Of a stretch of DNA of 64,000 bases, positions 1 through 64,000 are shown one piece after another. Source of the DNA: an uncultured Candidatus Saccharibacteria bacterium. Its GTDB lineage: Bacteria; Patescibacteriota; Minisyncoccia; Phycocordibacterales; GWA1-40-21. Position numbers and translations under genes: made by a program. Below the pieces are notes generated by a model. That model was not told the origin of the DNA, made no database searches, and saw only the letters and a list, made by a program, of their open reading frames with translations. Numbering within the stretch: position 1 is the stretch's first letter; every line of letters begins with the position of its first letter. The stretch is from NCBI GenBank assembly GCA_964567825.1, contig CAZMNX010000001.1:34775-98774 (forward strand). Reading direction: 5' to 3'.

Positions 1-595
1 CAGTCTTGATTGCCAAATTACCACTAACAACCAAACCCGAGCTGGCCACCTTGTCACCCGCCGCTTTATTTACCGGTATCGATTCTCCAGTTAAAGATGA
101 TTCGTCGACTGAGGCCTGACCAGATAAAACCACTCCATCAATCGGAATTCTTTCCCCCAAATCGACTAGGACTGTATCGCCCACCACCACCTCAGCATAA
201 TTAATTTCCAAAATTTCGCCGCTGCGCTCTACTTTAATTTTTACCGGTTTAAGTTTGAGCAGACTTTCTAAACTTTTTTTAGCCTTTGCTTCGTTATAGG
301 CTAAAAGTAATCGAGCAAAAGTCAGCATTAAGTTGATGAAAATGGCCGACAACCATTCTTTTTCAACCAAAGAAAAAACCAAAGCAATGGCCGCCAGAAG
401 ATCGATTGTCACTTTTCGGCTAATCACAACTTTTATCGCGCTCCACACAACAGGTAAAGTACCGATAACCGCCACTAATAGAATAAGCGGATTGTAGATA
501 TCAATATTTAAAACCCTAAGTCCTTCTAAAACCAGAACAATCAGCAAAAAAGCCATCAGGGCAATATCAAAATAGACGGCACGAAGGTATTTCAT
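1..595 (-). CDS. P-type cation/heavy-metal ATPase, N-terminal part (gene runs off the window start)
   Basis: The reverse-strand translation starts at ATG 593-595 with [18 protein letters not shown]. It shows TM helices followed by an actuator-domain-like region ([27 protein letters not shown]). Confidence 0.7.
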
Positions 596-618
596 CAATC
601 TATTTTAGCACACAAAGA

Positions 619-1182
619 TTATTTGTTCAGCTTCACCGCACCCTCACGCAGTACCTCGATTTTATTGTCCTTAATTCTAACCAGAGTTGAGGGTAAAGAA
701 TCTAAATCTCCACCGTCCACGTAAAAATCCACCTTATCACCGAAATATTTCTTGGCCTCCTCTAGGTTTTTCGCCGGCGACTGTCCCTCCAAATTTGCAC
801 TTGGCGCCACCAAGGGTCCAGTTTGTTTGAGGACTTCAATCAAATCCCTCTTATCCGGCAAACGGAAAGCATTACATCCTTCTGGTCGACGGATATGTTC
901 AAACTTAGGACTATTATAAAACATTTCAACACTAACCTTACCTGGCCAATATTTGTTTAAAAACTCACTCACCTCGGTTGAAAGTTTTATACCAAAAAGA
1001 TCTAGGTCAGCAATTGAACTTATCAAGACAATAAAACCTTTGCCATCGGATCGATTTTTAAGCTGGGAAATTCTAGTGACTGTATTAGGCAAATCCGCCC
1101 GACCAACAAGCCCATATATAGTGTCGGTTGGAATAACTCCTATCCCGCCATTTTTAAGAATTTCGGTATTTTCTGGAGACAT
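619..1182 (-). CDS. tsaC: L-threonylcarbamoyladenylate synthase (YrdC/Sua5 family)
   Basis: GGIGVIPTDTIYGL and APSAN motifs typical of YrdC/TsaC; 187 aa. Confidence 0.85.
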   Translation of the reverse strand: MSPENTEILKNGGIGVIPTDTIYGLVGRADLPNTVTRISQLKNRSDGKGFIVLISSIADLDLFGIKLSTEVSEFLNKYWPGKVSVEMFYNSPKFEHIRRPEGCNAFRLPDKRDLIEVLKQTGPLVAPSANLEGQSPAKNLEEAKKYFGDKVDFYVDGGDLDSLPSTLVRIKDNKIEVLREGAVKLNK

Positions 1183-1188
1183 TTTTTC

Positions 1189-1608
1189 TTATTCTAAACC
1201 GGTTCCCCCCTTATTTTCTTTTCCTTCAGTGTAATTTCTGATCACCTGGAAAGCCCGCTCGAACACTTCGCGATAAATTCCATGATGCACACTCTCTAAA
1301 TCAGATAAAATGGCGTCGTGATTTACTCCCTCATCTTTGAATTCTGGATTCAGTAATCTTTTAAGAATCGCGAATTTGTAAATACTGTCGGCCAAGCTCA
1401 GTTGATAGGCCTCATCAGCCTCTTTATTCTCAGATTCCGGTGTTTCGCTTTTTCCAGCTTCTTCAAGCCTTCTGGCCTCATCCATGCGAGCCTCGTATTC
1501 TGCACATTTTCGGGTTAGTTTAGCCACAAGTTCTGGATCGTCTGGTAATCTAATCGCCGCCGGTGCCGATTCTGCGCCCTCTTTTCCTCCTTTAAACATT
1601 CCAAACAT
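1189..1608 (-). CDS. hypothetical protein (139 aa, acidic/coiled-coil)
   Basis: ORF only; no recognizable motif. Confidence 0.35.
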   Translation of the reverse strand: MFGMFKGGKEGAESAPAAIRLPDDPELVAKLTRKCAEYEARMDEARRLEEAGKSETPESENKEADEAYQLSLADSIYKFAILKRLLNPEFKDEGVNHDAILSDLESVHHGIYREVFERAFQVIRNYTEGKENKGGTGLE

Positions 1609-1674
1609 AATTTTTTAAGTTAACTGATAAAAAATAATTATATCAAAAAACATGCTATAATGGTATTAATAAAC

Positions 1675-2733
1675 TCACTTCATCGAATCATAAACACTCC
1701 ACCTTTCCAAACCAAGCGCCCAGGCTGAAAAGCCGCGCAGTTTATTTTGTTTAATTAAAGCAATTTTTTTAGCTACACTTTTAGCATTTTCATACCAAAT
1801 CGTGTAGCCCTTACCGTCCCGACTCCAATAATGAAAATAGGGGGCCTGCTCAGTTGTATCATAACCAAAAGTAACTTTGTATTTTTTAAAAACATTTTCG
1901 ATTCCCTCGTTGCCACCAATTCCCGTTCGCTTACCATCTAGGTCACGCCATTGCCAATAATATAAACCTAGGCCCAAAGAAATTTTCTCGGGCGGAATTT
2001 TAGTTAAACTAAAAGCAACAACCTTAGTTAGCCAAACATAGCCGGTCACCGGACCTTTAGAATAGGGATCATCATAGGACATCAAACTAATAAAATCGGT
2101 GCTGGAAGCCAGACGGGCATAATCATAAACACCAATAATTCTTTCCCATAAATTTTTGGGGTAATCTGGTGGATTTTCTGAAATCTGAGCAATCACCGCC
2201 ACGCTTAATTTCAAATCATTTTCACTAAAGACCACGTAGGCTCGTTCAATGAATTCAGAGAAACGGTCACGGTAAGCCAGTTCCATCTGTTCAAAGTCAA
2301 TTTGCCAACCCCAATAACCAAAGTCCTTGGCCTCCTGAACCAAATCTGCAATCAAAACATCCTGCCGAGTAACATCATCAAGGAAATCACGACTAGTCGT
2401 GGCGTGAAAGTTACCGTTAGTTAATAGCGGCATCACCTTTATTTTATTAAACTTAGCAAAATCTAAAAGATCCGCCTTTACCGAGCCAAAAAGTTTTCCC
2501 TCCTTATCAATTGCATAATTCTGAGGAGCAAAAACGTCAATCGGCCCCGGATGAGCAAAGAATGATTTTCGGGCGTTCGGCCCTTCGCGAAAATAAAATA
2601 ATCTTTCGTATGTTGCCGCCTCCACAACCCCTCCTAAATAAAAAAAGAAGACAACAATTAATAACAATTTAAGTGAAAAACCCCTCATTTCAATAGCATA
2701 ACATAACACCACGTCGTGGAGAAAATATTTCAT
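1675..2733 (-). CDS. glycoside hydrolase family 18-like protein, N-terminal TM anchor
   Basis: GWQIDFEQ matches the GH18 DxxDxDxE catalytic motif, and GFSAWALGLE is chitinase-like; the N-terminus is hydrophobic. Confidence 0.55.
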   Translation of the reverse strand: MKYFLHDVVLCYAIEMRGFSLKLLLIVVFFFYLGGVVEAATYERLFYFREGPNARKSFFAHPGPIDVFAPQNYAIDKEGKLFGSVKADLLDFAKFNKIKVMPLLTNGNFHATTSRDFLDDVTRQDVLIADLVQEAKDFGYWGWQIDFEQMELAYRDRFSEFIERAYVVFSENDLKLSVAVIAQISENPPDYPKNLWERIIGVYDYARLASSTDFISLMSYDDPYSKGPVTGYVWLTKVVAFSLTKIPPEKISLGLGLYYWQWRDLDGKRTGIGGNEGIENVFKKYKVTFGYDTTEQAPYFHYWSRDGKGYTIWYENAKSVAKKIALIKQNKLRGFSAWALGLERWSVYDSMK

Positions 2734-2739
2734 AATAGA

Positions 2740-3276
2740 TTAGGCCGCCTTCTCTTCTAACAAAGCATCCATCTGACTCTCAATCCTATCCATAGACGCC
2801 TTATAGTCAGCGTCACTTATTAAATTTAGGTCGTGTCTAGCTCTTAATATATCCCTCTCATCTCGAGCAAGTGACATCCTTTTTTCTAAATCTTCTTTCT
2901 GCAACCGTTTCTTCTCTTTATCTTGCTCACCTTGTTTTTTTGATTCTAATTCATCACGCTTAGAATCGCCCTGATTCAACCAGGCTTCAACTTCTAAAGC
3001 CTTATTACCTACCCTAGCGGTCATTTCATGAAATTCAACTTGGGCCACTTCATCATTCATTACTTCCATTGTCTGCCCCTCTTCTTCTAACGTATCATAA
3101 GCCTGATTAAGAAAATCAAGTTCTTTCCTTAACTGAGCTGGATCCATCCTAGATAAAACATCGTCAGTCAATTCATCTATTTTGACGTCTGCACCTTTAA
3201 AAAGTGCGTCGAGCATCTCTTCTTTTTCTCCAGGTTTTTTTATATTATCAATTGAGCTCATATAATAAAATATCAT
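2740..3276 (-). CDS. hypothetical coiled-coil protein
   Basis: Charged, low-complexity coiled-coil-like 178 aa. Confidence 0.3.
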   Translation of the reverse strand: MIFYYMSSIDNIKKPGEKEEMLDALFKGADVKIDELTDDVLSRMDPAQLRKELDFLNQAYDTLEEEGQTMEVMNDEVAQVEFHEMTARVGNKALEVEAWLNQGDSKRDELESKKQGEQDKEKKRLQKEDLEKRMSLARDERDILRARHDLNLISDADYKASMDRIESQMDALLEEKAA

Positions 3277-3284
3277 ATCACAAA

Positions 3285-3359
3285 TGGGGTGACTACTGGG
3301 AGTTGAACCCAGACAGAGAGCTCCACAAGCTCGCGTGCTACCGCTACACCATAGCCACC
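3285..3359 (-). tRNA. tRNA-His (GTG), with extra 5' G(-1) and encoded CCA
   Basis: The hand-folded cloverleaf has acceptor GTGGCTA/TAGTCAC, anticodon loop TTGTGGA, T-arm CTGGG-TTCAACT-CCCAG, and a G-1 opposite discriminator C. Confidence 0.8.
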
Positions 3360-3377
3360 ATATTACCGCCAGATTAA

Positions 3378-3911
3378 CTATTTATACTCTGGGGCAGACT
3401 CTTTTATACCACTTTTATGGTTAGCCTGTCTAGCCAAAGCGTATAAAAGACTAGACAGACGATTTAGATAAGATAAGGTGTGCTCCCCGACTTTTACCTT
3501 CCCCTCTTCCGAAACGCCAACAACGCGGCGCTCAGCGCGGCGGGCTAATGTTCTAGCAAAATCAAAATGAGCCGCCAATTCGGTACCACCCGAAACAAAA
3601 AAGGTTTTAATTGGTGGTAATTCTTTTTCAATACTATCTACAATCTTTTCAATATCCTTAACTTTTTCTTCGACGATTTTTTTATCAGCCCCAGCCAATT
3701 CGGCCTGAATCATAAATAAATTTTGTTGAGCATTATTTATTATTTCTGATAATACCAAATCCCGCTGGGCCAGAACCTTACAAATTCCCAAAAAAGAATT
3801 TGTTTCATCTAAAGTTCCAAGCGCCTCAGCGATCGCTGAGCTCTTAGAAATTCTTTGGTCACAACCAAAAGTCTTAGTCGTGCCTTTATCGCCTTTTCTG
3901 GTATATAACAT
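3378..3911 (-). CDS. ATP:cob(I)alamin adenosyltransferase, PduO type
   Basis: N-terminal MLYTRKGDKGTT motif characteristic of PduO-type adenosyltransferase. Confidence 0.8.
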   Translation of the reverse strand: MLYTRKGDKGTTKTFGCDQRISKSSAIAEALGTLDETNSFLGICKVLAQRDLVLSEIINNAQQNLFMIQAELAGADKKIVEEKVKDIEKIVDSIEKELPPIKTFFVSGGTELAAHFDFARTLARRAERRVVGVSEEGKVKVGEHTLSYLNRLSSLLYALARQANHKSGIKESAPEYK

Positions 3912-3934
3912 AGGATAATTATACTCCTTTACTG

Positions 3935-4018
3935 TGCACGGGAGAAGATTTGAACTTCCAAGCCCTTGCGGGCGCTACCACCTCAAGGTAGTGCGTCTAC
4001 CAGTTTCGCCACCCGTGC
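3935..4018 (-). tRNA. tRNA-Leu (GAG), type II with long variable arm
   Basis: Acceptor GCACGGG/CCCGTGC, anticodon stem CTACC/GGTAG with loop TTGAGGT, long variable arm, T-loop TTCAAAT. Confidence 0.75.
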
Positions 4019-4079
4019 AATGCTGGTAATATAGCTTAAAATTAAACAAAAATACAGTGTCGCCACTGTATTTTTGTAA

Positions 4080-4481
4080 TTATTTAGTTTCAGTTGGAGC
4101 TTCAGTTGTTTCGCTTTTAGGTTCTACTGGCTCCTTAGCATTAATGATATTTTTCATCTTACGACGAATTTCCTTGGCCGCTTTTTCACGAACATTATAT
4201 AGTTTTGAACGGCGGGCTTTAGAATTTCTAACAATTTCAATTTTTTCGATATTGGGAGAAAATAAAGGGAAAATTCTTTCGACTCCAACGCCGTCTATTA
4301 CTTTTCTGACGGTCAAAGTACCACCCGCTTCATCACCGTGTTTACGAGCAATGATCATTCCTTCAAAAATCTGAACACGAGACTTATCGCCTTCCACAAT
4401 TTTCTGGTGAACGCGAACAGTATCGCTCGCTTTGAGGTTTAATTTCTTTCTTTCTTCGATGTTTACTGATGAAATTTTCAT
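4080..4481 (-). CDS. rplS: 50S ribosomal protein L19
   Basis: [15 protein letters not shown] and overall L19 pattern. Confidence 0.9.
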
Positions 4482-4519
4482 TAGGCTAATCTAACACAAT
4501 TAAGCTTTTTTCGCAAATT

Positions 4520-5257
4520 TTACTGAACCCTAAAAAACTCCACCGCTTTTTGAAAGTCCGACGGATAAGGAGCGACGATTTTCATTACTTTTCCCTTACC
4601 GTCATCGGTTGGTACTTCAAATTCAATCGCATAAGCGTGTAGGGCCAAACGATTAATGAAAGAATCAATTGGTGACTTGCGATATACCGCGTATTGTTTA
4701 TCTCCAATGATGCCGTGCCCAGTATCGGCAAAATGAACGCGTAACTGGTGCGTTCGCCCGGTTTGCGGATTGGCTTCAATTAACGAAATCTTCTCCTTTC
4801 GAGCTAAGGTTTTATAGTGAGTAATTGCTTCTTTGGTTTCGCCACGAACCGCCTTGCCGGTGGCGCGTTTACGAAAATCGCTTTTATTACGACCAATTGG
4901 CAGATTAATAATTCCCTCATCGTAGCGCACGTCACCATAAACTACGGCATGGTAAAACTTTTCGATCTCCCTTCTAACAAATTGCTTCTTTAAAAAATCA
5001 TAGGTTGCCTGGTTTTTCGCCACCAGAACAATACCCGATGTCTCGCGATCAATCCGATGGACAATTCCCCATCTTTTTATTACTTCACCAATACCGAGCT
5101 TAAGTGGCTCACCCACATTTTCAAGCTTAGGATATTTTTCTTTGATCCAATCAGTTAAAGCTAGCTCTTTAGTTCGACCATCAGTGTGCACAACCAAACC
5201 CGACGGTTTATTAACCGCCAGCAAATTTTTATCTTCATATAGAATTGGAACCTCCAT
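4520..5257 (-). CDS. RluA-family 23S rRNA/tRNA pseudouridine synthase
   Basis: HRIDRETSGIVLVAK catalytic Asp motif; 245 aa. Confidence 0.85.
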   Translation of the reverse strand: MEVPILYEDKNLLAVNKPSGLVVHTDGRTKELALTDWIKEKYPKLENVGEPLKLGIGEVIKRWGIVHRIDRETSGIVLVAKNQATYDFLKKQFVRREIEKFYHAVVYGDVRYDEGIINLPIGRNKSDFRKRATGKAVRGETKEAITHYKTLARKEKISLIEANPQTGRTHQLRVHFADTGHGIIGDKQYAVYRKSPIDSFINRLALHAYAIEFEVPTDDGKGKVMKIVAPYPSDFQKAVEFFRVQ

Positions 5258-5258
5258 G

Positions 5259-5331
5259 TGGGCGATACAGGACTCGAACCTGTGACATCTTCAGTGTAAA
5301 TGAAGCGCTCTACCAACTGAGCTAATCGCCC
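5259..5331 (-). tRNA. tRNA-Val (TAC)
   Basis: GGGCGATTAGCTCAGTTGGTAGAGCGC..., anticodon loop TTTACAC, T-arm CAGGTTCGAGTCCTG. Confidence 0.8.
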
Positions 5332-5346
5332 GTTTCTCCCAGACTG

Positions 5347-5418
5347 TGCCCCCGGTAGGAATCGAACCTACATCAATGCCTTAGAAGAGCACTGCTCGAT
5401 CCATTGAGCTACGAGGGC
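5347..5418 (-). tRNA. tRNA-Arg (TCT)
   Basis: Acceptor GCCCTCG/CGGGGGC, D-arm GCTC-AATGGATC-GAGC, anticodon loop CTTCTAA, T-arm GTAGG-TTCGATT-CCTAC. Confidence 0.75.
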
Positions 5419-5449
5419 AAAACCAAGGGACCACCAGAATATAACAGCT

Positions 5450-5788
5450 TTAGAGAGATGGGTCAACTATTCTGGGGCCGTCCTTTATTTTTTGAAAGTC
5501 GGCCTGCCTAGCCTCGAACAATAACAAGGCTGATTGTAATTTTTTAAGATCTATCGTTTTCGCTGCCGTCGGTTCCGTGATCGGCTCAGATGCTAAATAG
5601 CCGCCACCGATTTCATTACTTAAATAAATTTTCCAAGCATAAAAAGAAATGAGAAACATTATTACCGTAAAAACACAGACGATTATTTTCCAATCTCTGA
5701 CGTAAGATCGATTCGAATACACCGCCGCTTCAGTTTTTACTGATTTGGGGTGTCGCCTGAAAAACTTTTTAAAAGTAATCTTTTTCAT
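5450..5788 (-). CDS. small membrane protein, last gene of the pilus operon
   Basis: One TM helix; position downstream of the pilM/N/O-like genes. Confidence 0.3.
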   Translation of the reverse strand: MKKITFKKFFRRHPKSVKTEAAVYSNRSYVRDWKIIVCVFTVIMFLISFYAWKIYLSNEIGGGYLASEPITEPTAAKTIDLKKLQSALLLFEARQADFQKIKDGPRIVDPSL

Positions 5789-5794
5789 TATTAT

Positions 5795-6355
5795 TTAATT
5801 TTTAAGTTTACCGACAGAAAAATCTAAATCCGCCGACCAGATTCGTTCTCCTTTTGTTGAGCCCAAATCAAAACTATCGTTAAGCGAAACGCTATTTACA
5901 ACCACTACTCTTGGTAAATTTTCAACTGTTTGCAAAAAACGATAAACATTCTCCCAACGCCCAGAGAAATTGACCCTTAACCGAAGAAGATTAGCGGTAT
6001 CTGAAGCGCCCAGCTCGCCAGAATTCTCATAACCAACGAAACCAATTGTTTGAATAACGCCACTGGTTTTGGCCAGTGCTTCAAAATAGCTAATAAAGTC
6101 AGCTGTTTCCCCATTACCACTACCGACAAAGTACTGATCTAGTTTTTGTCGCTCGGCGACCGAACTCGCAATCGAATCTCTTAGGTTCAAATCTCGTTCC
6201 CTCTCGGCTGATGAAATCATCAGTTGTTTAACTTTATCGTTAATACCAACAATCTTGCCGACCAAAAGATTAGAGAAAATTATCGTCAGTGTAATTGTTA
6301 AAACAAAAAAGATTATAACCAGAATAAATATTTTTTTTGAATAATTTAACTTCAT
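5795..6355 (-). CDS. type IV pilus assembly PilO-like protein
   Basis: N-terminal TM, 186 aa, directly downstream of the PilM and PilN-like genes with a 4-nt overlap. Confidence 0.4.
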   Translation of the reverse strand: MKLNYSKKIFILVIIFFVLTITLTIIFSNLLVGKIVGINDKVKQLMISSAERERDLNLRDSIASSVAERQKLDQYFVGSGNGETADFISYFEALAKTSGVIQTIGFVGYENSGELGASDTANLLRLRVNFSGRWENVYRFLQTVENLPRVVVVNSVSLNDSFDLGSTKGERIWSADLDFSVGKLKN

Positions 6356-6897
6356 ATCTCGGTTTTAATATTTATCGTAAAAGGAATATTCGAATCTCTA
6401 ACTAAATCAGAAATTGGCGAGTCAACGACTGAATAGCCAGCTCTGGTTTTTAAATCATTAATAAATGTAACCAAGCCTTGGCGATTTTTCGATATGCCAC
6501 TAACCAAAAACTGGATCTGGTTCTTTTTTACTAAACTAAACGATAGTCGATTGATCTGAACATTAGCATTCCGACTAGTAATAATCTTGGCGAAGTTGGT
6601 TGAGGCGATGGTGTTGTTCCGGCCATAAGCCTCAACCATTTTAATCTCGTCCAATGTTTGGGTTACGATCCTCAACGCACTTTCACCAATATTCTCTTTA
6701 TTTTCAACGTTAATAACCGTCTTAAATTGATCGCCAACCAGCTTGTCTTTTTGACTGACAGAAGCGTAGTAAGGAATAACGTAAGCCAAAAAATAGACTG
6801 AAAGTAAGGCGGCCATTAAAATAACCGCGGTTCCAAGTCGGAGAAAATACTCTGTTCTAATTGTCTTTTTTTGTTTTTCGGTTATTAGATTGGCCAT
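6352..6897 (-). CDS. type IV pilus assembly PilN-like protein
   Basis: Single N-terminal TM, 181 aa, immediately after pilM. Confidence 0.45.
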   Translation of the reverse strand: MANLITEKQKKTIRTEYFLRLGTAVILMAALLSVYFLAYVIPYYASVSQKDKLVGDQFKTVINVENKENIGESALRIVTQTLDEIKMVEAYGRNNTIASTNFAKIITSRNANVQINRLSFSLVKKNQIQFLVSGISKNRQGLVTFINDLKTRAGYSVVDSPISDLVRDSNIPFTINIKTEI

Positions 6898-6900
6898 AAA

Positions 6901-7965
6901 TTAAGATAAACTAAGACCATTCACCGCTGCATAATTTAATGAATCCAGATAACTTAGCTCCGGTGTGTATTGCTCTAATTTAAAGTTATTTATCCAAACA
7001 TTAGCTAAGTCAACCTTTAAATTCAAATTTAGAGACAGGTATTCTGGTAAACCAACAATCGTAGCTTCTTGACCACATAAAATGATCCTATCTACTTCAC
7101 CGACAACATCTTCACGTTCGTTACAGTAAAGGATAAACTTATACAACTCATCTTTGATGGCAGAAATAGTATTAATTAAATAAGAAAAAACTTCCATATT
7201 TTCCTCGTGGCTGTTATAAAGTTTCTCTTTCTTTAGCTTCGAGGCTTCAGCCGGGGAAATCTTAAAATATTTACACAAAGAATCGGTAAACGCCGAACTA
7301 CCAAAATTAATCGAGGAGGTTTGATAGACGACACCGTTTACAACTAAAGATAAGATGATATTAGACTCTTTAATGTTTACCAAAACGATAACCTGCCGAT
7401 TTCCCTCTTTAATTACCGCCCGGGCAACATTGTTGGCTTCACCACCAAAAAAAATAGGGGTTAGGCCCGCCGATTCAAAAACTGCCTGCCAGTCCTCAAT
7501 AAATTTAAGCGGCGAGGCTGTAACAACAACATCTAGTCCGCTTTGTGATTGATTTTTAGGAACAATATCGAAATCAAAAACTGCCTCCTTAGAAGAAAGG
7601 GGAATATTTTCCTCAAGCTTAAAATCTAAAATATCGTGTATCTCCTTAACTTCGAGCTCCGGTAAATGGGTTTTAAAAATATAAGTTTTTTCTTCTGGAA
7701 TAGAAAATCGGACGCAATTAACATTGGTTCTCTGTCTAATTTCCTTTAGCGCCTTAATTACTGAGTCTCTCTTAATAATTTCACTATGAATAATTGACCC
7801 TGCCTCAAAATCAACTTGGCCATACTTTTCTGGCAATAGGCCCTCAGCTCTATTTTTAGTTGAAAGAAAGCAAAAAGCATTATCGACCAATTCCAAAGAG
7901 ACCGCGGGCATGGCTAAAAATTTCGGGGGGGTAAAAAACTTTGAATAATTTGCTTTATGGGCCAT
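6901..7965 (-). CDS. pilM: type IV pilus assembly ATPase-like protein PilM
   Basis: Actin-like ATPase fold motifs (VIVLVNIKESNIILSLVVNGVVYQTSSINFGSSAFTD). The start was moved to the ATG at 7963-7965 (MAHKANYSKFF) because the 8046 ORF start overlaps the upstream DedA gene, and a TATAAT lies about 20 nt upstream. Confidence 0.7.
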   Translation of the reverse strand: MAHKANYSKFFTPPKFLAMPAVSLELVDNAFCFLSTKNRAEGLLPEKYGQVDFEAGSIIHSEIIKRDSVIKALKEIRQRTNVNCVRFSIPEEKTYIFKTHLPELEVKEIHDILDFKLEENIPLSSKEAVFDFDIVPKNQSQSGLDVVVTASPLKFIEDWQAVFESAGLTPIFFGGEANNVARAVIKEGNRQVIVLVNIKESNIILSLVVNGVVYQTSSINFGSSAFTDSLCKYFKISPAEASKLKKEKLYNSHEENMEVFSYLINTISAIKDELYKFILYCNEREDVVGEVDRIILCGQEATIVGLPEYLSLNLNLKVDLANVWINNFKLEQYTPELSYLDSLNYAAVNGLSLS

Positions 7966-7990
7966 AGTATTTCTGGCCTTATTATAGCAT

Positions 7991-8584
7991 TTATTTTTTA
8001 TTTTTAAACCATTCAAAAACACCAGGTAAAATCGAGACAAAAACAATCAGCAAAACGATCGGTAAAAAGTATTTTTCCACTCCGGGAACAAGTTGACCGA
8101 GAAAATAACCAGATGTAATGATAATACTGGGCCATAATACACCCCCGATTATATTCCAGAAAGAGAAACGCTTAAAAGTCATCTCACCAATACCGGCAAA
8201 GATTGGGGCAAAGGTTCTGATCACGGGGATAAAACGGGAGATAACCACGGTCTTGTTACCATACTTCTCAAAGAATCTTTTGGTGTCCTCTAAGTGTTTA
8301 CGATGAAAAAATAGAGAGTCGGCTTTCTCAAACCAACGATGACCAATCGTTTTCCCAAAACCATAACCGACATAGCCGGCTGAAATGGCACAAATAATTG
8401 ATCCGAGAAGCAAAATCGGAAAGTTGAATAAGCCCTGAGATGCTACAAAACCAGCTGTAAATAGAAGCGAATCCCCCGGTAAGAAAAAACCAAAAAATAG
8501 GCCTGATTCAACAAAAACTATAGTCAACACGCCGAATAAACCGACCACCTGAATCAAATACATTATATCGAAAATGTGCGGCAT
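7991..8584 (-). CDS. DedA/SNARE-associated family membrane protein
   Basis: GDSLLFTAGF motif and multiple TM helices; the start was trimmed to MPHIFDIMYL to remove the overlap with the upstream gene. Confidence 0.7.
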   Translation of the reverse strand: MPHIFDIMYLIQVVGLFGVLTIVFVESGLFFGFFLPGDSLLFTAGFVASQGLFNFPILLLGSIICAISAGYVGYGFGKTIGHRWFEKADSLFFHRKHLEDTKRFFEKYGNKTVVISRFIPVIRTFAPIFAGIGEMTFKRFSFWNIIGGVLWPSIIITSGYFLGQLVPGVEKYFLPIVLLIVFVSILPGVFEWFKNKK

Positions 8585-8585
8585 C

Positions 8586-8930
8586 TTATTTAGCTTTAGC
8601 GCCCGGCTTAACATCGACTCCAACTTCAAAAAGTGAAAAGGCCTCCTCCCCGCCCCCAACCGCCAAAACCATGCCATTACTTTCCAAGCCCATTAGTGAT
8701 CTTGGTTCTAAGTTAGTAACAAAAGCACACTTTTTTCCAACTAGGATACTTAAATCAGGAAAATATTTAGAGATCCCCGAGACAATTTGACGGGGCGCAC
8801 CTTCAGCAAAATCAACAGACAACTTCAGAAGCTTCTCCGAATTTTCAATTTTTTCAACAGCTAGGATCTGGCCAATCTTGATTTCTACTTTTTTAAAATC
8901 GTCGTAATTTATTTTTATTTCATCAGTCAT
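8586..8930 (-). CDS. tRNA-binding domain protein (CsaA / MetRS C-terminal EMAP-like)
   Basis: VEIKIGQILAVEKIENSEKLLKLSVDFAEG and SNGMVLA are typical of the OB-fold tRNA-binding domain. Confidence 0.7.
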   Translation of the reverse strand: MTDEIKINYDDFKKVEIKIGQILAVEKIENSEKLLKLSVDFAEGAPRQIVSGISKYFPDLSILVGKKCAFVTNLEPRSLMGLESNGMVLAVGGGEEAFSLFEVGVDVKPGAKAK

Positions 8931-8932
8931 AA

Positions 8933-9310
8933 TTATTTATTTTTATCAATATAACTTTGTAAAATTATCGCCGCTGCTGAAGCATCGATCATATCATTTT
9001 CCCCAGTAATCTGGCTTGCCTGAATTGAAGTCATAAATTCTGGCTCGAAAATAACTTTTAGGCCGATTAATTCCAGCTGTTTTCTAAAACCATCGATCTT
9101 CCACATGATCTCATTAATTTTCCCATGAAAATCACGCGATTCGCCCATCACCACTACTTCCACATTATTTTTAATACACAAATTAGCTATATTTTTCAAT
9201 AAATCACTATCGTTGGTTAAAACAATTTGAGGAAAGGCAATCCTTCCTTCATCATCAGACATAGCAATCCCCACTCTTTTTTCGCCAAAATCAATTCCTA
9301 GATATCGCAT
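8933..9310 (-). CDS. ruvX: Holliday junction resolvase-like protein RuvX/YqgF
   Basis: MRYLGIDFGEKRVGIAMSD N-terminus. Confidence 0.85.
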   Translation of the reverse strand: MRYLGIDFGEKRVGIAMSDDEGRIAFPQIVLTNDSDLLKNIANLCIKNNVEVVVMGESRDFHGKINEIMWKIDGFRKQLELIGLKVIFEPEFMTSIQASQITGENDMIDASAAAIILQSYIDKNK

Positions 9311-9354
9311 CTCCCCATCTTACACTAAAACAAACAATCAATAAATATGTCAAA

Positions 9355-9395
9355 GGGGTGGGGCGAATATTTCGCGCCCCACCCCCCTTTTTTTC
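9355..9395. terminator. GC-rich hairpin GGGGTGGGGCG-AATATTT-CGCGCCCCACCCC followed by T8; boundary of the GC-rich cassette
   Basis: Perfect 11-bp inverted repeat and T-run read directly, 30 nt downstream of the stop of the 9425..10333 gene. Confidence 0.45.
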
Positions 9396-9424
9396 TTCCT
9401 GCTTTCTTTGTACAGACAGACGGC

Positions 9425-10333
9425 TCAACCCTGCCGGTCGAGGATCTGCCGGAGCCGCTCGAGCATCTGCTTGGCTGCTTCCTCCATGGCAATCTCGGAG
9501 TCCTCGGCCGGAATGTGAACAACCTTCCACCCCTTGCGCAGCCCGAGGTTGTTGTGCCCATCAGCCTTCGGAACCGTGTCCCGCACGCCACGCCAGAAGA
9601 TCTGACGTGCCATCGAAACTTGTTCCGTGACGTAACGGTTGCGCGTAACAGCCGCCTCAATCAGACACCTCGCTTCGGCTTCAGATGAAGCCCTGACCTG
9701 ATGGACCGGCTTGAGCTCCGGCACCCGACTGAGGCGCTCGAGGACCACGCCGACACCCAACACGACCGGAGAAACGATTTCCCCGATGATGGTCTCCTCA
9801 CGTTCAAGGCTAACCAGAGGAAACCTTTCCCCCTCGACCTGCGCCGCACTCACCTCCGGCCCGGACATCGCTCGGCGCAAATCGCCGAAGAAGGTCAGCG
9901 CCAAGTGATCAGGCGTCTCAAACAAAGGTGTCGACGAAGCTCGACCACTCGGAGAAACCACCAACCAGCCGTCGCGCAGGGCGATGTCGTTCCAATTCCC
10001 GGGGAAGGTATGCAATACCCCCTGCCAGAAAAGATCGTTCATCATCACGCGAATAGCGTCGATTTCTGTCTGCCGCTCCTGGTGGCTGACCAAGGCCTCA
10101 AAACACGGGCGTTCCCGCCGATAGGTCTGCGTGAAGCTTTCCTCCTCGTCGAGCATGAGCAAGCGAAGCCGCTCGCCTTCACAGTAGAAGTTGCGGATCA
10201 TGGGATCCATCATCGTCCCCACCGAAAGCTCGCCGGGCTGATACTCCCGGTCTGAACCGCCGGTATCGACCACAACCGCAGTGTTGTTAAAGATCCGACG
10301 CGCAGACTCGAACACAGACAACTTGGTAGTCAT
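9425..10333 (-). CDS. GC-rich cassette gene A: unknown 302-aa protein with internal repeat, paralog of the 31093..31947 product
   Basis: About 60% GC ORF in a <40% GC background, with an SD (GAGGGAAA) and a low-GC TTGACA-containing upstream region. Its N-terminus aligns with the 31.9-kb gene (TMMDPMIRNFYCEG vs VLTDPMGRAFYHYG), and the motif LFW.GV..(n)LGLR.GW occurs twice. Confidence 0.5.
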   Translation of the reverse strand: MTTKLSVFESARRIFNNTAVVVDTGGSDREYQPGELSVGTMMDPMIRNFYCEGERLRLLMLDEEESFTQTYRRERPCFEALVSHQERQTEIDAIRVMMNDLFWQGVLHTFPGNWNDIALRDGWLVVSPSGRASSTPLFETPDHLALTFFGDLRRAMSGPEVSAAQVEGERFPLVSLEREETIIGEIVSPVVLGVGVVLERLSRVPELKPVHQVRASSEAEARCLIEAAVTRNRYVTEQVSMARQIFWRGVRDTVPKADGHNNLGLRKGWKVVHIPAEDSEIAMEEAAKQMLERLRQILDRQG

Positions 10334-10431
10334 CGTATTTCCCTCGTTAGACGTTACAGTTCGGTCACACTTCTAATTAATAGACTAATATACAACTAAA
10401 ACTATGTCAACATATCTAAAATAAAGAAATG

Positions 10432-11202
10432 CTAGCCAAAAATCTCCTTAAAATGCTCTGTCAAAATCTCGCTTTTTTCCTCTTTATCTGCCTCACTTAT
10501 TAAATCCTGCCACTCCTTGGCGGTAGAATATCTTTCTTTAACGTGAACCTCAGCCTTGTCTTTCAGATTATTTATATTTAAAGCTGGATGACCAGCTATG
10601 GCCGATACCACTCCAGCTGTTCGGGAAATTTTTTCATCGGCTACCGGGCGGAGGTCTTCTGGTTCAATATAAAATGTATAAACCATACTTGTTGGAGCTA
10701 AACATTTTCGTAAAATTACCGATATACCATCTTTAAATTTAAATCTGGGATTTTTTTTACCAATTCTATCAGTACCGCCAGTTGGATACAGTAAAACAAT
10801 TCCCCCGCTTTCAATGTGCTCCTTTATTGTTCTGATAAAAGATAGGGCCTCGGTCGGATCATCAGTCGCTTTAATTAAGAGCTCTTCACCCACAATTGGT
10901 GCAAAAAAATTATAGTTCGATTCATTGATAACAATTTTTAAATCTTTTCTTTTTAAGGCATTTAGAATGGTAAAAGTATCATAATAACCAGGATGATTAG
11001 CAATAATAATTCCAGCTTCAGTATTCAATTTTTCTCTAGCCTCAGTAAAAGCCGCTTCATCAGACTGCTCGAGAGCGTAAACCGGTTTCAGTTTTGCCTC
11101 TTCTAAAACTTTAGCGCCTGTCGCTTGAAAACCACCCTCAGCCAAATTGAGCTGCAAATTATCCGCCGCTATCTTATACAAATCACCTTTTAATCCCTCC
11201 AT
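10432..11202 (-). CDS. lysophospholipid acyltransferase (PlsC-like)
   Basis: ANHPGYYD matches the H(X)4D acyltransferase motif; 256 aa. Confidence 0.55.
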   Translation of the reverse strand: MEGLKGDLYKIAADNLQLNLAEGGFQATGAKVLEEAKLKPVYALEQSDEAAFTEAREKLNTEAGIIIANHPGYYDTFTILNALKRKDLKIVINESNYNFFAPIVGEELLIKATDDPTEALSFIRTIKEHIESGGIVLLYPTGGTDRIGKKNPRFKFKDGISVILRKCLAPTSMVYTFYIEPEDLRPVADEKISRTAGVVSAIAGHPALNINNLKDKAEVHVKERYSTAKEWQDLISEADKEEKSEILTEHFKEIFG

Positions 11203-11323
11203 GTGTTTTTATTTTTCGCTTAAACATAAAAATATCATACCATTCTATCAAGTTAAAAGTCATCAACGAAAAATACTTACCCGCAGGTCTTTGGATAGAA
11301 TGGAGATTTTAGACAAATGAAAA

Positions 11324-11359
11324 GGCCTCGCACACAAGTGGCGTGAAGTGTGCGAGGCA
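11324..11359 (-). terminator. rho-independent terminator of GC-rich cassette B
   Basis: GGCCTCGCACAC-(12-nt loop)-GTGTGCGAGGC perfect inverted repeat, followed on the minus strand by CTTTTCATTT. Confidence 0.5.
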
Positions 11360-11415
11360 CCCTTCATCCCCCGTACGAGGCCGTAGCGAGAAGATTCTTG
11401 GTTCTCTCAGACCAT

Positions 11416-11892
11416 TTACCAGCCACCGCCCTGCAACCGCCTGGCCACAGTTCTCGGCTTTTCGATGAAGTCGCTCATATCGCTGCCCTGGTAAAAGGGG
11501 CGATACTGATGTTCCTTCATCCAGTCAGCCAAGGCAACGCACCGATTCGCCATACCCATGACGATGGCGTGCGAAGACGGAACGGCTGGTGCGCTCCATC
11601 CTCGACGCTCTTGCCACCACCGCACAATGCGTGAGCGAGCCTCGTGCGTCCAAACCGCGACGTTGCGTTCCCACTGGAGGCGATCGTGAATCTGATCGGC
11701 CGCTTGCCGAAAAAGATTCACAAGCTCTTCTGAGCTGAGTGTCTTCCACTCTTGTCCGCCGTGTATGGGTACCCCCTGAAAGAGGGCCTCGTAACGCCTG
11801 ACGATGGGGCCGGCAAACGAAATGTTATTCGTGTCCGCGCTGCTCACCAACTCAATCCCCCCACCCGTCTTCTTGTAACGAATTATCTTCAC
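11416..11892 (-). CDS. GC-rich cassette gene B: unknown 158-aa protein (GTG start, SD AGGAGA)
   Basis: GC-rich ORF; the GTG start is preceded by ACAGGAGATTCACC; no recognizable motif. Confidence 0.4.
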   Translation of the reverse strand: MKIIRYKKTGGGIELVSSADTNNISFAGPIVRRYEALFQGVPIHGGQEWKTLSSEELVNLFRQAADQIHDRLQWERNVAVWTHEARSRIVRWWQERRGWSAPAVPSSHAIVMGMANRCVALADWMKEHQYRPFYQGSDMSDFIEKPRTVARRLQGGGW

Positions 11893-11977
11893 GGTGAATC
11901 TCCTGTTCTATCCGTTATTTCAACACCTGACTAGAACCCTATATATAACTCTAGCATATTTATTATAAAAAGTCAAA

Positions 11978-12007
11978 TGCGGAGGATATGGGACGACGTT
12001 GGAGCAG
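11978..12007. repeat. 30-bp direct repeat copy 1 (TGCGGAGGATATGGGACGACGTTGGAGCAG)
   Basis: 29/30 identical to the copy at 12730..12759; lies about 85 nt upstream of the cassette-B gene start, in that gene's orientation. Confidence 0.8.
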
Positions 12008-12035
12008 TATTGATAGAAAGTGAAGACGAACCGTG

Positions 12036-12692
12036 TTATTTCTGATATACAATCTTTAGACTTTTAATAGTCACTCCTGAATGCGGAGATGAAAAAGAAA
12101 TTTTTGATAAATAGATTTTTGATAAGCCAGCAAATAGCGCATTAAAATCATCCTGTTCGTAGTGTCGAATAACCCTTTCAATTTTGTTATTCTTGTCGTA
12201 AGAAAAACCGACACTATCTTCCCCTAGGATTTTTTTAGCAATTTGATATCTACTTTTATAGTCGGGTGAATAGGTCGCATCACAAAGCCACAGATATCCT
12301 CCACTTTTTAGAACGCGTATTATTTCTTTAGCGGCAGCTATTTGCTTTTTCTTAGAAATAATACTAGCAAAGACATACGGAACAACGACCGCATCGAATG
12401 TCTCATTGGCAAAAGGGAGTTCGTTAGTTATGTCTGCTCTCTTATAACTAATATTGCCATTTATCTTTTTACCCTCTTTTAAGGCTTTCACATTTAGGTC
12501 AACCCCAGTAACCGTATATCCTTTTCTAAATAAAAAATCAGAGACTTTCCCTATTCCACAACCGACATCGAGAATATTACTTCTCACCTTCAGGTGGTTG
12601 GTCAATTCTGGGCCGGGAAATACTGTCCCTGATAGAATTTTTTCGGGTTGAATATTTTTCCAATATTCTTTATTAAATTTATCACTATCCAT
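12036..12692 (-). CDS. class I SAM-dependent methyltransferase
   Basis: VLDVGCGIGKVSDFL glycine-rich SAM motif I; 218 aa. Confidence 0.75.
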   Translation of the reverse strand: MDSDKFNKEYWKNIQPEKILSGTVFPGPELTNHLKVRSNILDVGCGIGKVSDFLFRKGYTVTGVDLNVKALKEGKKINGNISYKRADITNELPFANETFDAVVVPYVFASIISKKKQIAAAKEIIRVLKSGGYLWLCDATYSPDYKSRYQIAKKILGEDSVGFSYDKNNKIERVIRHYEQDDFNALFAGLSKIYLSKISFSSPHSGVTIKSLKIVYQK

Positions 12693-12729
12693 CGAACGGC
12701 TATTGTAGCAAAATTTATTTGCGGAGGAT

Positions 12730-12759
12730 ATGGGACGACGTTGGAACAGCTTTAAACAA
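12730..12759. repeat. 30-bp direct repeat copy 2 (TGCGGAGGATATGGGACGACGTTGGAACAG)
   Basis: Overlaps the last codons of the ABC-F gene and lies about 38 nt upstream of the methyltransferase start. Confidence 0.8.
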
Positions 12760-14203
12760 TCGTTCCCCCACGGATAGTCAGGGTACGAGTAATTGATATC
12801 TTTTCGATAAAATAGCGATCGTGAGAAACTACAATGATAGAGCCCTTATAATCGACCAACGCGCTTTCAATTATTTCTCGAGAAATAATGTCGAGATGAT
12901 TTGTCGGCTCGTCCAAAACGAGTAGCTCGTTTTCTTGATTTGTTAATTTAGCGAAAATAAGCCTCACCCTTTCACCCAGACTTAAATCGGAAACTTTTTT
13001 AAAAATATCCTGTCCACGAAAAATAAAGGCGCCCAAGATGGCCCTAGGATCCCTTGTCGTGCCAATTAATCTATCAGTGTTTAAGAATTCTTCAATTACA
13101 GTCTTATTCGGGTCTAAGTTTTCATGCTCTTGGGCAAAGTAACCGATATGAACTTTTTCACCAATTCTTACGTTTCCCTCATCTAGCGCGAGGTCGCCGG
13201 CTATTATTTTAAGTAAAGTTGTTTTTCCCGAACCATTATCCCCGGAAAGTAAAATCCTTTCTCCTCCTCTTACCTCAAGATTGATTCTCCAAAGAATATT
13301 TTTTTCGGCAAATCTTTTGGTCACCTCTTTAACTCTAATTATAAGTTTGGAGGCAGCTGTTTCTCCTTTTAGGTCGAGCCCCCGAATCTTATTGTATTCT
13401 CTTGGCTTGATGATTTCTTGACTGTAAATTTCTCTTTCTAATCTTTTTTCCATCGCCCTGATCTGCTTGCCCTTGGCAGGATCTGGATGCACATGTGCCT
13501 CTTGTTTTTTTAGAGCTAACCAAAGTTCCATCCGCTTCTTTTCTTTTTGCTGTCGCCAATAATTATCCTCCTGCCTCAAAAGCTGATTGTTCCTCTCCGT
13601 CACGTAGTCACTATAACCTCCAACGTATTGAGTAAATTTATGATTTACAGGATTAATTTCTAATATCTTACTTACACAGTTATCAAGTAATTTTCTATCG
13701 TGAGAGATTAGTAAGATTGCCCCCTTAAAATCCTTAATGAGGCTTTCGAGCCACTCTACACCCTTCTTATCCAAATGGTTTGTCGGTTCATCAAGTAGTA
13801 AAATGCCGGCCCCTTCAAGTAATATTTTTGCTAGGGCTAGTCTGGTTTTTTGCCCTCCGCTTAATTTATTTACTAATGTGTCAGTTGCTACCTTGCTAAG
13901 CCCAACTTTTTCAAGAATTGATTTCGCCCTACCGACGCTTTCGTCGATTGATAGGAAACTCTTTATTGTGTCAGTACCCTGATGGGACGGTTGTTGTGGC
14001 AAATAGCCAACTCTTTCGTGATCTATCTGAACATTACCCCCATCTGCTTCTATTTCACCAACGATTATCTTCATAAGGGTTGATTTACCAGAACCATTTG
14101 GTCCAACTAAGCCGATTTTATCTTTTTTGTCCAAGGTAAAAGACACCTTTTCAAAGAGGGGCTCACCTAGTATCGATTTTGTTATATTTTTTACGGTAAT
14201 CAT
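12752..14203 (-). CDS. ABC-F family ATPase (EttA-like translation factor), two ABC domains, no TM
   Basis: Two Walker A motifs (GPNGSGKST, GDNGSGKTT), two LSGG signatures and a charged linker; 483 aa. Confidence 0.85.
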   Translation of the reverse strand: MITVKNITKSILGEPLFEKVSFTLDKKDKIGLVGPNGSGKSTLMKIIVGEIEADGGNVQIDHERVGYLPQQPSHQGTDTIKSFLSIDESVGRAKSILEKVGLSKVATDTLVNKLSGGQKTRLALAKILLEGAGILLLDEPTNHLDKKGVEWLESLIKDFKGAILLISHDRKLLDNCVSKILEINPVNHKFTQYVGGYSDYVTERNNQLLRQEDNYWRQQKEKKRMELWLALKKQEAHVHPDPAKGKQIRAMEKRLEREIYSQEIIKPREYNKIRGLDLKGETAASKLIIRVKEVTKRFAEKNILWRINLEVRGGERILLSGDNGSGKTTLLKIIAGDLALDEGNVRIGEKVHIGYFAQEHENLDPNKTVIEEFLNTDRLIGTTRDPRAILGAFIFRGQDIFKKVSDLSLGERVRLIFAKLTNQENELLVLDEPTNHLDIISREIIESALVDYKGSIIVVSHDRYFIEKISITRTLTIRGGTIV

Positions 14204-14424
14204 TTTTTTGTTAAGAATTAAAAAAAACCAGCTAGTGCCGGTTTTTCAAAAAAGATGGTTAAACGCTAGAATTAAGTTAGTTTTTTTGAAATTTTACCCA
14301 GCACAAAACAGCCTGAGTAGTTGCTCCCTTAAAGTTCTTGAACAGAATGTAAAATTTGTCTTTCATGACGTTTATTATAGTACTACAAAAACGCACTAAT
14401 TGCAATATGACACCTAAATATTAT

Positions 14425-14514
14425 TGGCGGAGGAGGTGAGATTCGAACTCACGGCACCCTTGCGAGCGCGACAGTTTTCAAGACTGTTCCTTTAAACCAC
14501 TCAGGCACTCCTCC
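14425..14514 (-). tRNA. tRNA-Ser (TGA), type II, encoded CCA
   Basis: Acceptor GGAGGAG/CTCCTCC, anticodon stem ACAGT/ACTGT with loop CTTGAAA, long variable arm, T-loop TTCGAAT, 3' GCCA. Confidence 0.8.
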
Positions 14515-14561
14515 GTGCTTGAAATATTGCCATATTTTAAGAGTATTTTCAAGCTTAAATC

Positions 14562-15470
14562 TTATTCCGCCTTATTCACTTTATGCCCACCGAATTTATT
14601 ACGCATAGCGGAAATTAATTTACCAGCGTAAGTTGGTGTAGTGCGTGACTGCTCACGGACCTCAAGCGCATTCTCCAAGCTAGGCATCTTACCATCAGCC
14701 TCAGCTAAAAGTTTTTTCATCTCCTCTTCCGTCTCCCCTTTTGGCACATTACCAGAAATAGCATCCAGGTAACCGGTCTCATTAAAAGATTCAGCCAGCC
14801 AGGTCATTAATTTACTGTCCACAATACTACCGTGAGAATAAACTTTAGCAACTTCTTTTAAATCCACATTCAGGCTGGAATTCTTTATTACTTCAAAACC
14901 TTCGCCAAGGGCCGACATCATGCCATATTCGATCCCGTTGTGCACCATCTTTACAAAGTGGCCGGCACCGGAATTTCCCAAATAAGCAAAACCTTCTGGC
15001 CCAGCTAAATCTTTAAAAACATTTTTAGTGTATTCAAAACTTTCTTTATCACCACCAATCATGAGGCACGCTCCATTTCGGGCCCCGCCCATTCCACCAG
15101 AAGTACCACAATCCATAAAACTCACGCCCACCTTCTTTAATTTGGCGTAACGAGCTTGGGAATCTTTATAATAAGAATTACCGCCGTCGATCACGATATC
15201 GCCCTCATTTAAAAGTGGGGTGAGCTCGCCAAGCACTTGATCCAAGGCTTCACCAGCGTTCACCATGAGCCAGATTACTTTCTTTTCTGGCAATAATTTT
15301 ACCAACTCAGAAACTGAAGACGATGGCGCCGCTCCAACCTTAACCACTTCTTGCATTTTTTCCTGAGTACGATTAAAAACTACCACTTCATATTTATGAT
15401 CAAGTAAATTCAAAACCATATTTGAGCCCATGCGGCCGAGACCGATAAAACCAATTTTTAACTTTTCCAT
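14562..15470 (-). CDS. gnd: 6-phosphogluconate dehydrogenase (decarboxylating), short form
   Basis: N-terminal Rossmann motif GFIGLGRMGSNMVLNL; about 300 aa; adjacent to zwf. Confidence 0.8.
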   Translation of the reverse strand: MEKLKIGFIGLGRMGSNMVLNLLDHKYEVVVFNRTQEKMQEVVKVGAAPSSSVSELVKLLPEKKVIWLMVNAGEALDQVLGELTPLLNEGDIVIDGGNSYYKDSQARYAKLKKVGVSFMDCGTSGGMGGARNGACLMIGGDKESFEYTKNVFKDLAGPEGFAYLGNSGAGHFVKMVHNGIEYGMMSALGEGFEVIKNSSLNVDLKEVAKVYSHGSIVDSKLMTWLAESFNETGYLDAISGNVPKGETEEEMKKLLAEADGKMPSLENALEVREQSRTTPTYAGKLISAMRNKFGGHKVNKAE

Positions 15471-16846
15471 ATAATATTATTTTTCTTATTCCAATCGGCT
15501 AGTTCTTTTGGTCCAGAACTACCAATTGGATATTTATAAACTTCCAAATTTCGACGGTCAATTTTGTCTACCACCTTCCAGGCTAATTCGACTTCATCAT
15601 TTCGCACAAAAACCGACTGTTCGCCAGACAAGGCCTGCTCTAATAAAACTTCATAAGCCTCCGGGGTATTCTCGCCATGTGTGCAATGATGGCAATATTC
15701 CATATCAACAGTTTCAACCTCAAAACCTCTTCGTAAGGATTTGGAATTAAGTTCAAAAGAAAAACCCTCTTCTGGTTCAATTCTGATAGTTAGATAGTTA
15801 CTGTCGGAAGGGCAGGTTTTTGAAAGCAAGCAGTCTACTGGTTTAAATCGAATATGAATTACTGCTTCTTTCTTGTTCATATTTTTACCAGAACGAACAA
15901 AGAACGGCACTCCCCGCCATCTCTTATTATTTATTTCCAGTTTGGCTGCAAAAAAAGTTTCTGTTCTAGAATCGGTGCTGACTCCTTTTTCTTGAGCATA
16001 ACCCTCGTACTGCCCCAAAATTAGATCTTTAATTTTTGTCTTCTTTAAAACTTTTACTTTCTGATCACGCAAATATTCGCCGGAAAGAAACTTTGGTGAC
16101 TCCATGGCCACAAGTGAAACCATTTGCAAAATATGATTTTGTAACATGTCTTTTACGGCACCGTATTTATCAAAATAATTACCACGATTTTTGATGCCGA
16201 AATCCTCATCACGAATAATTTGTACGGAGTCAATGTGCTTATTATTCCATAAAGGCTCAAGAATCCGATTGGTAAAACGCAGCAAAGCAATATTCCCCAC
16301 TAATTCCTTACCGAGATAATGGTCCACACGAAAAACATTTTTTTCAGCAAAAACTTTATCAATGCTTTTATTAATTTTTTGAGCCGAAGACAAACCATCG
16401 CCAAACGGCTTTTCGTAAAGTACTCTCTCCCATTTATTATCTTTACTATTTACTAAGCCAACCTTCGCTAAATTCTCACTGGCAACCGTAAAATGTTCAG
16501 GTAGGGTGGCGAGATAAAATAAACGATTTCCAGACAAGCCCTCTCTTTGTTCAATTTCTAAAATTTTATTTTTTAAACTTTCGAAATCAGCCGTCTGATC
16601 AAAATCTAGTCTCTGATAATAGGCCGAGTTACAGAGTTTGGTCCAAACCGCCTCGTCAATATTTTTAATATTTTGTTTGGCCTCAGCTAGAATCGATTGA
16701 ATCGAAACGTCTGAACGGGCCACGCCAATCAGAGCCACTTTAGAAATCGTATTGAGCTTAAGAAGAGTATATAGAGCCGGAATGAGTTTTAACTTAGCCA
16801 GATCCCCTGTCGCTCCCATGATTATAAAAGTAAAATTCCTGTCCAT
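15458..16846 (-). CDS. zwf: glucose-6-phosphate 1-dehydrogenase
   Basis: RVDHYLGKE active-site motif and the N-terminal NADP-binding GATGDLA. Confidence 0.85.
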   Translation of the reverse strand: MDRNFTFIIMGATGDLAKLKLIPALYTLLKLNTISKVALIGVARSDVSIQSILAEAKQNIKNIDEAVWTKLCNSAYYQRLDFDQTADFESLKNKILEIEQREGLSGNRLFYLATLPEHFTVASENLAKVGLVNSKDNKWERVLYEKPFGDGLSSAQKINKSIDKVFAEKNVFRVDHYLGKELVGNIALLRFTNRILEPLWNNKHIDSVQIIRDEDFGIKNRGNYFDKYGAVKDMLQNHILQMVSLVAMESPKFLSGEYLRDQKVKVLKKTKIKDLILGQYEGYAQEKGVSTDSRTETFFAAKLEINNKRWRGVPFFVRSGKNMNKKEAVIHIRFKPVDCLLSKTCPSDSNYLTIRIEPEEGFSFELNSKSLRRGFEVETVDMEYCHHCTHGENTPEAYEVLLEQALSGEQSVFVRNDEVELAWKVVDKIDRRNLEVYKYPIGSSGPKELADWNKKNNIIWKS

Positions 16847-16851
16847 ATTAT

Positions 16852-18282
16852 CTATATCTTACCATAAATCTTATAATGGTAGCCGTAACAGTCCCCTTTG
16901 GCGATTCCTTTTAAATTATCAGTCCTAATAAAAGTTTCACCCCACTCCGACGGGCTAACGTTCATGATATATTTATGATCTCTTAATAAATAACTTATAT
17001 CAGTATGGTAGTCATTAATTAATATAGTCTTTACTAAAAAAATATCTTCAAAATGTTGGTGAGCGGCGATAATTGGCCGGTGTTTCTCCACCCATTCGTT
17101 GAGCCAGCGACTGGTCACAAAGGCAGTATTTAATTTTTCATATTTTGCTATCTGATTTTTAATCACCTGAACACACAAACTCTGCTGGATTTGATCCCCA
17201 TTTTTTTTATTGATATCAACAATATCCGACAAGCCTAACAAAATAAAAACAGCAAAAACTAAAATAAAGTAAGCAGCCTTGTTTTGAAAAAAAATCTTTT
17301 CTAGAACCAAGCAAATACACAGAATAAAAATGGGGTACATTATGAAAAAATAACGCCAGGCGAATAGGGGTGTAATCAAAGTAATAATAGAAGGAAAAGC
17401 GAAGCAGACACCGAGACCAATAATTAAAATTCTTTCGGTCAGGTAAGAGTTACTATTTTTATGATCTTCATTTTTTCGAATAAAATGGCTCGCAATAAAA
17501 TAGGCGAATAAAATCAAAAATGGAATTACTAAAATATCGTTTGACGACATTGCACTAAAAGTGGCATAAATATCACTAAATTTTGTCGGTGGCATCCAAT
17601 TGCCATATGACGTTCCATTAATTTTCCGAATAATTTGAACCAAAATAAAGAACCAGACCGGCAAAGCCGCCACAAAAATTATCAAATGTGACCAGATTAA
17701 TTTTTTAGAATCAACGATTTTCTGCCTAAATTTATATAAGATAACTACATTAAACAATAATACGAATACTCCAAAAATATGAGTATATAGGAGGGCTAAA
17801 TTGGCAAAAATATAGCCCGGTCTAGAATATTTTTTTGGTTTAAATAATAAACTAAATAAAAAGTATAGGGAGATTACGGCCAAAAGAAATAACAACGAAT
17901 ACATTCTCGCTATTTGGGAGTAGGACATATGAAAAATAGAGAGAGAAACGACACCGGTAGCCAAAAGTGCGGCTCTTTTACCAAAAAAGTCCAGGGCAAA
18001 CTTAGCAAAGACAATAATACCGATCACTCCAAAAATTACTGATAATATTCGCAAGTTAATTTCAGACATACCAAAAATAATACTGAAAAGTTTAGCTATA
18101 TAAAAATATAAAGGAACATGAACATCATTGTACATTTGCACATTCATGTCTACAAAACCTCTACCGATAATATCGTAGGTATACCATTCATCATGCGAGA
18201 ATGGAAAATTTAGAGGATAGATTCGTAAAAATACACCGAAAGCGACGATGACACCAATTGCAAAATAATAAGCTTTTTTCAT
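16852..18282 (-). CDS. GT-C fold membrane glycosyltransferase (GT39/ArnT/PMT-like)
   Basis: Polytopic membrane protein (>10 TM) with an HDE motif in the first loop, directly downstream of a polyprenyl-phosphate sugar synthase-like gene. Confidence 0.45.
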   Translation of the reverse strand: MKKAYYFAIGVIVAFGVFLRIYPLNFPFSHDEWYTYDIIGRGFVDMNVQMYNDVHVPLYFYIAKLFSIIFGMSEINLRILSVIFGVIGIIVFAKFALDFFGKRAALLATGVVSLSIFHMSYSQIARMYSLLFLLAVISLYFLFSLLFKPKKYSRPGYIFANLALLYTHIFGVFVLLFNVVILYKFRQKIVDSKKLIWSHLIIFVAALPVWFFILVQIIRKINGTSYGNWMPPTKFSDIYATFSAMSSNDILVIPFLILFAYFIASHFIRKNEDHKNSNSYLTERILIIGLGVCFAFPSIITLITPLFAWRYFFIMYPIFILCICLVLEKIFFQNKAAYFILVFAVFILLGLSDIVDINKKNGDQIQQSLCVQVIKNQIAKYEKLNTAFVTSRWLNEWVEKHRPIIAAHQHFEDIFLVKTILINDYHTDISYLLRDHKYIMNVSPSEWGETFIRTDNLKGIAKGDCYGYHYKIYGKI

Positions 18283-19448
18283 TAGTATTTATTGCGTAAA
18301 AAATTATACTGGATGAACAAAAAATCTCTTAAAGTCAGCAACGTGTCCCGCACTGGTCGCAAACTCGAAGCCCGGTCATCTTTCCATCGAATCGGTACCT
18401 CCAGTATTTTATAATCATAAAATTGCGACACAGCCAAAAACTCCAAATCAAAACCAAATCTTTTAATTTGTTGTTTACCAAAAATTTCTTTGGCAACCTG
18501 GCTTTTCATCAATTTAAAACCACATTGTGTATCCTTAATATCCTTAATAAGGGTAGAACTTAAAATTGAACCCGCGCGGCTGATTATTTTCCGATAAAGG
18601 GGCTGTTTCAGTTCGATTACGCTCTCCTTTAGCTTTCGTGAACCAATTACAACGTCAAATTCACCAATATATTTTTGTAGGTTTAGAAGTTCTTCGATCG
18701 GAGTAGAACTATCGGCATCCGTAAACAAAATATATCTTCCCCTACTATTTTCTATCCCAAGCTTGACCGCATTACCTTTTCCTTGATTCGGAATTACATC
18801 AATTTTTTTCAACACCGCTGTGTTGAATTTAAAATCCGACACTTTTTTCGAAGTATCATCCCTAGATCCATCATTCACTACTATGACCTCGCACTTGTGG
18901 CCAAAAGATTTAAAAAAATTATCAATAGATGCCAAAGTTCGGAGAATTCTATCGCCTTCATTATAGGCCGGAATCACAATCGAATAATCAAAATCATATT
19001 TCACTTCTAAAAATTCTTTTTTTTCAAAAATTTTAAAGGTCCAACGCTTATTGCCCCAATAATTCCAGTATAAGACCAGCAAAGAAGTGATTATTTTAGC
19101 CAAGATGTACCACAGACCAGCGACAATGTGTAAAAAATACATAAGCAAGAGGGTGATACCCAAACCAACCAACGAAATTATCAAAAATTTCAGATATTGG
19201 TGGTGATAAGCCTTGCTTTTATTACCAAAAGTCCAGAGCTTATTCCAAATGAAGTTATTGGTGGCCGCCAAGATAAAGGAGATGGTGGCACCCCAAATGA
19301 CGCCAAAACCCAAATATTCAACCAAAACAAACAAAAAAACTAGGTCAATAATCGTACCGGTAGTCCCCACCACACAATAACGAATCATTCGCTTAATTTC
19401 TTTCATGTTTGTGTGAAAATAATAGCATATTTCAACAAATTTACCCAA
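18282..19448 (-). CDS. GtrA-like TM domain fused to a GT2 polyprenyl-phosphate glycosyltransferase (DPM1-like)
   Basis: N-terminal four-TM GtrA-like region, then VIPAYNE, DGSRDDT and DADSSTP (DXD) motifs. Confidence 0.65.
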   Translation of the reverse strand: MGKFVEICYYFHTNMKEIKRMIRYCVVGTTGTIIDLVFLFVLVEYLGFGVIWGATISFILAATNNFIWNKLWTFGNKSKAYHHQYLKFLIISLVGLGITLLLMYFLHIVAGLWYILAKIITSLLVLYWNYWGNKRWTFKIFEKKEFLEVKYDFDYSIVIPAYNEGDRILRTLASIDNFFKSFGHKCEVIVVNDGSRDDTSKKVSDFKFNTAVLKKIDVIPNQGKGNAVKLGIENSRGRYILFTDADSSTPIEELLNLQKYIGEFDVVIGSRKLKESVIELKQPLYRKIISRAGSILSSTLIKDIKDTQCGFKLMKSQVAKEIFGKQQIKRFGFDLEFLAVSQFYDYKILEVPIRWKDDRASSLRPVRDTLLTLRDFLFIQYNFLRNKY

Positions 19449-19539
19449 AGAACAGGCTTCTTAAGCATCTTATTGCAAGGTAAATACCGATTATGATACA
19501 ATTGTTAGATATTAATTATTTATTACTAATCTTAATCTA

Positions 19540-20112
19540 ATGACTAAAGTCCAAAAGTATCTTCTGCCCATCACTCTAGTTTTAGCAATCATTTTTGGTG
19601 TTTCTACTTCTCTTTTAAAAAGTAAAAATCCTGGCGATGCCATAAGTAATCTCGGCGCCGCCGTCGTCTCAACTATGGGTTCGGGTAGCAGTAGTTCAAG
19701 GTGGACATGTGATCCAGGTCCCGATCCAAGTGGGTGTGTTCCAGGAACGCATATAATGAAAACTTTCGTATTAAGGGGCTGTGGTTGGACCCAAACATAT
19801 GAAGGCTGCTCAGTTAGTTGTGGTGCAGATCCTATGCTTCCCTATCCCAATCCTATGTCGCGCTGTTCTGGAATTAAAACCATAACAAAAGAGTATAAAA
19901 ACTGTAAGTGGGTAGACGGTAGTCCGAAGTGTGAATATAATAGTTGTTCTTTGGCGCGAAAACCTAGAAATGGCTGCGCTAACAATGTTACCTTAACATC
20001 TTGGAATCTGGACCGAGCTTCCTGCTCGTGGAAACCAGTATATTTACCCTGCAGTATGTATGGTCTGACGAGATGTGATCCAAATATTACAGCTGAAAAT
20101 AAGTGCATCTAA
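19540..20112 (+). CDS. Cys-rich secreted/anchored protein 1, with a leader identical to that of the 20997 gene
   Basis: Signal/TM YLLPITLVLAIIFGV plus a Gly/Ser linker; 21 Cys in 136 aa of the mature part; the first 53 codons plus 21 nt upstream are identical to the paralog. Confidence 0.6.
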   Translation: MTKVQKYLLPITLVLAIIFGVSTSLLKSKNPGDAISNLGAAVVSTMGSGSSSSRWTCDPGPDPSGCVPGTHIMKTFVLRGCGWTQTYEGCSVSCGADPMLPYPNPMSRCSGIKTITKEYKNCKWVDGSPKCEYNSCSLARKPRNGCANNVTLTSWNLDRASCSWKPVYLPCSMYGLTRCDPNITAENKCI

Positions 20113-20948
20113 TGGATAAAAAATACCAAAACTTTTTGGAGGTGCTAGGCCCAAAAAATGCTCTTATTATAGGTTTGGTTAGTGGAATATTATTAATCAG
20201 TACTATCGGTTTCATTGTTCTTGGCTCCATGGCCCTAAACGGCGGAGTAAATTGCTCAGCAAACATTGATACTGATCGACTAGCGACCGACAACGCCCAA
20301 CAGCCTTTGACAGAGGCCCCAAAAACCGACAAACCAAAAGTGGAGTTGTTCGTCATGTCTTATTGTCCGTTTGGATTACAAATGGAAAAAGCTTATTTGC
20401 CAGTCATGGAACTATTGGGTAAAAAAGCTGATATTGATATAAAATTCGTCAATTACGCCATGCACGAGAAGAAAGAAGTTGACGAAAATACCAGACAGTA
20501 CTGTATCCAAAAAGAGCAAACCGAAAAATACACCAACTATCTTAAGTGTTTCGCTTCAACGGACAAATTTGATACTTGTTTAGCCGGTGCGCAAATTGAC
20601 GAATACAAACTAACGGCTTGTATTACTAAGGCTGACAAAGAATTCAAAATTAGCAAATCTTACGACGATAAAGCTAACTGGCTAGGTGGACAGTTCCCCG
20701 CGTATCTTATTCATCAAGACTTAAATGTTAAATATGGCGTGCAGGGCTCCCCAACCCTAGTAATTAACGGAGTTCAAGCCGAAGCCGATAGAACCCCAGA
20801 AGCGGTCAAAACAGCCATTTGCAACGCTTTTAACCAGAAACCAGCCGAATGCTCAACAACATTAAGTAACCAAGGTTTCCAGCCAGGATTTGGAACTGAA
20901 GTTGAAGCTGCTGGACCTACGGCTGCGTCAACAGACTCATGTAATTAA
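20103..20948 (+). CDS. membrane-anchored thioredoxin-fold protein (DsbA-like, CPFG variant)
   Basis: N-terminal TM, then VMSYCPFG in a thioredoxin-like context; several further Cys; lies between the two Cys-rich genes. Confidence 0.45.
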   Translation: MHLMDKKYQNFLEVLGPKNALIIGLVSGILLISTIGFIVLGSMALNGGVNCSANIDTDRLATDNAQQPLTEAPKTDKPKVELFVMSYCPFGLQMEKAYLPVMELLGKKADIDIKFVNYAMHEKKEVDENTRQYCIQKEQTEKYTNYLKCFASTDKFDTCLAGAQIDEYKLTACITKADKEFKISKSYDDKANWLGGQFPAYLIHQDLNVKYGVQGSPTLVINGVQAEADRTPEAVKTAICNAFNQKPAECSTTLSNQGFQPGFGTEVEAAGPTAASTDSCN

Positions 20949-20996
20949 AATTAATACTGTGTTAAGATTAGTGGGTTTATTACTAATCTTAATCTA

Positions 20997-21632
20997 ATGA
21001 CTAAAGTCCAAAAGTATCTTCTGCCCATCACTCTAGTTTTAGCAATCATTTTTGGTGTTTCTACTTCTCTTTTAAAAAGTAAAAATCCTGGCGATGCCAT
21101 AAGTAATCTCGGCGCCGCCGTCGTCTCAACTATGGGTTCGGGTAGCAGTTCGAGTAACGGGCCTTGTTCGAATGGCAGGCCATGTTGTGGCGGTAGGCCG
21201 TACTCTGGTTTCGAACGTTGTTGCAATGGCGTAATATACGATAGTGAATCTTGGCAGGGCATTAATCCAGATGGCAGTATCAGTGACCATGACCGAGTTT
21301 GTTGTGGTGGTAGGGTTGTGGTAGTTGGGAATGATAGTCGCTGGGTAGGTACTATATGTTGTCAAAATATCAATACTGTTAAGACTTATAATCGTCGCCA
21401 TTGGGATTGTAGCTCCACGGGAATATGTCTACTAAATGAGACCAGAGTTTGTGGTGGTTGCGCAAATCAGCCTAATCCACTAGAGGCACCTTATTGTGTT
21501 CAATATGATACGGGGGCACATATGATTCACCGCACATGGAATAGTCAAAGATGTGCTTATGGTGATTTCCAATGGACCGATTGTGGTCCTGGTTCTCGAT
21601 GTAATAGCACAGGGACAGCTTGTCAAAGATAG
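20997..21632 (+). CDS. Cys-rich secreted/anchored protein 2, with the identical leader module
   Basis: Same 53-aa N-terminus, then a different Cys-rich domain (CCGG repeats; 26 Cys). Confidence 0.6.
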   Translation: MTKVQKYLLPITLVLAIIFGVSTSLLKSKNPGDAISNLGAAVVSTMGSGSSSSNGPCSNGRPCCGGRPYSGFERCCNGVIYDSESWQGINPDGSISDHDRVCCGGRVVVVGNDSRWVGTICCQNINTVKTYNRRHWDCSSTGICLLNETRVCGGCANQPNPLEAPYCVQYDTGAHMIHRTWNSQRCAYGDFQWTDCGPGSRCNSTGTACQR

Positions 21633-21668
21633 TTTTGTTTTGGTGTCTGATTTTTATGCTATAATAGT

Positions 21669-22136
21669 GTGAGTATGGAAAAAGTATCACTTACTTGGCA
21701 AGCACCTGAATATAGTCATTACAAAAGGAGTACTGACTGGTTTTGGGCGGTGGGAATTATTACTATCTGCATTGCGATATTAGCCTTCGTTTTTCACAAT
21801 GCCCTTTTTGGAATTTTAATTTTATTATCTGCCGGTATCTTAGTTTTTTATACTATTCGTGAGCCCGGCACGGTTGAGTATGAAATAAATCAACGCGGTA
21901 TTGTAATTGGTAAGGAATTACACCCCTATCTGACGATCGAAGCTTTTTGGATTGAAACTCGTACCGGTGAACCAAAAATAATTTTGCGTTCGAAAAAAAA
22001 TGTCTTGCCTTACATTATAATTCCCCTCCATGAGGAAAGTGTAGACGATGTCGCCTCGGTTTTATCTGAATTTCTGGAAGAAAAAGAATTGCAAGAACCG
22101 GCCTCTCATAAAATCATGGAGTATTTGGGTTTTTAG
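21669..22136 (+). CDS. hypothetical membrane protein (two TM, PH-like C-terminus?)
   Basis: ORF with two hydrophobic helices (WFWAVGIITICIAILAFVF, LFGILILLSAGILVF). Confidence 0.35.
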   Translation: MSMEKVSLTWQAPEYSHYKRSTDWFWAVGIITICIAILAFVFHNALFGILILLSAGILVFYTIREPGTVEYEINQRGIVIGKELHPYLTIEAFWIETRTGEPKIILRSKKNVLPYIIIPLHEESVDDVASVLSEFLEEKELQEPASHKIMEYLGF

Positions 22137-22179
22137 TCTTCTTATGTTAAAGTCTCTTTTAAGCTCCTAGCGGAGTAAT

Positions 22180-22254
22180 GCTCTCGTCGTTCAATGGATA
22201 GGACACTTCCCTGCGAAGGAAGAAATCCAGGTTCGATTCCTGGTGGGGGCACCA
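22180..22254 (+). tRNA. tRNA-Arg (anticodon GCG by hand folding), encoded CCA
   Basis: Acceptor GCTCTCG/TGGGGGC (three G-U pairs), D-arm GTTC-AATGGATA-GGAC, anticodon stem CTTCC/GGAAG with loop CTGCGAA, T-arm CCAGG-TTCGATT-CCTGG, then ACCA. Confidence 0.6.
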
Positions 22255-22287
22255 TAATAAAAAACCACCCATTCATTGGGTGATTTT

Positions 22288-22554
22288 TTATTTACTATTT
22301 TTTGCTATAAGTTTGGCTAATCTAGATTTCTTTCTTGAAGCCGTATTCTTGTGAATTAAGTGGGTCTTGCAAGCTTTATCTATCGCCTGATAAGCGGTAG
22401 CCAATAAAGCCTCAGCTTCTTTAACTTTCTTTTCTGATACTAGTTTTTTAATTTTCTTAACTGTCTCAGAAATCGCATCTTTTCGGCGAGCATTAAAAAG
22501 TGCCTTATTTTTTGAGGCGCGTAGGGCTTTTTTGGCTGATGAAGTAATCGGCAT
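22288..22554 (-). CDS. rpsT: 30S ribosomal protein S20
   Basis: MPITSSAKKALRASKNKALFNARRK... typical S20. Confidence 0.85.
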   Translation of the reverse strand: MPITSSAKKALRASKNKALFNARRKDAISETVKKIKKLVSEKKVKEAEALLATAYQAIDKACKTHLIHKNTASRKKSRLAKLIAKNSK

Positions 22555-22621
22555 TGATTTATTTATAACTTAACTGTCTGCCTAACTTAACATAAAGTTA
22601 ACTAGAATGCAAGAAGTGTCC

Positions 22622-23338
22622 TTAGCGAATAATCTTGTAATCCGACTTCTTTTGTAAAAAATGAGGTAGATTAGCAACGACAATCCACTGAAAAAATAAC
22701 CTCCACCAACCAACCCGCTCGAATCGTCTGGTTGAGGTTAGGACCGTTTTGGTTTGGAAGAAAACAAATTTACCAAATTTAAGCGCTTGTTTAAGAAACT
22801 TCAGGTCTTCCCCGGCCGATAATTGTTCATCAAATTTAATATTTCCAAGAATAGAAGACTTTACAATTTGAATTGAATAAGAAACCTTAAATAAGCGATG
22901 GCACAAATCATAAAAGGCAAACCACAACTTCGCCCTATTAGAAAAAGGATCGGGTTCAAGTGAGGTCGTGCCCGCAACATAGTTCTTCGAATTATTATTC
23001 TGCAAAAAAATATTTAAATCATTTAAGAAATCTGACTTCAGGACGGTGTCGGCATCAAGAAAAACCGTCCAATCGCTACCAGCCTTTATCATGCTGATGC
23101 CAAGATTTCGCGCCGCCGAAACTCCTTTTTTCGGAGAGGAAATAACTTCAATATTGTTGCCAGCAAAAGCCCTGGCCTTTTCAAAAGTTTTATCGGTTGA
23201 GCCGTTTTCTATAGTTAAAACAGTGTACTTGTCCTTAGGATAATTGAGCTCGGTCAGATGTCTTAACGTGGCCTCAATATACTTCTCCTCGTTATGGGCC
23301 GGGATAATTATCGAAAAAAATAAGTGCTGATTTTCCAT
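22622..23338 (-). CDS. GT2 family glycosyltransferase
   Basis: IIIPAHNEEKYI N-terminus and DADTV (DXD). Confidence 0.7.
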   Translation of the reverse strand: MENQHLFFSIIIPAHNEEKYIEATLRHLTELNYPKDKYTVLTIENGSTDKTFEKARAFAGNNIEVISSPKKGVSAARNLGISMIKAGSDWTVFLDADTVLKSDFLNDLNIFLQNNNSKNYVAGTTSLEPDPFSNRAKLWFAFYDLCHRLFKVSYSIQIVKSSILGNIKFDEQLSAGEDLKFLKQALKFGKFVFFQTKTVLTSTRRFERVGWWRLFFQWIVVANLPHFLQKKSDYKIIR

Positions 23339-23346
23339 ATAACAGT

Positions 23347-23940
23347 TTAGTTATTTTCTAATTTCTTGCCTAAATATTTAATATATCTAAAAATTAAGAC
23401 AATAATTACTAGGCCGGCGGCCACTAAAAATATCTTACCGGCCACACTTGTAATCTGCACATAAAGATTTCCGAAATAAAAGCCGATAGCGAGAAGCACG
23501 CCGGACCAAATCAATTGACCGAGGACATTAATAAACACATAGCGCCAAAAAGGAATTTTTGACAGGCCGGCCGTAAATAAAACAACGATGGCAAAGCCTA
23601 GGCCGTTACTAATCTTAGACAAAAATAAAACCGGATTTTTGTACTGGTGAAATAAATCCGAAGCCTTGGTAATGTGATCCTCAGTAATGTTAAAACGTTT
23701 ACCAAAACGGGTGGCGAAGCCGTGGCCATAACGAAATCCCAAATAATACCAGACCACATCTCCGATCAAATCTCCCAACATTAATGAAACATAGAGTGGA
23801 ATTAGGCTAAAATAGCCAGCAAACAATAGACCGCCTAAAAATAGAGACAAAAATGGCCCCTCCAACATGGCAATAATTACTACAACAGCGTAAATCAAGA
23901 TCGAGTGACTTAGACTAAACGCCAGGAGGTATTCGTGCAT
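23347..23940 (-). CDS. DedA/VTT-domain membrane protein
   Basis: Multi-TM protein with a VTT/DedA-like core (GYFSLIPLYVSLMLGDLIGDVVWYYLG). Confidence 0.6.
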   Translation of the reverse strand: MHEYLLAFSLSHSILIYAVVVIIAMLEGPFLSLFLGGLLFAGYFSLIPLYVSLMLGDLIGDVVWYYLGFRYGHGFATRFGKRFNITEDHITKASDLFHQYKNPVLFLSKISNGLGFAIVVLFTAGLSKIPFWRYVFINVLGQLIWSGVLLAIGFYFGNLYVQITSVAGKIFLVAAGLVIIVLIFRYIKYLGKKLENN

Positions 23941-23943
23941 AGA

Positions 23944-24969
23944 TTATTTATCACTATCAAACTTATCCTCAATCGTTTTGATTTTCTCGTGGAGTTTGGT
24001 AATAGATGTGTGAATCTTTTGAGTCAGAGTTGGCGACTCGATCGAAACAACGGCCGCCGAAGCAGTAATTGGTACGACATTTTCAACCGTTCGATCATAA
24101 AGATAAGCACCACCGCCCATCAAACCAAAAACCAAAAGGGAGAGGCTCACCTTGGTATAAAGCATGGCTCGTTTAAAATCCTGAACACTAGTTTTAAATG
24201 GGGATTGGTCCTTAGCCGGCTTGCGAATATCGATATGAGAAGTTAAAAATGGTTTGTTAAAAAAGATTGTCCAAAAGAAGTTCATTGAGTACTTATAGCA
24301 CATGGTCAAAATCCCCTCCTCTTTAAGACGACGGCCGGAAGAATAAATTGGTAGCTTGAAAGTAAAAACTACGGGACCAAGCGGATTTAATTTTTTTGCA
24401 ATATGAGTATCCTCACCCCAAAAGGAAAAATCCGGATTAAAGCCGCCGATCTTTTCTAAGGCCGAACGACGAATCACAAAGTTTCCACCTTGTAACAAGG
24501 AACTGATTCTCAAAACAAAACGATTAACAAAGTAGAAATAATAATCGATCAAATATTGTAATCGAACAATTAGATTCGAATAGATCGGTAGATCATGAAA
24601 GATGAACGGGCCACTTAAGGCGACAAGCTTGGGATTTTTTGAGAATCGATCCATAACCGTATCGATCCAACCGGGAGTGAGGACCGAATCAGAATCGATA
24701 TTAGCAATCAAATCGCCAGAAGAAGCAAGAAAACCAGCCTGCCTAGCGGCCGATAGACCCTTCTTGGGCTCATCAACTACTTTTACCCCAGGAAATGAAG
24801 AAGCAACCTCTTTGGTTCGATCAGTACTGGCATTATTAACCACAATTATCTCCATATCATATAGCCCTTTTTGCTTTTCCTTAAGCACGGCTTCAAGGCA
24901 CATTGGTAGATATGCCTCCTCATTATAGGCCGGTATAATGAAACTTAATTTCATATCTATAGTATACAT
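23944..24969 (-). CDS. GT2 family glycosyltransferase with C-terminal TM
   Basis: IIPAYNEEAYL and DSDS motifs; a TM helix near the C-terminus. Confidence 0.7.
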   Translation of the reverse strand: MYTIDMKLSFIIPAYNEEAYLPMCLEAVLKEKQKGLYDMEIIVVNNASTDRTKEVASSFPGVKVVDEPKKGLSAARQAGFLASSGDLIANIDSDSVLTPGWIDTVMDRFSKNPKLVALSGPFIFHDLPIYSNLIVRLQYLIDYYFYFVNRFVLRISSLLQGGNFVIRRSALEKIGGFNPDFSFWGEDTHIAKKLNPLGPVVFTFKLPIYSSGRRLKEEGILTMCYKYSMNFFWTIFFNKPFLTSHIDIRKPAKDQSPFKTSVQDFKRAMLYTKVSLSLLVFGLMGGGAYLYDRTVENVVPITASAAVVSIESPTLTQKIHTSITKLHEKIKTIEDKFDSDK

Positions 24970-25039
24970 TAAAAATGGTTTTTTTCAATTGTCTAGACCA
25001 GAAGCTTTTACCATAAAAATATGTATAATTAGGCTTATG

Positions 25040-25606
25040 ATCTCGCAGATTACTGGCAAAATAATCCTAAAAACCGAAAAATATCTCGTTATTGATACCA
25101 ATAATATCGGTTATAAAGTTTTTAGTACCAGCACCCTTCTAAATCAAAGCAAGTTGGAAGCTGAAGTAAGGGTTTGGACCTATCTTGCTGTCCGGGAAAA
25201 TGCCCTAGATTTATACGGTTTCGCTGGTAAAGATGAATTAGATTTTTTTGAATTACTCATCACCATTTCGGGCGTCGGGCCCAAAACAGCTTTGGGAATA
25301 TTGAACGTAGCAACCGTTAATTCTCTACGTAAAGCGATTTCCAGCGGCGAAACAGCCCATCTCACTAAAGTTTCGGGCCTAGGTAAAAAAATGGCTGATA
25401 AAATTGTTTTAGAACTAAAAGGAAAATTGGGAAGCTACGAAGAAGTGAGTATGGGACTTAAAGAAGAAATCGATGCCCTCGAAGCTCTAAAATCTTTGGG
25501 TTACTCCCACAAGGAAGGTCGCGAAGCGCTTCAAGAGATTGATAAAAGCATTACCACCACCAGCGGACGGGTCAAAGCCGCCCTAAAACATTTGGGTAAA
25601 AATTAG
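25040..25606 (+). CDS. ruvA: Holliday junction branch migration protein RuvA
   Basis: MISQITGKII..EKYLVIDTNNIGYKV and the helix-hairpin-helix motif ISGVGPKTALGIL; the start was moved to the ATG at 25040. Confidence 0.85.
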   Translation: MSQITGKIILKTEKYLVIDTNNIGYKVFSTSTLLNQSKLEAEVRVWTYLAVRENALDLYGFAGKDELDFFELLITISGVGPKTALGILNVATVNSLRKAISSGETAHLTKVSGLGKKMADKIVLELKGKLGSYEEVSMGLKEEIDALEALKSLGYSHKEGREALQEIDKSITTTSGRVKAALKHLGKN

Positions 25607-25618
25607 TAAAATAAAACT

Positions 25619-26878
25619 ATGATAGAAAAAGTTTTGCGTCGTATCAAAAAAATAATTCCGAAAAAAGTCTTTACCTTTTTTCAGCCAGCTTACCACTATA
25701 GTCTAGCGCTGGCTGGAGCTTTAATTTATCGCCTTCCCTCTCGAAAAATTAAAGTGGTAGCGGTGACCGGTACCAAAGGAAAAACTTCAACCGTCGAACT
25801 CATTAATGCCATTTTGGAAGAAGCAGGTTTTGTTACAGCTCTAGCTAGTACTTTGCGCTTTAAAATCCGAGATGATTCAAAACCAAATATGCTTAAAATG
25901 ACCATGCCTGGTCGGTTTTTCATTCAAAGATTCTTGCGCCAAGCAGTCGACAAACATTGTGACTACATTGTACTTGAGATTTCTTCCGGTGCGGTTTTAC
26001 AGTATCGTCATCTGTTCATAGATTTAGATGCTTTAATTTTTACCAACATTGCACCGGAACATATCGAACAGCATGGTTCATTTGAAAAATATTTGGAAGC
26101 AAAATTAAAAATTGCTAAAGCACTAGAAAAATCACCCAAGAAAAATAAAATCATTGTCGCAAATATTGATGATAAAGAAGGACACAAATTTTTGGCCATT
26201 AATGTTGAAAAAAAGGCCCCCTACTCTCTTAAAGATGGTGAGCCAATAGTGTGCCACGAAAATGGTAGCAAATTTGTCTGCGAAGAAATTGAAATCGAGT
26301 CTAAATTGCCTGGTAAATTTAATGTCTATAATATGTTGGCCGCTATTTCTTATACTCGAGCCCTCGGCATCACCATGGAGACAATCAAAACTGGTCTAGA
26401 AAAAGTAACCGAAATAAAAGGCCGAGCCCAAAAAATCCCAAATAATTTAGGAATAGACGTGGTTGTTGATTATGCCCATACCCCAGACTCACTTAAGGCA
26501 ATTTACGAAGCCTTTCCTCAAAAAAAGATTTGTGTTTTAGGAAACTGTGGCGGTGGTCGTGATAAATGGAAAAGAAAAGAAATGTCGGCAATTGCTGATA
26601 AATATTGTTCAGAAATAATCGTGACCGACGAGGATCCCTATGACGACGATCCGTTGGAAATCGCCCAGCAAATGGCCGCCGAAATTAAAAATAAAAAACC
26701 AAAATTAATTATTGATCGCCGTGAAGCCATCGCTTCGGCCATAAAACTTGCCCAGAAAGGCGATGCTGTATTAATAACTGGCAAAGGTACCGATCCCTAT
26801 ATCATGCGGGCTAACGGTAAAAAAGAGCCCTGGAGCGACGCGAAAGTGGCCGAGGAAGAGATTAAGAAGTTAAGCTAA
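25619..26878 (+). CDS. Mur ligase family protein (MurE-like; lacks a recognizable N-terminal domain)
   Basis: VTGTKGKTST P-loop, EISSGAVLQYRHLF, TNIAPEHIEQHGSFEKY, DYAHTPDSL; 419 aa. Confidence 0.55.
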   Translation: MIEKVLRRIKKIIPKKVFTFFQPAYHYSLALAGALIYRLPSRKIKVVAVTGTKGKTSTVELINAILEEAGFVTALASTLRFKIRDDSKPNMLKMTMPGRFFIQRFLRQAVDKHCDYIVLEISSGAVLQYRHLFIDLDALIFTNIAPEHIEQHGSFEKYLEAKLKIAKALEKSPKKNKIIVANIDDKEGHKFLAINVEKKAPYSLKDGEPIVCHENGSKFVCEEIEIESKLPGKFNVYNMLAAISYTRALGITMETIKTGLEKVTEIKGRAQKIPNNLGIDVVVDYAHTPDSLKAIYEAFPQKKICVLGNCGGGRDKWKRKEMSAIADKYCSEIIVTDEDPYDDDPLEIAQQMAAEIKNKKPKLIIDRREAIASAIKLAQKGDAVLITGKGTDPYIMRANGKKEPWSDAKVAEEEIKKLS

Positions 26879-27797
26879 AAACGGTCGCCTTCTTTTCAAA
26901 AAAATTAGTCAGGGCCTTAGCTGTCGCCTCGGCCATTTTGTCCATAAATACCCGACGCATTTCTTTAGTTCTTAATTTGCCTTCATAAATGTAGGCGTAT
27001 TCGATCAAAGCACTTAAAGTGTCCGAGGTATTAAATCGCCCAATTGCAATTAAATCCTGATCCTGAACAACGCCCGCTGATTCTTGGGGCATGGTACTTA
27101 CACCACTAACCGTCGATAGACCAGACAGTAAATCATTGGCCAGTTCAATACTAGAAGTGGAATTTGAATATTGTTTTTCTGGTACATAAATAGCGAAGCC
27201 ACTGAAATTTGGTCGACCGTTTATTTTAGGATTATCATTAAAGTGAATGTGCAGGGTAATATCAATTTTATTCTCATTGGCCCACTTATTTATTCCATAA
27301 AGGTGTGTTGCAACCAAAGTCGGCGCGCTATTATGTTGAACGGAGTCAATTAGATTTATTCTCCCCTCGTTCACCAGGGTCGTCATCTCCTTTTTCTGTT
27401 CGTTTCTCCAATCCTGAATGGCCGCTAGATTATTGGTAAAATAATTATCTAAATCAGTGTTCCATTTATTAAAATCACGAGAAACAACGACTTCAAACTT
27501 ATCATTAGTAGACAAATAAGCTTCTAGTCTTTGCGCCAGGGCCACATTCAAATCTCTTTCAATAATCGATCCGTACTCTGCCCCACCATAATCTGGCTCA
27601 TGGCCCGGTACTAATAAGATCTGAATCTTACCTTGGCTCGGCGCATTATCATATTTCAAAACTACCTCTTTCACGGTTTTACCTTGAGAAAAGAAAACAG
27701 CGGCATATTGTGGAAAGGCTGCGGTGAGTAAATTAACGAGAAGAACGATCATCGCCAAAAGACAAAGTAAGCCGGCAATGATCTGTTTTTTGGTCAT
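26862..27797 (-). CDS. N-acetylmuramoyl-L-alanine amidase (Amidase_3-like), N-terminal TM
   Basis: ILLVPGHEPDYGGAEYGSIIERDLNVALAQRLEAYL and HIHFND resemble Amidase_3 metal-binding regions. Confidence 0.5.
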   Translation of the reverse strand: MTKKQIIAGLLCLLAMIVLLVNLLTAAFPQYAAVFFSQGKTVKEVVLKYDNAPSQGKIQILLVPGHEPDYGGAEYGSIIERDLNVALAQRLEAYLSTNDKFEVVVSRDFNKWNTDLDNYFTNNLAAIQDWRNEQKKEMTTLVNEGRINLIDSVQHNSAPTLVATHLYGINKWANENKIDITLHIHFNDNPKINGRPNFSGFAIYVPEKQYSNSTSSIELANDLLSGLSTVSGVSTMPQESAGVVQDQDLIAIGRFNTSDTLSALIEYAYIYEGKLRTKEMRRVFMDKMAEATAKALTNFFEKKATVFSLTS

Positions 27798-27872
27798 TGA
27801 AATATTATAGCAAAATTATATTTACCTGTAACGCTATTTTACTTTTTACAGCATTGGGCTTAAACTAAAAAT

Positions 27873-28733
27873 ATGCCTGAATTACCCGAAGTCGAAACCC
27901 TAAAAAGAGAGCTGGAAAAATCCTTGATTGGAAAGAAAATAAAAAAAGTAGAGATACTCTGGCCCAAGGCGGTCTCTCCTCTTTTACCAGCGACATTTCA
28001 AAAACACTTAGTTGATCAAAAGATAACCGGCCTAAATCGCCGAGCTAAGATGCTGATCCTAAATATCGGCAAAGAAAAACATCTAGCCTTTCATTTAAAA
28101 ATGACCGGCCAACTCATTTTTGTTCCCCAAAATGATGAAATCGTGGGTGGCGGCCATCCAACGAACGATGTTCAAACACCAGGTAAGCACACTCGCCTAA
28201 TCTTTTCGTTCAGTAACGGCGATCATTTGTATTTTAATGATTTACGTAAATTTGGTTGGTCACGACTTTTAAATAGGGAGGAACTAAAAAACTCAACTAA
28301 ACATTACGGCCCAGAACCACTCGGCCCCGATTTTACACTCGAACATTTCGAAAACATTTTTAAAAGATATCCTGGACGCACAGTGAAACAACTACTTCTT
28401 GATCAAACCCTAATCGCCGGTATTGGTAATATTTATGCCGACGAAGCCGCCTTCCTTTCCGGAGTTTTACCGATGCGAAAAGCCGCTAAAGTCAGCCCGA
28501 AAGAACTGAAGGATTTGCATAAAAACATTATTGCCGTCCTGAATTTGTCCATCAAGCACAAAGGAACGTCTTCCAGAAACTACCGTCGCTCCGATGGCAC
28601 TAAAGGTAACTTCGTCAATAAACTTTTTGTCTATGGTCGCAAAGGTTTACCTTGTAAAAAATGTGGTTCTTCTATTCAAAAAATTAAACACGTCGGTAGG
28701 GGTACGCATTATTGTTCGAGGTGTCAGAAGTAG
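27873..28733 (+). CDS. mutM: formamidopyrimidine-DNA glycosylase
   Basis: MPELPEVET N-terminus and a C-terminal CxxC-x-CxxC zinc finger (CKKCGSSIQKIKHVGRGTHYCSRCQK). Confidence 0.9.
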   Translation: MPELPEVETLKRELEKSLIGKKIKKVEILWPKAVSPLLPATFQKHLVDQKITGLNRRAKMLILNIGKEKHLAFHLKMTGQLIFVPQNDEIVGGGHPTNDVQTPGKHTRLIFSFSNGDHLYFNDLRKFGWSRLLNREELKNSTKHYGPEPLGPDFTLEHFENIFKRYPGRTVKQLLLDQTLIAGIGNIYADEAAFLSGVLPMRKAAKVSPKELKDLHKNIIAVLNLSIKHKGTSSRNYRRSDGTKGNFVNKLFVYGRKGLPCKKCGSSIQKIKHVGRGTHYCSRCQK

Positions 28734-28734
28734 T

Positions 28735-29235
28735 TTAGATTTCTAGCATCCGAAACATCGCCACTCCAAAAGCCACCGAGACGTTAAGGGACTCCTTACT
28801 TCCCAGCATGGGAATCTCGGCAACCTTGTCGGCTAGTTTTAGAATTGACCTGGAGACGCCGTCAACTTCATTGCCAATCACAAAGGCCACTTTTGAACCC
28901 TTAGTGAATTTTATTTTCTTATAATCCACTGATTTATCAGACTGTTCAATACAAACAATTTTAAAGCCCTCTTTTTTTAATTGTTTAATCACCCATAAAG
29001 ATTTCGGGAAATATTCCCAATCAACGTTTATTTCAGCACCCAAAGAAACTTTGGAAATGTCTTCTCGTAACCGCCCAAAACGATCCCGTGGAGTGGGAGT
29101 GGTACCGCAAAGTATAAGCTTGCTAATATCCAAGGCATCGGAAGTTCGAAAAATTGAGCCCACATTGAAAGTGCTGCGGATATTATCTAAAACCACGATG
29201 GTCTCAACCTTGTTTTTTGGTGAATACTTCGACAT
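28735..29235 (-). CDS. SpoU/TrmH-family (SPOUT) RNA 2'-O-methyltransferase
   Basis: VAFVIGNEVDGVS and IPMLGSKESLNVSVAFGVAMF motifs. Confidence 0.7.
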   Translation of the reverse strand: MSKYSPKNKVETIVVLDNIRSTFNVGSIFRTSDALDISKLILCGTTPTPRDRFGRLREDISKVSLGAEINVDWEYFPKSLWVIKQLKKEGFKIVCIEQSDKSVDYKKIKFTKGSKVAFVIGNEVDGVSRSILKLADKVAEIPMLGSKESLNVSVAFGVAMFRMLEI

Positions 29236-29305
29236 CTTTTCATTCTAAGCTTTCACTAAATATTCGCAAGTAGTTAAAAGTTGATAACTTTGCTATAATA
29301 TTTTC

Positions 29306-29722
29306 ATGCCTCACACCTTCAATATTTTCCCCGAATTATTTTCTTTTTCTCTAATTGCACCAAGTATTTTAAGGGTTATTTTGGGTTTGCTCTTTCTCAA
29401 CCTAGGCTCACTTAAGCTCGGAAAAGAGCGATCGGGATGGGTATCCTCGTTTAAGCTTTTAAATATTCACCCAGCCGGATTCTTCACTGGTCTACTGGGA
29501 ATTGTTGAAACAGTTGGTGGCTTTTTACTGATAATCGGTGCTTATACCCAGCTTACCGCTTTAATTTTGTTAATCATTTCAATCTGCGAACTAATGATCG
29601 AGTACCGAGAAGAATCAGTTCTCAAAAGAGATTTTGTTTTCTACTTACTACTAGCAACCATTTGTGTCTCACTTCTACTCACCGGTGCCGGTTTGTTTGC
29701 GGTGGATATTCCAATCCTATAA
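29306..29722 (+). CDS. DoxX family membrane protein
   Basis: Four TM; ILGLLFLNLGSLKL and ETVGGFLLIIG DoxX-like motifs. Confidence 0.55.
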   Translation: MPHTFNIFPELFSFSLIAPSILRVILGLLFLNLGSLKLGKERSGWVSSFKLLNIHPAGFFTGLLGIVETVGGFLLIIGAYTQLTALILLIISICELMIEYREESVLKRDFVFYLLLATICVSLLLTGAGLFAVDIPIL

Positions 29723-29761
29723 AAACGTAAAAGGTCCGGCGCGATGTGCTCGCGCCGGACC
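29721..29761 (-). terminator. rho-independent terminator of GC-rich cassette C
   Basis: GGTCCGGCGCG-ATGTGCT-CGCGCCGGACC perfect 11-bp stem, followed on the minus strand by TTTTACGTTTTT. Confidence 0.55.
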
Positions 29762-29785
29762 CCTCCCTAACCTCCACCCAGACTC

Positions 29786-30220
29786 TTACTCTGTCTGGTA
29801 TTCCTCGATGATTGTAATGAACGAATACCGCTTGACCCCATAGGCGTAACCACGCATGATGTCCCTCATCCCCCGATACTCTTCGCGATAGCCGAAGTTG
29901 AACGAGAAACGATTGTACCACCAATAGTAGTACCAGCCTTCAGTCTGCACGAACTCGCGCCAAGCCTGCGGGTTGAACTGGACGAGTTTTGCACTGTAGC
30001 CCCGCCCCGCTGAAGTTATTGCCACTCGCATAGGCCGAGTGTCAATTCGTGTCACCCACACCCAAGGGGCCGACACGTGCCATCCGCCTCGTTCTTGTAA
30101 CCACATCTTGCCATTGAACCAATTCCTGGCAAGGCCAACCTGAGTGAGGTCGGTGTAGTTCAGAAAAGACAGATAGAAAAGCAGGACAAAGGCCAGAACG
30201 GCCACAATCTTCCTTTTCAT
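29786..30220 (-). CDS. GC-rich cassette C gene 2: SPFH/band-7-like small membrane protein
   Basis: Start MKRKIVAVLAF is a TM helix; GWHVSAPWVWVTRIDTRPMRVAI and AKLVQFNPQ resemble the N-terminal half of an SPFH domain; the ATG overlaps the upstream stop (ATGA). Confidence 0.4.
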   Translation of the reverse strand: MKRKIVAVLAFVLLFYLSFLNYTDLTQVGLARNWFNGKMWLQERGGWHVSAPWVWVTRIDTRPMRVAITSAGRGYSAKLVQFNPQAWREFVQTEGWYYYWWYNRFSFNFGYREEYRGMRDIMRGYAYGVKRYSFITIIEEYQTE

Positions 30221-30768
30221 TTTCCACTTCCGACCGAGGCGGTAGGCACACCAGCCTGACTCGGCGCAAGCTCTTTGCCGACGATGAGAAACGGGCAATC
30301 CCGCCCAGCTTCACTGTCAAACGCGTAGCACCGAAGAATTTCCGCCAGGTCGTTACGGCTGTCTCCAGCCTTCCGACCATGCCAGCGCAGAAAAACGTCG
30401 AGGCCCTTCGGATCAAACTGCACAAGCTTGGCATTCAGTACCCGGCTGCTTATGCTGCCGACACCCCCACCACCCGACGACGTTCCGTTGAGCCCGCCAG
30501 TGATCTGCACCTGAATTGGGCGTAGATCGATCGCGTGCACGCTGTAATGGAACGGATTGCGGATGAAGTAGCCGGTGCGATCAAGATGCTCGATCTCTCC
30601 GGTGTACTTGTTGAAGGTGAACGGAAATTCGTAGTTGTCCACGAACGTCACGAACACGACCCGGAAGAACAGCAAAGCGATGAGCGCAACGCCCAACGAA
30701 ATGCCGCCCCAGACCAGGACGCCCGACAGGCTGATGCGAAAACGAAACTTGCTCGATGTATCATTCAT
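30217..30768 (-). CDS. GC-rich cassette C gene 1: SPFH/band-7-like small membrane protein
   Basis: Start MNDTSS preceded by SD AGAGG; TM helix; GYFIRNPFHYSVHAIDLRPIQVQI and NAKLVQFDPKG are stomatin/HflK-like. Confidence 0.4.
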   Translation of the reverse strand: MNDTSSKFRFRISLSGVLVWGGISLGVALIALLFFRVVFVTFVDNYEFPFTFNKYTGEIEHLDRTGYFIRNPFHYSVHAIDLRPIQVQITGGLNGTSSGGGGVGSISSRVLNAKLVQFDPKGLDVFLRWHGRKAGDSRNDLAEILRCYAFDSEAGRDCPFLIVGKELAPSQAGVPTASVGSGK

Positions 30769-30868
30769 CTCGAACCTCTTAGTTTTGACGAACACACAGA
30801 TCTCTTGGCGAAATACCAAGTTTAATCTCCGTCGCAAGGTTATCACACAATAGACTATTTGTCAACTG

Positions 30869-30941
30869 TCCGCCCAGTTGGAATCGAACCAACGACCTTC
30901 TCCTTAAAAGGGAGCTGCTCTACCAGCTGAGCTATGGGCGG
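30869..30941 (-). tRNA. tRNA-Lys (TTT)
   Basis: Acceptor CCGCCCA/TGGGCGG, D-arm GCTC-AGCTGGTA-GAGC, anticodon loop CTTTTAA, T-arm GTTGG-TTCGATT-CCAAC; the 3' end faces cassette C. Confidence 0.75.
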
Positions 30942-31008
30942 ATTGAAAAGAATATAACAAGAAAAAACCCAAATGTCCAATAATATTCCGACTATACAAT
31001 ATCAAAAA

Positions 31009-31052
31009 AGAGGCCGGTGGTGGGAATCGAACCCACACACCGCCTCCCATAT
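31009..31052 (-). terminator. tRNA T-arm-like hairpin plus T6: terminator of cassette D, or a tRNA 3' remnant
   Basis: On the minus strand GGCGGTGTGTGGG-TTCGATT-CCCACCACCGGCC is followed by TCTTTTTTGA. It has a T-loop-like TTCGATTCC, but no complementary 5' acceptor strand could be found. Confidence 0.4.
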
Positions 31053-31092
31053 TTGTTCTCCACCTCCAAACTAGATGTCTGTCGAGCCCCGT

Positions 31093-31947
31093 TCAGCCAA
31101 CGCCGACCATAACCTCCTGTGGCGGGAACGACGTCAGCATCCAACCCGCCCGGAGGCCAAGTGAGGACGTCTGCTCGCCATCGAGCATCTTCTCGACCAC
31201 CCCCGCCCAGAACAGATCGGCGGCCAAGTCACTGCGAGTTCGCGCGCGTTCCATGGCGACCAGAACCTTCCTGACGTAACCGATGGAGTGCGAAGCCACG
31301 AAGGCATTCATACCCGTCTTGTCGTTCATGAAGGGAATCTCGGCTTTGGCATCGTCCCGAATCTGAGACGAAACGTTCCAGAGTGCCCGCAGAGCTGGAT
31401 CATCGATCGTCGCCATTTCGGCTTCGCCCTCTTCGAGTGGCGAATCCACGTCAAACGAAGCTTCGGCCGCCGTTCCGCTGTCGCCCTTCAGAGCTGCAGT
31501 CACCTCATCCAGAAAGTTCGGATGGGGATTCTTCACGTCACCACCGAACTGACCGAATAGCCCGTCCTTCTTGGCGAACACCCGGAACCCAGAGCAGATC
31601 ACTCCCTGGTCGAAGATGCCGCGCATGGCCGGCAACTCGCGCAAAATGCATTCCCAAGCGAAACGCATCAGCAGGTTGCCGTCCTCCCTCGCCCGCTGCG
31701 CGCTCTGAATCCGCCTGCCGAACTCGCCGAGATTGGGCAGACTGATCAGGCCGCCGGACAGCGACTCCATCACTTTCTCGCGACCGTAATGGTAGAACGC
31801 CCGCCCCATGGGATCGGTCAGGACACCGATCTCCTCGTAACCCCCTGGGGCCTCTGTTCTATTGACAGTGCAGATCTCCGACGGGACGTGCCCGTTCAAA
31901 ATCTCACCCACCAAAACGAACGCCGACTTACTCTTGCTTGTGCTCAT
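31093..31947 (-). CDS. GC-rich cassette gene D: unknown protein, paralog of the 9425..10333 product
   Basis: About 60% GC; ATG at 31945-31947 preceded by GAAAGG; shares DPMGRAFYHYG and ADLFWAGVV..(n)..LGLRAGW motifs with cassette A. Confidence 0.5.
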   Translation of the reverse strand: MSTSKSKSAFVLVGEILNGHVPSEICTVNRTEAPGGYEEIGVLTDPMGRAFYHYGREKVMESLSGGLISLPNLGEFGRRIQSAQRAREDGNLLMRFAWECILRELPAMRGIFDQGVICSGFRVFAKKDGLFGQFGGDVKNPHPNFLDEVTAALKGDSGTAAEASFDVDSPLEEGEAEMATIDDPALRALWNVSSQIRDDAKAEIPFMNDKTGMNAFVASHSIGYVRKVLVAMERARTRSDLAADLFWAGVVEKMLDGEQTSSLGLRAGWMLTSFPPQEVMVGVG

Positions 31948-32050
31948 GGCACTGCCTTTCTGGTCCAATAATGTGGACCGATTGACTAACCAACAACCGA
32001 ACAGACATCAAAAAACTACTAAACCTAAAAAGGAGATTAGCACGAATAAT

Positions 32051-32692
32051 CTATTGTGTCAAAGCGGCATCAATCTGGGCTTTAAGAGTTTGCAGATCCG
32101 TAACCTCTACCCCATTTAAAAGCAAAAAGGGTGTGTAGTCCAAAGCCAAAGCCTTGGCATCATTCAAATCAGCCTGAATAAAATCAGCAAATTTCTTTTG
32201 ATCAATATCGGCTTTAAATTTTACAATGTCTAAACCAACAGTTTTAGCGTAACTCACAAAAAGAGCCGTCGGATCTTTTATCTCGGCCCAATCATTTTGA
32301 TTTTTGTAAAGTAATTCACTCATTTCCCAATATTTACCCTGAGCATTTGCCGCCTCAGCAGCTTCGGCTGAAGGAAAAGCATTAATGTGTTGAGATAATG
32401 GAAAATTACGATACACAAAATTAAAATTGGGGTTGGTTTTATAAGAATCGGCAATTTGTTTTACAAAAGGTGAAACCGTAGCACAGGCTGGACATTGAAA
32501 ATCACCAAACTCTACTAAGGTAACTTTCGCTGTTGTTGTACCAGTCATGTGGCTATTTGGTCTAACCAACAAACTAAGGTCGCGGGCCTTACCATCATTA
32601 GGCTTCGGAGCAAACCAAATAAAAGCTCCGAGTAAAACTACGCAGATAACGACAATGCCAACAATCATTTTTACTTCACTATTTATTTTCAT
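32051..32692 (-). CDS. DsbA-family thiol:disulfide oxidoreductase, N-terminal TM
   Basis: FGDFQCPAC CxxC active site in a thioredoxin-fold context. Confidence 0.7.
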   Translation of the reverse strand: MKINSEVKMIVGIVVICVVLLGAFIWFAPKPNDGKARDLSLLVRPNSHMTGTTTAKVTLVEFGDFQCPACATVSPFVKQIADSYKTNPNFNFVYRNFPLSQHINAFPSAEAAEAANAQGKYWEMSELLYKNQNDWAEIKDPTALFVSYAKTVGLDIVKFKADIDQKKFADFIQADLNDAKALALDYTPFLLLNGVEVTDLQTLKAQIDAALTQ

Positions 32693-33098
32693 ATTTTCGA
32701 TAAATTAAAGTTAAACCGACAATAATAAGTGAAGCAATTAAAGATAAAAATGGAATGGTAATAATGCCGAACAGTTGTAAATCAACATCTGTACAAGAGA
32801 TGCCGTCTCGGCAGGGAACAAAATTTTCAGGAATCACTCCCCAATACAATAAATTATGAAAAAGGGCGACCAGAGTGGCCAAGATAGACAAGGGTAAAAT
32901 GTAGCGATAAGCTTTGGCATCCTTATAAATAATCGCCACGGCACTGATTACAACTAATGGGTAAACTAAAATTCTTTGATACCAACACAAAATACACGGT
33001 GCCCAGCCCAAAACATCGCTAAAATACAAGCTGCCCAGGGTGGCTAATAAAGAAAGGGCAAAAATCGAATATAAGCTATATTTTTTAATAAAAATCAT
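32679..33098 (-). CDS. disulfide bond formation protein B-like (DsbB/BdbC)
   Basis: Four TM with Cys pairs (CILCWYQR and CRDGISC) in the loops; overlaps the dsbA-like gene start. Confidence 0.6.
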   Translation of the reverse strand: MIFIKKYSLYSIFALSLLATLGSLYFSDVLGWAPCILCWYQRILVYPLVVISAVAIIYKDAKAYRYILPLSILATLVALFHNLLYWGVIPENFVPCRDGISCTDVDLQLFGIITIPFLSLIASLIIVGLTLIYRKYENK

Positions 33099-33132
33099 AA
33101 CCTTTTGATTATAACAGGTTTGAAAGATATGG

Positions 33133-33858
33133 CTAGATTCTGGCCAAAAAGACTTTTTCCAAAATTTTATCTCTCAAAATTTCCTCGCCAACACCGGTAT
33201 GTACCAAAACACCCTTATCCAAAATATATGCCCGATCAGTAATTGCTAAAATAGACTTTATATTGTGCTCTACAATCACAATCGCCATTTTCCTCTTCTC
33301 GTTTATCTCCCTTATTTTTTCAAAAACTTCCTTAACGACTTTGGGCGCCAAACCGAGCGACGGTTCGTCTAATAAAAGTAATTTTGGATCAGTAATCAAA
33401 CCTCGAGCGATAGCCACCATCTGCTGTTGCCCGCCAGATAAATTTCCGGTTTTTTCATTTAACTTCGCTTTTAAATCTGGAAATAAAGCTAAAACCTCAG
33501 CCAATCTTTCTTTTAAAATATCACGGTCGTTTATCGTAATGCCCCCGAGTTCTAAATTTTCCTTCACGGTCAAATATCTAAACACTCTTCGGCCTTGAGG
33601 CACAAAAGAAATACCCATTTTTACCACCTCGTGTGAAATTGGTTTAATCACTTGCTCGTGCCAAGAAACCTTTCCCTGAGCGGTTTCCACCAAACCAAAG
33701 ATTACTTTCAAAACGGTAGACTTCCCCGCCCCATTTGGCCCCATCAAGGCCACAATTTCCCCCTCATCAAAAGACAGCGAAACATCTTTCAGAGCATGCA
33801 CCCCGCCAAAATTTACACTGATGTTTTCGAGCCGCAGTAGTTGTTCGTTATTCCGCAT
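33133..33858 (-). CDS. livF: branched-chain amino acid-type ABC transporter ATP-binding protein (LivF-like)
   Basis: GPNGAGKST Walker A, LSGGQQQM signature, LLLDEP Walker B; 241 aa. Confidence 0.75.
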   Translation of the reverse strand: MRNNEQLLRLENISVNFGGVHALKDVSLSFDEGEIVALMGPNGAGKSTVLKVIFGLVETAQGKVSWHEQVIKPISHEVVKMGISFVPQGRRVFRYLTVKENLELGGITINDRDILKERLAEVLALFPDLKAKLNEKTGNLSGGQQQMVAIARGLITDPKLLLLDEPSLGLAPKVVKEVFEKIREINEKRKMAIVIVEHNIKSILAITDRAYILDKGVLVHTGVGEEILRDKILEKVFLARI

Positions 33859-33863
33859 AATAC

Positions 33864-34634
33864 CTATATCTTAACTTGCTTTTCTTCTTCAACCAAGTCC
33901 CAGATCAAATCAAACTTTTGCTTTTCACTAAAAGCGATCTCTTTGCTTTCTATCATTAATACCACGAGCTCTTTGCCTCCACCAAAAATAATCACTCGAT
34001 CATCGTATATTAAAGTTGAGGTATTATGATTATATTTTGTCGGCAAATATTTTACCTCTCGCAATTCCTTCTCGTTATTCTCCTGGCCTACCCACTTTTT
34101 TGTTTTATCAAATAGATCATCAAAAAAAATCCCCCTCATAGAAATATTCATCTTAACCCGCCTAGGTAGATAATGATTTAAGTCGTACTCCTCACTTACG
34201 ACCTGATGTAATTCTTTTAATGACCCAATATAACGTAAAACTGCGCCGGGCGTCTTTAGGCTGTCCTCAGCTACCACCTTAAAGGCCTCCTTACCTTCAT
34301 ACAAAACTATCTTTGGTTGATAAGGTTTACTGCTAGCTAAGGCTTTAAACTGAGGCAATAAACTAGAAAGCTCTTTGAGTCTTCGCTCTTCTCTGGTGAA
34401 AAACATCTCGGGTTTGGTAGCAATAAAGTGCAGGCCGTCTCTCATTTTTAAACTACCCATCAAACCCCTTGCCTCCAATCCTTTAAATGTTAAATAGGCC
34501 GTAGAACGCTTGATTTTAGCCCTTTTGGCGATAGCGGACATGCCGGATTCACCCAGCTCAAGACTGGCCAAATACAAAGAGGCCTCTCTTTCTTCTAGGC
34601 CGTAATCCACTAATTTTTTAAATAATTCTTCCAT
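33864..34634 (-). CDS. TrmB-family transcriptional regulator (module 1)
   Basis: N-terminal winged HTH (GLEEREASLYLASLELGESGMSAIAKRAKIKRSTAYLTFKGLEARGLMGS) plus a C-terminal TrmB-type domain; divergent to the SBP gene. Confidence 0.65.
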   Translation of the reverse strand: MEELFKKLVDYGLEEREASLYLASLELGESGMSAIAKRAKIKRSTAYLTFKGLEARGLMGSLKMRDGLHFIATKPEMFFTREERRLKELSSLLPQFKALASSKPYQPKIVLYEGKEAFKVVAEDSLKTPGAVLRYIGSLKELHQVVSEEYDLNHYLPRRVKMNISMRGIFFDDLFDKTKKWVGQENNEKELREVKYLPTKYNHNTSTLIYDDRVIIFGGGKELVVLMIESKEIAFSEKQKFDLIWDLVEEEKQVKI

Positions 34635-34805
34635 TGTCGTTATTTATGACAACAGTATATCACAGCCAATTATGTTGTAAAGCCCTTTATCCACAGCCTA
34701 TTTTAGAAAGTTAAAAAGTTTACTTTTATCGTATAGTCATATTTCGTGACTTATTGACAATTTCTATTATAATTACAGAGTTATTTAATAGGATAATTTA
34801 AAGAC

Positions 34806-35861
34806 ATGAAAAACAAAATAATTATAAGTATAGTCGCCATTGCACTAATAGTCTTTGGTTTTACAATACAGAGCACAAGAACAGAGACAGCTCCGATAAA
34901 AATCGGTGTTATTCTCCCTCTAAGCGGAGATCTGTCTTTTATTGGCGAGCCGGCTAAGTATGGCGCGGAAATGGCTTTGGAAAATTTCAAAGACACTAAA
35001 CATAAATACGAGTTGGTCTTTGAGGACGATCAGTTTGATGGAAAAAAAGCCGTCACAGCTGCCCAAAAACTAATTTCGGTTGATAAAGTAAATGTCTTGG
35101 TGACCTTTGGTTCATCCGGTGGTAATTCGGTGAAACCACTAGCAGAAACAAATAAAATTCTGCACTTTACTGTCGCCTCGGATCAAAAGATCGCTGATGG
35201 TAAATATAATTTTAACCATTGGACTTCCCCAAAAGAAGAAGTCACCACCATGGTGGCTGAACTTATCAAAAACAATATTAAAACTGTAAGTATTTTGACA
35301 ATGAACCAAGACGGTATGATTTCCACAACCAATGAACTAAAGGAGCAATTAAAAAATACTAATATTCGAATAATTGATGACGAAAAATTTAATGTCGGGA
35401 CAAGAGACTTCAGAACTTTAGCTGCTAAAGTTAAGCTAAATCAACCTGAACAGATCATCATGGTAAACTACTCTCCTGAGCTTGAGATACTTGGTAGACA
35501 AATACGAGAAACTGGCATAAAGGTTCCCATGACGTCCTTCGAGGGCTTAGACGCCACCACCGATCCAAAATTATTTGCTGGCTCCTGGTATTCTACCGCC
35601 AGTGATGTGACAGAAGCCTTTAAAAATACATTCAAAGCTAAGTATAGTGTCGCCCCAATAGTAGGAACGGGTAATGTTCACGACGTTATATCTATGCTTA
35701 TTACAGCGACTGAAAATGTTCGAGGTTCGGTCACAACAGAAAAAATCGCTTCGGAACTATTAAAAATAAAAGACTTTGACGGTTCTATCGGTCGTATCTC
35801 CATGGATCAGAACGGTTCAGTTGTATCTAAGGCAGTCATAAAAACTGTGGTAGCCAAATAA
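34806..35861 (+). CDS. Liv-type (Peripla_BP_6) ABC substrate-binding protein (module 1)
   Basis: N-terminal TM/signal, then IKIGVILPLSGDLSFIGEPAKYGAEMALE, typical of LivJ/K-like SBPs. Confidence 0.7.
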   Translation: MKNKIIISIVAIALIVFGFTIQSTRTETAPIKIGVILPLSGDLSFIGEPAKYGAEMALENFKDTKHKYELVFEDDQFDGKKAVTAAQKLISVDKVNVLVTFGSSGGNSVKPLAETNKILHFTVASDQKIADGKYNFNHWTSPKEEVTTMVAELIKNNIKTVSILTMNQDGMISTTNELKEQLKNTNIRIIDDEKFNVGTRDFRTLAAKVKLNQPEQIIMVNYSPELEILGRQIRETGIKVPMTSFEGLDATTDPKLFAGSWYSTASDVTEAFKNTFKAKYSVAPIVGTGNVHDVISMLITATENVRGSVTTEKIASELLKIKDFDGSIGRISMDQNGSVVSKAVIKTVVAK

Positions 35862-35868
35862 GACACAG

Positions 35869-36672
35869 CTACTCCCGAAGCTCCCCATTCCCCCAGGCGA
35901 TCTCGAAGACCATTTTCATCATATCGTGAATGATTTGGTCTTCGATGATTACCCCGATAATATTTAGACCGCCAAGTTTTACAATTGAAACTTTATTTTT
36001 GCCATAAATAGTAATCTCGGCTTCATAAGGAAACTTTTCGGCTGGTATATAGCGTGCCTTGGGCCACAATTCTTTTTTTATATTCTCAAATACCTCTGGG
36101 CTGTAAGACCGATTCTCTGGTGTGTCAGGAAGAATCCCTCTGGTAGTAATATTCAAACGCTCCTTTGCTTTAATAAAAGCTTTCAACTGTATTGGGGTCA
36201 TAACATTTTTAAATTTATCAGCATTGGAAAAGGCCATCATCTCATAATTACCCTCTCGAGAAACTGCATCATTACAAATATTTAAAATAGTGTCTGGACC
36301 CTCGAAGAATAAAACTTTGGGACGATCGGCCATCAAAGAAAAGATTTCTTCAATATCCGGCAAGATTTTTTCGATTCTCTCTAAACTCGACTTAGCCATT
36401 TCAATTCGACTATTGGAATACTGGGCAAGTTTATGTGGTTTATCGATTTGATAAAATATTTTATTTCTTTTTTCTACTTCATTAACCAAACCTCGAACCG
36501 ATAGTGTGGCCAAAACATTATAAGTCGTGGCCCGCTTTAGGCCACAGTATTCAGCGATTCTGGAAGGATAGGCCCCACCGAGCTCAAGCAAGGACACATA
36601 AACCAAAGCTTCTTTGTCTGTAAAACCTGTACTTTCGAGTTTTTTAACTAGAGATTGATTCTTTATTTGCAT
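35869..36672 (-). CDS. TrmB-family transcriptional regulator (module 2)
   Basis: GFTDKEALVYVSLLELGGAYPSRIAEYCGLKRATTYNVLATLSVRGLV wHTH. Confidence 0.65.
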   Translation of the reverse strand: MQIKNQSLVKKLESTGFTDKEALVYVSLLELGGAYPSRIAEYCGLKRATTYNVLATLSVRGLVNEVEKRNKIFYQIDKPHKLAQYSNSRIEMAKSSLERIEKILPDIEEIFSLMADRPKVLFFEGPDTILNICNDAVSREGNYEMMAFSNADKFKNVMTPIQLKAFIKAKERLNITTRGILPDTPENRSYSPEVFENIKKELWPKARYIPAEKFPYEAEITIYGKNKVSIVKLGGLNIIGVIIEDQIIHDMMKMVFEIAWGNGELRE

Positions 36673-36888
36673 ATAAACAGTATATCAGGTGCCAAATTTA
36701 TTGTCAAACTAAACCGACAAAATAACCCACCTAGGCCTAAATCCTATTAAAATAAAGCTATTTTAGCCTTATTTGTCATTTGCTTCACCTAAAGTATTGA
36801 CAACCGTGTATACTTGTATCAGAACAAGCACGTTGAAATTTCGGTCAAAACAGGCTTATTAATTTAAAAATTAACATTTAAAACATTT

Positions 36889-37977
36889 ATGAAAAAATAT
36901 CTTGGAATTATATTAGCAATTATTGTCGTCATCGTCGGTATCCTAATCTTTAGTCAAAAAGAAACTAAATCACAAACGAGCGAGAAGCAAACGGTAAAAA
37001 TCGGTTTGAGTCTTCCCCTCTCTGGTGGTGTCGCCTTTCTCGGTGAACCAGCTAAGAAAGCAGCCGAGCTGGCCTTGAAGGATGCCGGCAAGACGAAATA
37101 CAATTATGAATTAGTTTTCGAAGACGATCAGTTCAGTCCAAAAATTGCCGCGAGCACAGCAAGTAAACTCATCAACGTGGACAAAGTTTTGGCGATAATC
37201 GAATTCGGTTCTGGTACCGGTAATGCTATCAATAGCATTGCAGAAAAGGGACAGACAGTTGAATTCGCTCTTGCCTCTGATCCAACGGTCGCTAAAGGAG
37301 TGTACAACTACGTTCACTGGACTCCGCCATTCAAGGAGGGACAATTACTGGCACAGGAGTTGATCCAGAGAGGATACAAAAAAGTATCAATTATTGATAC
37401 CAATCATCCCGGTCCTTTAGCGGTTACTGATGCAGTAAAAGAATTTGTAAAAGGTTCTGGTGTAGAGATTGTTTCTTATGATCTAACAAATATTGGAGAG
37501 AAAGATTTTAAAACAATTATTACTAAAATAAAGAAAGCTAACCCAGACATTGTTATTTTAGAGATGTTCTCACCAGAAATTGAAATCGCCGCTCGTCAAA
37601 TGAAAGAGTTGGGTGTAAATATACCCGTTACGTCAGTCGAGACATTTGAATGGAGCAGCAATCCGGAATTGTTTGAAGGTTCCTGGTTCGTCTCAGATTC
37701 AATCGTGCCGAACTTTACCGCTAAGTTTAAGTCAGCTTACGGCACCGATCCACAAGCCGGCTCATCTTACGTCTACGACTTGGTCAGCCTACTCATCAAG
37801 CTTCAAGAGAAATCGGACACCGTGATCGCGCCTAAAGATCTACCGGCGGCCATCACCCAAATGGGTGACTGGAATTCTCCGGTCTTTGGACAGGTAAAGA
37901 TCGACAGTGAAGGTTTCTTCATCACCGAACCATCGGTCAAAATGATCAAGGATGGCAAGGTTATCTCGGCCCAATAA
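36889..37977 (+). CDS. Liv-type ABC substrate-binding protein (module 2)
   Basis: VKIGLSLPLSGGVAFLGEPAKKAAELALKD. Confidence 0.7.
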   Translation: MKKYLGIILAIIVVIVGILIFSQKETKSQTSEKQTVKIGLSLPLSGGVAFLGEPAKKAAELALKDAGKTKYNYELVFEDDQFSPKIAASTASKLINVDKVLAIIEFGSGTGNAINSIAEKGQTVEFALASDPTVAKGVYNYVHWTPPFKEGQLLAQELIQRGYKKVSIIDTNHPGPLAVTDAVKEFVKGSGVEIVSYDLTNIGEKDFKTIITKIKKANPDIVILEMFSPEIEIAARQMKELGVNIPVTSVETFEWSSNPELFEGSWFVSDSIVPNFTAKFKSAYGTDPQAGSSYVYDLVSLLIKLQEKSDTVIAPKDLPAAITQMGDWNSPVFGQVKIDSEGFFITEPSVKMIKDGKVISAQ

Positions 37978-37983
37978 GCCAAC

Positions 37984-38014
37984 AAAAAACCACCCGCATC
38001 ATGGGTGGTTTTTT
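37984..38014. terminator. bidirectional rho-independent terminator (AAAAAACCACCC-GCATCAT-GGGTGGTTTTTTG)
   Basis: Perfect 8-bp stem flanked by A6 and T6, between the convergent SBP2 and livG genes. Confidence 0.7.
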
Positions 38015-38015
38015 G

Positions 38016-38768
38016 TTACTTCCCCAAATACGCCTCGATGACTTCGGGCTTAGACAGGACACTCACGGGCTCACCCTCGGCCAATAGTTTGCCGCTATCT
38101 AAAACGATCACATGGTCGGACAGGTCGCGAATGAGGTCCATATTATGCTCGATCAGCACCACAGTTTTGCCCTGAGTCCGCAATTCCTTTAAAAGACCAG
38201 AAACGATTTGAATCATCTCGGGAAACAGCCCAGCAAAAGGCTCGTCAAAAAAGATCGTATGCAAACCATCATCTTCTCCCAAATCCATCGCCAACACTCG
38301 CCCGATTTCTAATAATTTCCTCTGCCCGTAAGATAGATTGTGAGCGAGTTCATTTCTTTTTTCCCACAAATTCACTTTTTTCAAAACTTGCTCGGCAATA
38401 TCCAGATGAAATTTTTTATGCTTTTCAAAAAGAGATCCGAAGACGCCCCTCGAAGTAATCACAATCAAAATATTGTCCAAAACCGGCATTTGTTCGAACA
38501 AACGCACGTCTTGAAAGGTCCTGGTAATGCCAAAACTGGGTATATCAAAGGCTTTGATTTTTTTCAAAACGGTATGCTCGCCCACTTTCACCAAACCACT
38601 ATCATACGGAGTAAAACCGGTCAGCAAATTCACCAAGGTTGATTTCCCCGACCCATTTGGCCCAATCACGCCGGTGATTTTTCCTTCGGGAAAAGAAATA
38701 GATAGACCGTCCACTGCCTTCACTCCCCCAAAGTGCTTCTTGATATTTTCTGTTTTCACAATCGGCAT
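38016..38768 (-). CDS. livG: branched-chain amino acid-type ABC transporter ATP-binding protein (LivG-like)
   Basis: GPNGSGKST, LSYGQRKLLEIGRVL, IFFDEPFAG; 250 aa. Confidence 0.75.
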   Translation of the reverse strand: MPIVKTENIKKHFGGVKAVDGLSISFPEGKITGVIGPNGSGKSTLVNLLTGFTPYDSGLVKVGEHTVLKKIKAFDIPSFGITRTFQDVRLFEQMPVLDNILIVITSRGVFGSLFEKHKKFHLDIAEQVLKKVNLWEKRNELAHNLSYGQRKLLEIGRVLAMDLGEDDGLHTIFFDEPFAGLFPEMIQIVSGLLKELRTQGKTVVLIEHNMDLIRDLSDHVIVLDSGKLLAEGEPVSVLSKPEVIEAYLGK

Positions 38769-38823
38769 TCATACAGTATAACAAAAAACCATTGACAGCA
38801 AAATCACGTTTGTTATACTTTAA

Positions 38824-39282
38824 CTACTTACGGCCTTCGGGCTCGGAACCACCTTTACAAGAGGTGGTTTCATATTTACGTTCTTTATCATCAATGACGT
38901 CTTTCATCCTGTTTTTTATTTCTAAAAAATTTTCCTCATTAATATAACCGATTTTATCAATCAATCTCTTGCTATCGATTAACTTTATTTGAGAAAGGTT
39001 GACTGTATTCTTGGTCTCAACACTAAAAACATCAAAACTGAAATAGTACTTCCCCAATTTGTGTTGTGAAGTCAAAGAAAGTCCCCAGAAAGTTTCGGCA
39101 TTAAACTTTTTGAATATTAAAACCGGTCTTCTAAATTCATCGCCCTTCCCATCTTGTTCATATCCGACATTCAGACCTAAGTGACACCACCAGACTTCTC
39201 TAGTGCGAAAAAACACATTATCTATGTCTTTCAGATTGATAATCTTTTTCTTCTCATTCCACCGATCAAAATCTTTCCCCAT
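38824..39282 (-). CDS. MazF/PemK-family endoribonuclease toxin-like protein, no adjacent antitoxin ORF
   Basis: VWWCHLGLNVGYEQDGKGDEFRRPVLIF...LSLTSQHK and C-terminal SQIKLIDSKRLIDKIGYI fit the PemK/MazF fold pattern; only 83 nt of non-coding DNA lie upstream. Confidence 0.6.
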   Translation of the reverse strand: MGKDFDRWNEKKKIINLKDIDNVFFRTREVWWCHLGLNVGYEQDGKGDEFRRPVLIFKKFNAETFWGLSLTSQHKLGKYYFSFDVFSVETKNTVNLSQIKLIDSKRLIDKIGYINEENFLEIKNRMKDVIDDKERKYETTSCKGGSEPEGRK

Positions 39283-39365
39283 ATCGCCCGACAGTCTAAC
39301 ACAAGAAAAAAGACAGATTTTAAACTAAAATGTGGATAAATCGAGGGAGTATTTTTTGTGAGGTA

Positions 39366-40517
39366 CTAGTACTTCACCCAGCCATCCTTGGTGTAAGTTT
39401 GAAGATAAGTTTTTCTGTTTGAATTACCCAAATTATCAAATGAAAGCTCCCCAGCCGCACCGTTCATCTTGATCTGACGTAAGTTGTCCGCCACCTCCTT
39501 GGTATTATTTATATCTTTGCTTTTTTCTAGGGCCCATTTTAAAGCATAAACGTCATCATAGGCATAAGTAGCATCGGCAATTAGTAAGTCCACACCATAG
39601 GCTATTTTGTAATTCTTTTGAAACTCAATCGCTTTTATATTATTTGAATCTAAATCATAGTTATTATCTACCACCCTCATCTTTACTAAAGTTTCTTTAA
39701 ATTGCTCATACATAAATGGTAAAACATATACAGTGGAACCCGAATACAATCTCTTGTTATCCAGACCAAAGACTTTCAGTTGTTTGGTTATATTTATAGT
39801 CTCAGACCCTGGAAAACCATAAACCACAATGGCGTCAGGATTAAAAGATTTGATTTTCGCCATTTGAGTCTTAAAATCTAAATCTCCAAAGCTAAACATT
39901 TGATCTAAAAACTGAGAACTAACAGCTTCGGATTTAAGCCCGGCCAGAAAGACCTCGGTATCACCAAAATTTACAGCCATAATCCCCACTTTTTTCATGC
40001 CATCATTATTCAAGGCCTGACCAATAGAACGACCCACTTCCTCCATATCCCAATAATCCCTGAACACGTAGTTACCTGTCCCAACTCGAGAAACGGTGGC
40101 TGTAATATAAAGAACTTTATTCTGTTCCGCCACCGGCGCCGAGGCGAGTGACTGGCTAGAAAAAGCGGTAAAAAGATACCTTACCTCATCTATATTAATT
40201 AACTTTTGTACAGCACTAACAGATTTTGTAACATCGCCCCAATCATCCTCAAAAAGAACTTCCAGTCTCTTTCCATCAACCCCACCATTACCGTTAATTT
40301 CTTTTACGGCTAATTCAATTCCCCTTTTGTATTCAATACCATAAGTAGAAAACTGCCCCGTTAAAGGATAGACAGCTCCGATTTTAATAAAATTATTGTC
40401 GTTTGATTTTGTAACACCAGTCAGGACAGCTAAAATTACTATAACCGTTATCGCCGACCATAAGATGTACCTTGTTTTATTTTTCATCACATGAGTATTG
40501 TGCCACAACATCGCCAT
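39366..40517 (-). CDS. Liv-type ABC substrate-binding protein (module 3)
   Basis: IKIGAVYPLTGQFSTYGIEYKRGIELAVKEINGNGGVDGK. Confidence 0.7.
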   Translation of the reverse strand: MAMLWHNTHVMKNKTRYILWSAITVIVILAVLTGVTKSNDNNFIKIGAVYPLTGQFSTYGIEYKRGIELAVKEINGNGGVDGKRLEVLFEDDWGDVTKSVSAVQKLINIDEVRYLFTAFSSQSLASAPVAEQNKVLYITATVSRVGTGNYVFRDYWDMEEVGRSIGQALNNDGMKKVGIMAVNFGDTEVFLAGLKSEAVSSQFLDQMFSFGDLDFKTQMAKIKSFNPDAIVVYGFPGSETINITKQLKVFGLDNKRLYSGSTVYVLPFMYEQFKETLVKMRVVDNNYDLDSNNIKAIEFQKNYKIAYGVDLLIADATYAYDDVYALKWALEKSKDINNTKEVADNLRQIKMNGAAGELSFDNLGNSNRKTYLQTYTKDGWVKY

Positions 40518-40617
40518 CTAGTCCTTATTTTAGAATAAGCAAACAATACATTTTAATTATAGCTTGTATATAAAGCATATTATGCTATACTAAAGTCGTC
40601 CAAAGTTTGGACTTATT

Positions 40618-41358
40618 ATGAATACGCTAAACAAATTGATCCGGTACGGCCTCAGCAAATTCGAAGCCACCGTATATCTAGACGTCCTTTCCCACCTGGA
40701 TTCATCTGCTTTTGCTATCTATAAAAGAGTTGGGCTACCAAAAACTAGCGTCTATCATATTTTGGAATCGTTAAGAAAACGAGGCCTGGTAGAATCTTGG
40801 AAAAAAAATAACATCCAGCACTTTTCAGCTGGTAGTCCAAAAAGACTTCTATTTGAGCTAAAGGAAAAAGAAGATCTTCTACAATCCCTCGTTCCAGACC
40901 TCACTACTCTTTCCAATCAAGAAAACCAGACCAACTCTGTAAAAATGTACGAGGGAGCGAATAATTTAAAAAAGGTTATGCGGGAGGCATTAGAATATTG
41001 CGCAAAGCATAAAACCAACAGCATGCTAACGGCCGCCACAGATTCCATATCGTCCGATATGCCAAAATTTATGGATGACTGGCTCAAAGAAAGAGAAAAA
41101 ATGAATATCTTTGTAAAAATGCTTATACCTAAAGGCAAAATACCATTAGGCTTTCAGTCAAATAGCCTTCGAGAAACAAAGTTTCTACCAGAAAATTTCT
41201 TCCTACCAGGCATAATAAACATTTATGGCAACCGAGTAGATCTGTTCTCATTCAAGAACAATAAAATAAACTCTGTGGTCATTGATTCCGAAGCCTACAC
41301 CGACCTGTTGCGTAACTTCTTCTTGCTTACTTGGAATAACGCCGAGAAAACAAACTAA
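40618..41358 (+). CDS. TrmB-family transcriptional regulator (module 3)
   Basis: GLSKFEATVYLDVLSHLDSSAFAIYKRVGLPKTSVYHILESLRKRGLV. Confidence 0.65.
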   Translation: MNTLNKLIRYGLSKFEATVYLDVLSHLDSSAFAIYKRVGLPKTSVYHILESLRKRGLVESWKKNNIQHFSAGSPKRLLFELKEKEDLLQSLVPDLTTLSNQENQTNSVKMYEGANNLKKVMREALEYCAKHKTNSMLTAATDSISSDMPKFMDDWLKEREKMNIFVKMLIPKGKIPLGFQSNSLRETKFLPENFFLPGIINIYGNRVDLFSFKNNKINSVVIDSEAYTDLLRNFFLLTWNNAEKTN

Positions 41359-41360
41359 CC

Positions 41361-42392
41361 CTACCTCACACATTTCCCGCCTTCAATCTTAGTCAACACC
41401 AAATCTCGCTCGACGACATTGTTTTTGTTAAAAGTAATGTCGCCATAGACCCCTTCAATTTTGTTTGTTTTGAGATATGACAGAGCCTTTTCGGGATTAT
41501 TATTGGTTGCCTTCATGGCGTAAAGCGCCGTCAAAGTATTTTCGTAGGCTAAACCGTAAAAAGTCGAGTAGCTGGCGCCGAGTTTTGATATAGGATATTC
41601 ATAACTGTAATTACCGTCCAAACTAAATCTCTTATCAGTCAAAACACCAGGAAAAGTACAAGACAGGTAGGTCAGATACGGAACCTTAACTCCCAAGGTC
41701 GACAAATCAGCAAAAACTTGATTAAGAGACGGACCATACCCCACGACAACCAAGACATCTGGTTGAAACTTCTTTATCTTCAAAGCCTCGGTCTTGAAAT
41801 CGGTGGTTGTCTTTTCAAAAGAAAAAGTTGCCACCGCTCGATCCGAGGCAATCGTCTTCTGCCATTCGTTTTTCCAAATGTTTCCAAACTCATCATTGAT
41901 GTTCACGATGGCTACCCTTTTCCAATTCGAATTAGCATTTACCTGCTTACTCACATCATTTAATGACGGCACTAAACCTTGAAACAAATAGGTTTTGTCT
42001 TTAGTCAAACCATAACCAGCCGCATCGGTAATCAAAACGACCTTGGCTTTTTCTGCGAGTGGCGCCACCGCATTGGTCACCCCACTTAAACCAGTCACAG
42101 CAAATTTTACTTGATCTATCTCGAATAGTTTATTAGCTGCCGACACCGCCACCTTAGGATCATTAGCTGAATCCTCTAAAATTAAATCAACTTTTATGCC
42201 AGTTTGCTCTTCAAAATGTCTCACCGCATCTTTTACCCCCTGAGCCGAAAGCTCACCAAAGATCGCTGAAGGGCCAGACAAAGCATACAAAGCACCAATC
42301 TTTAAGGTTCCAGTTTTTGTTCTATTAAAACCGAAATAAACGCCGATTACTAGTAAAGCTACAACGACTAAAGCAATAATTATCTTTTTCAT
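41361..42392 (-). CDS. Liv-type ABC substrate-binding protein (module 4)
   Basis: LKIGALYALSGPSAIFGELSAQGVKDAVRHFEEQTG. Confidence 0.7.
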   Translation of the reverse strand: MKKIIIALVVVALLVIGVYFGFNRTKTGTLKIGALYALSGPSAIFGELSAQGVKDAVRHFEEQTGIKVDLILEDSANDPKVAVSAANKLFEIDQVKFAVTGLSGVTNAVAPLAEKAKVVLITDAAGYGLTKDKTYLFQGLVPSLNDVSKQVNANSNWKRVAIVNINDEFGNIWKNEWQKTIASDRAVATFSFEKTTTDFKTEALKIKKFQPDVLVVVGYGPSLNQVFADLSTLGVKVPYLTYLSCTFPGVLTDKRFSLDGNYSYEYPISKLGASYSTFYGLAYENTLTALYAMKATNNNPEKALSYLKTNKIEGVYGDITFNKNNVVERDLVLTKIEGGKCVR

Positions 42393-42477
42393 ACTTGCAT
42401 ATTATCAAACAAATGGTAACATATATCAATAAGCAGTTTTGTCGGAAAATATCGACATAATTGTGATAATAATCACA

Positions 42478-43221
42478 ATGAATATTCAGGAACTAGAAAA
42501 AATCGGCTTAACAGGCAAGAAAGCGAGAGTTTATTTAGCAGTCCTAGAGGTTGGCCAAGCTACAATTATTCAAATCGCTAGAAAGACCCTGATTAAAAGA
42601 ACGACTCTATATGATCTGGTAGCCGACCTAACAGCCCAAGGCTACTTATCAGAAATTAAAAAAGGTAATAAAAATATTATCATCGCCGAGGATCCTGCGG
42701 TTTTGATTAAAACTTTCGAGAATCGATTGGACGAGGTGAGAGACTTAGCGCCAACTCTATTTAAAATCTTCAACTCCGTCACTTCCCGCCCCCAGATTCG
42801 TTTCTATGAAGGAGTCGAGGGCATAAGGCATATGATGGAAGAGGCTTTGGTAATGAAACAAAAAGAAGTTCACTATTGGGGCCCGGCGGATAATATTATT
42901 GAGATTTTGGGAAATGTTTATATTGATAAATGGTTGAAAAGAAGAGTCCGAGCGGGTATCCAGACTCACGGCCTCCTCACCCAAAATGCCCCACGAGGCT
43001 CAAAACCGTTCCTGAAAACCGATAAAAACGCCTTGCGTGAGGTGCGTTGGCTATCCACCAAAACTATTTTTGATGGCATCCTCTGGCTTTATGATAATAA
43101 AGTGATGTACATCGCTTCGGCTAAGGATTCCTTTGGCTTCATCATCGAAAGTGACAACTTCACCCAATTTATGAAGGTTATTTTCCAAAGTATGTGGGAG
43201 ACAGCGAGGGAGGATAGGTAG
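42478..43221 (+). CDS. TrmB-family transcriptional regulator (module 4)
   Basis: MNIQELEKIGLTGKKARVYLAVLEVGQATIIQIARKTLIKRTTLYDLVADLTAQGYL; the start was moved from 42439 to 42478 by alignment with the paralogs. Confidence 0.65.
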   Translation: MNIQELEKIGLTGKKARVYLAVLEVGQATIIQIARKTLIKRTTLYDLVADLTAQGYLSEIKKGNKNIIIAEDPAVLIKTFENRLDEVRDLAPTLFKIFNSVTSRPQIRFYEGVEGIRHMMEEALVMKQKEVHYWGPADNIIEILGNVYIDKWLKRRVRAGIQTHGLLTQNAPRGSKPFLKTDKNALREVRWLSTKTIFDGILWLYDNKVMYIASAKDSFGFIIESDNFTQFMKVIFQSMWETAREDR

Positions 43222-43223
43222 AA

Positions 43224-43254
43224 CAAAAAACACCCAGGAAGGGGTGTTTTTTGT
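43224..43254. terminator. bidirectional rho-independent terminator (AAAAAACACCC-AGGAA-GGGGTGTTTTTTG)
   Basis: Hairpin flanked by A and T runs, between the convergent regulator-4 and SBP5 genes. Confidence 0.7.
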
Positions 43255-43277
43255 TTACCATAATCAATGTCCCGAGT

Positions 43278-44405
43278 TTAGATTTTTGTAGGGACACCTT
43301 TAACTAGCTTGAAGGCTGATTCAACGATTGGTGCCGCACCGTTATTATCAATAGTCACTAAACCAGTTGAACCTTGATAATTTGAGATTTTAAGGAGACT
43401 AGATTTTACAGCACTCGCAGTAATCTCGCCCTTAATACCCGGCAATACCTTGGTCAACAAAATATTTGTTGCATCGTAGGCTGGGTGTGTGGTCAGAGGA
43501 AGAATTGGACCTCGACCAACTAAAGCCTTAAACTTGGCGTCAAAAGCTGCAGCTTGACCGTTGGTTGCATCAGCATCCCAATAAGCGAAGGTCGTTCCTT
43601 CAGCCTTACCATCTGCCAATTGCTGTGCTATTGGGCTAGTAATAGTACCAGTGGTGTAGAAAGATTGTTTCATTCCTAAATCTCGAGTTTGTTTCATAAT
43701 CAAGCCAGTTTCATCATGACCCAGCAAAACCAAACCCTCAACATTCCCCGTCTTAAGTTTTAATAATTGAGTTCTAAAATCTTTATCTTCATAGTTGAAT
43801 GATTCGATTTGTACTTTACCACCCTTACTTTCAAACTCTTTCTTGAATGAGTTCGCCACAATCGCCATGAAAGTATCTTTGGTTGAATACATAATACCGG
43901 CGCTCTTTTTACCCTCGGCCGCCATCTGATCGGCTAGTGAAATACCAATTGATTCGGTTTCTGTCGCTAAACAAAACACATTTTTGGAAGCATTAGCCAC
44001 CTCCTTATTACAATCCAGCGGATTAATTATTACGACCCCATCCTGAGCCGCCTTATCCATCACCGCGAACAAACCGCCATAACTAGCGACTAAAATAACT
44101 TTTACTTTATCGACGTTCACAAGCTTCTCGTAAGCTGAAACCGTATTCTTGGTTAAGTACTGATCGTCTTCAGAAATTAGCTCGACTTGTCTACCATTTA
44201 CCCCGCCAGCCTTGTTAACATCGGCAACCGCAATTTCCACCGCTTTCACCGCGTCCATACCCAGCACCGCTGATGGACCAGTAAGCGGACCAATGTAACC
44301 AATCTTGATTGGCTCAGTTGTGCCGACAGGTGAAACTCTGCTAAAATACATACTAAGGCCGATAATCACGATTATTAGAACGATAATGCTTAATGTCTTT
44401 TTCAT
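43278..44405 (-). CDS. Liv-type ABC substrate-binding protein (module 5)
   Basis: IKIGYIGPLTGPSAVLGMDAVKAVEIAVADVNKAGGVNG. Confidence 0.7.
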   Translation of the reverse strand: MKKTLSIIVLIIVIIGLSMYFSRVSPVGTTEPIKIGYIGPLTGPSAVLGMDAVKAVEIAVADVNKAGGVNGRQVELISEDDQYLTKNTVSAYEKLVNVDKVKVILVASYGGLFAVMDKAAQDGVVIINPLDCNKEVANASKNVFCLATETESIGISLADQMAAEGKKSAGIMYSTKDTFMAIVANSFKKEFESKGGKVQIESFNYEDKDFRTQLLKLKTGNVEGLVLLGHDETGLIMKQTRDLGMKQSFYTTGTITSPIAQQLADGKAEGTTFAYWDADATNGQAAAFDAKFKALVGRGPILPLTTHPAYDATNILLTKVLPGIKGEITASAVKSSLLKISNYQGSTGLVTIDNNGAAPIVESAFKLVKGVPTKI

Positions 44406-44527
44406 ATAAATTATTTGTTATTAAGATTGATAAACTTGACCGTATATCCATCTTAGCATATAATATATTAATTGTCAACCAAAAAGGGTGACAATAATGA
44501 GTAAAAAGACAAAAAAGGGCTAAAAAT

Positions 44528-45289
44528 ATGAATATTTCCAAAGAAATTCAAAAACTGCTAGACCTCGATTTCACTCCAAATGAGGCTTCCGTCTACTCAA
44601 TCCTGATCCAGAGCGGTTCGACCAAGGCAGGCGTGATAATCAGCAAAACCGGGCTCCATCGTAACCTAGTTTATACCGCTTTGGATCATTTAATTGCCCG
44701 AAAAATCGTCTCGGTTCAGGATTCCAAGAGCGGGCGAGTCTATACCGCTATTTCACCAAACATTTTAATTGAGGAGTATGACCATAAAAAAGAATTGGCC
44801 GAGGAGCTAACAAAAAGTTTTAAACAAAAAAGTTTTATCGGCGATCAAGAAATTTCTGTGCATGAGGGCAATGAAGACTATTTAAAACTTTTGACTAGTG
44901 TGATCAATTCCCTACCCCAAGGCTCAACCAAGCTCGTTTTGGGTACTGGCGGGGCGGATTTTATGCGCCATACCATGTTGTCGATTTGGGACAAATACCA
45001 TGAGGTAGCGAAAAAACAACAGATAAAGATAAAGATGCTCGCTTACGGCGAACAAAGAGGTGCCCTAGAGAAAGTAACGGCCGCCGAAGGAATTTACAAC
45101 ATTAAATACCTGCCAGCTGATACAGAAAACCCCGCTGGTATTCATATTTATCCCGAAATAAATACTGTCTTAAACATTATTTACTCCACTGAATTCCAAC
45201 CAGTTACGGCCATAAAAATCAAAAATAAATCCTTAACCCAGGGTTATCTAAATTTATTCAATAATCTGTGGAAGGAGGGAGAGAAGTAA
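44528..45289 (+). CDS. TrmB-family transcriptional regulator (module 5)
   Basis: LDFTPNEASVYSILIQSGSTKAGVIISKTGLHRNLVYTALDHLIARKIV. Confidence 0.6.
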   Translation: MNISKEIQKLLDLDFTPNEASVYSILIQSGSTKAGVIISKTGLHRNLVYTALDHLIARKIVSVQDSKSGRVYTAISPNILIEEYDHKKELAEELTKSFKQKSFIGDQEISVHEGNEDYLKLLTSVINSLPQGSTKLVLGTGGADFMRHTMLSIWDKYHEVAKKQQIKIKMLAYGEQRGALEKVTAAEGIYNIKYLPADTENPAGIHIYPEINTVLNIIYSTEFQPVTAIKIKNKSLTQGYLNLFNNLWKEGEK

Positions 45290-45335
45290 AATTTGACAGT
45301 AAAATCACACCCGCTATAATGATTGTAATAGACGT

Positions 45336-45369
45336 GAACGGCATCCTAAATGGGTGCCGTTCGTTTTTT
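45336..45369 (+). terminator. rho-independent terminator (GAACGGCA-(11-nt loop)-TGCCGTTC-GTTTTTT)
   Basis: 8-bp stem plus T-run after the regulator-5 stop. Confidence 0.6.
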
Positions 45370-46000
45370 ATAAATCTGTACGTTTTAGGTGCTCTCGGAG
45401 GTAAGTGAAATCCATAAATTTATCCCCGGCAAATCTCCTAATTTCTTTCGCTGTTCTTAGCCCACTAGCTAACACCATAACTTTTTTCTCGTCAACATTA
45501 CGTAAATATTTCAAAACGGGCAAAAAGTCTCCGTCACCAGAAAGTACAAGAACCTGCCCAAACAAACCCCTATCACGCATTAAGTAAAAAGCCATTTCCA
45601 CATCACAATTTGCTTTACGTTTTTTACTACCAGCCTCATCTTCATAAATCTTTACCGGCTTCAAGACAAGTTTGTACTTAAACTCTTCCAGTTTTTTATA
45701 AAAACGGACTTGTTTTAGATGACGTTCGAGAATAGTAAGTTCAACATTAGTAAAACTTTTGCTATTTTTCTCAACATAATCTATAAGGTATTTTTCTAGA
45801 TCCGCCAAAGAAACGGTGTCGTTTGTCAGGTAATCAAAGGAAAACTTGTGAATTTCTACACCTCCAAAATAATAGATTTTGGATACTCCGAACTTACCTC
45901 GGAGATATTTATGAAGTTTTTCAAAATCAATTTTCCAACCCAAACTTTTCTCCCCTCCATAGAATAAATTGGATGCATCAATATAAGCGAATGTTTCCAT
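45368..46000 (-). CDS. NYN-domain (LabA-like, PIN-fold) putative RNase
   Basis: AYIDASNLFYGG ... VLSGDGDFLPVLKYL, characteristic of NYN/LabA domains. Confidence 0.6.
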   Translation of the reverse strand: METFAYIDASNLFYGGEKSLGWKIDFEKLHKYLRGKFGVSKIYYFGGVEIHKFSFDYLTNDTVSLADLEKYLIDYVEKNSKSFTNVELTILERHLKQVRFYKKLEEFKYKLVLKPVKIYEDEAGSKKRKANCDVEMAFYLMRDRGLFGQVLVLSGDGDFLPVLKYLRNVDEKKVMVLASGLRTAKEIRRFAGDKFMDFTYLREHLKRTDL

Positions 46001-46097
46001 ATCGCCAGGCAGTCTAGCACGAGAAAAAAGAGGTCCTGGCGAAGAACTGTGGATAAAAACAACCCTATTTTACAAGGAAGGAGACCTACTACTCGTT

Positions 46098-46964
46098 TTA
46101 CAATTTATACTCCCCAACCAGCCCCTGTGGCCTATATAGCATAAGTAAGACTAAGAGAAGACCGTACACCACTTGGCGCATTTGGGCAGCGACATCGGTG
46201 GGAAAACCAACGAAACGGAGAATTTCGGGGAGAAGAATGAGGAAAATAGCGCCGACGACTGAGCCTTTCAGGCTGGCCATACCGCCGAGGATAATGATAG
46301 CGAGAATAAAGATACTTTCGTTCAAACCAAAAGTGGAGGGGTCAATAAAAGTAATATACGTCGCAAAAAGTCCACCAGCCAAACCGGCCATCCCAGCGGT
46401 AATAATAAAAATAGTTAGTTTAAATAATTTGGTGTTGTAACCAAACACCGATAAGGCTTTCTCGTCTTCTCTAATACCTTTCAAGACTCGGCCAAAAGAG
46501 GATTTGGTGATTCCTAAACTAATTAAATAAACCAGACCCGCACCAACGATCGTTAGAATCAGAAAAGATAAATTACTACTTAATTCAAAGCCAAACAATG
46601 ACGGCCGATTGATACCGGGAATGCCGAGTGGGCCGCGAGTTAAACTTTCCCAATTTAGAAAGATGCTGTAGATAATAATGTTGAAACCAAAAGACACTAA
46701 AGCATAGTAATCATCTTTAAAACGGCTCAAGATCAGGCCAAGGAGGCCCGCAATGAGCCCCGCCAGGATAATCCCCACGAGCAAGGCTAGAAAAAAGTTC
46801 CAGCCATATACCGTCATCAGAATCGCCACAGCATAGGCGCCAATGCCATAAAAAGCGGCGTGAGTGACGGAAAGTAACCCCGTATACCCCACCACCAAAT
46901 TTAGTGAGAGTGCTAGTGGCACATATATTCCGATTAGAATGGCGAGATGAATAAAGTATTCCAT
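46098..46964 (-). CDS. livM: branched-chain amino acid-type ABC transporter permease (LivM-like)
   Basis: VGYTGLLSVTHAAFYGIGAYAVAIL and about 8 TM. Confidence 0.7.
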   Translation of the reverse strand: MEYFIHLAILIGIYVPLALSLNLVVGYTGLLSVTHAAFYGIGAYAVAILMTVYGWNFFLALLVGIILAGLIAGLLGLILSRFKDDYYALVSFGFNIIIYSIFLNWESLTRGPLGIPGINRPSLFGFELSSNLSFLILTIVGAGLVYLISLGITKSSFGRVLKGIREDEKALSVFGYNTKLFKLTIFIITAGMAGLAGGLFATYITFIDPSTFGLNESIFILAIIILGGMASLKGSVVGAIFLILLPEILRFVGFPTDVAAQMRQVVYGLLLVLLMLYRPQGLVGEYKL

Positions 46965-46981
46965 TAGTTTTAGATTATATC

Positions 46982-47728
46982 TTATTTTCTAACTTCAGAC
47001 ACCAGCCACAAGGCACTAAATAAGCCACGCATGGTATTTGAGAACTCTTTACTCTCAACAATAAAACCAAAATTTTCTTGTGGAGTAGAAATAATCGCCA
47101 CTTTATTATCATAAATAAAGATCGTCTCTGTGATGTGTATGCCTTCAGGGGCAATTCTCAATTCTCGCATTATATTAGTTTGGTAGATATCCTCCATTAC
47201 TTCAGTATTTTTCATTCGAATACTCTTGGCAGTAATGTTCTTTTCAACCCTCAGTTTCAACCATTGATCAATATAATCTTTTCCCACAGTGTCGATAACA
47301 TCTTTCCCCGATCCAATATATAAATATTCTCGGCTTTTAACTTTCAAAACATCGTCAAAAATACCCTGAACAGCTTTTTGACCCGAAAAATACCTCATAG
47401 TTGGGCCGTCTGTTTTCTGCCTGAATACTTTCAACAAATCCCCCGACAGTCTTTGGGCAATTACCATCTGAGTCTCAGCTTGTTTTTTCAAAATCTCGGG
47501 AGATTCCGCCTTATATTTAACTTTCTTCGAGCCAGGCACGACCGAAACTAACCCTTTTTCTAATAATTCATCCAGAACGAGATAGCAAGTTGGCCTTTTG
47601 ATTCCTGCTCTACCCGCTAATTCAGAGACAGAGAAAGTGTCCAGTTCTAAGGAGCGGACATAGACGATCGCCTGTCTTTCTGTCAGCCCTAATGATATAA
47701 GTTTATTTTTAGATTCAATAAAATCCAT
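46982..47728 (-). CDS. TrmB-family transcriptional regulator (module 6)
   Basis: GLTERQAIVYVRSLELDTFSVSELAGRAGIKRPTCYLVLDELLEKGLV. Confidence 0.65.
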   Translation of the reverse strand: MDFIESKNKLISLGLTERQAIVYVRSLELDTFSVSELAGRAGIKRPTCYLVLDELLEKGLVSVVPGSKKVKYKAESPEILKKQAETQMVIAQRLSGDLLKVFRQKTDGPTMRYFSGQKAVQGIFDDVLKVKSREYLYIGSGKDVIDTVGKDYIDQWLKLRVEKNITAKSIRMKNTEVMEDIYQTNIMRELRIAPEGIHITETIFIYDNKVAIISTPQENFGFIVESKEFSNTMRGLFSALWLVSEVRK

Positions 47729-47905
47729 ATACCGACCATATTAGCAAAAGCCGAATAATTTGTCAACATCTGTGACAACTTATTGTAAATTAGACAGTAG
47801 CGTTGTTTCTAGCCACATTTTAGTGTTATGTGTCCCAGTTTTTGACACAAACCAAAGAACCTGCTATACTTTAAATAGAAAATTATAAATTATTACATAA
47901 TATAA

Positions 47906-48988
47906 ATGAATAAAACATATAAAATAGCGTTGGCGATTGTAGTCTTGATACTTATTGGATCTGCTTTATTTTGGAACGCGGGCCATAAAAGCAATAATGT
48001 GGCGGTTGGTGCCATATTATCTCTAACTGGTCCGGCTCAATATTTTGGTGAGGAAACCAAAAAGGGCATGGATTTGGCTAACCAGGACGGCGCGGTGAAT
48101 TTTGTTTACGAGGATAGCCGATCGGATGCAACTACGGCGGTCTCGGCTTATAACAAACTTAAATCACAGAATATTAAGGCCGTAGTCCTATCGCTGAGCA
48201 ATGTGGCCGAAGTGGTTGTTCCCCTAACCGAAAAAGATCAGATATTTTCTGTACAAAATCTTGTCTCGGCTAGAAAGGTTCAGGGTGATATGTCGGTACG
48301 GTTTTTCACCTCGGCTGAACAAGAAGCGCCAATCATGGCAAATTTTGCGGCGAGTAACCTGAAATTAAATAGGGTTGCGATATTAGCCAGCACCGATGCC
48401 TACGGTAAGACTTACGCTGAAGTCTTCAAAACTACTTTTGAAAATTTTGGTGGTCAGGTCGTCATAAATGAAAGTTATGACAAGAAAGACCAAGATTTCA
48501 AAACCCAGCTGGCAAAAATAAAGATTTCTGATGCCGAAGGTGTCTATATCATTGGTCTTGATACTCATTTGGTCAGTATATTCAAGCAAATGAATGAGCT
48601 TGGATTAAAACAAATTAAAATGACTAATTGGATAATGGCCTCTCCAGGCGTTCAGGCCAAAGTCGGGGCTAATAGTGAAGGTGTGTATATGACGACCCCA
48701 GATTACTATATTGCCGGCAATAAAAAAGTGGCTGATTTTACCGAAGCTTATCAGAAGAAATATGGAACGCTCCCAAGTGCTTACTCGGCTATCGGTTACG
48801 ATACAACTAGTTTGTTTAGGGAAGCAGTAAAGGGCGCAAAAAGCTCTCAGGATATTCAGAATAATTTCAAAAATATCAAGAACTTTGACGGCTTGATGGG
48901 TAAATTAAATGTAAATGAAAAGGGAGAAATAACCATTCCGCTTATTCCAGCCAAGATGGAAGGTGGAAAGATGGTTGTGATAAAATAA
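47906..48988 (+). CDS. Liv-type ABC substrate-binding protein (module 6)
   Basis: VAVGAILSLTGPAQYFGEETKKGMDLANQ. Confidence 0.7.
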   Translation: MNKTYKIALAIVVLILIGSALFWNAGHKSNNVAVGAILSLTGPAQYFGEETKKGMDLANQDGAVNFVYEDSRSDATTAVSAYNKLKSQNIKAVVLSLSNVAEVVVPLTEKDQIFSVQNLVSARKVQGDMSVRFFTSAEQEAPIMANFAASNLKLNRVAILASTDAYGKTYAEVFKTTFENFGGQVVINESYDKKDQDFKTQLAKIKISDAEGVYIIGLDTHLVSIFKQMNELGLKQIKMTNWIMASPGVQAKVGANSEGVYMTTPDYYIAGNKKVADFTEAYQKKYGTLPSAYSAIGYDTTSLFREAVKGAKSSQDIQNNFKNIKNFDGLMGKLNVNEKGEITIPLIPAKMEGGKMVVIK

Positions 48989-49008
48989 GTATCTTCACAA
49001 ATAAAATA

Positions 49009-49043
49009 ACAAAAAACTAGCCTGTAATGTGGGCTAGTTTTTT
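49009..49043. terminator. bidirectional rho-independent terminator (AAAAAACTAGCC-TGTAATGTG-GGCTAGTTTTTTG)
   Basis: Perfect stem with A6/T6 flanks, between the convergent SBP6 and SBP7 genes. Confidence 0.7.
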
Positions 49044-49069
49044 GTTATCTTAGATCCTATTAAACGCTA

Positions 49070-50200
49070 TTACTCCCCCAACTTCACAAACTGACCGTCT
49101 TTTACCGTCTTCATAAAGATGTTTCTGGTCACGTCTCCGTTTTGATCAAAACTAAATTTACCAGAAGCACCGTCGAAATCTTTTATTCCGAGGAGAGCTT
49201 GTTTAATTTTGTCAGTATCAGTTGCTCCAGCCTCATCTATTGCCAAAGCTATAACTTTAAGAATGTCGTGTCCAGAAGCGACGAAAAAGTCCGCTGTTTT
49301 ACCCGCACCACGTACTCGATCTGCAAAACCTTTTGAAATTACGGAATCAGACTCGTTATACATGAATGGGTAAATTATTCCCTCGATCTCTTTTGGATAT
49401 TGTTTGAGCAAGGCACCGTTTTCTGTCGCCCAAGTAGAAACATATTGAGCCTTAATACCTAGCTGATTAGCCTGAGAAATCAAAAGTCCGATAGAAGGCC
49501 CAGAGTTATGAATATCAAAAATAACATCTGGGTTTTTTGGTTTAATTCTTGTCAGCTCGGTGCGCACATCCAAACCAGGCGAGGCAAATTGCTCATCCGC
49601 CACCACCTGGCCACCAAGCTTCTCAAACTCCGCTTTAAAATCGGTATAATGTTCTTGAGTAAAAGCCGCGGTTACCCTAGCAAAAGCCACGGTCTCTACC
49701 CCACTCTCCTTTAGATAGGAAGCTAAAGGTTTAACAAGTTCTGCCGTTGTGGGTATTAACCTAAACATATAGTCGTCCTTAGTAAAGACATCTAGAGATG
49801 AGTTTGGCGAAATTACAATAATTTTCTTTTCGGTAGTATAAGGCAATATTGTCAAAGTGGTTCCATTCCAGGAATCACCGATAATCACCTTCACACCATC
49901 AACGTCTATCAGTTTTTTAGCAACGGTCAGCGCAGTGGTATTATCGGTTTTACTATCCTCAATAATCAAACTAACTTTTTGACCATCAATACCGCCATTA
50001 GCGTTTATACCAGCCAAGGCTAATTGCAAACCATTCACCAATTGCTCGCCAAAATAAGCTCCTGGGCCAGTCAGAGAGGCAATAACACCAATCTTTAACT
50101 CACCCTTATTACTTGGCTTATTAAATAAGCCAAGACCAATGATAGCAATGACCACCAGCACTATTCCTAATATTAACCATTTCTTATTCTTATTTTCCAT
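49070..50200 (-). CDS. Liv-type ABC substrate-binding protein (module 7)
   Basis: LKIGVIASLTGPGAYFGEQLVNGLQLALAGINANGGIDG. Confidence 0.7.
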   Translation of the reverse strand: MENKNKKWLILGIVLVVIAIIGLGLFNKPSNKGELKIGVIASLTGPGAYFGEQLVNGLQLALAGINANGGIDGQKVSLIIEDSKTDNTTALTVAKKLIDVDGVKVIIGDSWNGTTLTILPYTTEKKIIVISPNSSLDVFTKDDYMFRLIPTTAELVKPLASYLKESGVETVAFARVTAAFTQEHYTDFKAEFEKLGGQVVADEQFASPGLDVRTELTRIKPKNPDVIFDIHNSGPSIGLLISQANQLGIKAQYVSTWATENGALLKQYPKEIEGIIYPFMYNESDSVISKGFADRVRGAGKTADFFVASGHDILKVIALAIDEAGATDTDKIKQALLGIKDFDGASGKFSFDQNGDVTRNIFMKTVKDGQFVKLGE

Positions 50201-50372
50201 GTAATTTATAAATCTTAATTAATAACAACCCTCGACATAGATAAGGATACCATGTTATAATATATTAGTCACATTTGTCTTTACACAAATTGAAGCTTGC
50301 AAAAAAGCCTTTTGTAATATAGACTTATTTAGTCGATATTTTGTCTTTTATTTCCGACATATCCAAGAAAAA

Positions 50373-51119
50373 ATGCAAATAAACAAATATAAAAATGCCC
50401 TGATTGGCTTTGGTCTTAAAGAAAACGAGGCAGATGTTTATGTTACAGCCCTCAAATTAGGCCCCACCCCCATCCTCCCCATCGCCCGAGAGACCGGCAT
50501 AAGACGAACTACCGTGTATGAAATAATAAAGTCTTTGATTGCTAAAGGACTGATCACCGCCGAACTTAAGGGGTTCAAGAAACTTTTCTGTGCTACTCAC
50601 CCCAAAAATTTGATCTCTATTTTTGAAAATAAAAGAGAAACACTAGAAACAGTGATCCCAAGCCTAACTACCCTTTACAAGACTCAAGGCAATACTGATT
50701 CAATTAAAACTTATGAAAGCCTCGAGTCTATAAAGTCACTCTATTCGGAAATACTGGACAATTTTCGTTCTGGTGATTTTTGTTATGTAATTGGTGATAC
50801 TGACAAATTTATCCAGAACGACCCTAAATTTTTCATGAAATATGTCGAGGAGAGGGCGAAGAAAAATATTGATATCAAACTTATCCTATCAGACAGTGAA
50901 ATGTCTATCGAAAGAAAGAAGTATGCGAAAAATTTTAATTCGCAAATAAGGCTTTTACCCAAAAATACTGTTCTGTCAGCAAATTTTACGGTGACAAAAA
51001 ACCTTCTTTTGACCCAAGCTGTTGGTGGGGGTCAGTTGGCAGTGACTATTAATAATCAAGAAATTATAAATCTCCAAAAGAACCTTTTTGAGGTCCTTTG
51101 GAATTCCTTGCCAGAATAA
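50373..51119 (+). CDS. TrmB-family transcriptional regulator (module 7)
   Basis: GLKENEADVYVTALKLGPTPILPIARETGIRRTTVYEIIKSLIAKGLI. Confidence 0.65.
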   Translation: MQINKYKNALIGFGLKENEADVYVTALKLGPTPILPIARETGIRRTTVYEIIKSLIAKGLITAELKGFKKLFCATHPKNLISIFENKRETLETVIPSLTTLYKTQGNTDSIKTYESLESIKSLYSEILDNFRSGDFCYVIGDTDKFIQNDPKFFMKYVEERAKKNIDIKLILSDSEMSIERKKYAKNFNSQIRLLPKNTVLSANFTVTKNLLLTQAVGGGQLAVTINNQEIINLQKNLFEVLWNSLPE

Positions 51120-51120
51120 A

Positions 51121-52197
51121 CTATTTTACCTCTACGAAACCACTACCATTCCAAGTCTTAACCACCTGTTCCAAATCAAATGATCCGTCGCCCAGATATC
51201 TATATCCTCCAGATACGCCAGTAAAGTCTTGCCTCAATAGCTTCATAACCCCTGTATTTAGGCCGTCTTCTTTGATGAGGGTATTGGCAAGTTGGGTCAC
51301 AGCATCGTACAGATTATCCCCAGCTGTGGCCGGATACATATTATATTTGGCAAAATATTTATTTAGAAAATCAGCATTTTGATCTCCCACAAACAGTTGA
51401 TTATCTAGTGCACCCTCGGCAATCTTTATCTGGCCTGAAGACTCAAAATTTAAAATGCCAACTAATGGCACTTCCCAGCCAAGGTCTTGAATTTGTTTAG
51501 CAAACGAGCCGACTTGGGGCGATAAATAAACAATCACTACATCAGGTTTTGCGGATTTCAATTTGGCGATTGCTGTTCTGAAATCATTTTCGCCCTTAGC
51601 CACTGATTCATTGGCGACTATCTCATAACCAAGAGTTGGTAGCCTCTTCGCTGTTTCATCAGCGTTAGCTTTTGGTCCGTCAGCCTGATTCCAAATTATC
51701 GCTATTTTTTTGTATTTATCTTTTAGAATAAGGTTCTCTAGGGCGGTTATAAGTAACGGTGAACTTGGCACATACCTAACTACCCACTTCTTATTTAGAT
51801 TAATATCTGAGGAATTACCCAAGCCAATCATAGGAATTTCTGCCTTCTCGGCCACATACGAAGCAGCAACTGAAGCGGCTGAACTATATGTAACTAATGC
51901 TCTCACTCGATCCACCTGAATTAATTTTTGGGCGGCCGAAACGGTCAGCTTTGGATCTAGTTGATCATCCTCAAAAATAATTTCAATTTTTTCTCTCACA
52001 GCAGGAGAAAGATCAGCTAAGGCCATCTCCACCACCTTTTTACTTGCCTCTCCGGCCGCCTGAGCTGGACCGGTCAAGGGAAGAATAACGCCAATCTTTA
52101 TGGCCTCATTATTTCTGGGGTTTGAAATAGTGCCTAAATAAAACACCCCGGCAACGACCACCACCAAAATAACGACAATACTTAATGTTTTTCTCAT
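51121..52197 (-). CDS. Liv-type ABC substrate-binding protein (module 8)
   Basis: IKIGVILPLTGPAQAAGEASKKVVEMALADL. Confidence 0.7.
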   Translation of the reverse strand: MRKTLSIVVILVVVVAGVFYLGTISNPRNNEAIKIGVILPLTGPAQAAGEASKKVVEMALADLSPAVREKIEIIFEDDQLDPKLTVSAAQKLIQVDRVRALVTYSSAASVAASYVAEKAEIPMIGLGNSSDINLNKKWVVRYVPSSPLLITALENLILKDKYKKIAIIWNQADGPKANADETAKRLPTLGYEIVANESVAKGENDFRTAIAKLKSAKPDVVIVYLSPQVGSFAKQIQDLGWEVPLVGILNFESSGQIKIAEGALDNQLFVGDQNADFLNKYFAKYNMYPATAGDNLYDAVTQLANTLIKEDGLNTGVMKLLRQDFTGVSGGYRYLGDGSFDLEQVVKTWNGSGFVEVK

Positions 52198-52353
52198 ATT
52201 ATATTTTTATTATTAATAGAACGACACGTAAAGCATATCAAGTAAATAGTATTTAATCTATAATAATTAGACGATTATCTTACTTTTACCAAAAAACTCT
52301 TGCTTTACATAGTTTAAAATGCTAGAATAAGTAGTCATAAATGATGACTTTTT

Positions 52354-53127
52354 ATGCAAAATACAAAAACAATTAGTTCATTGGTAGAGCTTGGCCTAGA
52401 TAAAGAAGAGGCAGAAATATATCTATATCTCACAAAAGTGGGGTCTAATAAGAAAGAAAATACGGCTTTTGCTATCGGGAAGAACCTAGGCATACCCAGA
52501 AGCTCCGCCTATTTATATATAGAGAGGCTCATGAATAAGGACCTGGTTTCATCCTACAAAATTAACAACAAAAAACATTTCTTAGCCGAAAATCCAAACA
52601 GGATCGAAAAATCTTTAGATAAAAAGAAGGAAATTCTTGGTTCAATAGTTGCTGACATAAAAAATATGGCCGAGAGTCAGGAAAAGGATTTTTCCACAAG
52701 GGTATATCGCGGTTCCGGCAGTTTAGAGCGCGTTTATGATGAAATTTTTGACAAAAGAGAGATGGCGAAATTCAAAAATATTTATGTCTTGACCAATACC
52801 CTACTCAGCAAGCTGCTACCCAAAAACTTACCGATAGAATTAGATAAAGTAAAAAAAATAAACAACATTTACACCAAAATGATCCTTATCCCTGATAAAT
52901 CAGATCTGGGCTCCTATTTCCAAAGCGACAGTCACCGAGAAGTACGGACCTTACCAGAAGGTTCTGTCTTCAACGGTTCTATTTATATTTATGGAGACAA
53001 AATGGCCCTATTTTCTCTAGACGAAAAGGACCCACTTTCTATGATCATAGAATCCCCCACAATCGTACAGATGGTCAAATCTTTCTTTTTGTGTACTTGG
53101 GAGCTACTAGACAAAAAAGTTTCCTGA
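52354..53127 (+). CDS. TrmB-family transcriptional regulator (module 8)
   Basis: GLDKEEAEIYLYLTKVGSNKKENTAFAIGKNLGIPRSSAYLYIERLMNKDLV. Confidence 0.6.
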   Translation: MQNTKTISSLVELGLDKEEAEIYLYLTKVGSNKKENTAFAIGKNLGIPRSSAYLYIERLMNKDLVSSYKINNKKHFLAENPNRIEKSLDKKKEILGSIVADIKNMAESQEKDFSTRVYRGSGSLERVYDEIFDKREMAKFKNIYVLTNTLLSKLLPKNLPIELDKVKKINNIYTKMILIPDKSDLGSYFQSDSHREVRTLPEGSVFNGSIYIYGDKMALFSLDEKDPLSMIIESPTIVQMVKSFFLCTWELLDKKVS

Positions 53128-53179
53128 TAAGACTATGGCTACAATATCCCATCAATATAAACACTGAGTTTAAAAACTT

Positions 53180-54049
53180 CTACTTCCTCCCGAAAATTCC
53201 TCGCGCACGGAAGAGGAGAAAGATAATGAGTAAACCAAAGGCGATGGCGTCTTTCCACTCGCCGGAGATTTTCCAGATACCGAAATTTTCGACAAAACCC
53301 AGGAGAAAAGCACCGAGGATACCGCCAGACAAACTGCCGACTCCACCGATAATTGAGGCGATGACTCCTTTCAGAAGCAGGCTCATACCCATGGTTGGCT
53401 CGAGTCCGGTGTCAAAACCAGCCAAAATTCCGGCATAGCCAGCAATCGCCGAACCGACAAAGAAAATAATGCCGATTACTTTATTAGTATTGATGCCGAC
53501 GATACGAGAAACTTCTTCGTCGTCGCTGACAGCCTTGATCGATTTGCCAAACAAAGTAAATTTCAAAATAATTCCCAAGCCGATGGCGATAACAAAAACG
53601 GAAATAAACATGTAAAGCTGAATGTCGGTAATAATTCCTCCACCGATATCAAATATTTTAGAGACGCTGTTCTGGCGGCTTAAGGTTTGAAACTGGCTAG
53701 TGAATAAAATAGCGATAATAGCTTGGATAGCCGTGAGCAGGCCGAGAGAAGCGACCAGCAAAACCATATGTGAGCTTTTGCGGTTCCGTAGTTTGCGATA
53801 AACCAAAACTTCGGACAAATAACCAAGCAAACCAGCCACCAAAACTCCTAAAATAATACTGATTATAATCGGCCAACCTAAAATTTTCGTTAAAAAGAAA
53901 ACGGTATAACCGCCGGCCACCGCCAAGGCACCGTGCGCTAGATTAAAAAACTTAGTCGCACCGTAAATTAAGTTGAAACCAATCGCCACCAAAGCATATA
54001 GCGATCCGGCAATTAAGCTGTTGGCAATAAGTTGGGGTAAAATATCCAT
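53180..54049 (-). CDS. livH: branched-chain amino acid-type ABC transporter permease (LivH-like)
   Basis: ANSLIAGSLYALVAIGFNLIYGATKFFNLAHGAL N-terminus typical of LivH. Confidence 0.7.
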   Translation of the reverse strand: MDILPQLIANSLIAGSLYALVAIGFNLIYGATKFFNLAHGALAVAGGYTVFFLTKILGWPIIISIILGVLVAGLLGYLSEVLVYRKLRNRKSSHMVLLVASLGLLTAIQAIIAILFTSQFQTLSRQNSVSKIFDIGGGIITDIQLYMFISVFVIAIGLGIILKFTLFGKSIKAVSDDEEVSRIVGINTNKVIGIIFFVGSAIAGYAGILAGFDTGLEPTMGMSLLLKGVIASIIGGVGSLSGGILGAFLLGFVENFGIWKISGEWKDAIAFGLLIIFLLFRARGIFGRK

Positions 54050-54055
54050 AGAATA

Positions 54056-54529
54056 TTACATAATTGCAAGGAAACCGCCGTAGCCAATGATGACCAGTAG
54101 ATAAATCAATTTAAAGACTTTTTGAGCCCAGGAATGAGGATTACCCTTTATATTAATGGCGGTGTAGACGATCATCAAAATAGTAAACAAGGAAAAATAA
54201 CCATAGGCCAAGTTGGAATTAAATTTAGCCGCCACTAAACCAATAGCGTTTAGAACAAAAAGATTTCCGGTGGTGTTTGTAAACCAACCAAAGACATCCC
54301 AAACATAGGTGTCCTTCCAATAACCAATTTTAGAATAGGCTAAGCTGGCGACATACAATAAAGGTATAGCTAAAACCAATTGGAAAATTACTAACTCGGA
54401 AAAACGATTGGGGTCTAGAGTTATTATTAAGGTTAGGACAAAAAATAACGAACCCATCATGAAACTGTTGATGGTCACCTTATTAGCGGACTTTTGGGGA
54501 TTGGTACTAAATAATTTTATAGAAGGCAT
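54056..54529 (-). CDS. hypothetical membrane protein (4 TM)
   Basis: ORF with hydrophobic helices. Confidence 0.35.
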   Translation of the reverse strand: MPSIKLFSTNPQKSANKVTINSFMMGSLFFVLTLIITLDPNRFSELVIFQLVLAIPLLYVASLAYSKIGYWKDTYVWDVFGWFTNTTGNLFVLNAIGLVAAKFNSNLAYGYFSLFTILMIVYTAINIKGNPHSWAQKVFKLIYLLVIIGYGGFLAIM

Positions 54530-54555
54530 AATTTTCTTTATTAATAATACTTAAT

Positions 54556-55056
54556 CTAATACACGCCGAGAATTGGTAAAACTCCGAGAAAAACGATCAG
54601 AGAAATATGAACAATTTCTCTAAAAATTCTTCGTTTCAAGTTTTGGGGCTTATAGGAAACGACGATACTGGCTCTAACCAGGGTAAGTGCCGTATTGACC
54701 CCAAGAAAAACTAGGGAAATATAGACGGCCGAAATGAAAGAAAGCAAGAGGCCAATCGAGTTTATAAAAAAACCATAAGCGATAGTAAAGCTAATAAAAC
54801 CCAACTTTGTCCAACGATGAGAATCGGAATAAACCGCTTCTTTTATTCTGGCTAGCAAGCCACACATAAAAAATGGGACAGCCAAAACTAACTGTAAAGT
54901 AAAAAATGGATTGCTAGAAATTATTTCTGGTTTAATTGTAGCGACTAAACCAAAAAGGGTGATGCAGATACCGAGCAAGGTGACATCGATCAGGTTTCGA
55001 GTGTCGGTTTTAAATCTACTTCTCTCCTTCTTTTTTAAAGCATCGTCTTCTGGCAT
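54556..55056 (-). CDS. hypothetical membrane protein (4 TM)
   Basis: ORF with hydrophobic helices. Confidence 0.35.
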   Translation of the reverse strand: MPEDDALKKKERSRFKTDTRNLIDVTLLGICITLFGLVATIKPEIISSNPFFTLQLVLAVPFFMCGLLARIKEAVYSDSHRWTKLGFISFTIAYGFFINSIGLLLSFISAVYISLVFLGVNTALTLVRASIVVSYKPQNLKRRIFREIVHISLIVFLGVLPILGVY

Positions 55057-55059
55057 GGT

Positions 55060-55413
55060 TTAGCTTTGTAAATCTAAATCCTCGAATGGAGTAGCAAGAC
55101 CTTTTGGTTTAAAATCTGGCGCCACCTCTAGGGCCGCCACCATCGTCCTCCCATTTTCGATTTGTCTTTGCATTAATAAAATAGACTCGTTTAGCTCATG
55201 AATTGCCTTCTCCTGTTCTATTATAAGCTGATTGACGGTCTCGATCGCCTCAAGTCTAGATATCTCATGAATATCGTCAATACCGTCATCACAAGTATCG
55301 ATGGTTACCGTATCACCAGAATAAAGAACCTTAACGCTACCTCTCTCACTATTAGTCCTAAAAATGGCCATTTTATTTACAAATTTTTCTCCTGTTGGTG
55401 CGGCTTCGTTCAT
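55060..55413 (-). CDS. hypothetical protein (117 aa, acidic)
   Basis: ORF only. Confidence 0.3.
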   Translation of the reverse strand: MNEAAPTGEKFVNKMAIFRTNSERGSVKVLYSGDTVTIDTCDDGIDDIHEISRLEAIETVNQLIIEQEKAIHELNESILLMQRQIENGRTMVAALEVAPDFKPKGLATPFEDLDLQS

Positions 55414-55490
55414 TTTTATTTAAAATTATTCTAATAAATCAATTTTTATAACTCCATTCTACTCTCCCTGCTTTATTATGCAAATTTTAA

Positions 55491-55510
55491 AGAGCTCGAC
55501 CGAAGTCGAG
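55491..55510 (-). terminator. hairpin GCTCGAC-CGAAGT-CGAGC downstream of cassette E
   Basis: Inverted repeat followed on the minus strand by CTTTAAAATTT. Confidence 0.35.
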
Positions 55511-55583
55511 CCCTGTTGATAGTGGTTCCGGACATATCAGGTCCGTTGCAGAGTAATCTGCGTAGAAGTTAGGAAAAGGACCG

Positions 55584-56405
55584 CTAGTCCTTCATGAGGA
55601 TCTCGAGCGCCGCCGCCCAATCCTTGGTGCCGTCCGCGTTCATCGGCGCGTGCATCATGACCGTCTTCGCCCCATCGATCTTCACCGAGAAGGACGAGTA
55701 GTAGTCAAATGCCGCCGAGAACGGATCCGCGTGATGGTTCAAGTCGGTGACCACCGCAACAAACTTGGCTCCACGATGCGCCGCCTCGACCATGAGGAGA
55801 ACACCGTAGGGAACGAGCTCGCCGAGCTTGAAGTTGCTGCCCATTGTCTTGGAAGACATCGGGAGATGCAAGTCCGTGAGAACGACGTCGAACTTCTCGC
55901 TGCCGAGAGTCTTCATCGCTTCCTCGTAGCCCGTCGCCGTCGTGAGCTTCTGTCCGGCCAGGCCAGACTTCGCGCTCACGATGTGTGTGGCCGTATCGTC
56001 GATGACGAGGATGCGGAGAGCATCAGGGCGGAGAGGAACTGCTTCCTCAACCACTTTGGCCACCGGAACTTCCAGCGGTTGGAGTCTCGCACGAATCCCG
56101 TTGATGACATCAACGAGACCAACCAGGATATTCACCGTGGGGATGATCAAGCAGTTCTCGGGCAACCGCAAGCGCTCCTCACGATTCGACAGCCTGAGGC
56201 AGGCGTACGACTTCTCCTGGCTGTACCCACGCTCAATCTCACGCACGTCTGTGAAGATGACGAGATCCGCCTCGTCCACCGTTTCCACGAACACATGCGA
56301 AGTTTCGTTGCCGACGATCGGCAAGACCTGCTTGATCGAGCGTGGGAGGGGTCCGTCCTCCATCGCGAGACGAATTCGAACCGGTCGGTTTGTTGTTGTG
56401 CTCAT
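55584..56405 (-). CDS. GC-rich cassette E gene 2: unknown N-terminal domain plus C-terminal receiver (REC)-like domain
   Basis: ILVIDDTATHIVSAKSG...KFDVVLTDLHLPM...VAVVTD resembles CheY-like DD / D-phosphoacceptor / T spacing; start ATG at 56403-56405 with SD AAAGGAAAAG. Confidence 0.45.
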   Translation of the reverse strand: MSTTTNRPVRIRLAMEDGPLPRSIKQVLPIVGNETSHVFVETVDEADLVIFTDVREIERGYSQEKSYACLRLSNREERLRLPENCLIIPTVNILVGLVDVINGIRARLQPLEVPVAKVVEEAVPLRPDALRILVIDDTATHIVSAKSGLAGQKLTTATGYEEAMKTLGSEKFDVVLTDLHLPMSSKTMGSNFKLGELVPYGVLLMVEAAHRGAKFVAVVTDLNHHADPFSAAFDYYSSFSVKIDGAKTVMMHAPMNADGTKDWAAALEILMKD

Positions 56406-56557
56406 TGGCACTTTTCCTTTCTGTTGTTGTAAAGATCTTTTCCGTTTCGTCCTTTTGGACTCATCAGGTAAAGTACTCACTTTACTACGGAGGGGCATTT
56501 ACTATGGCGCCCCAGATGCCATGAAAGTTTCTTAGCACTTACAACAGATGAAGGTCC

Positions 56558-56994
56558 CTAGTCCCGCTTCGGATCGGCCCAGAAGATCGCGTAGGCGATC
56601 ATTTCCGGGGTGACGTTTGTCACCTGGCCGATCTCATCGAAGTACCACGGAGTGGCCCGATTCAGGTCCATACCATCGGTACAGACGATGAGACCGAGCT
56701 TCTGCCGACTCTCCTGGCTCATGTCCAGGGCATTCCCCGCGATCATGAGCTTCCAGCCGGTGGCCTGCAGGAAATTCTGCAGATCGCCAGCCTTGATCGG
56801 AACGACCAGCCGGCCGTCCACGTACCGAACGCACCGCTCCTGAGGAACGATGACGTCGGCGGCCGCCTGCGCCTCGCCGCATCCCGGACAGGGCTTAGCT
56901 CCGCCCACCGAGACGCGGACCAGAGCCGCCGCCAGAAACAAGCCGACCCCGACCACCGCAATCACCCACAGGGTATCGCAAATGCGCTTCATCA
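56558..56994 (-). CDS. GC-rich cassette E gene 1: membrane-anchored hypothetical protein
   Basis: MMKRICDTLWVIAVVGVGLFLAAALV TM; SD AAGGGAGAG before the ATG; GC-rich. Confidence 0.4.
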
Positions 56995-57131
56995 TGACTT
57001 TCTCTCCCTTTATTTCAATCACCTATTGATCGCGTTGTGCGACCCGGGGTAGGTGAAACCCCACTGTCTAGTATGATAGCATACTTTAGGCTAAAAGTCA
57101 AGCACTTTTTAAGGCCCTAGGGAGGGAGTGT

Positions 57132-57824
57132 TTATAGGGCTAAGATAAAGCGTTCTAGAGCCACCGCGAAGTCTATTTCGCCACGATGAGCCTCGTGATA
57201 CATATTAAAAAGCTGTGAGGACATCTTTTTGAGCTTTTTTGAATCATAGTTTCGAAATTGCTGATCAGAAAGCATCTTTTTAACTTTCCAAAAGAAAATG
57301 CCGTGCACCTCTTCCGATGGCACTTTTTCCGCTAAAGCATCTTGATACAAAGTCCACAATTCCTTTTTATTTTTATCGCCTAAAGCATTAGCAAATTCAA
57401 AAAAATCAATCTTCTCCCCTTTTAAGGCTAGGGCCTCTTTTTTATTTAATTTTTTTTCTGGTTTTACAAATTCCTCAATCTTATTATTTTCACTCTCATA
57501 TTTCTTAAATTTCTCCAGTTCTTTTTTATTTAGCTTACCCTCTAAAAACACAAAAAAGTTTGGCGAGGTGCTGATATCCTTTATTTTTCCCAACAAAACT
57601 TCCCCGGTCTCTTCTTCATCACAAAGGTGATCAGCAAAAACTAAAGTTTTAGCAAAAAACAAACCCTGACTGGCGATCAATTCATCCAGCTTACTTTCTG
57701 AAAAATTCTCGACGTTTAATTTAAAAAAACCAGCATCCGCATGCTTCTTTTTAGCGGCCACAATATTCTTTTGGGCCACATTTCGGGCCTTGGCCGTGTC
57801 GGTACCGTGGAATAAGAAAAACAT
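57132..57824 (-). CDS. holA: DNA polymerase III delta subunit-like (HolA)
   Basis: N-terminal FFLFHGTD (y-l-y-G-D type motif), C-terminal GEIDFAVALERFIL, directly downstream of polA. Confidence 0.5.
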   Translation of the reverse strand: MFFLFHGTDTAKARNVAQKNIVAAKKKHADAGFFKLNVENFSESKLDELIASQGLFFAKTLVFADHLCDEEETGEVLLGKIKDISTSPNFFVFLEGKLNKKELEKFKKYESENNKIEEFVKPEKKLNKKEALALKGEKIDFFEFANALGDKNKKELWTLYQDALAEKVPSEEVHGIFFWKVKKMLSDQQFRNYDSKKLKKMSSQLFNMYHEAHRGEIDFAVALERFILAL

Positions 57825-57841
57825 GATTTAACTATAACCTA

Positions 57842-60229
57842 TTATTTAACTTTTTCCATCTCGCCCCAATTGTCCCCAATGGCAATTTCCGCCACACAAA
57901 CCACCCCCTTAGTATCCTTTGGGTCAATTACACTTTCCATTATTTTCTTAATTTTGGGAGCTAAATCTTTAATTAATTCTTCTTTTATTTCATACACCAG
58001 TTCATCGTGTACTTGTAATAGTAAATGAGCGTTAGTGGCACCGAGAAACTCATCCACCTTCACCATCGCCAATTTTACAATGTCCGCCTCGGTTCCCTGC
58101 ACCGGCGCATTGATCGCCATACGCTCGGCCATCGCCCGCATGAATGGTAATTTCGATTTTAAACCCTCAAAATAGCGACGACGACCAAAAAAAGTTTCGG
58201 TGTAGCCGGTACGTAAAGCGTCGGCTTTCACTGAATCTAAATATTTGGCCAAACCAGAAAATTTAGCAAAGTAATCATCGTAGAACTTTTGCGCTTCAGC
58301 GCGATCGGTACCAAGATTTACCTTCAAAGCCGAAACGCCCATCCCATACATGATGCCGAAGTTAATTATTTTCGCTCGACGACGCATTTCTTTATCTACC
58401 TTCTCAAGTGGCACGCCAAACACCTCGGAAGCGACCGCCGTGTGCACGTCCTCTCCTGTTTTAAAAATCTCAATTAATTTTTTATCGCTCGATAAAAAAG
58501 CAGCGATTCGTAATTCGATTTGTGAATAATCAAAAGCGACTAATTTATAACCAGGCGTGGCACAAAAAGCTTGGCGAATTTCTCGTCCCAAATCCGTTCT
58601 ATTCGGAATGTTTTGAAGATTTGGATCAGCCGAAGACATCCTCCCTGTTGTGGTCCCGGTTTGTAAAAATTTTGCGTGCAACCTACCATCTTCCGCCACC
58701 ATATTGGGAATATTATCAATATAAGTGGAGAGCATTTTTTGCAATTCGCGATATTCCAAAATAAGTGGAATTATGGGGCTCAAATCCTTCATTTTTTCAA
58801 GCTCACTTTCTTTAGTTGAAACCTTACCACCAGCCGTTTTTTTCTGATTCTTCACTTTCAAACCCATCTTCACAAACAAAACTTCCCCCATTTGTTTTGG
58901 TGAATTGATATTAAATTCCCCACCAGCTAAATCCCAAATTTTCTTTTCTAAAATTGCTAGTTCTTTATGATGAGTGACTGAAAGTTTATTCAAAAGTTCT
59001 TTATCTACCACAATTCCACGATTTTGCATTTTCTCAATCACTGGAATTAATGGTTTTTCAATCTTGTCAAAAACTTTGTCTAATTTTTTATCCTTTATTT
59101 CTTGCATCAAAGATTGATGCGCTTCTTTCAAAGTTTTCTTGGCCGAAAAACTTAAAATATCATTCAAATCTGGACTCGTTAGAGTTGAATTAATAATCCA
59201 CAGAGCAATAGCTGATTCCTTAAGCAGCGCCTCGTCAATAATTTCTATTACTGAATCCTTAACCTCGTCCACTAAACTCGACTGGGTTGGCACGGCGCCC
59301 ATCACCTCTTTAAATCTCGCACTCAATGTTCTGAACTCCAAATCAATCCACACCTTCGCAATTTTTTCAAAATCCAAATTTTCCTGCCAATTTTTAGCTG
59401 GAATTTCAAACTCAATTGGCGCATCTTTGCGAATGGTACCGAGCATTTTAGAAAACAAAGCCTCTTCCTCACCCTCTTCGAGTAATTTAAAAATTCGTTC
59501 GGTAATTCCGACTTTTTTGAAGGTCTCTAGTGCCCCCTTAGCCTTTAATTTTTTATAAATATCTTCGATGGTGCCAAAATTTTGAATTAGAATACTGGCC
59601 GTTTTTTCACCAATGCCTTTAATACCAATAATGTTATCTGATGGGTCACCACGCAGACCTTTATAATCTGGCAAAAGTTTCGGTTCAAAGCCAAACCTTT
59701 CCAGCACCGCCTTCTCGTTGTAAATGATAGTATCTTTAATACCCTTTTTTAAAGTGTAAACTCGCACTTTGTCGTCTACCACCAATTGCAAAGTATCCAT
59801 ATCGCCCGAAGCGATTACTACTTCATTTTGTTTAGCATTTTCTAAATCTTCAGAAATTATTTTAGACAAGGTGCCGATCATATCGTCGGCTTCAAAACCC
59901 TCTTTGGCAAAAATAGGAATATTTAGGGCTTCAAAAATTTCTCGCGATCTTTTTAATTGCGCCACGAGAGCATCATCGGTTTTGGCGCGGCCGGCCTTAT
60001 ATTCTTTATACGCTTCATGACGGTAAGTCGGTTTCGGTAAATCGTAGCAAGCCAAAATATAATCCGGTTTTAAATCGTCAATAATCTTGATCAGCATAGT
60101 CGACAAACCATACAAAGCCCCCGTCGGCTCGCCTTTACTGGTCGCAAAATCTGGCAAGGCATGATAAGCACGATGAATAATCGCGTGAACGTCGAGCAAG
60201 ACAAATTTTTGAACTTCTTTCTTAATCAC
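57842..60229 (-). CDS. polA: DNA polymerase I (5'-3' exonuclease plus polymerase domains)
   Basis: N-terminal 5'-nuclease region and C-terminal family A polymerase motifs (DYSQIELR, LLLQVHDELVYE); 795 aa. Confidence 0.9.
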   Translation of the reverse strand: MIKKEVQKFVLLDVHAIIHRAYHALPDFATSKGEPTGALYGLSTMLIKIIDDLKPDYILACYDLPKPTYRHEAYKEYKAGRAKTDDALVAQLKRSREIFEALNIPIFAKEGFEADDMIGTLSKIISEDLENAKQNEVVIASGDMDTLQLVVDDKVRVYTLKKGIKDTIIYNEKAVLERFGFEPKLLPDYKGLRGDPSDNIIGIKGIGEKTASILIQNFGTIEDIYKKLKAKGALETFKKVGITERIFKLLEEGEEEALFSKMLGTIRKDAPIEFEIPAKNWQENLDFEKIAKVWIDLEFRTLSARFKEVMGAVPTQSSLVDEVKDSVIEIIDEALLKESAIALWIINSTLTSPDLNDILSFSAKKTLKEAHQSLMQEIKDKKLDKVFDKIEKPLIPVIEKMQNRGIVVDKELLNKLSVTHHKELAILEKKIWDLAGGEFNINSPKQMGEVLFVKMGLKVKNQKKTAGGKVSTKESELEKMKDLSPIIPLILEYRELQKMLSTYIDNIPNMVAEDGRLHAKFLQTGTTTGRMSSADPNLQNIPNRTDLGREIRQAFCATPGYKLVAFDYSQIELRIAAFLSSDKKLIEIFKTGEDVHTAVASEVFGVPLEKVDKEMRRRAKIINFGIMYGMGVSALKVNLGTDRAEAQKFYDDYFAKFSGLAKYLDSVKADALRTGYTETFFGRRRYFEGLKSKLPFMRAMAERMAINAPVQGTEADIVKLAMVKVDEFLGATNAHLLLQVHDELVYEIKEELIKDLAPKIKKIMESVIDPKDTKGVVCVAEIAIGDNWGEMEKVK

Positions 60230-60266
60230 GATTAAGGTATTATAGCATTTTCAAAACTTAATCTTG

Positions 60267-61661
60267 TCACTGTAAATATGGATAGCTACTTCCTTCATCA
60301 ATGATCCAAACGGAATCGAAATCCCAATCGGTGAAAGTCTCCTGTTGATACATGGCTGAGGTTGTGGTGCCTGTACCCAGAGCACTTTCCAACATTCCTG
60401 AAGTTTCGATATCCCAAAAAGAATAATTCACAGTACAACCAAAGGAAGAAAGACCAATTAGACCTCCGCGACCATCTCCGTCTCCACCAACAATCAAACC
60501 AGTAGAGTAAGAATTACTAATACTAGCCATGGAACACTGCCCAGCTAACCCGCCAACAGCACTAGACCCTTCTACACTCGCCAAAGAATATGAATTCGTA
60601 ATTCCACTATGACTCCCGATCGATCCGACCAAACCACCAACAGCATTCAACCCATTAACACTACCGGTCACATATGAATTTAAAGTGTCAGAATCCGCCA
60701 GTGCTCCAACCAAACCACCTACCGCGTTACCCCCAAAAATATTTACATCAACTAAGCCTAGATTAGAGATACTGCCCATTGAAAATCCAAAAAGACCGAC
60801 GTATCCAGTTTCTGGTAAATTGATAGTTAAATCGGATATTGTATAATTTTGTCCGTTTAAAGTACCGGCGAACTTATTTGATGGATTGCCGATCGGCTGC
60901 CAATCTGCTCCAAACTCATCATAACCGAAGGTATCAACATCGAGATTATTATTCAAAACAAAATAAGAATTTATAAGATAATATCTAATATTATTCAGTT
61001 GAGCCCAATTACAAATCTGATATGGGTTACCTTCAGATCCATCCCCTCCACAGAACTCTGGGGAGTATTCTCCGGCCACCCCTAAATAAGTTACCCCCTC
61101 TGCGACAAAAGGGGCTTTATCAACACCAAGCTGAGACAACAACTCGTAAATTTGAACCAAATTACACATGGAATTATTTGGAGGACCAGAAGGAGAACTG
61201 GCGTGGGCGGCGGCAGTCGTGGTGGTGTTGTTGTTAATCAAATTACAAATATCTTCTAAAGAATAACCAGTGGGATCACCGGGTGAACCGTGGGGAGTGA
61301 GAGAAGAAGCGATGACACTAGTGGTGGCATAAACAGGATCAGGATTTCCATAATCACCAGTGACTCCGAGGTAAACAGTACCGGTAGCCACATTTTCTCT
61401 TTTAATTAAATTTGCCAGGTCAGCATAAAGTTGCGATATGGAGTATGAAGAAGTGGCTGTGGGTGAAGTAGTTGGAGAAAAAGAATGATCACCCTCTACC
61501 GCTGTATCAATACTATGAATCAAATTATAAATATCAGTTGTTGTGTAATACATGGGCCTGACTTCTCCGGTGTTATATGCAAACTCAGCAACAACAAGAA
61601 CAGTAGACAAGATCAAAATCAAACAAACAAAAAATATTACTGAGCTAAAATTAGCTTTCAT
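60267..61661 (-). CDS. secreted GLUG-motif repeat protein
   Basis: Signal peptide, then repeated G-GLVG..N.Y..G.V.G...VGGLVG units (GLUG-like), Thr/Ser-rich linker. Confidence 0.55.
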   Translation of the reverse strand: MKANFSSVIFFVCLILILSTVLVVAEFAYNTGEVRPMYYTTTDIYNLIHSIDTAVEGDHSFSPTTSPTATSSYSISQLYADLANLIKRENVATGTVYLGVTGDYGNPDPVYATTSVIASSLTPHGSPGDPTGYSLEDICNLINNNTTTTAAAHASSPSGPPNNSMCNLVQIYELLSQLGVDKAPFVAEGVTYLGVAGEYSPEFCGGDGSEGNPYQICNWAQLNNIRYYLINSYFVLNNNLDVDTFGYDEFGADWQPIGNPSNKFAGTLNGQNYTISDLTINLPETGYVGLFGFSMGSISNLGLVDVNIFGGNAVGGLVGALADSDTLNSYVTGSVNGLNAVGGLVGSIGSHSGITNSYSLASVEGSSAVGGLAGQCSMASISNSYSTGLIVGGDGDGRGGLIGLSSFGCTVNYSFWDIETSGMLESALGTGTTTSAMYQQETFTDWDFDSVWIIDEGSSYPYLQ

Positions 61662-61718
61662 GAGAAAATTATATCACTCTGTGGTGAATTTTACATCTAT
61701 ATATAGACCATATGAGTG

Positions 61719-62162
61719 TCACCACACTATTTCCCGCTCGTTCTCCGAGATAAATTTAAAATTAAGTCTGATTAAATCTTTTGGCAAGACATCAATCACC
61801 CGCTCTGGCCATTCTAATAAAATTAAATTGCTTTTATCTTGGAGTATTTTTTCAAAACCCAAAACCTGTAACTCTCTTCCGGAGTCAAGACGATAAGCAT
61901 CAATGTGAATTAAGTTTTTAAAATTATTTTTACCGTCGAGCTGATATATTTTTTCAATTACAAAAGTTGGACTGGTCATAAACTCATTAATTCCCAAATG
62001 GCGACCGAGAGCTTGCGAAAAAGTGGTTTTACCAGAACCGAGGTCGCCAAACAAGCCGATGAGGGTGGCCGTTTCCTTTCCCTTTTCTAATTTAATAATC
62101 TTACTTAAAAAATCACCCGCAATCTTATTCGTCTCTTCTAAACTTTTACTTAAAAATTTCAT
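61719..62162 (-). CDS. tsaE: tRNA threonylcarbamoyladenosine biosynthesis protein TsaE
   Basis: LFGDLGSGKTTFSQALGRHLGI P-loop and HIDAYRL; 147 aa. Confidence 0.85.
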   Translation of the reverse strand: MKFLSKSLEETNKIAGDFLSKIIKLEKGKETATLIGLFGDLGSGKTTFSQALGRHLGINEFMTSPTFVIEKIYQLDGKNNFKNLIHIDAYRLDSGRELQVLGFEKILQDKSNLILLEWPERVIDVLPKDLIRLNFKFISENEREIVW

Positions 62163-62185
62163 CGCTATATTTTAGCATAAAAAAA

Positions 62186-62230
62186 GGAGCGCGCTGGGAG
62201 ATTTTCCTCTCCCAAACGCGCCAGGCCCTT
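62186..62230 (-). terminator. rho-independent terminator of GC-rich cassette F
   Basis: Compound hairpin GCGCG-CT-GGGAGA-TTTTCC-TCTCCC-AAA-CGCGC, followed on the minus strand by TCCTTTTTTT. Confidence 0.6.
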
Positions 62231-62236
62231 AGGCCT

Positions 62237-62575
62237 TCACCGTTGCCGTGGTGGTAATTGGGGCAACAGCCCCTGGAACTCCTGGCCCGATGGGGACTGA
62301 CTGACACCAGCCTGAGACCCGCCACCACTCGTTCCCCAACTCCAGTTCCCGCTGGTGTGCCAGGTACCACCATTGTATGGCACAACCGCCGCGCCATTGC
62401 CCGTGCTGCGGGCTTTGTTGTGATAGGTTGTCGTTTCCTTGATCGTACCATCGGGCAGGGTCACCCGCTCGTAGGTGGTTTCCCCGCTGTTTTCGGATTC
62501 TGACACCTGTGGTGCCGTCATGCACCCGCCCGCCAGCACGAGCCCAATCATCGCAAAGAACACTGTCGTTTTCAT
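62237..62575 (-). CDS. GC-rich cassette F: small lipoprotein (lipobox LAGGC), Gly/Ser/Thr/Trp-rich
   Basis: MKTTVFFAMIGLVLAGGC signal/lipobox; SD AGGGGA; GC-rich. Confidence 0.5.
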   Translation of the reverse strand: MKTTVFFAMIGLVLAGGCMTAPQVSESENSGETTYERVTLPDGTIKETTTYHNKARSTGNGAAVVPYNGGTWHTSGNWSWGTSGGGSQAGVSQSPSGQEFQGLLPQLPPRQR

Positions 62576-62634
62576 ATCGCATCCCCTGGTTAACCCACAC
62601 TATCACTCGGAATTTCGAAAACTACTATTCCACT

Positions 62635-62663
62635 ATTATACACCCAAACGTCTTTCCTGTCAA
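62635..62663 (-). promoter_or_regulatory. consensus sigma70-like promoter (TTGACA-17-TATAAT) for the cassette F lipoprotein gene
   Basis: Minus strand reads TTGACAGGAAAGACGTTTGGGTGTATAAT about 60 nt upstream of the ATG at 62575. Confidence 0.5.
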
Positions 62664-62722
62664 GCACAATTATTCCCCCTAAACCCTTACAGCTCAAGCC
62701 TATTTTGTGGTATTATATTGGC

Positions 62723-64000
62723 ATGACCACCTTTGACAATGAAGACAAGCAAGAAAAAAGGCTTGAGGAATTACGTAAAAAAGAAGAGGAGGATGTAGTT
62801 CAAATTTTGGCCACCAAATATGGCTTGGATTTTATTGATCTTAGACCAATTCCAATTAATACCGACGCCCTTCGTTTGATTCCTGAGGATCTAGCTCGCG
62901 AAGCTAAAATAGCGGCCTATGATCGCGTGGCTAAAAAAATTCAAATCGTGGTTTTCTCTCCAAAAAATGAAAAGGCGGCAATTATTTTAAAGAAACTAGA
63001 AGCCGACGGTTACAAATTACAGATCAGTATGGCCACCACGGCCAGCCTAGAAAAAGCCTGGGAGCGCTATAAAGATTTATCTTATGCCGTAAATAGCACG
63101 GCCGGAACTTTTGATATTTCTACCGCCCAAGTGACCGACTTCATGGCTAAGATAAAAAAAATTGAAGATGTTTCTTTAATCATAAAAGATATTTTGGCCC
63201 TAAAGAAAGCTTATAAGATTTCCAAGATGATGGAGGCGATGATCGCCGGGGCTCTCGCTCTCTCGGCTTCCGATGTTCACGTCGAGCCGGAAGAAAAATA
63301 TGTTCGAATTCGTTTCCGACTTGATGGTGTGCTCTTAAATGTTTTTGATTTCGACGTGGAAACCTACGAGCTTCTACTTTCTCGTATTAAATTATTGTCG
63401 GGAATGAAATTAAACGTCAAAAATACCTCCCAAGACGGCCGTTTCAGTGTGAAAATTTTGGATAATGATATTGAAATCCGTTCCTCGATCTTGCCAGGAG
63501 CTTACAATGAATCCATTGTTATGCGCTTACTTAATCCTAAATCCATCGCCGTACCACTTGAAGAATTAGGTATCGAGGAAAGAACTTTAAACTCACTCAT
63601 GGAGCAAATTAACAAGCCAAACGGTATGCTTTTAATTACTGGTCCGACTGGTTCTGGTAAAACCACGACCCTCTATGCCTTCATGAAAAAGATTTCCACT
63701 CCGGATATTAAAATAATCACGATTGAAGATCCAATCGAGTATCACTTACCGGGAATTGTTCAAACTCAGGTGGAAGAAGAAAAAGATTACACTTTCCTAT
63801 CGGGTTTGCGCTCAGCCTTAAGACAAGACCCCGACGTAATCATGGTTGGAGAAATTCGAGACAGTGAAACGGCCACCATTGCCATTAACTCGGCCCTAAC
63901 TGGCCACTTGGTTTTTTCAACCCTACACACCAACACGGCCGCCGGAGCCTTCCCCCGCTTAATTGATCTCGGAGTTAATCCAAAAATTATTTCTTCCGCA
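62723..64000 (+). CDS. pilB: type IV pilus / type II secretion assembly ATPase (PilB/GspE family), C-terminus beyond the window
   Basis: LLITGPTGSGKTTTLYA Walker A, DPDVIMVGEIRD Walker B/Asp box, FSTLHTN His box; the frame stays open to the window end. Confidence 0.85.
   Translation, partial: MTTFDNEDKQEKRLEELRKKEEEDVVQILATKYGLDFIDLRPIPINTDALRLIPEDLAREAKIAAYDRVAKKIQIVVFSPKNEKAAIILKKLEADGYKLQISMATTASLEKAWERYKDLSYAVNSTAGTFDISTAQVTDFMAKIKKIEDVSLIIKDILALKKAYKISKMMEAMIAGALALSASDVHVEPEEKYVRIRFRLDGVLLNVFDFDVETYELLLSRIKLLSGMKLNVKNTSQDGRFSVKILDNDIEIRSSILPGAYNESIVMRLLNPKSIAVPLEELGIEERTLNSLMEQINKPNGMLLITGPTGSGKTTTLYAFMKKISTPDIKIITIEDPIEYHLPGIVQTQVEEEKDYTFLSGLRSALRQDPDVIMVGEIRDSETATIAINSALTGHLVFSTLHTNTAAGAFPRLIDLGVNPKIISSA

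Follow-up and report, generated by a model that had tools for sequence, protein, structure and literature searches.

The six GC-rich islands that interrupt the AT-rich DNA analysed here (a stretch of 64,000 nucleotides, hereafter the window) are, judged from their sequence, real accessory genes of a very small candidate-phyla-radiation (CPR) bacterium of the Paceibacteria type, and each island is transcribed on its own. As the explanation of their composition we favour, with moderate confidence, a lineage-wide class of fast-evolving accessory genes that reside in Paceibacteria-type CPR and are held at high GC, a class assignment that covers the three families that could be traced (E1, A/D and F). 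In these families the coding GC3 lies at about 0.55–0.8 regardless of the surrounding AT-rich genome, and 64 of 1029 ORFs, found in 36 of 71 low-GC related loci, proved to be high in GC and enriched in lipoboxes.

Sliding-window analysis (100 nt, threshold GC > 0.5) delimited islands A (9338–10358, GC 0.581), B (11274–11909, 0.557), C (29657–30805, 0.543), D (30992–31987, 0.584), E (55490–57131, 0.568) and F (61972–62626, 0.516) in a window with a mean GC of 0.406. Both the number and the coordinates of the ORF-sized islands given in the original prediction were thereby confirmed (GC 0.52–0.58 versus 0.40). The islands carry eight genes, all on the minus strand, whose GC3 of 0.65–0.79 exceeds that of the 65 other ORFs of the window (0.378 ± 0.047, maximum 0.51) by 5.7–8.7 standard deviations, with a bimodal distribution when set against these background ORFs. 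The pattern GC1 > GC2 < GC3 in all eight is consistent with coding in the assigned frames. Codon usage likewise sets the cassettes apart from the resident genome and resembles that of an organism of 58–60% GC, being rich in CTG, AAG, CAG, CGG and NCG codons.

Each island also turned out to be the self-contained unit that had been proposed, with its own sigma-70-like promoter, Shine-Dalgarno site, ORF(s) and strong hairpin terminator. The promoter-like sites, all on the minus strand, comprise TTGACA-17-TAGTCT for cassette A (10382–10410), TTGACT-17-TAGAGT with an upstream TG for B (11948–11976), TTGACA-17-TAACCT directly after tRNA-Lys for C (30837–30865), TTGACA-17-TAATCT within the 3' end of dsbA for D (32034–32062), TTGACT-17-TATCAT with an upstream TG for E (57073–57101) and TTGACA-17-TATAAT for F (62635–62663). 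The last of these matches the consensus at 12 of 12 positions, as claimed, while A, C and D combine a perfect TTGACA with weaker −10 boxes 17 nt further on. The pattern TTGACA-N17-TAnnnT occurs eight times in the window against 0.62 expected, four times upstream of cassettes. The promoter of E is conserved at the DNA level in L095 and L083, and that of F in L020, L026 and L004. The terminator hairpins, again on the minus strand, fold at −26 to −33 kcal/mol (z −3.8 to −4.9) and consist of a 14-bp GC hairpin for A (9352–9388), the hairpin GCCTCGCACA...TGTGCGAGGC followed by a T-rich tail for B (11324–11358), a 16-bp hairpin plus T tract for C (29729–29765), a hairpin followed by a T tract for D (31008–31048), a terminator hairpin (55491–55514) preceded by two conserved hairpins within the E1 3' UTR (55491–55583), and a hairpin for F (62188–62222), conserved among relatives in its 3' half and T tract. 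Two further features were observed in these elements: the tail of the A terminator contains a TTTGACA that doubles as a possible −35 box for ruvX, and the D hairpin resembles a tRNA acceptor/T-arm minihelix (loop UUCGAUU).

Abrupt GC steps in a metagenome-derived genome could in principle reflect chimeric assembly, or contaminating high-GC reads joined to a low-GC contig. We regard the probability of such an artefact as negligible. Each junction lies precisely at the passage from promoter to ORF or directly beyond the terminator, dozens of unrelated metagenome assemblies show this architecture as well, and an independent Logan assembly contig, which is 100% identical to window positions 6425–13333, crosses all four junctions of A and B and so reproduces both islands.

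The products are non-housekeeping and their units are sited among housekeeping genes and a tRNA gene, as originally described. Gene A (9425–10333, minus strand, GC 0.59, GC3 0.72–0.73) encodes a two-domain protein of 302 aa from an uncharacterised family with the motifs GE.V.G.I.D..R and LFW.GV..FP..IGIR.GW.VV, and gene D (31093–31947, minus strand, GC3 0.74) a protein of 284 aa. The suggestion that the two are paralogs was upheld by 24% identity over the full length. Their family comprises 85 representative clusters, and no close homologs of A or D besides their own entries were found among 5.8 billion proteins. The three A/D homologs examined are single-ORF islands in AT-rich genomes (gene GC 0.50–0.53 versus 0.36–0.41), each with a TTGACA promoter and a GC hairpin, and the family is GC-enriched in 5/5 cases sampled. 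Gene B (11416–11892, minus strand, 158 aa, GTG start, GC3 0.67–0.68) gave no match in the family search; neither for A/D nor for B would we assign a biochemical function. Genes C1 (30217–30768, minus strand, 183 aa) and C2 (29786–30220, minus strand, 144 aa), the latter with a start that overlaps the C1 stop, both carry an N-terminal membrane anchor. The two are paralogs. They had been predicted to form an SPFH-like pair, but the SPFH/Band 7 assignment found no support: Pfam searches returned no match at all for either protein and a C1+C2 profile no PDB sequence match, both at E up to 10.

The observation that several frames, including antisense ones, are open in each island raises the question whether these segments are structured non-coding RNAs in which long ORFs arise by chance, the more so as such RNAs are often what lies behind a GC-rich intergenic segment of an AT-rich genome. 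This reading is very improbable in our view. The codon-position GC pattern fits the proposed frames, paralogy and families are detectable at the protein level, signal peptides and a lipobox are present, and the AlphaFold models of E1 (pLDDT 92.5) and A (pLDDT 90.4) are confident; the sole Rfam family match was a hammerhead.

Cassette E holds two genes. E1 (55584–56405, minus strand) encodes 273 aa with an N-terminal alpha/beta domain and a receiver (REC)-like domain. Its AF2 model matched 2ayx, 3rqi and CheY in Foldseek at probability 1.0 and superposes on CheY-like domains, in keeping with a predicted flavodoxin-like (beta-alpha)5 fold, and a profile search against the PDB returned receiver domains at E = 1e-6. 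Both searches support the REC-like character that had been proposed for E1. Against Pfam PF00072 it scored 20.5 bits over the first half of the domain, below the gathering threshold of 30.2. As candidates for the acidic pocket, the phospho-acceptor Asp and the conserved Lys of a receiver, all 76 family sequences share D137, D178 and K261, and T220 is nearly invariant; the spacing of these residues differs from that of CheY because of insertions. E1 is likely to be a receiver-type signalling protein. More than 147 homologs (44–79% identity, all about 270 aa) were found, and those that carry an organism name belong exclusively to Taylorbacteria, Wolfebacteria, Parcubacteria and Paceibacterota. 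The gene was GC-enriched in 8/9 genomes examined, with gene/rest-of-locus values of 0.57/0.40 in the window and 0.484/0.314, 0.530/0.447, 0.546/0.431, 0.537/0.341, 0.537/0.347 and 0.576/0.519 in others; one homolog has a GC of 0.54 between flanks of 0.28–0.39, and the exception is the L086 homolog (0.443/0.422).

The second gene, E2 (56558–56995, minus strand), encodes a membrane-anchored protein of 145 aa with a GC3 of about 0.8 and occupies a variable slot in which relatives carry another gene or none. Between E2 and E1 lies a previously unnoticed, predicted type III hammerhead ribozyme motif, new here (56440–56491, minus strand), with a predicted cleavage site after the A at 56486. The core CUGAUGA and GAAA together with a GUA/GUC cleavage triplet are present in 5/5 instances, all 15 helix pairs are 100% paired, eight of them changed on both sides (0 of 500 shuffles equalled this covariation among relatives), the minimum-free-energy fold is a three-way junction, and the descriptor gave no match in 300 shuffles of the window. 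The motif scores below the Rfam gathering threshold (25.5 bits versus 34 for RF00163), a model of the type I permutation whose topology differs from that of the type III hammerhead of cassette E. The predicted ribozyme would cleave the E2-E1 transcript and could thereby uncouple the variable upstream gene from E1.

Gene F (62237–62575, minus strand) lies in the slot upstream of tsaE and encodes a lipoprotein of 112 aa, as had been suspected, with the signal peptide MKTTVFFAMIGLVLAGG-C and the lipobox LAGGC; lipoboxes also occur in genes at the same position in relatives. The slot is filled in nearly all relatives, its promoter and terminator being conserved while the ORF is unalignable among them. 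In 48/52 non-redundant genomes the gene upstream of tsaE exceeds polA in GC3, on average by +0.16. The GC3 regression slope was 0.47 for the slot gene versus 0.96 for tsaE, and the slot-gene regression crosses the polA line at about 0.68. Detectable similarity among slot genes tracks polA relatedness; the slot is fixed in position and its content turns over extremely fast. L022 and L025, with polA proteins 98% identical in amino acids, carry slot genes that are 52–53% identical with saturated synonymous sites, and comparison of these alleles suggests intragenic recombination. For L051 and L053, 10 of the 11 differences within 13.2 kb fall in the slot gene, nine of them within 49 bp and seven of these nine synonymous; the alignment shows a clustered, mostly synonymous tract, read from this pattern as recombination. 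This recombination evidence concerns the F-type gene in other genomes, the window cassettes being represented by one sequence each.

The proposal that single-gene cassettes were repeatedly acquired from a non-CPR, high-GC donor, with the host of an episymbiont as one candidate, is disfavoured and appears improbable to us. Non-housekeeping products would speak for it, as would a GC content and codon usage like those expected at about 60% genomic GC. Yet no such donor was found for the three traced families, none of which had a named member outside the Paceibacteria-type CPR group: named E1 homologs are all CPR, A and D lack close homologs, the distant A/D relatives with context examined sit in AT-rich genomes of CPR-like gene content, and F represents a positionally conserved locus across the clade. 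The promoters, moreover, are native in type and conserved among relatives. As the families are group-restricted and GC-rich in nearly every carrier, a recent arrival from a high-GC host is not their origin; the alternative already offered in the original prediction, high GC maintained for some other reason, agrees better with the data. The further idea of one accessory system formed by all six islands was not sustained: in the other loci inspected the families do not appear together.

Recent lateral transfer within the CPR deserves more weight, and we consider it possible, if rather unlikely. Here the cassettes would pass from one Paceibacteria genome to another, supplied by GC-richer members or a mobile gene pool, and their high GC would mean that drift to the composition of the present AT-rich genome is still incomplete. 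The foreign-like codon usage, a classical signature of foreign DNA, and the changing contexts of the E unit support this reading; both count against resident genes held at high GC, as does the L086 homolog that lacks enrichment. The E unit was found in differing genomic contexts in the window, L095, L089 and L086, from promoter to terminator and including the 3' UTR, and E1 was not found within ±10 kb of polA in 80/80 polA-related loci, including L020 and L026, where no gene of cassette E was found in that interval; together these observations imply movement. Islands with E1 homologs (L086/L087) and one with an A/D homolog (L092) lie within the ribosomal operon, at its rplB-rpsS junction, some relatives are themselves GC-rich (L041, 0.58; L048, 0.57; L091, 0.52), and the range of E1 gene GC from 0.44 to 0.58 is as expected for stages of amelioration. 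Most gene transfers in Patescibacteria occur within the phylum according to a published survey (PMC12455944). On the other hand, GC enrichment is near-universal (E1 8/9, A/D 5/5, F slot 48/52 genomes), so transfer would require all copies to have arrived recently, and it persists at 20–80% protein divergence, where synonymous sites are probably saturated, as measured for the L022/L025 slot gene only. The closest E1 relative is only 79% identical, and no near-identical alleles were seen across distant genomes, F-type similarity following polA instead. Neither integrase nor transposase genes were seen among the window ORFs, no k-mer of at least 8 nt was common to at least three cassette boundaries, direct repeats flanking the cassettes were no longer than chance, no att-like motif or target duplication was detected, and no cassette copies were found on viral contigs.

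Returning to resident genes held at high GC, we infer that a locus-specific, GC-favouring process would most likely oppose the AT-biased mutation of the genome. [quoted passage not shown] The GC3 excess of +0.3 in the window, like the average of +0.16 in the F slot, is probably well above the differences between genes that are commonly attributed to bacterial gBGC. Ordinary translational selection is ruled out by the AT-rich third positions of rplS and rpsT (GC3 0.29–0.30). F, C1/C2 and E2 are likely envelope or surface proteins under diversifying pressure. Tentatively, Paceibacteria may hold a separate compositional compartment, in which the synonymous sites of strongly expressed, fast-evolving and mostly envelope-associated accessory genes are pulled to a GC3 of about 0.65–0.7. 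If so, recombination hot spots with a gene conversion bias of unusual strength could supply the locus-specific force, or else GC-rich transcripts could be selected for their resistance to nucleases; one unit of the compartment would carry a first-gene slot that is open to replacement and has a hammerhead ribozyme at its boundary.

Among known systems, compositionally atypical genomic islands and islets ascribed to horizontal transfer show a likewise sharp deviation in GC and codon usage, hold accessory and orphan genes, and resemble C and D in adjoining a tRNA gene. In contrast to them, the present units hold one or two genes, lack integrase, att sites and direct repeats, and are GC-richer than their AT-rich genome, the opposite of the usual direction; as these families show GC enrichment in almost all carriers, the deviation is a property of the gene family and not of one transfer. 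Integron gene cassettes are likewise ORF-sized modular units with orphan genes, whereas the islands have their own promoter and terminator per unit and are dispersed over 53 kb instead of arrayed. The integron assignment was rejected, as no shared attC-like boundary and no integrase gene were noticed in the window.

Hypervariable surface-protein loci share with the F slot the fixed flanks, promoter and terminator around a fast-changing coding sequence, as well as lipoprotein or membrane products and, in one pair, mosaic recombination; unlike at those loci, neither silent donor copies nor switching through repeats came to light here. Such loci in other bacteria usually exceed the genome in AT, not in GC. 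Genes subject to bacterial gBGC (Lassalle et al. 2015, PMC4450053) show a similarly gene-specific raised GC3 that is independent of codon-usage selection, and the F-type gene with its clustered, mostly synonymous tract of putative recombination resembles them; the effect here amounts to a GC3 of +0.16 on average for the F slot and +0.3 for the window.

The two predicted alpha/beta domains of E1 recall the C-terminal ABL linker and phosphoreceiver of RcsC (PDB 2ayx), and its second domain superposes on CheY-like receivers; the candidate acidic residues and lysine are invariant within the E1 family. E1 is a stand-alone protein of 273 aa without kinase or output domain, no partner kinase was found for it, and it differs from CheY-like receivers in insertions after beta-3 and a sub-threshold score for Pfam REC. 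The predicted ribozyme shares with known type III hammerheads (Rfam clan CL00010) the catalytic core CUGAUGA ... GAAA, the A15.1-U16.1 pair, a GUA/GUC triplet and three helices with loop-closed stems I and II. Bacterial intergenic hammerheads have been reviewed (PMC6155905); for that of cassette E no phage association was found. It is very compact, with a 7-bp stem I, a 4-bp stem II and no obvious loop-loop tertiary contact, and is set within a CPR operon whose variable gene it separates from the receiver-like one.

A sliding GC profile of the window (mean GC 0.406) revealed six segments well above the mean: islands A (9338-10358, GC 0.581), B (11274-11909, 0.557), C (29657-30805, 0.543), D (30992-31987, 0.584), E (55490-57131, 0.568) and F (61972-62626, 0.516). 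They carry eight minus-strand ORFs, namely A (9425-10333), B (11416-11892), C1 (30217-30768) and C2 (29786-30220), D (31093-31947), E2 (56558-56995) and E1 (55584-56405), and F (62237-62575). All six units are preceded by a promoter-like site and closed by a strong hairpin, which bears out the original prediction of ORF-sized GC-rich islands in a low-GC genome, each with its own promoter and terminator. The F promoter matches the consensus at 12/12 positions, those of E and B combine TTGACT-17 with an extended -10, and in those of A, C and D a perfect TTGACA is paired with a weaker -10. The pattern TTGACA-N17-TAnnnT was found 8 times where 0.62 would be expected, half of the matches being at cassettes. 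Continuity of the assembly held across all A and B junctions, which are crossed by a Logan assembly contig 100% identical to window 6425-13333. The T-rich tail of the cassette A terminator reads TTTGACA and overlaps a -35-like hexamer before ruvX (9352-9345 region, minus strand). The cassette D terminator (31008-31048, minus strand) is a 16-bp hairpin that resembles a tRNA acceptor/T-arm minihelix with the T-loop motif GGGUUCGAUUCCC. Located 70 nt upstream of the genuine tRNA-Lys gene, this hairpin is not called as a tRNA by ARAGORN.

Codon usage also sets the cassettes apart. Their ORFs have GC3 values of 0.65-0.79, compared with 0.378 +/- 0.047 (maximum 0.51) for the 65 other ORFs of the window, corresponding to a distance of 5.7-8.7 sd, and their codon usage is shifted wholesale towards CTG/CTC, AAG, CAG, CGG/CGC and NCG. 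At four-fold sites, the cassettes show G 0.39, C 0.33, T 0.19 and A 0.09, whereas the background shows T 0.36, C 0.23, A 0.21 and G 0.20. Ordinary translational selection was rejected as the cause of the high GC, since third codon positions are AT-rich in two genes for ribosomal proteins, rplS and rpsT (GC3 0.29-0.30).

For E1, more than 147 homologs with 44-79% identity were found. Where these carry an organism name, it is Candidatus Taylorbacteria, Wolfebacteria, the Parcubacteria group or Paceibacterota, which places the window organism among Paceibacteria-type CPR bacteria. Across nine genomes, the E1 gene has a GC of 0.44-0.58 vs 0.31-0.52 for the rest of the locus and is clearly GC-enriched in eight of them; at one locus (L089) it forms a single-gene island with pyrG and recR on either side, and at another (L095) its flanks have a GC of 0.28-0.39. 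Three homologs of the paralogs A and D (the A/D family) are likewise single-ORF islands (GC 0.50-0.53 vs 0.36-0.41). All three have a TTGACA promoter and a GC hairpin, and one is located directly upstream of rpsS. A word-indexed homology search with A and D as queries returned for each its own entry as the sole match, and neither the E1 profile nor a hammerhead variant was present in the viral collection IMG/VR. A set of 71 related low-GC loci, free of redundancy, contains 1029 ORFs, of which 64, distributed over 36 loci, are high-GC, and a lipobox occurs in 9% of the high-GC ORFs against a comparison value of 0.8%. A synteny search based on the acyltransferase gene that separates A from B gave a single 56% relative without synteny in genome contigs and none in metagenome contigs.

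Cassette F lies upstream of tsaE. A polA scan provided 80 related loci, in which tblastn with all cassette proteins detected no homologs. In the three closest relatives (L020, L026 and L004), the promoter and the 3' half of the terminator of F recur in the corresponding position relative to tsaE, upstream of it, and between them lies an unalignable GC-rich ORF that again encodes a lipoprotein. GC3 of this slot gene exceeds that of polA in 48 of 52 non-redundant genomes (mean excess 0.16) and tracks the genome weakly, with a slope of 0.47 and an intercept of 0.36, vs a slope of 0.96 for the neighbouring tsaE; the slot-gene and comparison lines cross near 0.68. Detectable slot-gene similarity mirrors relatedness by polA and so speaks for vertical descent accompanied by very rapid divergence and not for exchange between clades. 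In one pair, polA is 98% identical in amino acids and 93% in nucleotides, while the slot gene reaches 53% and 57%, respectively, with synonymous sites saturated. Two nearly identical strains (L051 and L053) show 11 differences over 13.2 kb, 10 of them in the slot gene, where 9 fall inside 49 bp (9163-9211) and 7 of these 9 are synonymous. Differences clustered in this way and mostly synonymous mark a short tract acquired from a diverged allele by recombination and not hypermutation; adenine-specific (DGR-type) mutagenesis was also dismissed, given the mixed and mostly synonymous substitutions. In the same neighbourhood, a gene of normal GC for a 464-aa GLUG-motif protein (60267-61661, minus strand) sits between tsaE and polA; it is missing from L020 and L026, where tsaE abuts polA, and has a homolog in L012. 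In L020 (12374-13017) and L026 (12335-12723), the polA-holA interval contains small, moderately GC-rich membrane-protein genes on the opposite strand; the interval is empty in the window and represents another variable slot.

These observations bear directly on the origin of the cassettes, for which a high-GC donor, possibly the host, had been suggested. A donor outside CPR is not supported, as the traceable families (E1, A/D and the F slot), judged by names and contexts, are confined to CPR, almost all genomes that carry them have them in GC-rich form, and the F cassette is a conserved locus of its clade. No motif common to the cassette boundaries, no target-site duplications and no integrase were found. 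Circulation of the cassettes within CPR with amelioration never completed would account for their foreign-looking codon usage, for the E unit being found in differing genomic surroundings and for the islands at the rplB-rpsS junction, and published evidence indicates that most gene transfers of Patescibacteria occur within the phylum (PMC12455944). GC enrichment is, on the other hand, near-universal among homologs whose synonymous sites are probably saturated, similarity between F-slot genes follows the phylogeny, and slot-gene GC3 behaves as if drawn to a fixed value. For these reasons we consider circulation less likely and lean, with little better than even confidence, towards resident genes that are kept GC-rich by a local force. 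[quoted passage not shown] The rplB-rpsS junction of the ribosomal protein operon is interrupted in a Wolfebacteria genome (L086/L087, 3217-8712) by an island of roughly 5.5 kb that includes an E1 homolog and a hammerhead, and an A/D-family gene lies directly upstream of rpsS in L092 (6001-6876); this junction may be an insertion hot spot. A PIF1-family helicase gene adjoins an E1 homolog in one genome (L088, 6954-8342) and an A/D-family gene in another (L093, 4151-5896), a proximity that may be fortuitous or reflect a common neighbourhood.

In the E unit, the spacer between E2 and E1 contains the sequence CCGUA|GUAAAGU-GAGU-ACUUUAC-CUGAUGAG-UCC-AAAA-GGA-CGAAACGG (56440-56491, minus strand), which is predicted from its core, GUA cleavage triplet and three stems to be a compact, complete type III hammerhead. 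Rfam scores it below threshold (25.5 bits vs the type I model); at gathering and E-value thresholds, the whole window gave tRNAs and this sub-threshold hammerhead only, and the remaining cassettes gave neither ribozyme nor riboswitch matches. A structural descriptor matched the window, L083 (4846-4896), L086/L087 (L086 3989-4040), L090 (5929-5980) and L070 (64-147); one further match in 1.2 Mb (L013) is weaker and probably spurious, and 300 shuffles of the window gave none. In four instances all 15 pairs are formed, 8 of them with compensatory changes, and a covariance model built from these instances independently recovers L070 (E = 4e-9), a variant whose stem II carries a long insertion and which has unrelated genes alongside. 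Three hammerheads lie directly upstream of E1 homologs and a fourth in the same island as one. DNA comparison revealed the order conserved promoter, variable first gene, conserved hammerhead spacer, E1 and conserved 3' UTR, the first gene being E2 in the window, a gene for a 177-aa protein in L083, a lipoprotein gene in L090 and absent in L095. The predicted ribozyme would likely cut the E transcript and thereby uncouple the variable first gene from E1. The 3' UTR (55515-55583, minus strand; L095 1192-1273) contains two hairpins, one of which covaries between the window and this closest relative (GGAC..GUCC vs CGAC..GUCG), and may function as an RNA element in regulation or stabilisation.

Searches of all eight proteins against Pfam, NCBIfam, PADLOC and PHROGs yielded nothing significant except weak REC matches for E1; the defence-system and phage libraries among them gave no match. 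E1 is a conserved protein of 273 aa whose predicted model (pLDDT 92.5) is similar to the linker-plus-receiver region of RcsC and to CheY-like receivers, in agreement with its earlier description as REC-like; the residues D137, D178 and K261 do not vary within the family. The paralogs C1 and C2 are membrane-anchored, and nothing supports the SPFH likeness proposed for them, B matched no family and is unrelated to A/D by profile comparison, and F carries a textbook lipobox. Nothing points to cooperation of the six units as one accessory system. Elsewhere in the window, a long run of repeated gene pairs (about 33100-54050), as assigned by eye, alternates putative TrmB-like regulators with putative periplasmic binding proteins, of Peripla_BP_6 type by similarity to the L083/L090 annotation, and ABC transporter components. 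Two plus-strand ORFs (19540-20112 and 20997-21632) share an identical N-terminus of about 53 aa (MTKVQKYLLPITLVLAIIFGVSTSLLKSKNPGDAISNLGAAVVSTMGSGSSSS) and diverge beyond it, the product of a recent partial duplication or of recombination.

GC deviation is routinely taken as foreign DNA or MAG contamination, while here it is tied to gene families and persists across many genomes. Automated transfer detection and bin cleaning would misclassify or discard the cassette genes. Should gBGC or mRNA selection be the cause, these loci would be a strong example, open to direct testing, of the compositional forces at work within a bacterial genome. The hypervariable lipoproteins, membrane proteins and conserved receiver-type protein are candidates for episymbiont surface and signalling functions. 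Our literature searches found no earlier description of GC-rich islands in Patescibacteria or of hammerheads in CPR; the predicted hammerhead provides a CPR example within an operon, which bears on the question of what bacterial hammerheads do.

Follow-up and report, generated by a model that had tools for sequence, protein, structure and literature searches.

In the stretch of DNA analyzed here (the window, 64,000 nucleotides from an uncultured Candidatus Saccharibacteria bacterium), two open reading frames on the minus strand, A and B, each stand alone between housekeeping genes with their own ribosome-binding site and terminator hairpin. ORF A (9425-10333) runs from an ATG at 10333-10331 to a TGA stop at 9427-9425 and encodes 302 residues; ORF B (31093-31947) encodes 284 residues from its ATG. 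Alternative starts for B are a TTG at 31968, giving 291 residues, and that of other annotators, giving 273, but the 284-residue start is favored because the N-terminal helix is conserved. Both are mildly acidic, soluble proteins that lack a signal peptide. Change-point analysis of GC content places A in a segment of 59.5% GC (9355-10319) and B in one of 60.6% GC (31060-31894), with flanks of 35-39% GC and a window mean of 40.6%. The original prediction of two GC-rich, stand-alone cassettes on the minus strand is thus confirmed. With a GC of 0.59-0.60 and a GC3 of 0.72-0.74, A and B have a base composition foreign to their host genome, which has a GC of 0.40 and a GC3 of approximately 0.33. At codon positions 1, 2, and 3, GC is 0.63/0.43/0.72 in A and 0.61/0.45/0.74 in B, so that both follow the order GC3 > GC1 > GC2.

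A Shine-Dalgarno-like GAGGG (10341-10345, minus strand) was read directly 7 nt upstream of the A start codon. Forty nt past the A stop, a GC-rich hairpin with an 11-bp stem (GGGGTGGGGCG / CGCCCCACCCC; 9355-9385, minus strand) is followed by TTT and forms the terminator-like end of cassette A, at which its GC-rich segment also ends, with the change-point at 9355; a simple terminator scan missed it because the T run is short. The stop codon of B is followed by an imperfect long hairpin with a T6 run (31004-31046, minus strand) that is intrinsic-terminator-like and the loop and stem of which resemble a tRNA T-arm (GGGTTCGATTCCCAC). B adjoins tRNA-Lys, and the two are together enclosed by an imperfect inverted repeat of 18 nt. 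The only repeat near this pair with a tRNA match spans 17 nt at 88% and is limited to the universal T-arm. The same gene orders are found in independent Logan, NCBI, and JGI assemblies, and the cassette junctions are therefore not assembly artefacts. A and B are genuine genes that encode proteins, each transcribed on its own: codon-position GC, homologs at the protein level, and a covariation-driven AlphaFold model all argue against chance ORFs.

The two cassettes are not the only GC-rich DNA in the window, as the original prediction had implied. There are six GC-rich islands in all, the four others having a GC of 0.53-0.61 and encoding proteins unrelated to A and B. Island C (11325-11869, minus strand) holds an ORF of 158 residues (11416-11892) with no known domain and no sequence relationship to A or B. 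Island D3-D (29735-30739, minus strand) encodes two paralogous membrane-anchored proteins (E=6e-9) in ORFs 30217-30846 (likely ATG at 30768) and 29786-30298 (likely ATG at 30220), with a terminator at 29729-29765. Island F-E (55495-57064, minus strand) contains ORF F (56558-57022) and ORF E (55584-56405/56498), the latter with a weak receiver-domain match. The ORF of island G (62185-62554, minus strand; ORF 62237-62575) has a lipoprotein-like N terminus, LAGGC, and a canonical TTGACA-17-TATAAT upstream. A hammerhead-like ribozyme lies within a sister GC-rich island. Altogether, GC islands account for 10.7% of the window, compared with 1.1% across 428 kb from comparable loci.

A and B each consist of two tandem copies of a domain of about 115 residues with the pattern G-x-I-x-D-P-x-x-R ... 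LFWxGV..P ... LGLRxGWxV. The N-type domain of A (residues ~25-135; 9929-10261, minus strand) comprises a beta strand, a helical hairpin, and a beta hairpin, and its C-type domain (residues ~170-284; 9482-9826, minus strand) carries IFWRGVRDTVP...LGLRKGWKVV. The C-type domain of B (residues ~165-284; 31096-31455, minus strand) carries DLFWAGVVEKM...LGLRAGWMLTSFP. The first copy in B (residues ~27-136; 31540-31869, minus strand) is degenerate: G-V-L-T-D-P-M-G-R-A-F-Y is retained, but the LFW/RxGW region is eroded to RFAWECI...SGFRVF, and alignment with the first half of A places RFAWECILRELP...GVICSGFRVF at the equivalent position. An internally duplicated motif had been predicted, and the N-type plus C-type architecture of both proteins bears this out. 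The predicted count of two motifs in A and one in B holds for the clear copies, but the N-terminal half of B adds a degenerate one. Of the family columns conserved at 90% or more, A has W103, P111, W123, W247, R266, and W269. The near-invariant core (the W of LFW, the following P, and R-x-G-W) is present in the C-domain of B, and the B N-domain retains the core W and P, with the last W replaced by F. An H-x(2-4)-H...C cluster occurs in the N-type domain of 40 of 49 members; in typical members the H-x3-H...C motif sits at the tip of the N-domain hairpin. Both A and B have lost this motif and are atypical members in that respect.

The relationship between the domain halves was assessed with N-type and C-type HMMs built from other members, without A and B. 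The first half of A scored 56.5 bits with the N-type and its second half 76.0 bits with the C-type HMM. The second half of B reached 75.8 bits with the C-type HMM, and its first half scored weakly (22.5 bits N-type, 16.6 bits C-type). Smith-Waterman z-scores against 300 shuffles were 10.2 for A1 versus A2, 10.4 for A2 versus B2, and 7.7 for A1 versus B2; A1 versus B1 gave 3.8, from the DPMxRxFY segment only, and B1 versus B2 gave 2.4. The domain duplication is ancient and shared by the whole family rather than confined to A. By BLASTP, A and B match at their C-terminal motif with E=8e-6 (32 bits across 38 residues), well below the E of 0.01 above which their predicted paralogy was to be abandoned, and the N-terminal half of A matches the C-terminal half of B with E=3e-4. 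The two proteins are thus paralogous as proposed.

An exhaustive repeat-unit HMM search of 1.84 billion sequences returned 149 cluster representatives at E<=1e-3 and 33 at E<=1e-10, so that the uncharacterised family foreseen by the original prediction extends beyond this genome. It comes in two size classes, two-domain proteins of about 300 residues and single-domain proteins of about 150 residues, which hhalign joins at 99.7% and E=6.5e-27. Pairwise matches of A and B to other members reach E values down to 1e-29 within the family set, and full-length tblastn aligns A with locus L004 across 283 residues (E=7e-22). The family is very sparse, with a median best-match identity of 34% and clusters of 1-4 sequences; among approximately 15 billion proteins, A and B reach at most 26-28% identity to any other protein. 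The nearest relatives of A are P0009/P0005/P0014 (97-83 bits) and those of B are P0006/P0010/P0042 (56-50 bits), and neither protein is among the top 40 matches of the other. A and B are therefore divergent members of different subfamilies of one uncatalogued protein family.

An AlphaFold2 model based on 51 sequences reached pLDDT 90.9 and pTM 0.86, compared with pLDDT 33 from the single sequence. The modelled domain is alpha/beta: a single beta strand (GExxIGxIxDP) is followed by a long hairpin of helices, which ends in LFWxGVxxxP, and then by a beta hairpin (LGLRxGWxVV). Both halves are predicted to pack as one confident pseudo-dimeric fold, a unit that the single-domain relatives presumably build by homodimerization. 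The model has no significant fold match to a domain in the PDB or a viral structure library. Likewise, Pfam-A, NCBIfam, PHROG, and PADLOC gave no above-threshold match for A or B, nor did the PDB by sequence, and 51 two-domain and 45 single-domain members gave only scattered chance matches to family databases, at most one member per family. The impression that the proteins contain no recognisable domain therefore stood up to searches by both sequence and structure. Matches to helical-hairpin or four-helix-bundle modules, namely CsoR/FrmR metal sensors, with a Cys-His-Cys site on an all-helical bundle, and ZAS HxxxCxxC anti-sigma factors, were rejected, as they span only ~80 residues of generic helices with no sequence similarity. 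Those families lack the beta elements and the LFW / RxGW core, their motif spacing differs, and the His/Cys motif of the comparison is wholly missing in A and B. LAGLIDADG homing endonucleases likewise exist in single-domain (~150 residues) and tandem two-domain (~300 residues) forms as free-standing genes between conserved genes. However, the family has neither a LAGLIDADG motif nor a Pfam match, and its order of secondary structure is beta-alpha-alpha-beta-beta instead of alpha-beta-beta-alpha-beta-beta-alpha. The protein may be a cytoplasmic binding or adaptor module, and rapid divergence together with the lack of a linked partner gene weakly suggests a role in some conflict (with phage, host, or competitor) rather than in housekeeping; generic fold, acidity, rapid divergence, and no partner are the whole basis of these functional predictions.

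The original prediction had left the distribution of the family between high-GC Actinobacteria and CPR bacteria to be decided. Members lie on CPR-like chromosomes that are not obviously actinobacterial. The absence of L30 between S5 and L15 is a CPR hallmark, and at L011 S5 is followed directly by L15; among the genomes in which the family gene is a GC island, this is the one with the hallmark, and the others look CPR-like. The member at L005 lies on a 753-kb contig of 38% GC. The window itself contains no ribosomal operon or rRNA. Twelve loci were examined, and at 10 of them the family gene stands out as a sharp GC and GC3 island in an AT-rich genome. GC3 of the gene against the neighbor median is 0.77 versus 0.32 at L010, 0.57 versus 0.28 at L011, 0.68 versus 0.48 at L012, 0.64 versus 0.35 at L005, 0.56 versus 0.39 at L007, 0.52 versus 0.35 at L008, 0.64 versus 0.20-0.28 at L094, and 0.96 versus 0.56 at L093. 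Codon positions 1 and 2 are shifted too, with a family median GC of 0.485 compared with 0.41-0.43 for host proteins. The exceptions are L003, without GC contrast, and L004, on a GC-rich contig. A GC-rich native context for the family does exist, as P0005, a close relative of A, lies on a contig with flanks of 55-60% GC. GC-richness is thus a property of the family, and of the four unrelated islands in the window.

Two closely related genomes, L008/9 and L010, carry a family gene in the same slot. Their RpoB, Pif1, and CSD proteins are 93%, 82%, and 98% identical, whereas the family proteins are 29% identical and not each other's nearest relative, and the GC3 of these syntenic alleles is 0.52 versus 0.77. 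Estimated amino acid distances from the slot comparison are 0.075 for RpoB, 0.21 for Pif1, 0.40 for DUF2914, 0.51 for SWIB, and approximately 1.7 for the family gene. Nucleotide homology ends past the promoter and resumes in the 3' half of the terminator; the divergent segment coincides with the transcription unit.

The leading explanation, to which we give about an even chance, is that A and B are real genes of a new family residing in fast-turnover accessory cassettes from a GC-richer pool, with a possible role in conflict. Recombination with DNA of that pool would insert or exchange family members, and unrelated GC-rich genes of the same genome, at conserved intergenic slots, and the cassettes would ameliorate to differing degrees after arrival. 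Such turnover would explain the range of GC3, the 29%-identical alleles in one slot, and the different subfamilies of A and B. Also in its favor are the foreign composition seen across the family, the GC-rich surroundings of P0005, and the four unrelated islands in the window. Against it, no donor for A or B is visible among the ~15 billion proteins, and only one of the 12 loci has the gene in a GC-rich native context, whereas a purely donor-driven model would predict many. Nor do mobility genes, att-type direct repeats, or attC-like sites flank the islands, and viral contigs and phage and plasmid collections contained no relatives.

That the variable GC-rich segment equals the transcription unit is explained equally well by hyper-divergence in place, a possible though rather unlikely course. 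The gene would be inherited vertically in its slot, diverging several- to 20-fold faster than its neighbors under a gene-specific GC-biased force, and its GC-richness would be actively maintained and not the relic of a GC-rich donor. The force could be GC-biased heteroduplex repair in frequent exchange between diverged alleles, or selection on mRNA or DNA (stability, escape from AT-targeting factors). Consistent with this are the island at 10 of 12 loci across one- and two-domain forms only 25-35% identical, the slot, promoter, and terminator tail conserved in related genomes while exactly the transcribed segment diverges, a distance of ~1.7 that is fast but not impossible, and the extreme sparsity of the family with no visible donor. 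RNA folding also gives mildly negative z-scores (-2.3, -2.0, -4.7), but these come from 20 shuffles without covariation support. On the other hand, the genome has unrelated genes that are just as GC-rich, so that the biasing force would have to act on a gene class and not on this family alone; the syntenic alleles are not mutual closest relatives and differ strongly in GC3; and L003 shows no GC contrast while L004 sits on a GC-rich contig. Biased gene conversion is not known to act this strongly on single bacterial genes.

It is improbable that the cassettes are cargo or remnants of a prophage, integrative element, integron, defence island, or anti-phage system. The position of B beside tRNA-Lys, its T-arm-like terminator and bracketing inverted repeat, the hammerhead-like ribozyme, and a single-domain member at L094 near DpnI, PD-(D/E)XK, and AAA_15/21 genes and an integrase would fit such an origin. 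However, no integrase, transposase, recombinase, att-type direct repeat, or attC-like site flanks any island in the window, PHROG and PADLOC gave no match for 51 members or the island proteins, no relatives were found in 2.9 million viral contigs or in phage and plasmid collections, and the neighbors at eight other loci are housekeeping genes. An integron cassette was rejected, as the island ends share no imperfect inverted repeats, the islands are spread over 53 kb, and no integrase is among the flanking genes; so was a tRNA-linked integrative island, for which B offers only the short T-arm match with no integrase nearby. A diversity-generating retroelement target was also rejected: blastn (word size 7) did not find any part of A or B repeated elsewhere in the window, and no convincing RT motif was found in window ORFs of at least 150 residues.

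Recent duplication within this genome is very improbable: A and B share genome, strand, composition, and architecture, but they match across only 38 residues, for each of them more than 10 proteins of other genomes are closer relatives, and the subfamily placement contradicts it. Hardly credible is a reading of the segments as structured non-coding RNAs or compositional artefacts with chance ORFs in stop-codon-poor DNA, for although long ORFs occur in several frames (e.g., 9701-10255 on the plus strand, 184 residues) and the fold z-scores are slightly negative, it is contradicted by the gene-typical codon-position GC, the 149 protein-level relatives that share conserved motifs though their DNA is unalignable, and a pLDDT of 91 with the family alignment versus 33 without, and Rfam has no match in either cassette at the gathering threshold or at E<=1.

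The cassettes resemble compositionally atypical genomic islets or laterally acquired ORFans, short segments of foreign GC and codon usage between core genes whose protein products have no known domain; some relatives carry them and others do not, and one (B) lies beside a tRNA gene. Unlike islets, they lack mobility genes and repeats, each is a single tidy transcription unit, one family recurs as a GC-rich islet in many unrelated AT-rich genomes, and no plausible donor is found. With hypervariable slot loci (polymorphic immunity or toxin genes and surface antigens swapped by homologous recombination) they share conserved flanks around a divergent homolog, as in L008 versus L010, and a sparse, fast-evolving family. 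They differ in being a single cytoplasmic gene without toxin, secretion, or partner gene, in a divergent block bounded by promoter and terminator, and in their strong GC shift, something not known from loci of that kind. It is conceivable, if doubtful, that the family marks an undescribed class of locus in ultra-small CPR-type genomes: hypervariable single transcription units in conserved chromosomal slots, in which a process limited to the divergent, transcribed segment maintains a high GC content. Candidates for this process are GC-biased repair as alleles are frequently exchanged by natural transformation, and an as yet unknown mechanism of targeted diversification. If so, GC-rich islands in these genomes would be the signature of endogenous diversification hot spots on conflict-related genes and not the footprints of foreign donors.

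Each of the two GC-rich cassettes carries one open reading frame on the minus strand, A (9425-10333, 302 aa) and B (31093-31947, 284 aa counted from the ATG). Maximum-likelihood change-points in GC content place the GC-rich segments at 9355-10319 (59.5% vs 35.4% in the flanks) and 31060-31894 (60.6% vs 38.9%), so that each consists of the ORF and its terminator. Several overlapping ORFs are found in both regions. Because GC-rich DNA yields long chance ORFs, the coding status of A and B was tested. GC contents at codon positions 1/2/3 are 0.63/0.43/0.72 in A and 0.61/0.45/0.74 in B, as in true genes of a genome with approximately 60% GC; neighbouring housekeeping genes have a GC3 of 0.30-0.38. 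A noncoding RNA reading of the cassettes was dropped, as Rfam gave zero matches to either even at E<=1 and the codon-position pattern is gene-like. The junctions to the AT-rich flanks are seen in independent Logan, NCBI, and JGI assemblies and are therefore not chimeras. Long antisense or out-of-frame ORFs of 184-260 aa also lie over GC-rich genes (9701-10255, 55650-56432, and 55942-56535, plus strand); their simplest explanation is that stop codons are rare in such DNA.

The original prediction was that the two cassettes encode related proteins of an unknown family with an internally duplicated motif. BLASTP aligned A and B in the C-terminal LFWxGV...LGLRxGW block (E=8e-6), and the N-terminal half of A with the C-terminal half of B over 110 residues (E=3e-4). 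In Smith-Waterman comparisons against 300 shuffles, the halves of A (A1 and A2) align over approximately 95 residues with z=10.2; A thus contains an internal tandem duplication. The C-terminal half of B (B2) resembles A2 (z=10.4) as well as A1 (z=7.7), and its N-terminal half (B1) keeps only a G-x-L-T-D-P-M-G-R-A-F-Y segment (A1 vs B1, z=3.8; B1 vs B2, z=2.4). All four halves are colinear in a four-way alignment with invariant P, W, and G residues. By BLASTP, shuffle z-scores, and the four-way alignment, the description of two cassettes, related proteins, and a duplicated motif is correct, and its interpretation as a whole is supported as a real finding. Going beyond it, B is also a two-domain protein, with a degenerate first domain.

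When A, B, and the family profile were run against 5.8 billion clusters by word-indexed search, almost nothing but self matches came back, and the family is detectable only by exhaustive HMM searching with a repeat-unit profile. Applied to 1.84 billion representatives, such an hmmsearch yielded 149 proteins at E<=1e-3, 33 of them also at E<=1e-10, that is, a new protein domain family of approximately 150 clusters at 50% identity with single- and tandem-domain forms. There are two size classes: proteins of ~265-360 aa match the profile in two stretches, those of ~135-175 aa in a single one. Profile-profile comparison relates the two classes with 99.7% probability (E=6.5e-27). The first of the two ~115-aa domains has the consensus GExxxGxIxxPxxRxL...HxxxH...C...LFWxxVxxxFP...RxGWxxV; the second is similar without the His/Cys cluster. 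The H-x(2-4)-H...C motif occurs in 40 of 49 N-domains, 2 of 49 C-domains, and 10 of 66 single-domain proteins, and in neither A nor B. Judged from these sequences the whole family is very sparse: best-hit identity between representatives has a median of 34%, clusters at 90% identity hold 1-4 sequences, and the full alignment is too diverse for locus searches by degenerate pattern.

To assign the four halves, HMMs for the N-type (first), C-type (second), and single-domain forms were built without A and B. A1 scored as N-type (56.5 vs 44.3 bits), A2 and B2 as C-type (76 bits each), and B1 as a weak N-type (22.5 bits). The duplication is therefore old and common to the whole family. The nearest relatives of A are the family members P0009, P0005, and P0014, and those of B are P0006, P0010, P0011, and P0042. 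As these differ, and as neither protein is among the top 40 relatives of the other, a recent duplication giving A and B was ruled out.

An AlphaFold model of A reached pLDDT 90.9 and pTM 0.86 with a 51-sequence family alignment, and pLDDT 33 from the single sequence. Each half is predicted to form one beta strand, a hairpin of two ~30-residue helices, and a beta hairpin. The model adds a helix at the N-terminus, and A also has an amphipathic one at its C-terminus. Foldseek found no significant relative of the model in the PDB (best E=0.23), nor did a comparison with a viral structure library (best E=0.26), and the confidently predicted fold thus has no counterpart in either. Family profiles did not match PDB sequences, and Pfam, NCBIfam, PHROGs, and PADLOC gave isolated chance matches only among family members. 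Family members are mildly acidic proteins (median pI ~5.4; 5.35 for A and 5.02 for B) with neither signal peptides nor transmembrane segments. Their C-terminal tails vary. In many members, e.g. P0010, P0015, P0051, P0061, and P0063, a short hydrophobic Gly/Pro-containing tail follows the last beta hairpin (...VRMVMTPMGPAI..., ...VVGMPLGMMFG..., and ...VMVGVG at residues 278-284 of B), at the place of the amphipathic helix in A, and could serve as a docking peptide or form an additional strand. Because of the fold type, the acidity, the lack of catalytic signatures, the rapid divergence, and the lack of a linked partner, we tentatively suggest, as a doubtful assignment, a cytoplasmic binding or adaptor module, possibly metal-binding in typical members and probably engaged in some conflict.

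In the window, A has a Shine-Dalgarno sequence (GAGGG) 7 nt 5' of its ATG and an 11-bp GC hairpin (9385-9355) 40 nt past its stop, with the ruvX promoter region directly beyond. B has a GAAAGG element 5' of its ATG, and a long imperfect hairpin with T6 past its stop (31046-31004), followed by tRNA-Lys and a GC-rich two-gene unit. A canonical TTGACA-17-TATATT promoter was ruled out for A, since the hexamer spacing is 12 nt and the scan made no call. Canonical sigma-70-like promoters precede islands C, F, and G, three other GC-rich islands of the window, and the family genes of the loci L008 and L010; none was found for A, B, or the island gene D3. The sequence TAGTCTATT has only two exact copies in the window (10379-10387 and 30849-30857, minus strand), just upstream of A and D3 and within their promoter-like regions; a shared operator was set aside, two exact copies being statistically weak. 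The B terminator hairpin (31004-31046) contains a tRNA T-arm-like sequence, GGGTTCGATTCCCAC, matching the T-arm of the neighbouring tRNA-Lys at 88%, and an 18-nt inverted repeat of 89% complementarity (30845-30862/32042-32059) brackets B and tRNA-Lys; both are statistically marginal and lack a nearby integrase.

The genes flanking A and B are housekeeping genes, encoding RuvX, an acyltransferase, a methyltransferase, DsbA/DsbB, SpoU, DoxX, TsaE, and a Pol III delta-like protein, with PolA, Zwf, MurE, and ABC-F farther away. No integrase, transposase, or bounding repeats were found around A, B, or the islands, and neither a template repeat nor a reverse transcriptase motif in the window. A diversity-generating (DGR) reading was dropped for want of the latter two, and integron and tRNA-island readings for want of an integrase and bounding repeats. 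A prophage was likewise dropped, as integrase and transposase are missing and viral contigs, phages, and plasmids contain zero family members. Scans of genome representatives gave zero relatives of A and one non-syntenic relative (56%) of the neighbouring acyltransferase. Metagenome scans gave zero matches with that acyltransferase and 80 loci with DsbA, all too distant for synteny and devoid of family members.

Ten other loci with a family gene were retrieved and compared. The gene is stand-alone at all ten, without a conserved partner, and its neighbours, on contigs long enough to show several, are mostly housekeeping genes: RF-1 and FtsEX (L005), RNase R and 6PGD (L007), Pif1 helicase and RpoB (L008 and L010), the S19-L22-S3... 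ribosomal operon (L011), seryl-tRNA synthetase and RuvB (L012), and YkuD and a DEAD helicase (L094). L011 has no L30 between S5 and L15, a hallmark of the CPR, and L005 lies on a 753-kb contig of 38% GC. The family sits on small, AT-rich, CPR-like genomes, where most such genes remain unannotated. At L011 the family gene lies directly upstream of the S19-L22-S3-L16... operon (coordinates listed, 10001-10876 and 7543-8241), and an IS200-like Y1 transposase gene is found 2 kb upstream.

Unexpectedly, and like A and B in the window, the family gene is a GC island in L005 (GC 0.56 vs 0.38 in the flanks; GC3 0.64 vs 0.35 in neighbouring genes), L007 (0.51 vs 0.42; 0.56 vs 0.39), L008 (0.50 vs 0.38; 0.52 vs 0.35), L010 (0.58 vs 0.38; 0.77 vs 0.32), L011 (0.53 vs 0.37; 0.57 vs 0.28), L012 (0.57 vs 0.46; 0.68 vs 0.48), L093 (0.70 vs 0.47; 0.96 vs 0.56), and L094 (0.53 vs 0.35; 0.64 vs 0.20-0.28). 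The exceptions are L003, without GC contrast, and L004, the contig of P0005, a close relative of A, whose flanks have 55-60% GC. At codon positions 1+2, the median GC of the family is 0.485 (~160 sequences) vs 0.41-0.43 in host proteins. Extra, unrelated GC-rich ORFan genes (GC 0.50-0.54, GC3 ~0.6), absent from close relatives, were seen at L005 (5789-6379), L008 (7639-8028), and L010 (541-1146). In general, GC-richness appears to go with genome-specific accessory genes; a literature search on GC-rich islands in CPR found nothing relevant.

The L008/L009 and L010 genomes are closely related, with amino acid identities of 93% (RpoB), 98% (CSD), 82% (Pif1), 69% (DUF2914), and 63% (SWIB). In the common slot directly after Pif1, the family genes are 29% identical, differ in GC3 (0.52 in L008, 0.77 in L010), and are not each other's closest relatives within the family. 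Nucleotide alignment of L008 with L010 shows conservation of the Pif1 3' end and the promoter (TTGACA-17-TATGGT/TATTAT), an unalignable 5' UTR and family ORF, and a return of homology at the 3' half of the terminator (CACGCGTTTTTT) and the next promoter. Because the alignment breaks at promoter and terminator, the hypervariable GC-rich block is the transcription unit.

Four further GC-rich islands in the window have the same codon-position signature as A and B (55-62% GC, GC3 0.64-0.79). All are on the minus strand between housekeeping genes and encode proteins unrelated to A and B: C (11325-11869, 158 aa), D3-D (29735-30739; ORFs 30217-30846 and 29786-30298), F-E (55495-57064; ORFs F and E), and G (62185-62554; a lipoprotein-like ORF at 62237-62575). 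In total, GC islands cover 10.7% of the window, compared with 1.1% in 428 kb of loci taken from genomes that have a related DsbA. D3 and D, encoded in tandem, are paralogs (E=6e-9) with N-terminal hydrophobic membrane anchors, and D is weakly similar (E=2e-4) to G3, the lipoprotein-like protein of island G (62237-62575, minus strand). The three, which have no Pfam match, make up a second small paralogous family among the islands. ORF E (55584-56405, minus strand) shows below-threshold similarity to a receiver domain (Response_reg, E=5.6e-4, residues 163-213, ...VVLTDLHLPM...). Its leader contains a complete hammerhead-ribozyme-like motif of type III topology (56441-56491, minus strand; ...UCCGUA|GUAAAGU-gagu-ACUUUAC-CUGAUGA-GUCC-aaaa-GGAC-GAAA-CGGA), and ORF E probably starts at the ATG at 56405, past this motif, rather than at 56498. 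The motif scores 25.5 bits against Rfam Hammerhead_1 (gathering score 34; local E=0.002), and its minimum free energy fold is an exact three-way junction (z=-2.5). No other CUGAUGA...CGAAA core of the window forms the hairpins; the loose pattern has two matches there, the chance level.

Two models of how the family genes came to be GC-rich fit the data. With about an even chance of being right, they would have been imported, or replaced, from a GC-richer gene pool and then ameliorated. Import with amelioration would give a shift at all three codon positions, a spread of GC3 values, non-sister alleles in one slot, A and B in different subfamilies, unrelated GC-rich genes in one genome, and a single GC-rich native context. 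However, no donor is closer than 28% identity, and neither mobility genes nor further GC-rich native contexts were found. A less probable explanation is hyper-divergence in place under a gene-specific GC-biased force, either biased gene conversion in allelic exchange or selection on the transcript. It accounts for the near-universal island state, the conserved slot, and the boundaries at promoter and terminator, and RNA-structure z-scores of -2.3, -2.0, and -4.7 (20 shuffles each) are suggestive at most, but it needs a non-established mechanism that would also act on unrelated genes. Cargo of mobile elements and other options share the remaining probability.

The extent and architecture of the family, its confidently predicted fold without known relatives, the finding that A and B are not recent duplicates, and the family-wide GC-island and hypervariable-slot behaviour are new beyond the original prediction. 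This is a new uncatalogued family inside the known category of compositionally atypical accessory genes, and one of its features, a persistent GC-richness tied to a hypervariable transcription unit, could be a sign of greater novelty. Should simple lateral transfer be the explanation, the outcome would be modest: one more DUF-type family, and a genome in which foreign islets are unusually frequent. The family is an unusually clean natural experiment in base-composition evolution: many unrelated AT-rich genomes carry it as a sharp GC3 island (up to 0.96), which in near-identical genomes forms a hyper-divergent block between promoter and terminator. The choice between import and endogenous GC-biased diversification bears on how accessory genes are acquired and turned over in reduced-genome episymbionts, and on whether biased gene conversion shapes bacterial genes.

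Follow-up and report, generated by a model that had tools for sequence, protein, structure and literature searches.

Why should a methyltransferase gene in the genome of a CPR bacterium lie between two nearly identical 30-bp direct repeats, and what kind of event would have left them there? We examined this question in the window, by which we mean the whole stretch of 64,000 nucleotides that was analysed. An earlier note on this DNA had placed the 30-mer TGCGGAGGATATGGGACGACGTTGGAGCAG at 11978-12007, where we found an exact match, and a second copy with one mismatch at 12730-12759. The repeat pair is real, but the position of its second copy has to be corrected to 12720-12749; this copy differs by a single G-to-A change at position 26. 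No further copies with three or fewer mismatches occur in the window, the chance expectation being 0 (100 shuffles). A repeat search extended the pair to 40 nt at 88% identity, the copies being 742 nt apart. As had been described, they lie on either side of the gene at 12036-12692, whose 218-aa product belongs to the Methyltransf_11 family. Two Logan assemblies made independently, L001 and L002, have the identical arrangement, so the repeat pair is not an assembly artefact. All three assemblies of the strain are identical, and no population variant without the methyltransferase was found.

All genes of the locus are on the minus strand and run, in coding order, 6PGD, tRNA-Ser(UGA), ABC-F, repeat copy 2, methyltransferase, repeat copy 1, ORF B, acyltransferase, ORF A and RuvX. 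The features of the locus are as follows.

14562-15470, minus strand: 6PGD gene.
14425-14514, minus strand: tRNA-Ser(UGA), the putative primary integration target (attB-like), called by ARAGORN and scored at 59.6 bits by Rfam.
12755-14424, minus strand: candidate ABC-F cassette, comprising a 221-nt leader and the ABC-F gene (12752-14203), assigned by Pfam and NCBIfam.
12720-12754, minus strand: motif copy 2, a putative junction site, TAAAGCTGTTCCAACGTCGTCCCATA followed by TCCTCCGC and A (nhmmer E=6.5e-13).
12036-12719, minus strand: candidate methyltransferase cassette with the gene at 12036-12692 (Pfam Methyltransf_11, 7e-19).
11978-12012, minus strand: motif copy 1, a putative junction site, CAATACTGCTCCAACGTCGTCCCATA followed by TCCTCCGC and A, with its core at 11979-11986 (nhmmer E=1.6e-10).
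11948-11976, minus strand: promoter-like site TTGACT-17-TAGAGT with TG before the -10, from a consensus scan, starting 1 base after copy 1.
11416-11892, minus strand: ORF B, 158 aa, 57% GC, with GC3>GC1>GC2.
11314-11360, minus strand: GC-rich hairpin and T-run, GCCTCGCACAC...GTGTGCGAGGC CTTTTCATTT, read from the sequence.
9338-11313, minus strand: remaining lineage-specific segment, delimited by blastn against L017, L009, L012, L014, L016 and L029 (L numbers denote loci of other assemblies).
10432-11202, minus strand: acyltransferase gene (Pfam).
9425-10333, minus strand: ORF A, GC-rich, with its own promoter-like site and terminator.
8933-9310, minus strand: RuvX gene.

The position of the repeats relative to these genes is only partly what had been proposed. 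A distance of 40-85 nt from each repeat to the next gene start holds for copy 1, with 85 nt between its end and the GTG of ORF B in coding orientation, and fails for copy 2, with 27 nt between its end and the ATG of the methyltransferase. Copy 2 had also been said to overlap the last codons of the ABC-F gene. Its 30-mer does not, beginning 2 nt past the TAA stop; the 35-nt unit to which the 30-mer belongs (12720-12754) does hold the stop codon (12752-12754), with an 8-nt core at 12721-12728. Truncation of ABC-F by an insertion was ruled out, since its length of ~482 aa is normal for the clade.

The genes on either side of copy 1 differ in composition and in how readily they can be classified. 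The methyltransferase is of the class I SAM type and has 35% GC; an extended -10-like sequence, TGCTACAAT, lies at 12702-12710, 12 nt past copy 2. ORF B has no match in Pfam, PHROG, PADLOC or NCBIfam. It has 61 remote relatives, one of them from Candidatus Campbellbacteria, and belongs to a small uncharacterised family in CPR metagenomes; its AF2 model (pLDDT 92) gave no informative fold match. The hairpin at 11314-11360 is, judging by its GC-rich stem and T-run, likely an intrinsic terminator that would close the ORF B unit; a simple terminator scan with a loop limit of 3-8 nt did not list it. Promoter-like sites in the region do not outnumber those in shuffles, and the TTGACT-17-TAGAGT site is only suggestive. 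PADLOC and PHROGs returned nothing beyond generic methyltransferase and P-loop matches for the cassette genes, and a defence or phage origin for them was rejected.

To relate the repeats to the history of the locus, we compared the window with its relatives. The earlier note had anticipated relatives with a single repeat copy and no methyltransferase, and L017, whose ABC-F is 83% identical, is such a case. It carries tRNA-Ser, ABC-F and one motif copy placed over the ABC-F stop codon exactly as copy 2 is, followed by different small GC-rich ORFs, a terminator and then RuvX. Blastn homology between the window and L017 covers 14438-12718 and resumes at 9337, at the RuvX promoter, where homology with the relatives is picked up again. 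The first stretch stops no more than 2 nt from the 3' end of the motif, and it is therefore there that the lineage-specific segment begins, 3.4 kb long in the window vs 0.63 kb in L017. The methyltransferase is missing from this position in both L017 and L029, and homology with both of them ends at copy 2 (window 12718-12720). L029 does have a Methyltransf_11 gene, which is not homologous to that of the window. The flanks of the segment are syntenic among the relatives, contrary to one way in which the insertion proposal might have failed.

We then asked how widely the repeat occurs. Loci of relatives were fetched through the flanking proteins RuvX and ABC-F and searched with mismatch scans and an nhmmer profile. 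The data demonstrate a repeat family of 15 distinct motif copies in seven related Paceibacterota (CPR) genomes, with one to five copies per locus: two in the window, one in L017, three in L029, two in L003, one in L008, one in L007 and five in L014/L015. The conserved unit measures ~35 nt and reads, on the gene strand, TAAA(A/G)CCGTTCCAACGTCGTCCCATA followed by TCCTCCGC(C/A), or TAAA(A/G)CCGTTCCAACGTCGTCCCATATCCTCCGC(C/A) in joined form. It is sharply delimited at both ends, and sequences flanking it in one context are unrelated to those in another, apart from a loosely conserved RATGAYTTT-like flank after the core. Three copies are degenerate (m1 of L029, e of L014 and a of L003), and some variants are common to the copies within one genome (CTGYTCC in the window; ATC and CCCCGCC in L014). 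All copies are intergenic and, where the context is visible, all lie in the hypervariable region from 6PGD/tRNA-Ser(UGA) to RuvX. This stretch, between G6PD-6PGD-tRNA-Ser on one side and RuvX-tRNA_bind-(VTT)-PilM on the other, is different in every genome of the clade that was examined, and the contigs of many relatives, further RuvX relatives included, break within it.

The motif is rare and confined to this clade. Among 185,579 species genomes its exact 22-nt core is present in L003, a CPR MAG, and in no other; five metagenome contigs have it too. These counts argue against a generic repeat scattered over many unrelated positions, and no viral contig contains the core. Three scans of viral contigs gave 0, 4 and 0 matches; the four represent one gene family, with a 21-mer inside a conserved phage ORF. 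This viral 21-mer is at about chance level and has no further similarity to the motif, and a phage or plasmid carrier of the site was rejected. In a tblastn search with 30 cassette and neighbour proteins against all loci, no cassette was found at two places.

The recurrence of the motif bears directly on the simplest form of the insertion proposal, in which the repeats would be the target-site duplication of a transposon carrying the methyltransferase. A single gene between direct repeats is what such an event would leave. A duplication of 30-35 bp, however, is far longer than known ones, for which we took 2-15 bp as the criterion, and we found neither terminal inverted repeats nor a transposase. 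Moreover, the same sequence surrounds unrelated genes in six other genomes, which points to a specific site, not to a random target that was duplicated. We therefore consider this explanation highly improbable, while the idea of an insertion whose junctions are marked by the repeats stands.

The alternative offered by the earlier note, a shared operator or upstream element, can be weighed against the same set of copies. The motif would then be an operator or activator site for one transcription factor co-regulating the accessory genes downstream. In its favour, the copies within arrays lie upstream of, and co-oriented with, a gene and just upstream of promoter-like sequences (TGnTAnnnT follows several other copies at ~12 nt), and copy a of L014 lies in a divergent promoter region. 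In its asymmetry, its length of ~35 nt and its near invariance, however, the site departs from typical operators; the distance to the -10 ranges from ~8 to 27 nt; in L007 a bidirectional terminator comes after the copy, and then a gene in convergent orientation; and the copies are few, clustered at one locus per genome, and rare elsewhere. Given the sharp borders of the motif, its variable spacing to the -10 and its clustering at one locus, a regulatory reading is not needed, and we regard it as very unlikely. Like target-site duplication, it fits the data poorly.

A more specific clue came from the tRNA gene at the head of the locus. The end of tRNA-Ser, ...GAATCTCAC-CTCCTCCGCCA, and the end of the motif, ...CGTCCCATA-TCCTCCGCC(A), share a 10-nt identity that is co-terminal and on the same strand, the last bases of the tRNA (TCCTCCGCCA, 14425-14434) being the 3' end of the motif. 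When motifs were shuffled, 20 of 5000 reached a 10-nt co-terminal match against tRNA-Ser, and 62 of 2000 reached a 10-nt match when all seven tRNAs of the window were allowed. Every well-preserved motif copy has TCCTCCGC(CA) in common with the tRNA end. The data thus demonstrate a tRNA-identical core: TCCTCCGC, at 14427-14434 in the tRNA gene, corresponds to the 3' strand of the acceptor stem, the discriminator and the next base of tRNA-Ser. The universal core is 8 nt, and the identity extends to 10-13 nt within single genomes. By contrast, the left arm of ~25-26 nt (TAAAACCGTTCCAACGTCGTCCCATA) is unrelated to the tRNA, with 2948 of 5000 shuffles scoring at least as well, so the identity to the tRNA begins abruptly at the core. 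A displaced tRNA half as the origin of the whole motif was rejected, the arm being unlike the T-arm region of the tRNA.

The association with tRNA-Ser holds for most of the loci in which it can be seen. Besides the window, tRNA-Ser(UGA) is present in L029, L014, L012, L016 and L008. The motif copies are downstream of the tRNA and co-oriented with it in four of the five genomes with the tRNA in view (the window, L017, L029 and L014), and motif and tRNA-Ser have opposite orientations in the fifth, L008. The DNA retrieved for L003 and L007 contains no tRNA. Co-variation of tRNA flank and motif flank by lineage found no support, with identities of 6.1/10 within genomes and 5.35/10 between genomes.

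Several classes of repeated element were also considered for the motif and rejected. For both strands, the predicted folding of the motif and of its 111-nt contexts did not surpass that of shuffles (z from -0.53 to +1.45), and a hairpin, an attC site, a REP element and a terminator were rejected. An RNA element was rejected on Rfam scans, with tRNAs only in the gathering scan of the window and nothing credible in E-value scans around the copies and in L008. A dif/Xer-type site was rejected because there are no inverted 11-bp arms and the cumulative GC skew shows no switch within the window.

Like the comparison with L017, that with L029 is decisive for what happens at the core; it sets an empty site against an occupied one. 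The tRNA-Ser of L029 is 100% identical to that of the window over 90 nt. After it, L029 has a 286-aa gene, the degenerate copy m1, the unrelated Methyltransf_11 gene, copy m2, the ABC-F segment and copy m3. Window positions 14408-12720 match L029 9541-11242 by blastn, and 1.84 kb holding two genes and two motif copies separate the tRNA end from the counterpart of the sequence that adjoins the tRNA in the window. This insert ends at m2, and both of its ends carry a 13-nt direct repeat, TCCTCCGCAGATG. In the alignment, the tRNA side of L029 equals the window tRNA to the left of the core, and the m2 side equals the tRNA flank of the window to the right of it. The tRNA site is hence demonstrated to be occupied in L029 and empty in the window, with breakpoints exactly at the repeat and so at the core. 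Read in att terms from these alignments, the window would be B-O-B' and L029 B-O-P' ... P-O-B'. Regulation by a shared operator explains neither the tRNA-identical end nor these homology breakpoints.

We conclude that the repeats are probably ~35-bp attachment-site junctions, produced when DNA integrated site-specifically at the 3' end of the adjacent tRNA-Ser(UGA). The arrangement has, as far as sequence can tell, the attL/attR anatomy of tRNA-gene integration with tandem accretion. The insertion reading of the earlier note was essentially right, the probable mechanism being duplication of an att site at a tRNA-anchored hotspot.

A different account could be given in which the motif is a mobile regulatory or homology module, a conserved stretch beside the promoters of accessory genes that offers a short patch of homology. 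Cassettes would be rearranged, multiplied and lost through ordinary homologous recombination or gene conversion, for example following DNA uptake, and no dedicated integrase would be needed. An identity of 30-35 bp is about the minimum for RecA-dependent exchange. This account is consistent with our failure to find an integrase (see below), with the promoter-like sites after most copies and with the type IV pilus/competence-type genes (PilM) that adjoin the locus; the variants that copies within a genome have in common would fit gene conversion. It leaves unexplained that the motif finishes with exactly the 3' end of the adjacent tRNA-Ser, that the insertion in L029 begins right where the tRNA stops and has a 13-nt repeat there, and that the 25-nt non-tRNA arm is nearly invariant although the proteins of the genomes are only 70-80% identical. 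On this evidence the homology account is unlikely.

If integration at tRNA-Ser is responsible, the catalyst should be sought. Pfam detected no integrase, recombinase or transposase domain in the ~85 ORFs of the window that were scanned, and none was found in the genes called within 10 kb at the related loci. The cassette units yielded no piece of an integrase, there is no intI or attI nearby and no tyrosine recombinase in the window or the related loci, and the DNA that was retrieved showed no sign of a cognate element that has an integrase and shares the att specificity. Given the integration anatomy at the tRNA 3' end and the lack of a recombinase, the methyltransferase is most likely one integrase-less cassette between two junctions, which presumably is, or once was, mobilised in trans.

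The organisation of the other arrays is in keeping with single-gene units. L014 has five consecutive genes on the same strand, each preceded by one motif copy, with spacings of 626, 701, 581 and 605 nt. They encode a GC-rich 127-aa ORF, a Peptidase_S51 protein, a 166-aa ORF, a zeta-toxin-like P-loop protein and a polysaccharide lyase. In L003, two copies flank a gene for a 449-aa transporter. In four cases the upstream ORF stops within the TAAA of the motif, 3 nt ahead of the 21-nt core; in a fifth its stop codon is 6 nt ahead of the core. The last cassette of each array has no terminal junction that can be distinguished from the older flank.

ABC-F itself looks like an older cassette. In the window it directly follows tRNA-Ser, and its counterpart in L029 lies between motif copies m2 and m3; in the more distant relatives L018 and L020 (ABC-F 72-74% identical) the gene is elsewhere and has no motif. 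The protein also scores as ribosomal-protection-like (NCBIfam NF000355, 433 bits vs a cutoff of 380). No motif copy was found by nhmmer in the remaining lineage-specific segment at 9338-11313.

The same arrays allow us to evaluate whether the junctions are instead scars of larger islands or prophages that carried an integrase, integrated at tRNA-Ser and were mostly deleted, the single-gene cassettes being leftovers. Reductive pressure on CPR genomes is strong, tRNA-linked islands are well known to contain remnant partial tRNAs as well as degenerate elements, and the three degenerate motif copies show that decay occurs. The five one-gene, one-junction units of L014 and the ORF stops inside junctions would, however, require repeated and very tidy deletions, and no piece of an integrase was detected in the units. 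We therefore judge extensive deletion of larger islands to be quite unlikely.

Accordingly worded as a proposal, site-specific integration would proceed as follows. Each junction would consist of a conserved ~25-26-nt arm belonging to the element and the 8-nt core identical to the tRNA, with the arm often supplying the TAA of the upstream gene. Units of one gene (0.6-1.8 kb), each apparently with a promoter-like site just past the core, would be added in tandem, so that successive cassettes are separated by one junction each. The window would then read tRNA-Ser, ABC-F cassette, junction, methyltransferase cassette, junction, and ORF B with the older flank. The methyltransferase cassette may have been the last to enter, at the junction behind ABC-F. 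Recombination could be catalysed by a tyrosine or serine integrase; because no integrase was found, we infer that it would act in trans. The cassettes would presumably pass through a circular form with one junction.

The kind of system is known; what is unusual is the single-gene, integrase-less cassette form in a CPR bacterium. One close likeness is to the ssrA-GIs of Dehalococcoides, tandem tDNA islands with a 3'-end direct repeat, an element-specific motif just upstream of it and some integrase-less units (PMC3146451). There, too, an intact target RNA gene stands at one end, tandem units are each bounded by the repeat of the target 3' end, the motif upstream of the repeat has no alignable counterpart in the target gene, the islands make up the hypervariable part of a small genome, and some units lack integration genes and have been proposed to be cis-mobilizable (PMC3146451). 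The Dehalococcoides islands differ in having tmRNA as the target, a 20-bp repeat and units of several kb, 16 of them with a serine-recombinase module (PMC3146451), in contrast to the tRNA-Ser target, 8-13-nt core, one-gene units of 0.6-1.8 kb and absence of a visible integrase here. Prochlorococcus tycheposons likewise integrate at tRNA genes in a streamlined genome and leave remnants and partial tRNAs scattered in islands; they carry their own integrases and replication modules, span many kb and have recognisable partial-tRNA repeats (bioRxiv 10.1101/2020.12.28.424599), whereas the repeat described here contains only the last 8-10 bases of the tRNA, the rest being the non-tRNA arm.

Two further comparisons concern elements that depend on a recombinase encoded elsewhere. 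CIMEs, which arise by accretion beside ICEs and IMEs, have attL/attR-type flanks and no integrase or transfer genes, and need the recombinase of a related element (PMC5704250; PMC3146451). The methyltransferase unit similarly holds only the methyltransferase gene between its junctions, as do the units of L014 and L003 with their own genes. CIMEs are described beside a cognate ICE or IME, however, and no helper is visible here; neither the single-gene size nor arrays of up to five units are typical of them. Integron cassettes and CALINs resemble our units in being co-oriented, compact and mostly single-gene, with one site each and the upstream ORF often ending in the site, an integrase encoded outside the cassette, and diverse, often unknown functions. 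Co-oriented arrays of this type are represented by the five units of L014 and by the two junctions of the window, three of L029 and two of L003. Unlike integron sites, the motif has no hairpin or imperfect palindrome, is ~35 nt long and is nearly identical between cassettes; each cassette seems to come with a promoter, a tRNA gene anchors the array, and there is neither intI nor attI nearby. PeSLs, reportedly described by Arbiol et al. in 2010 as mobile regulatory cassettes in hyperplastic regions of T4-type phages, are said to be short conserved intergenic modules near promoters that flank small ORFan genes and are thought to mediate their shuffling. They combine a promoter with a stem-loop and act through homologous recombination in phages, in contrast to the motif with its tRNA-derived core and no stem-loop. 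A literature search on integrons or cassette arrays in CPR found nothing relevant.

These comparisons raise the possibility of an integron-like form of gene capture in CPR bacteria that has not been described before: promoter-bearing, recombinase-less cassettes of one gene, even one for an ABC-F of antibiotic-resistance type, would be inserted and excised by an integrase acting in trans through a linear, non-hairpin site of ~35 bp with the tRNA-Ser(UGA) 3' end as its core, the tRNA serving as attI and one junction accompanying each cassette. We put this broader interpretation forward tentatively and regard it as possible, if doubtful in its full extent.

In CPR/Patescibacteria, whose genomes are tiny and contain few mobile elements that can be recognised, the ways of acquiring accessory genes are poorly understood. 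The locus offers a concrete route of acquisition, a hotspot anchored on tRNA-Ser that gathers one-gene units with 35-bp junctions, among them a ribosomal-protection-type ABC-F, methyltransferases, a toxin-like protein, a peptidase and several GC-rich genes of unknown function. Should the junctions turn out to be scars of ordinary islands, the locus would represent a tidy but unremarkable case of tRNA-linked island accretion. If the cassettes are mobilised in trans, the system would correspond functionally to integrons while following the logic of tRNA integrases, and the 35-bp site would provide a simple probe with which metagenomes could be searched for such arrays and for the missing integrase.

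Five islands in the window have a GC content of 53–61%, compared with about 38% for the genome:

9425–10333, minus strand, GC-rich island (ORF A)
11416–11892, minus strand, GC-rich island (ORF B, 158 aa)
29786–31968, GC-rich island
55584–57022, GC-rich island
62229–62606, GC-rich island

Each island carries one or two ORFs, and these follow the GC3>GC1>GC2 pattern of coding sequence. Pfam searches returned no matches for the ORFs of the five islands. Flanking sequences were read for ORF A, ORF B, and the 29.8–32k island, and in all three an AT-rich, consensus-like promoter lies upstream, followed by a leader of approximately 45–60 nt, and a GC-rich hairpin terminator closes the unit. Given this arrangement of promoter, leader and terminator, these three look like moron-type units. 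The motif, an approximately 35-nt junction site whose 3′ end is identical to that of tRNA-Ser(UGA), adjoins only ORF B among the five islands; most of them therefore came in by a route other than the motif. Comparable GC-rich ORFs lie downstream of motif copies in three loci of related genomes (L003, L014, and L017).

Between the native tRNA-Lys gene (30868–30941) and a GC-rich ORF (31093–31968) sits a GC-rich sequence (31008–31036) that resembles the T-arm and acceptor 3′ half of a tRNA (GTGGGTTCGATTCCCACCACCGGCCTC, followed by a T-run). This could be a piece of tRNA displaced in a separate integration event, or a terminator that resembles a tRNA.

A perfect direct repeat of 174 nt (19519–19692 and 20976–21149) covers the initial 51 codons, along with 21 nt of upstream sequence, in two ORFs on the plus strand (190 and 211 aa), neither of which had a Pfam match. 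Both proteins begin with the same signal/TM-like N-terminus and have a GSGSSSS linker in common, beyond which they diverge into distinct Cys-rich C-terminal domains. The perfect repeat and identical N-termini, followed by divergent domains, suggest that the 5′ module has recently been duplicated or gene-converted. Elsewhere in the window, an unusual array of paralogous pairs (33864–53127) comprises eight regulators of the TrmB family and the same number of Peripla_BP_6 solute-binding proteins, accompanied by branched-chain amino-acid ABC components; a PemK/MazF-like toxin gene (38824–39282) lies amid the transporter paralogs.

Behind tRNA-Ser, the ABC-F gene (12752–14203) exceeds the NCBIfam threshold for "ribosomal protection-like ABC-F". 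Its behaviour is that of a cassette, since junctions bracket its counterpart in the related locus L029 (9748–11197), which is broken into ORFs of 102 and 398 aa by an apparent frameshift. Another related locus, L023, contains at 6464–7864 a diversity-generating-retroelement-like pair (bAvd and an RVT_1 reverse transcriptase) and a LAGLIDADG-like ORF, a few kilobases beyond the downstream end of the RuvX block.

The 21-mer GTTCCAACATCATCCCATATC, part of one of the five motif copies in the L014 cassette array, is found identically in four IMG/VR viral contigs (L025–L028), where it falls on the opposite strand within a conserved phage ORF (...ITIWDDVGTNN...). We attribute this match to chance, because by a rough estimate about 0.5 matches are expected for such a pattern.

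Relative to RuvX, three related loci carry tRNA-Ser in the orientation opposite to that in the window (14425–14514):

L014 9484–9571, inverted tRNA-Ser
L016 9072–9158, inverted tRNA-Ser
L008 7206–7291, inverted tRNA-Ser

In L014 the cassette array shares this inversion. Together, these orientations suggest that in some lineages the entire hotspot segment, the hypervariable stretch between 6PGD/tRNA-Ser and RuvX, was inverted.
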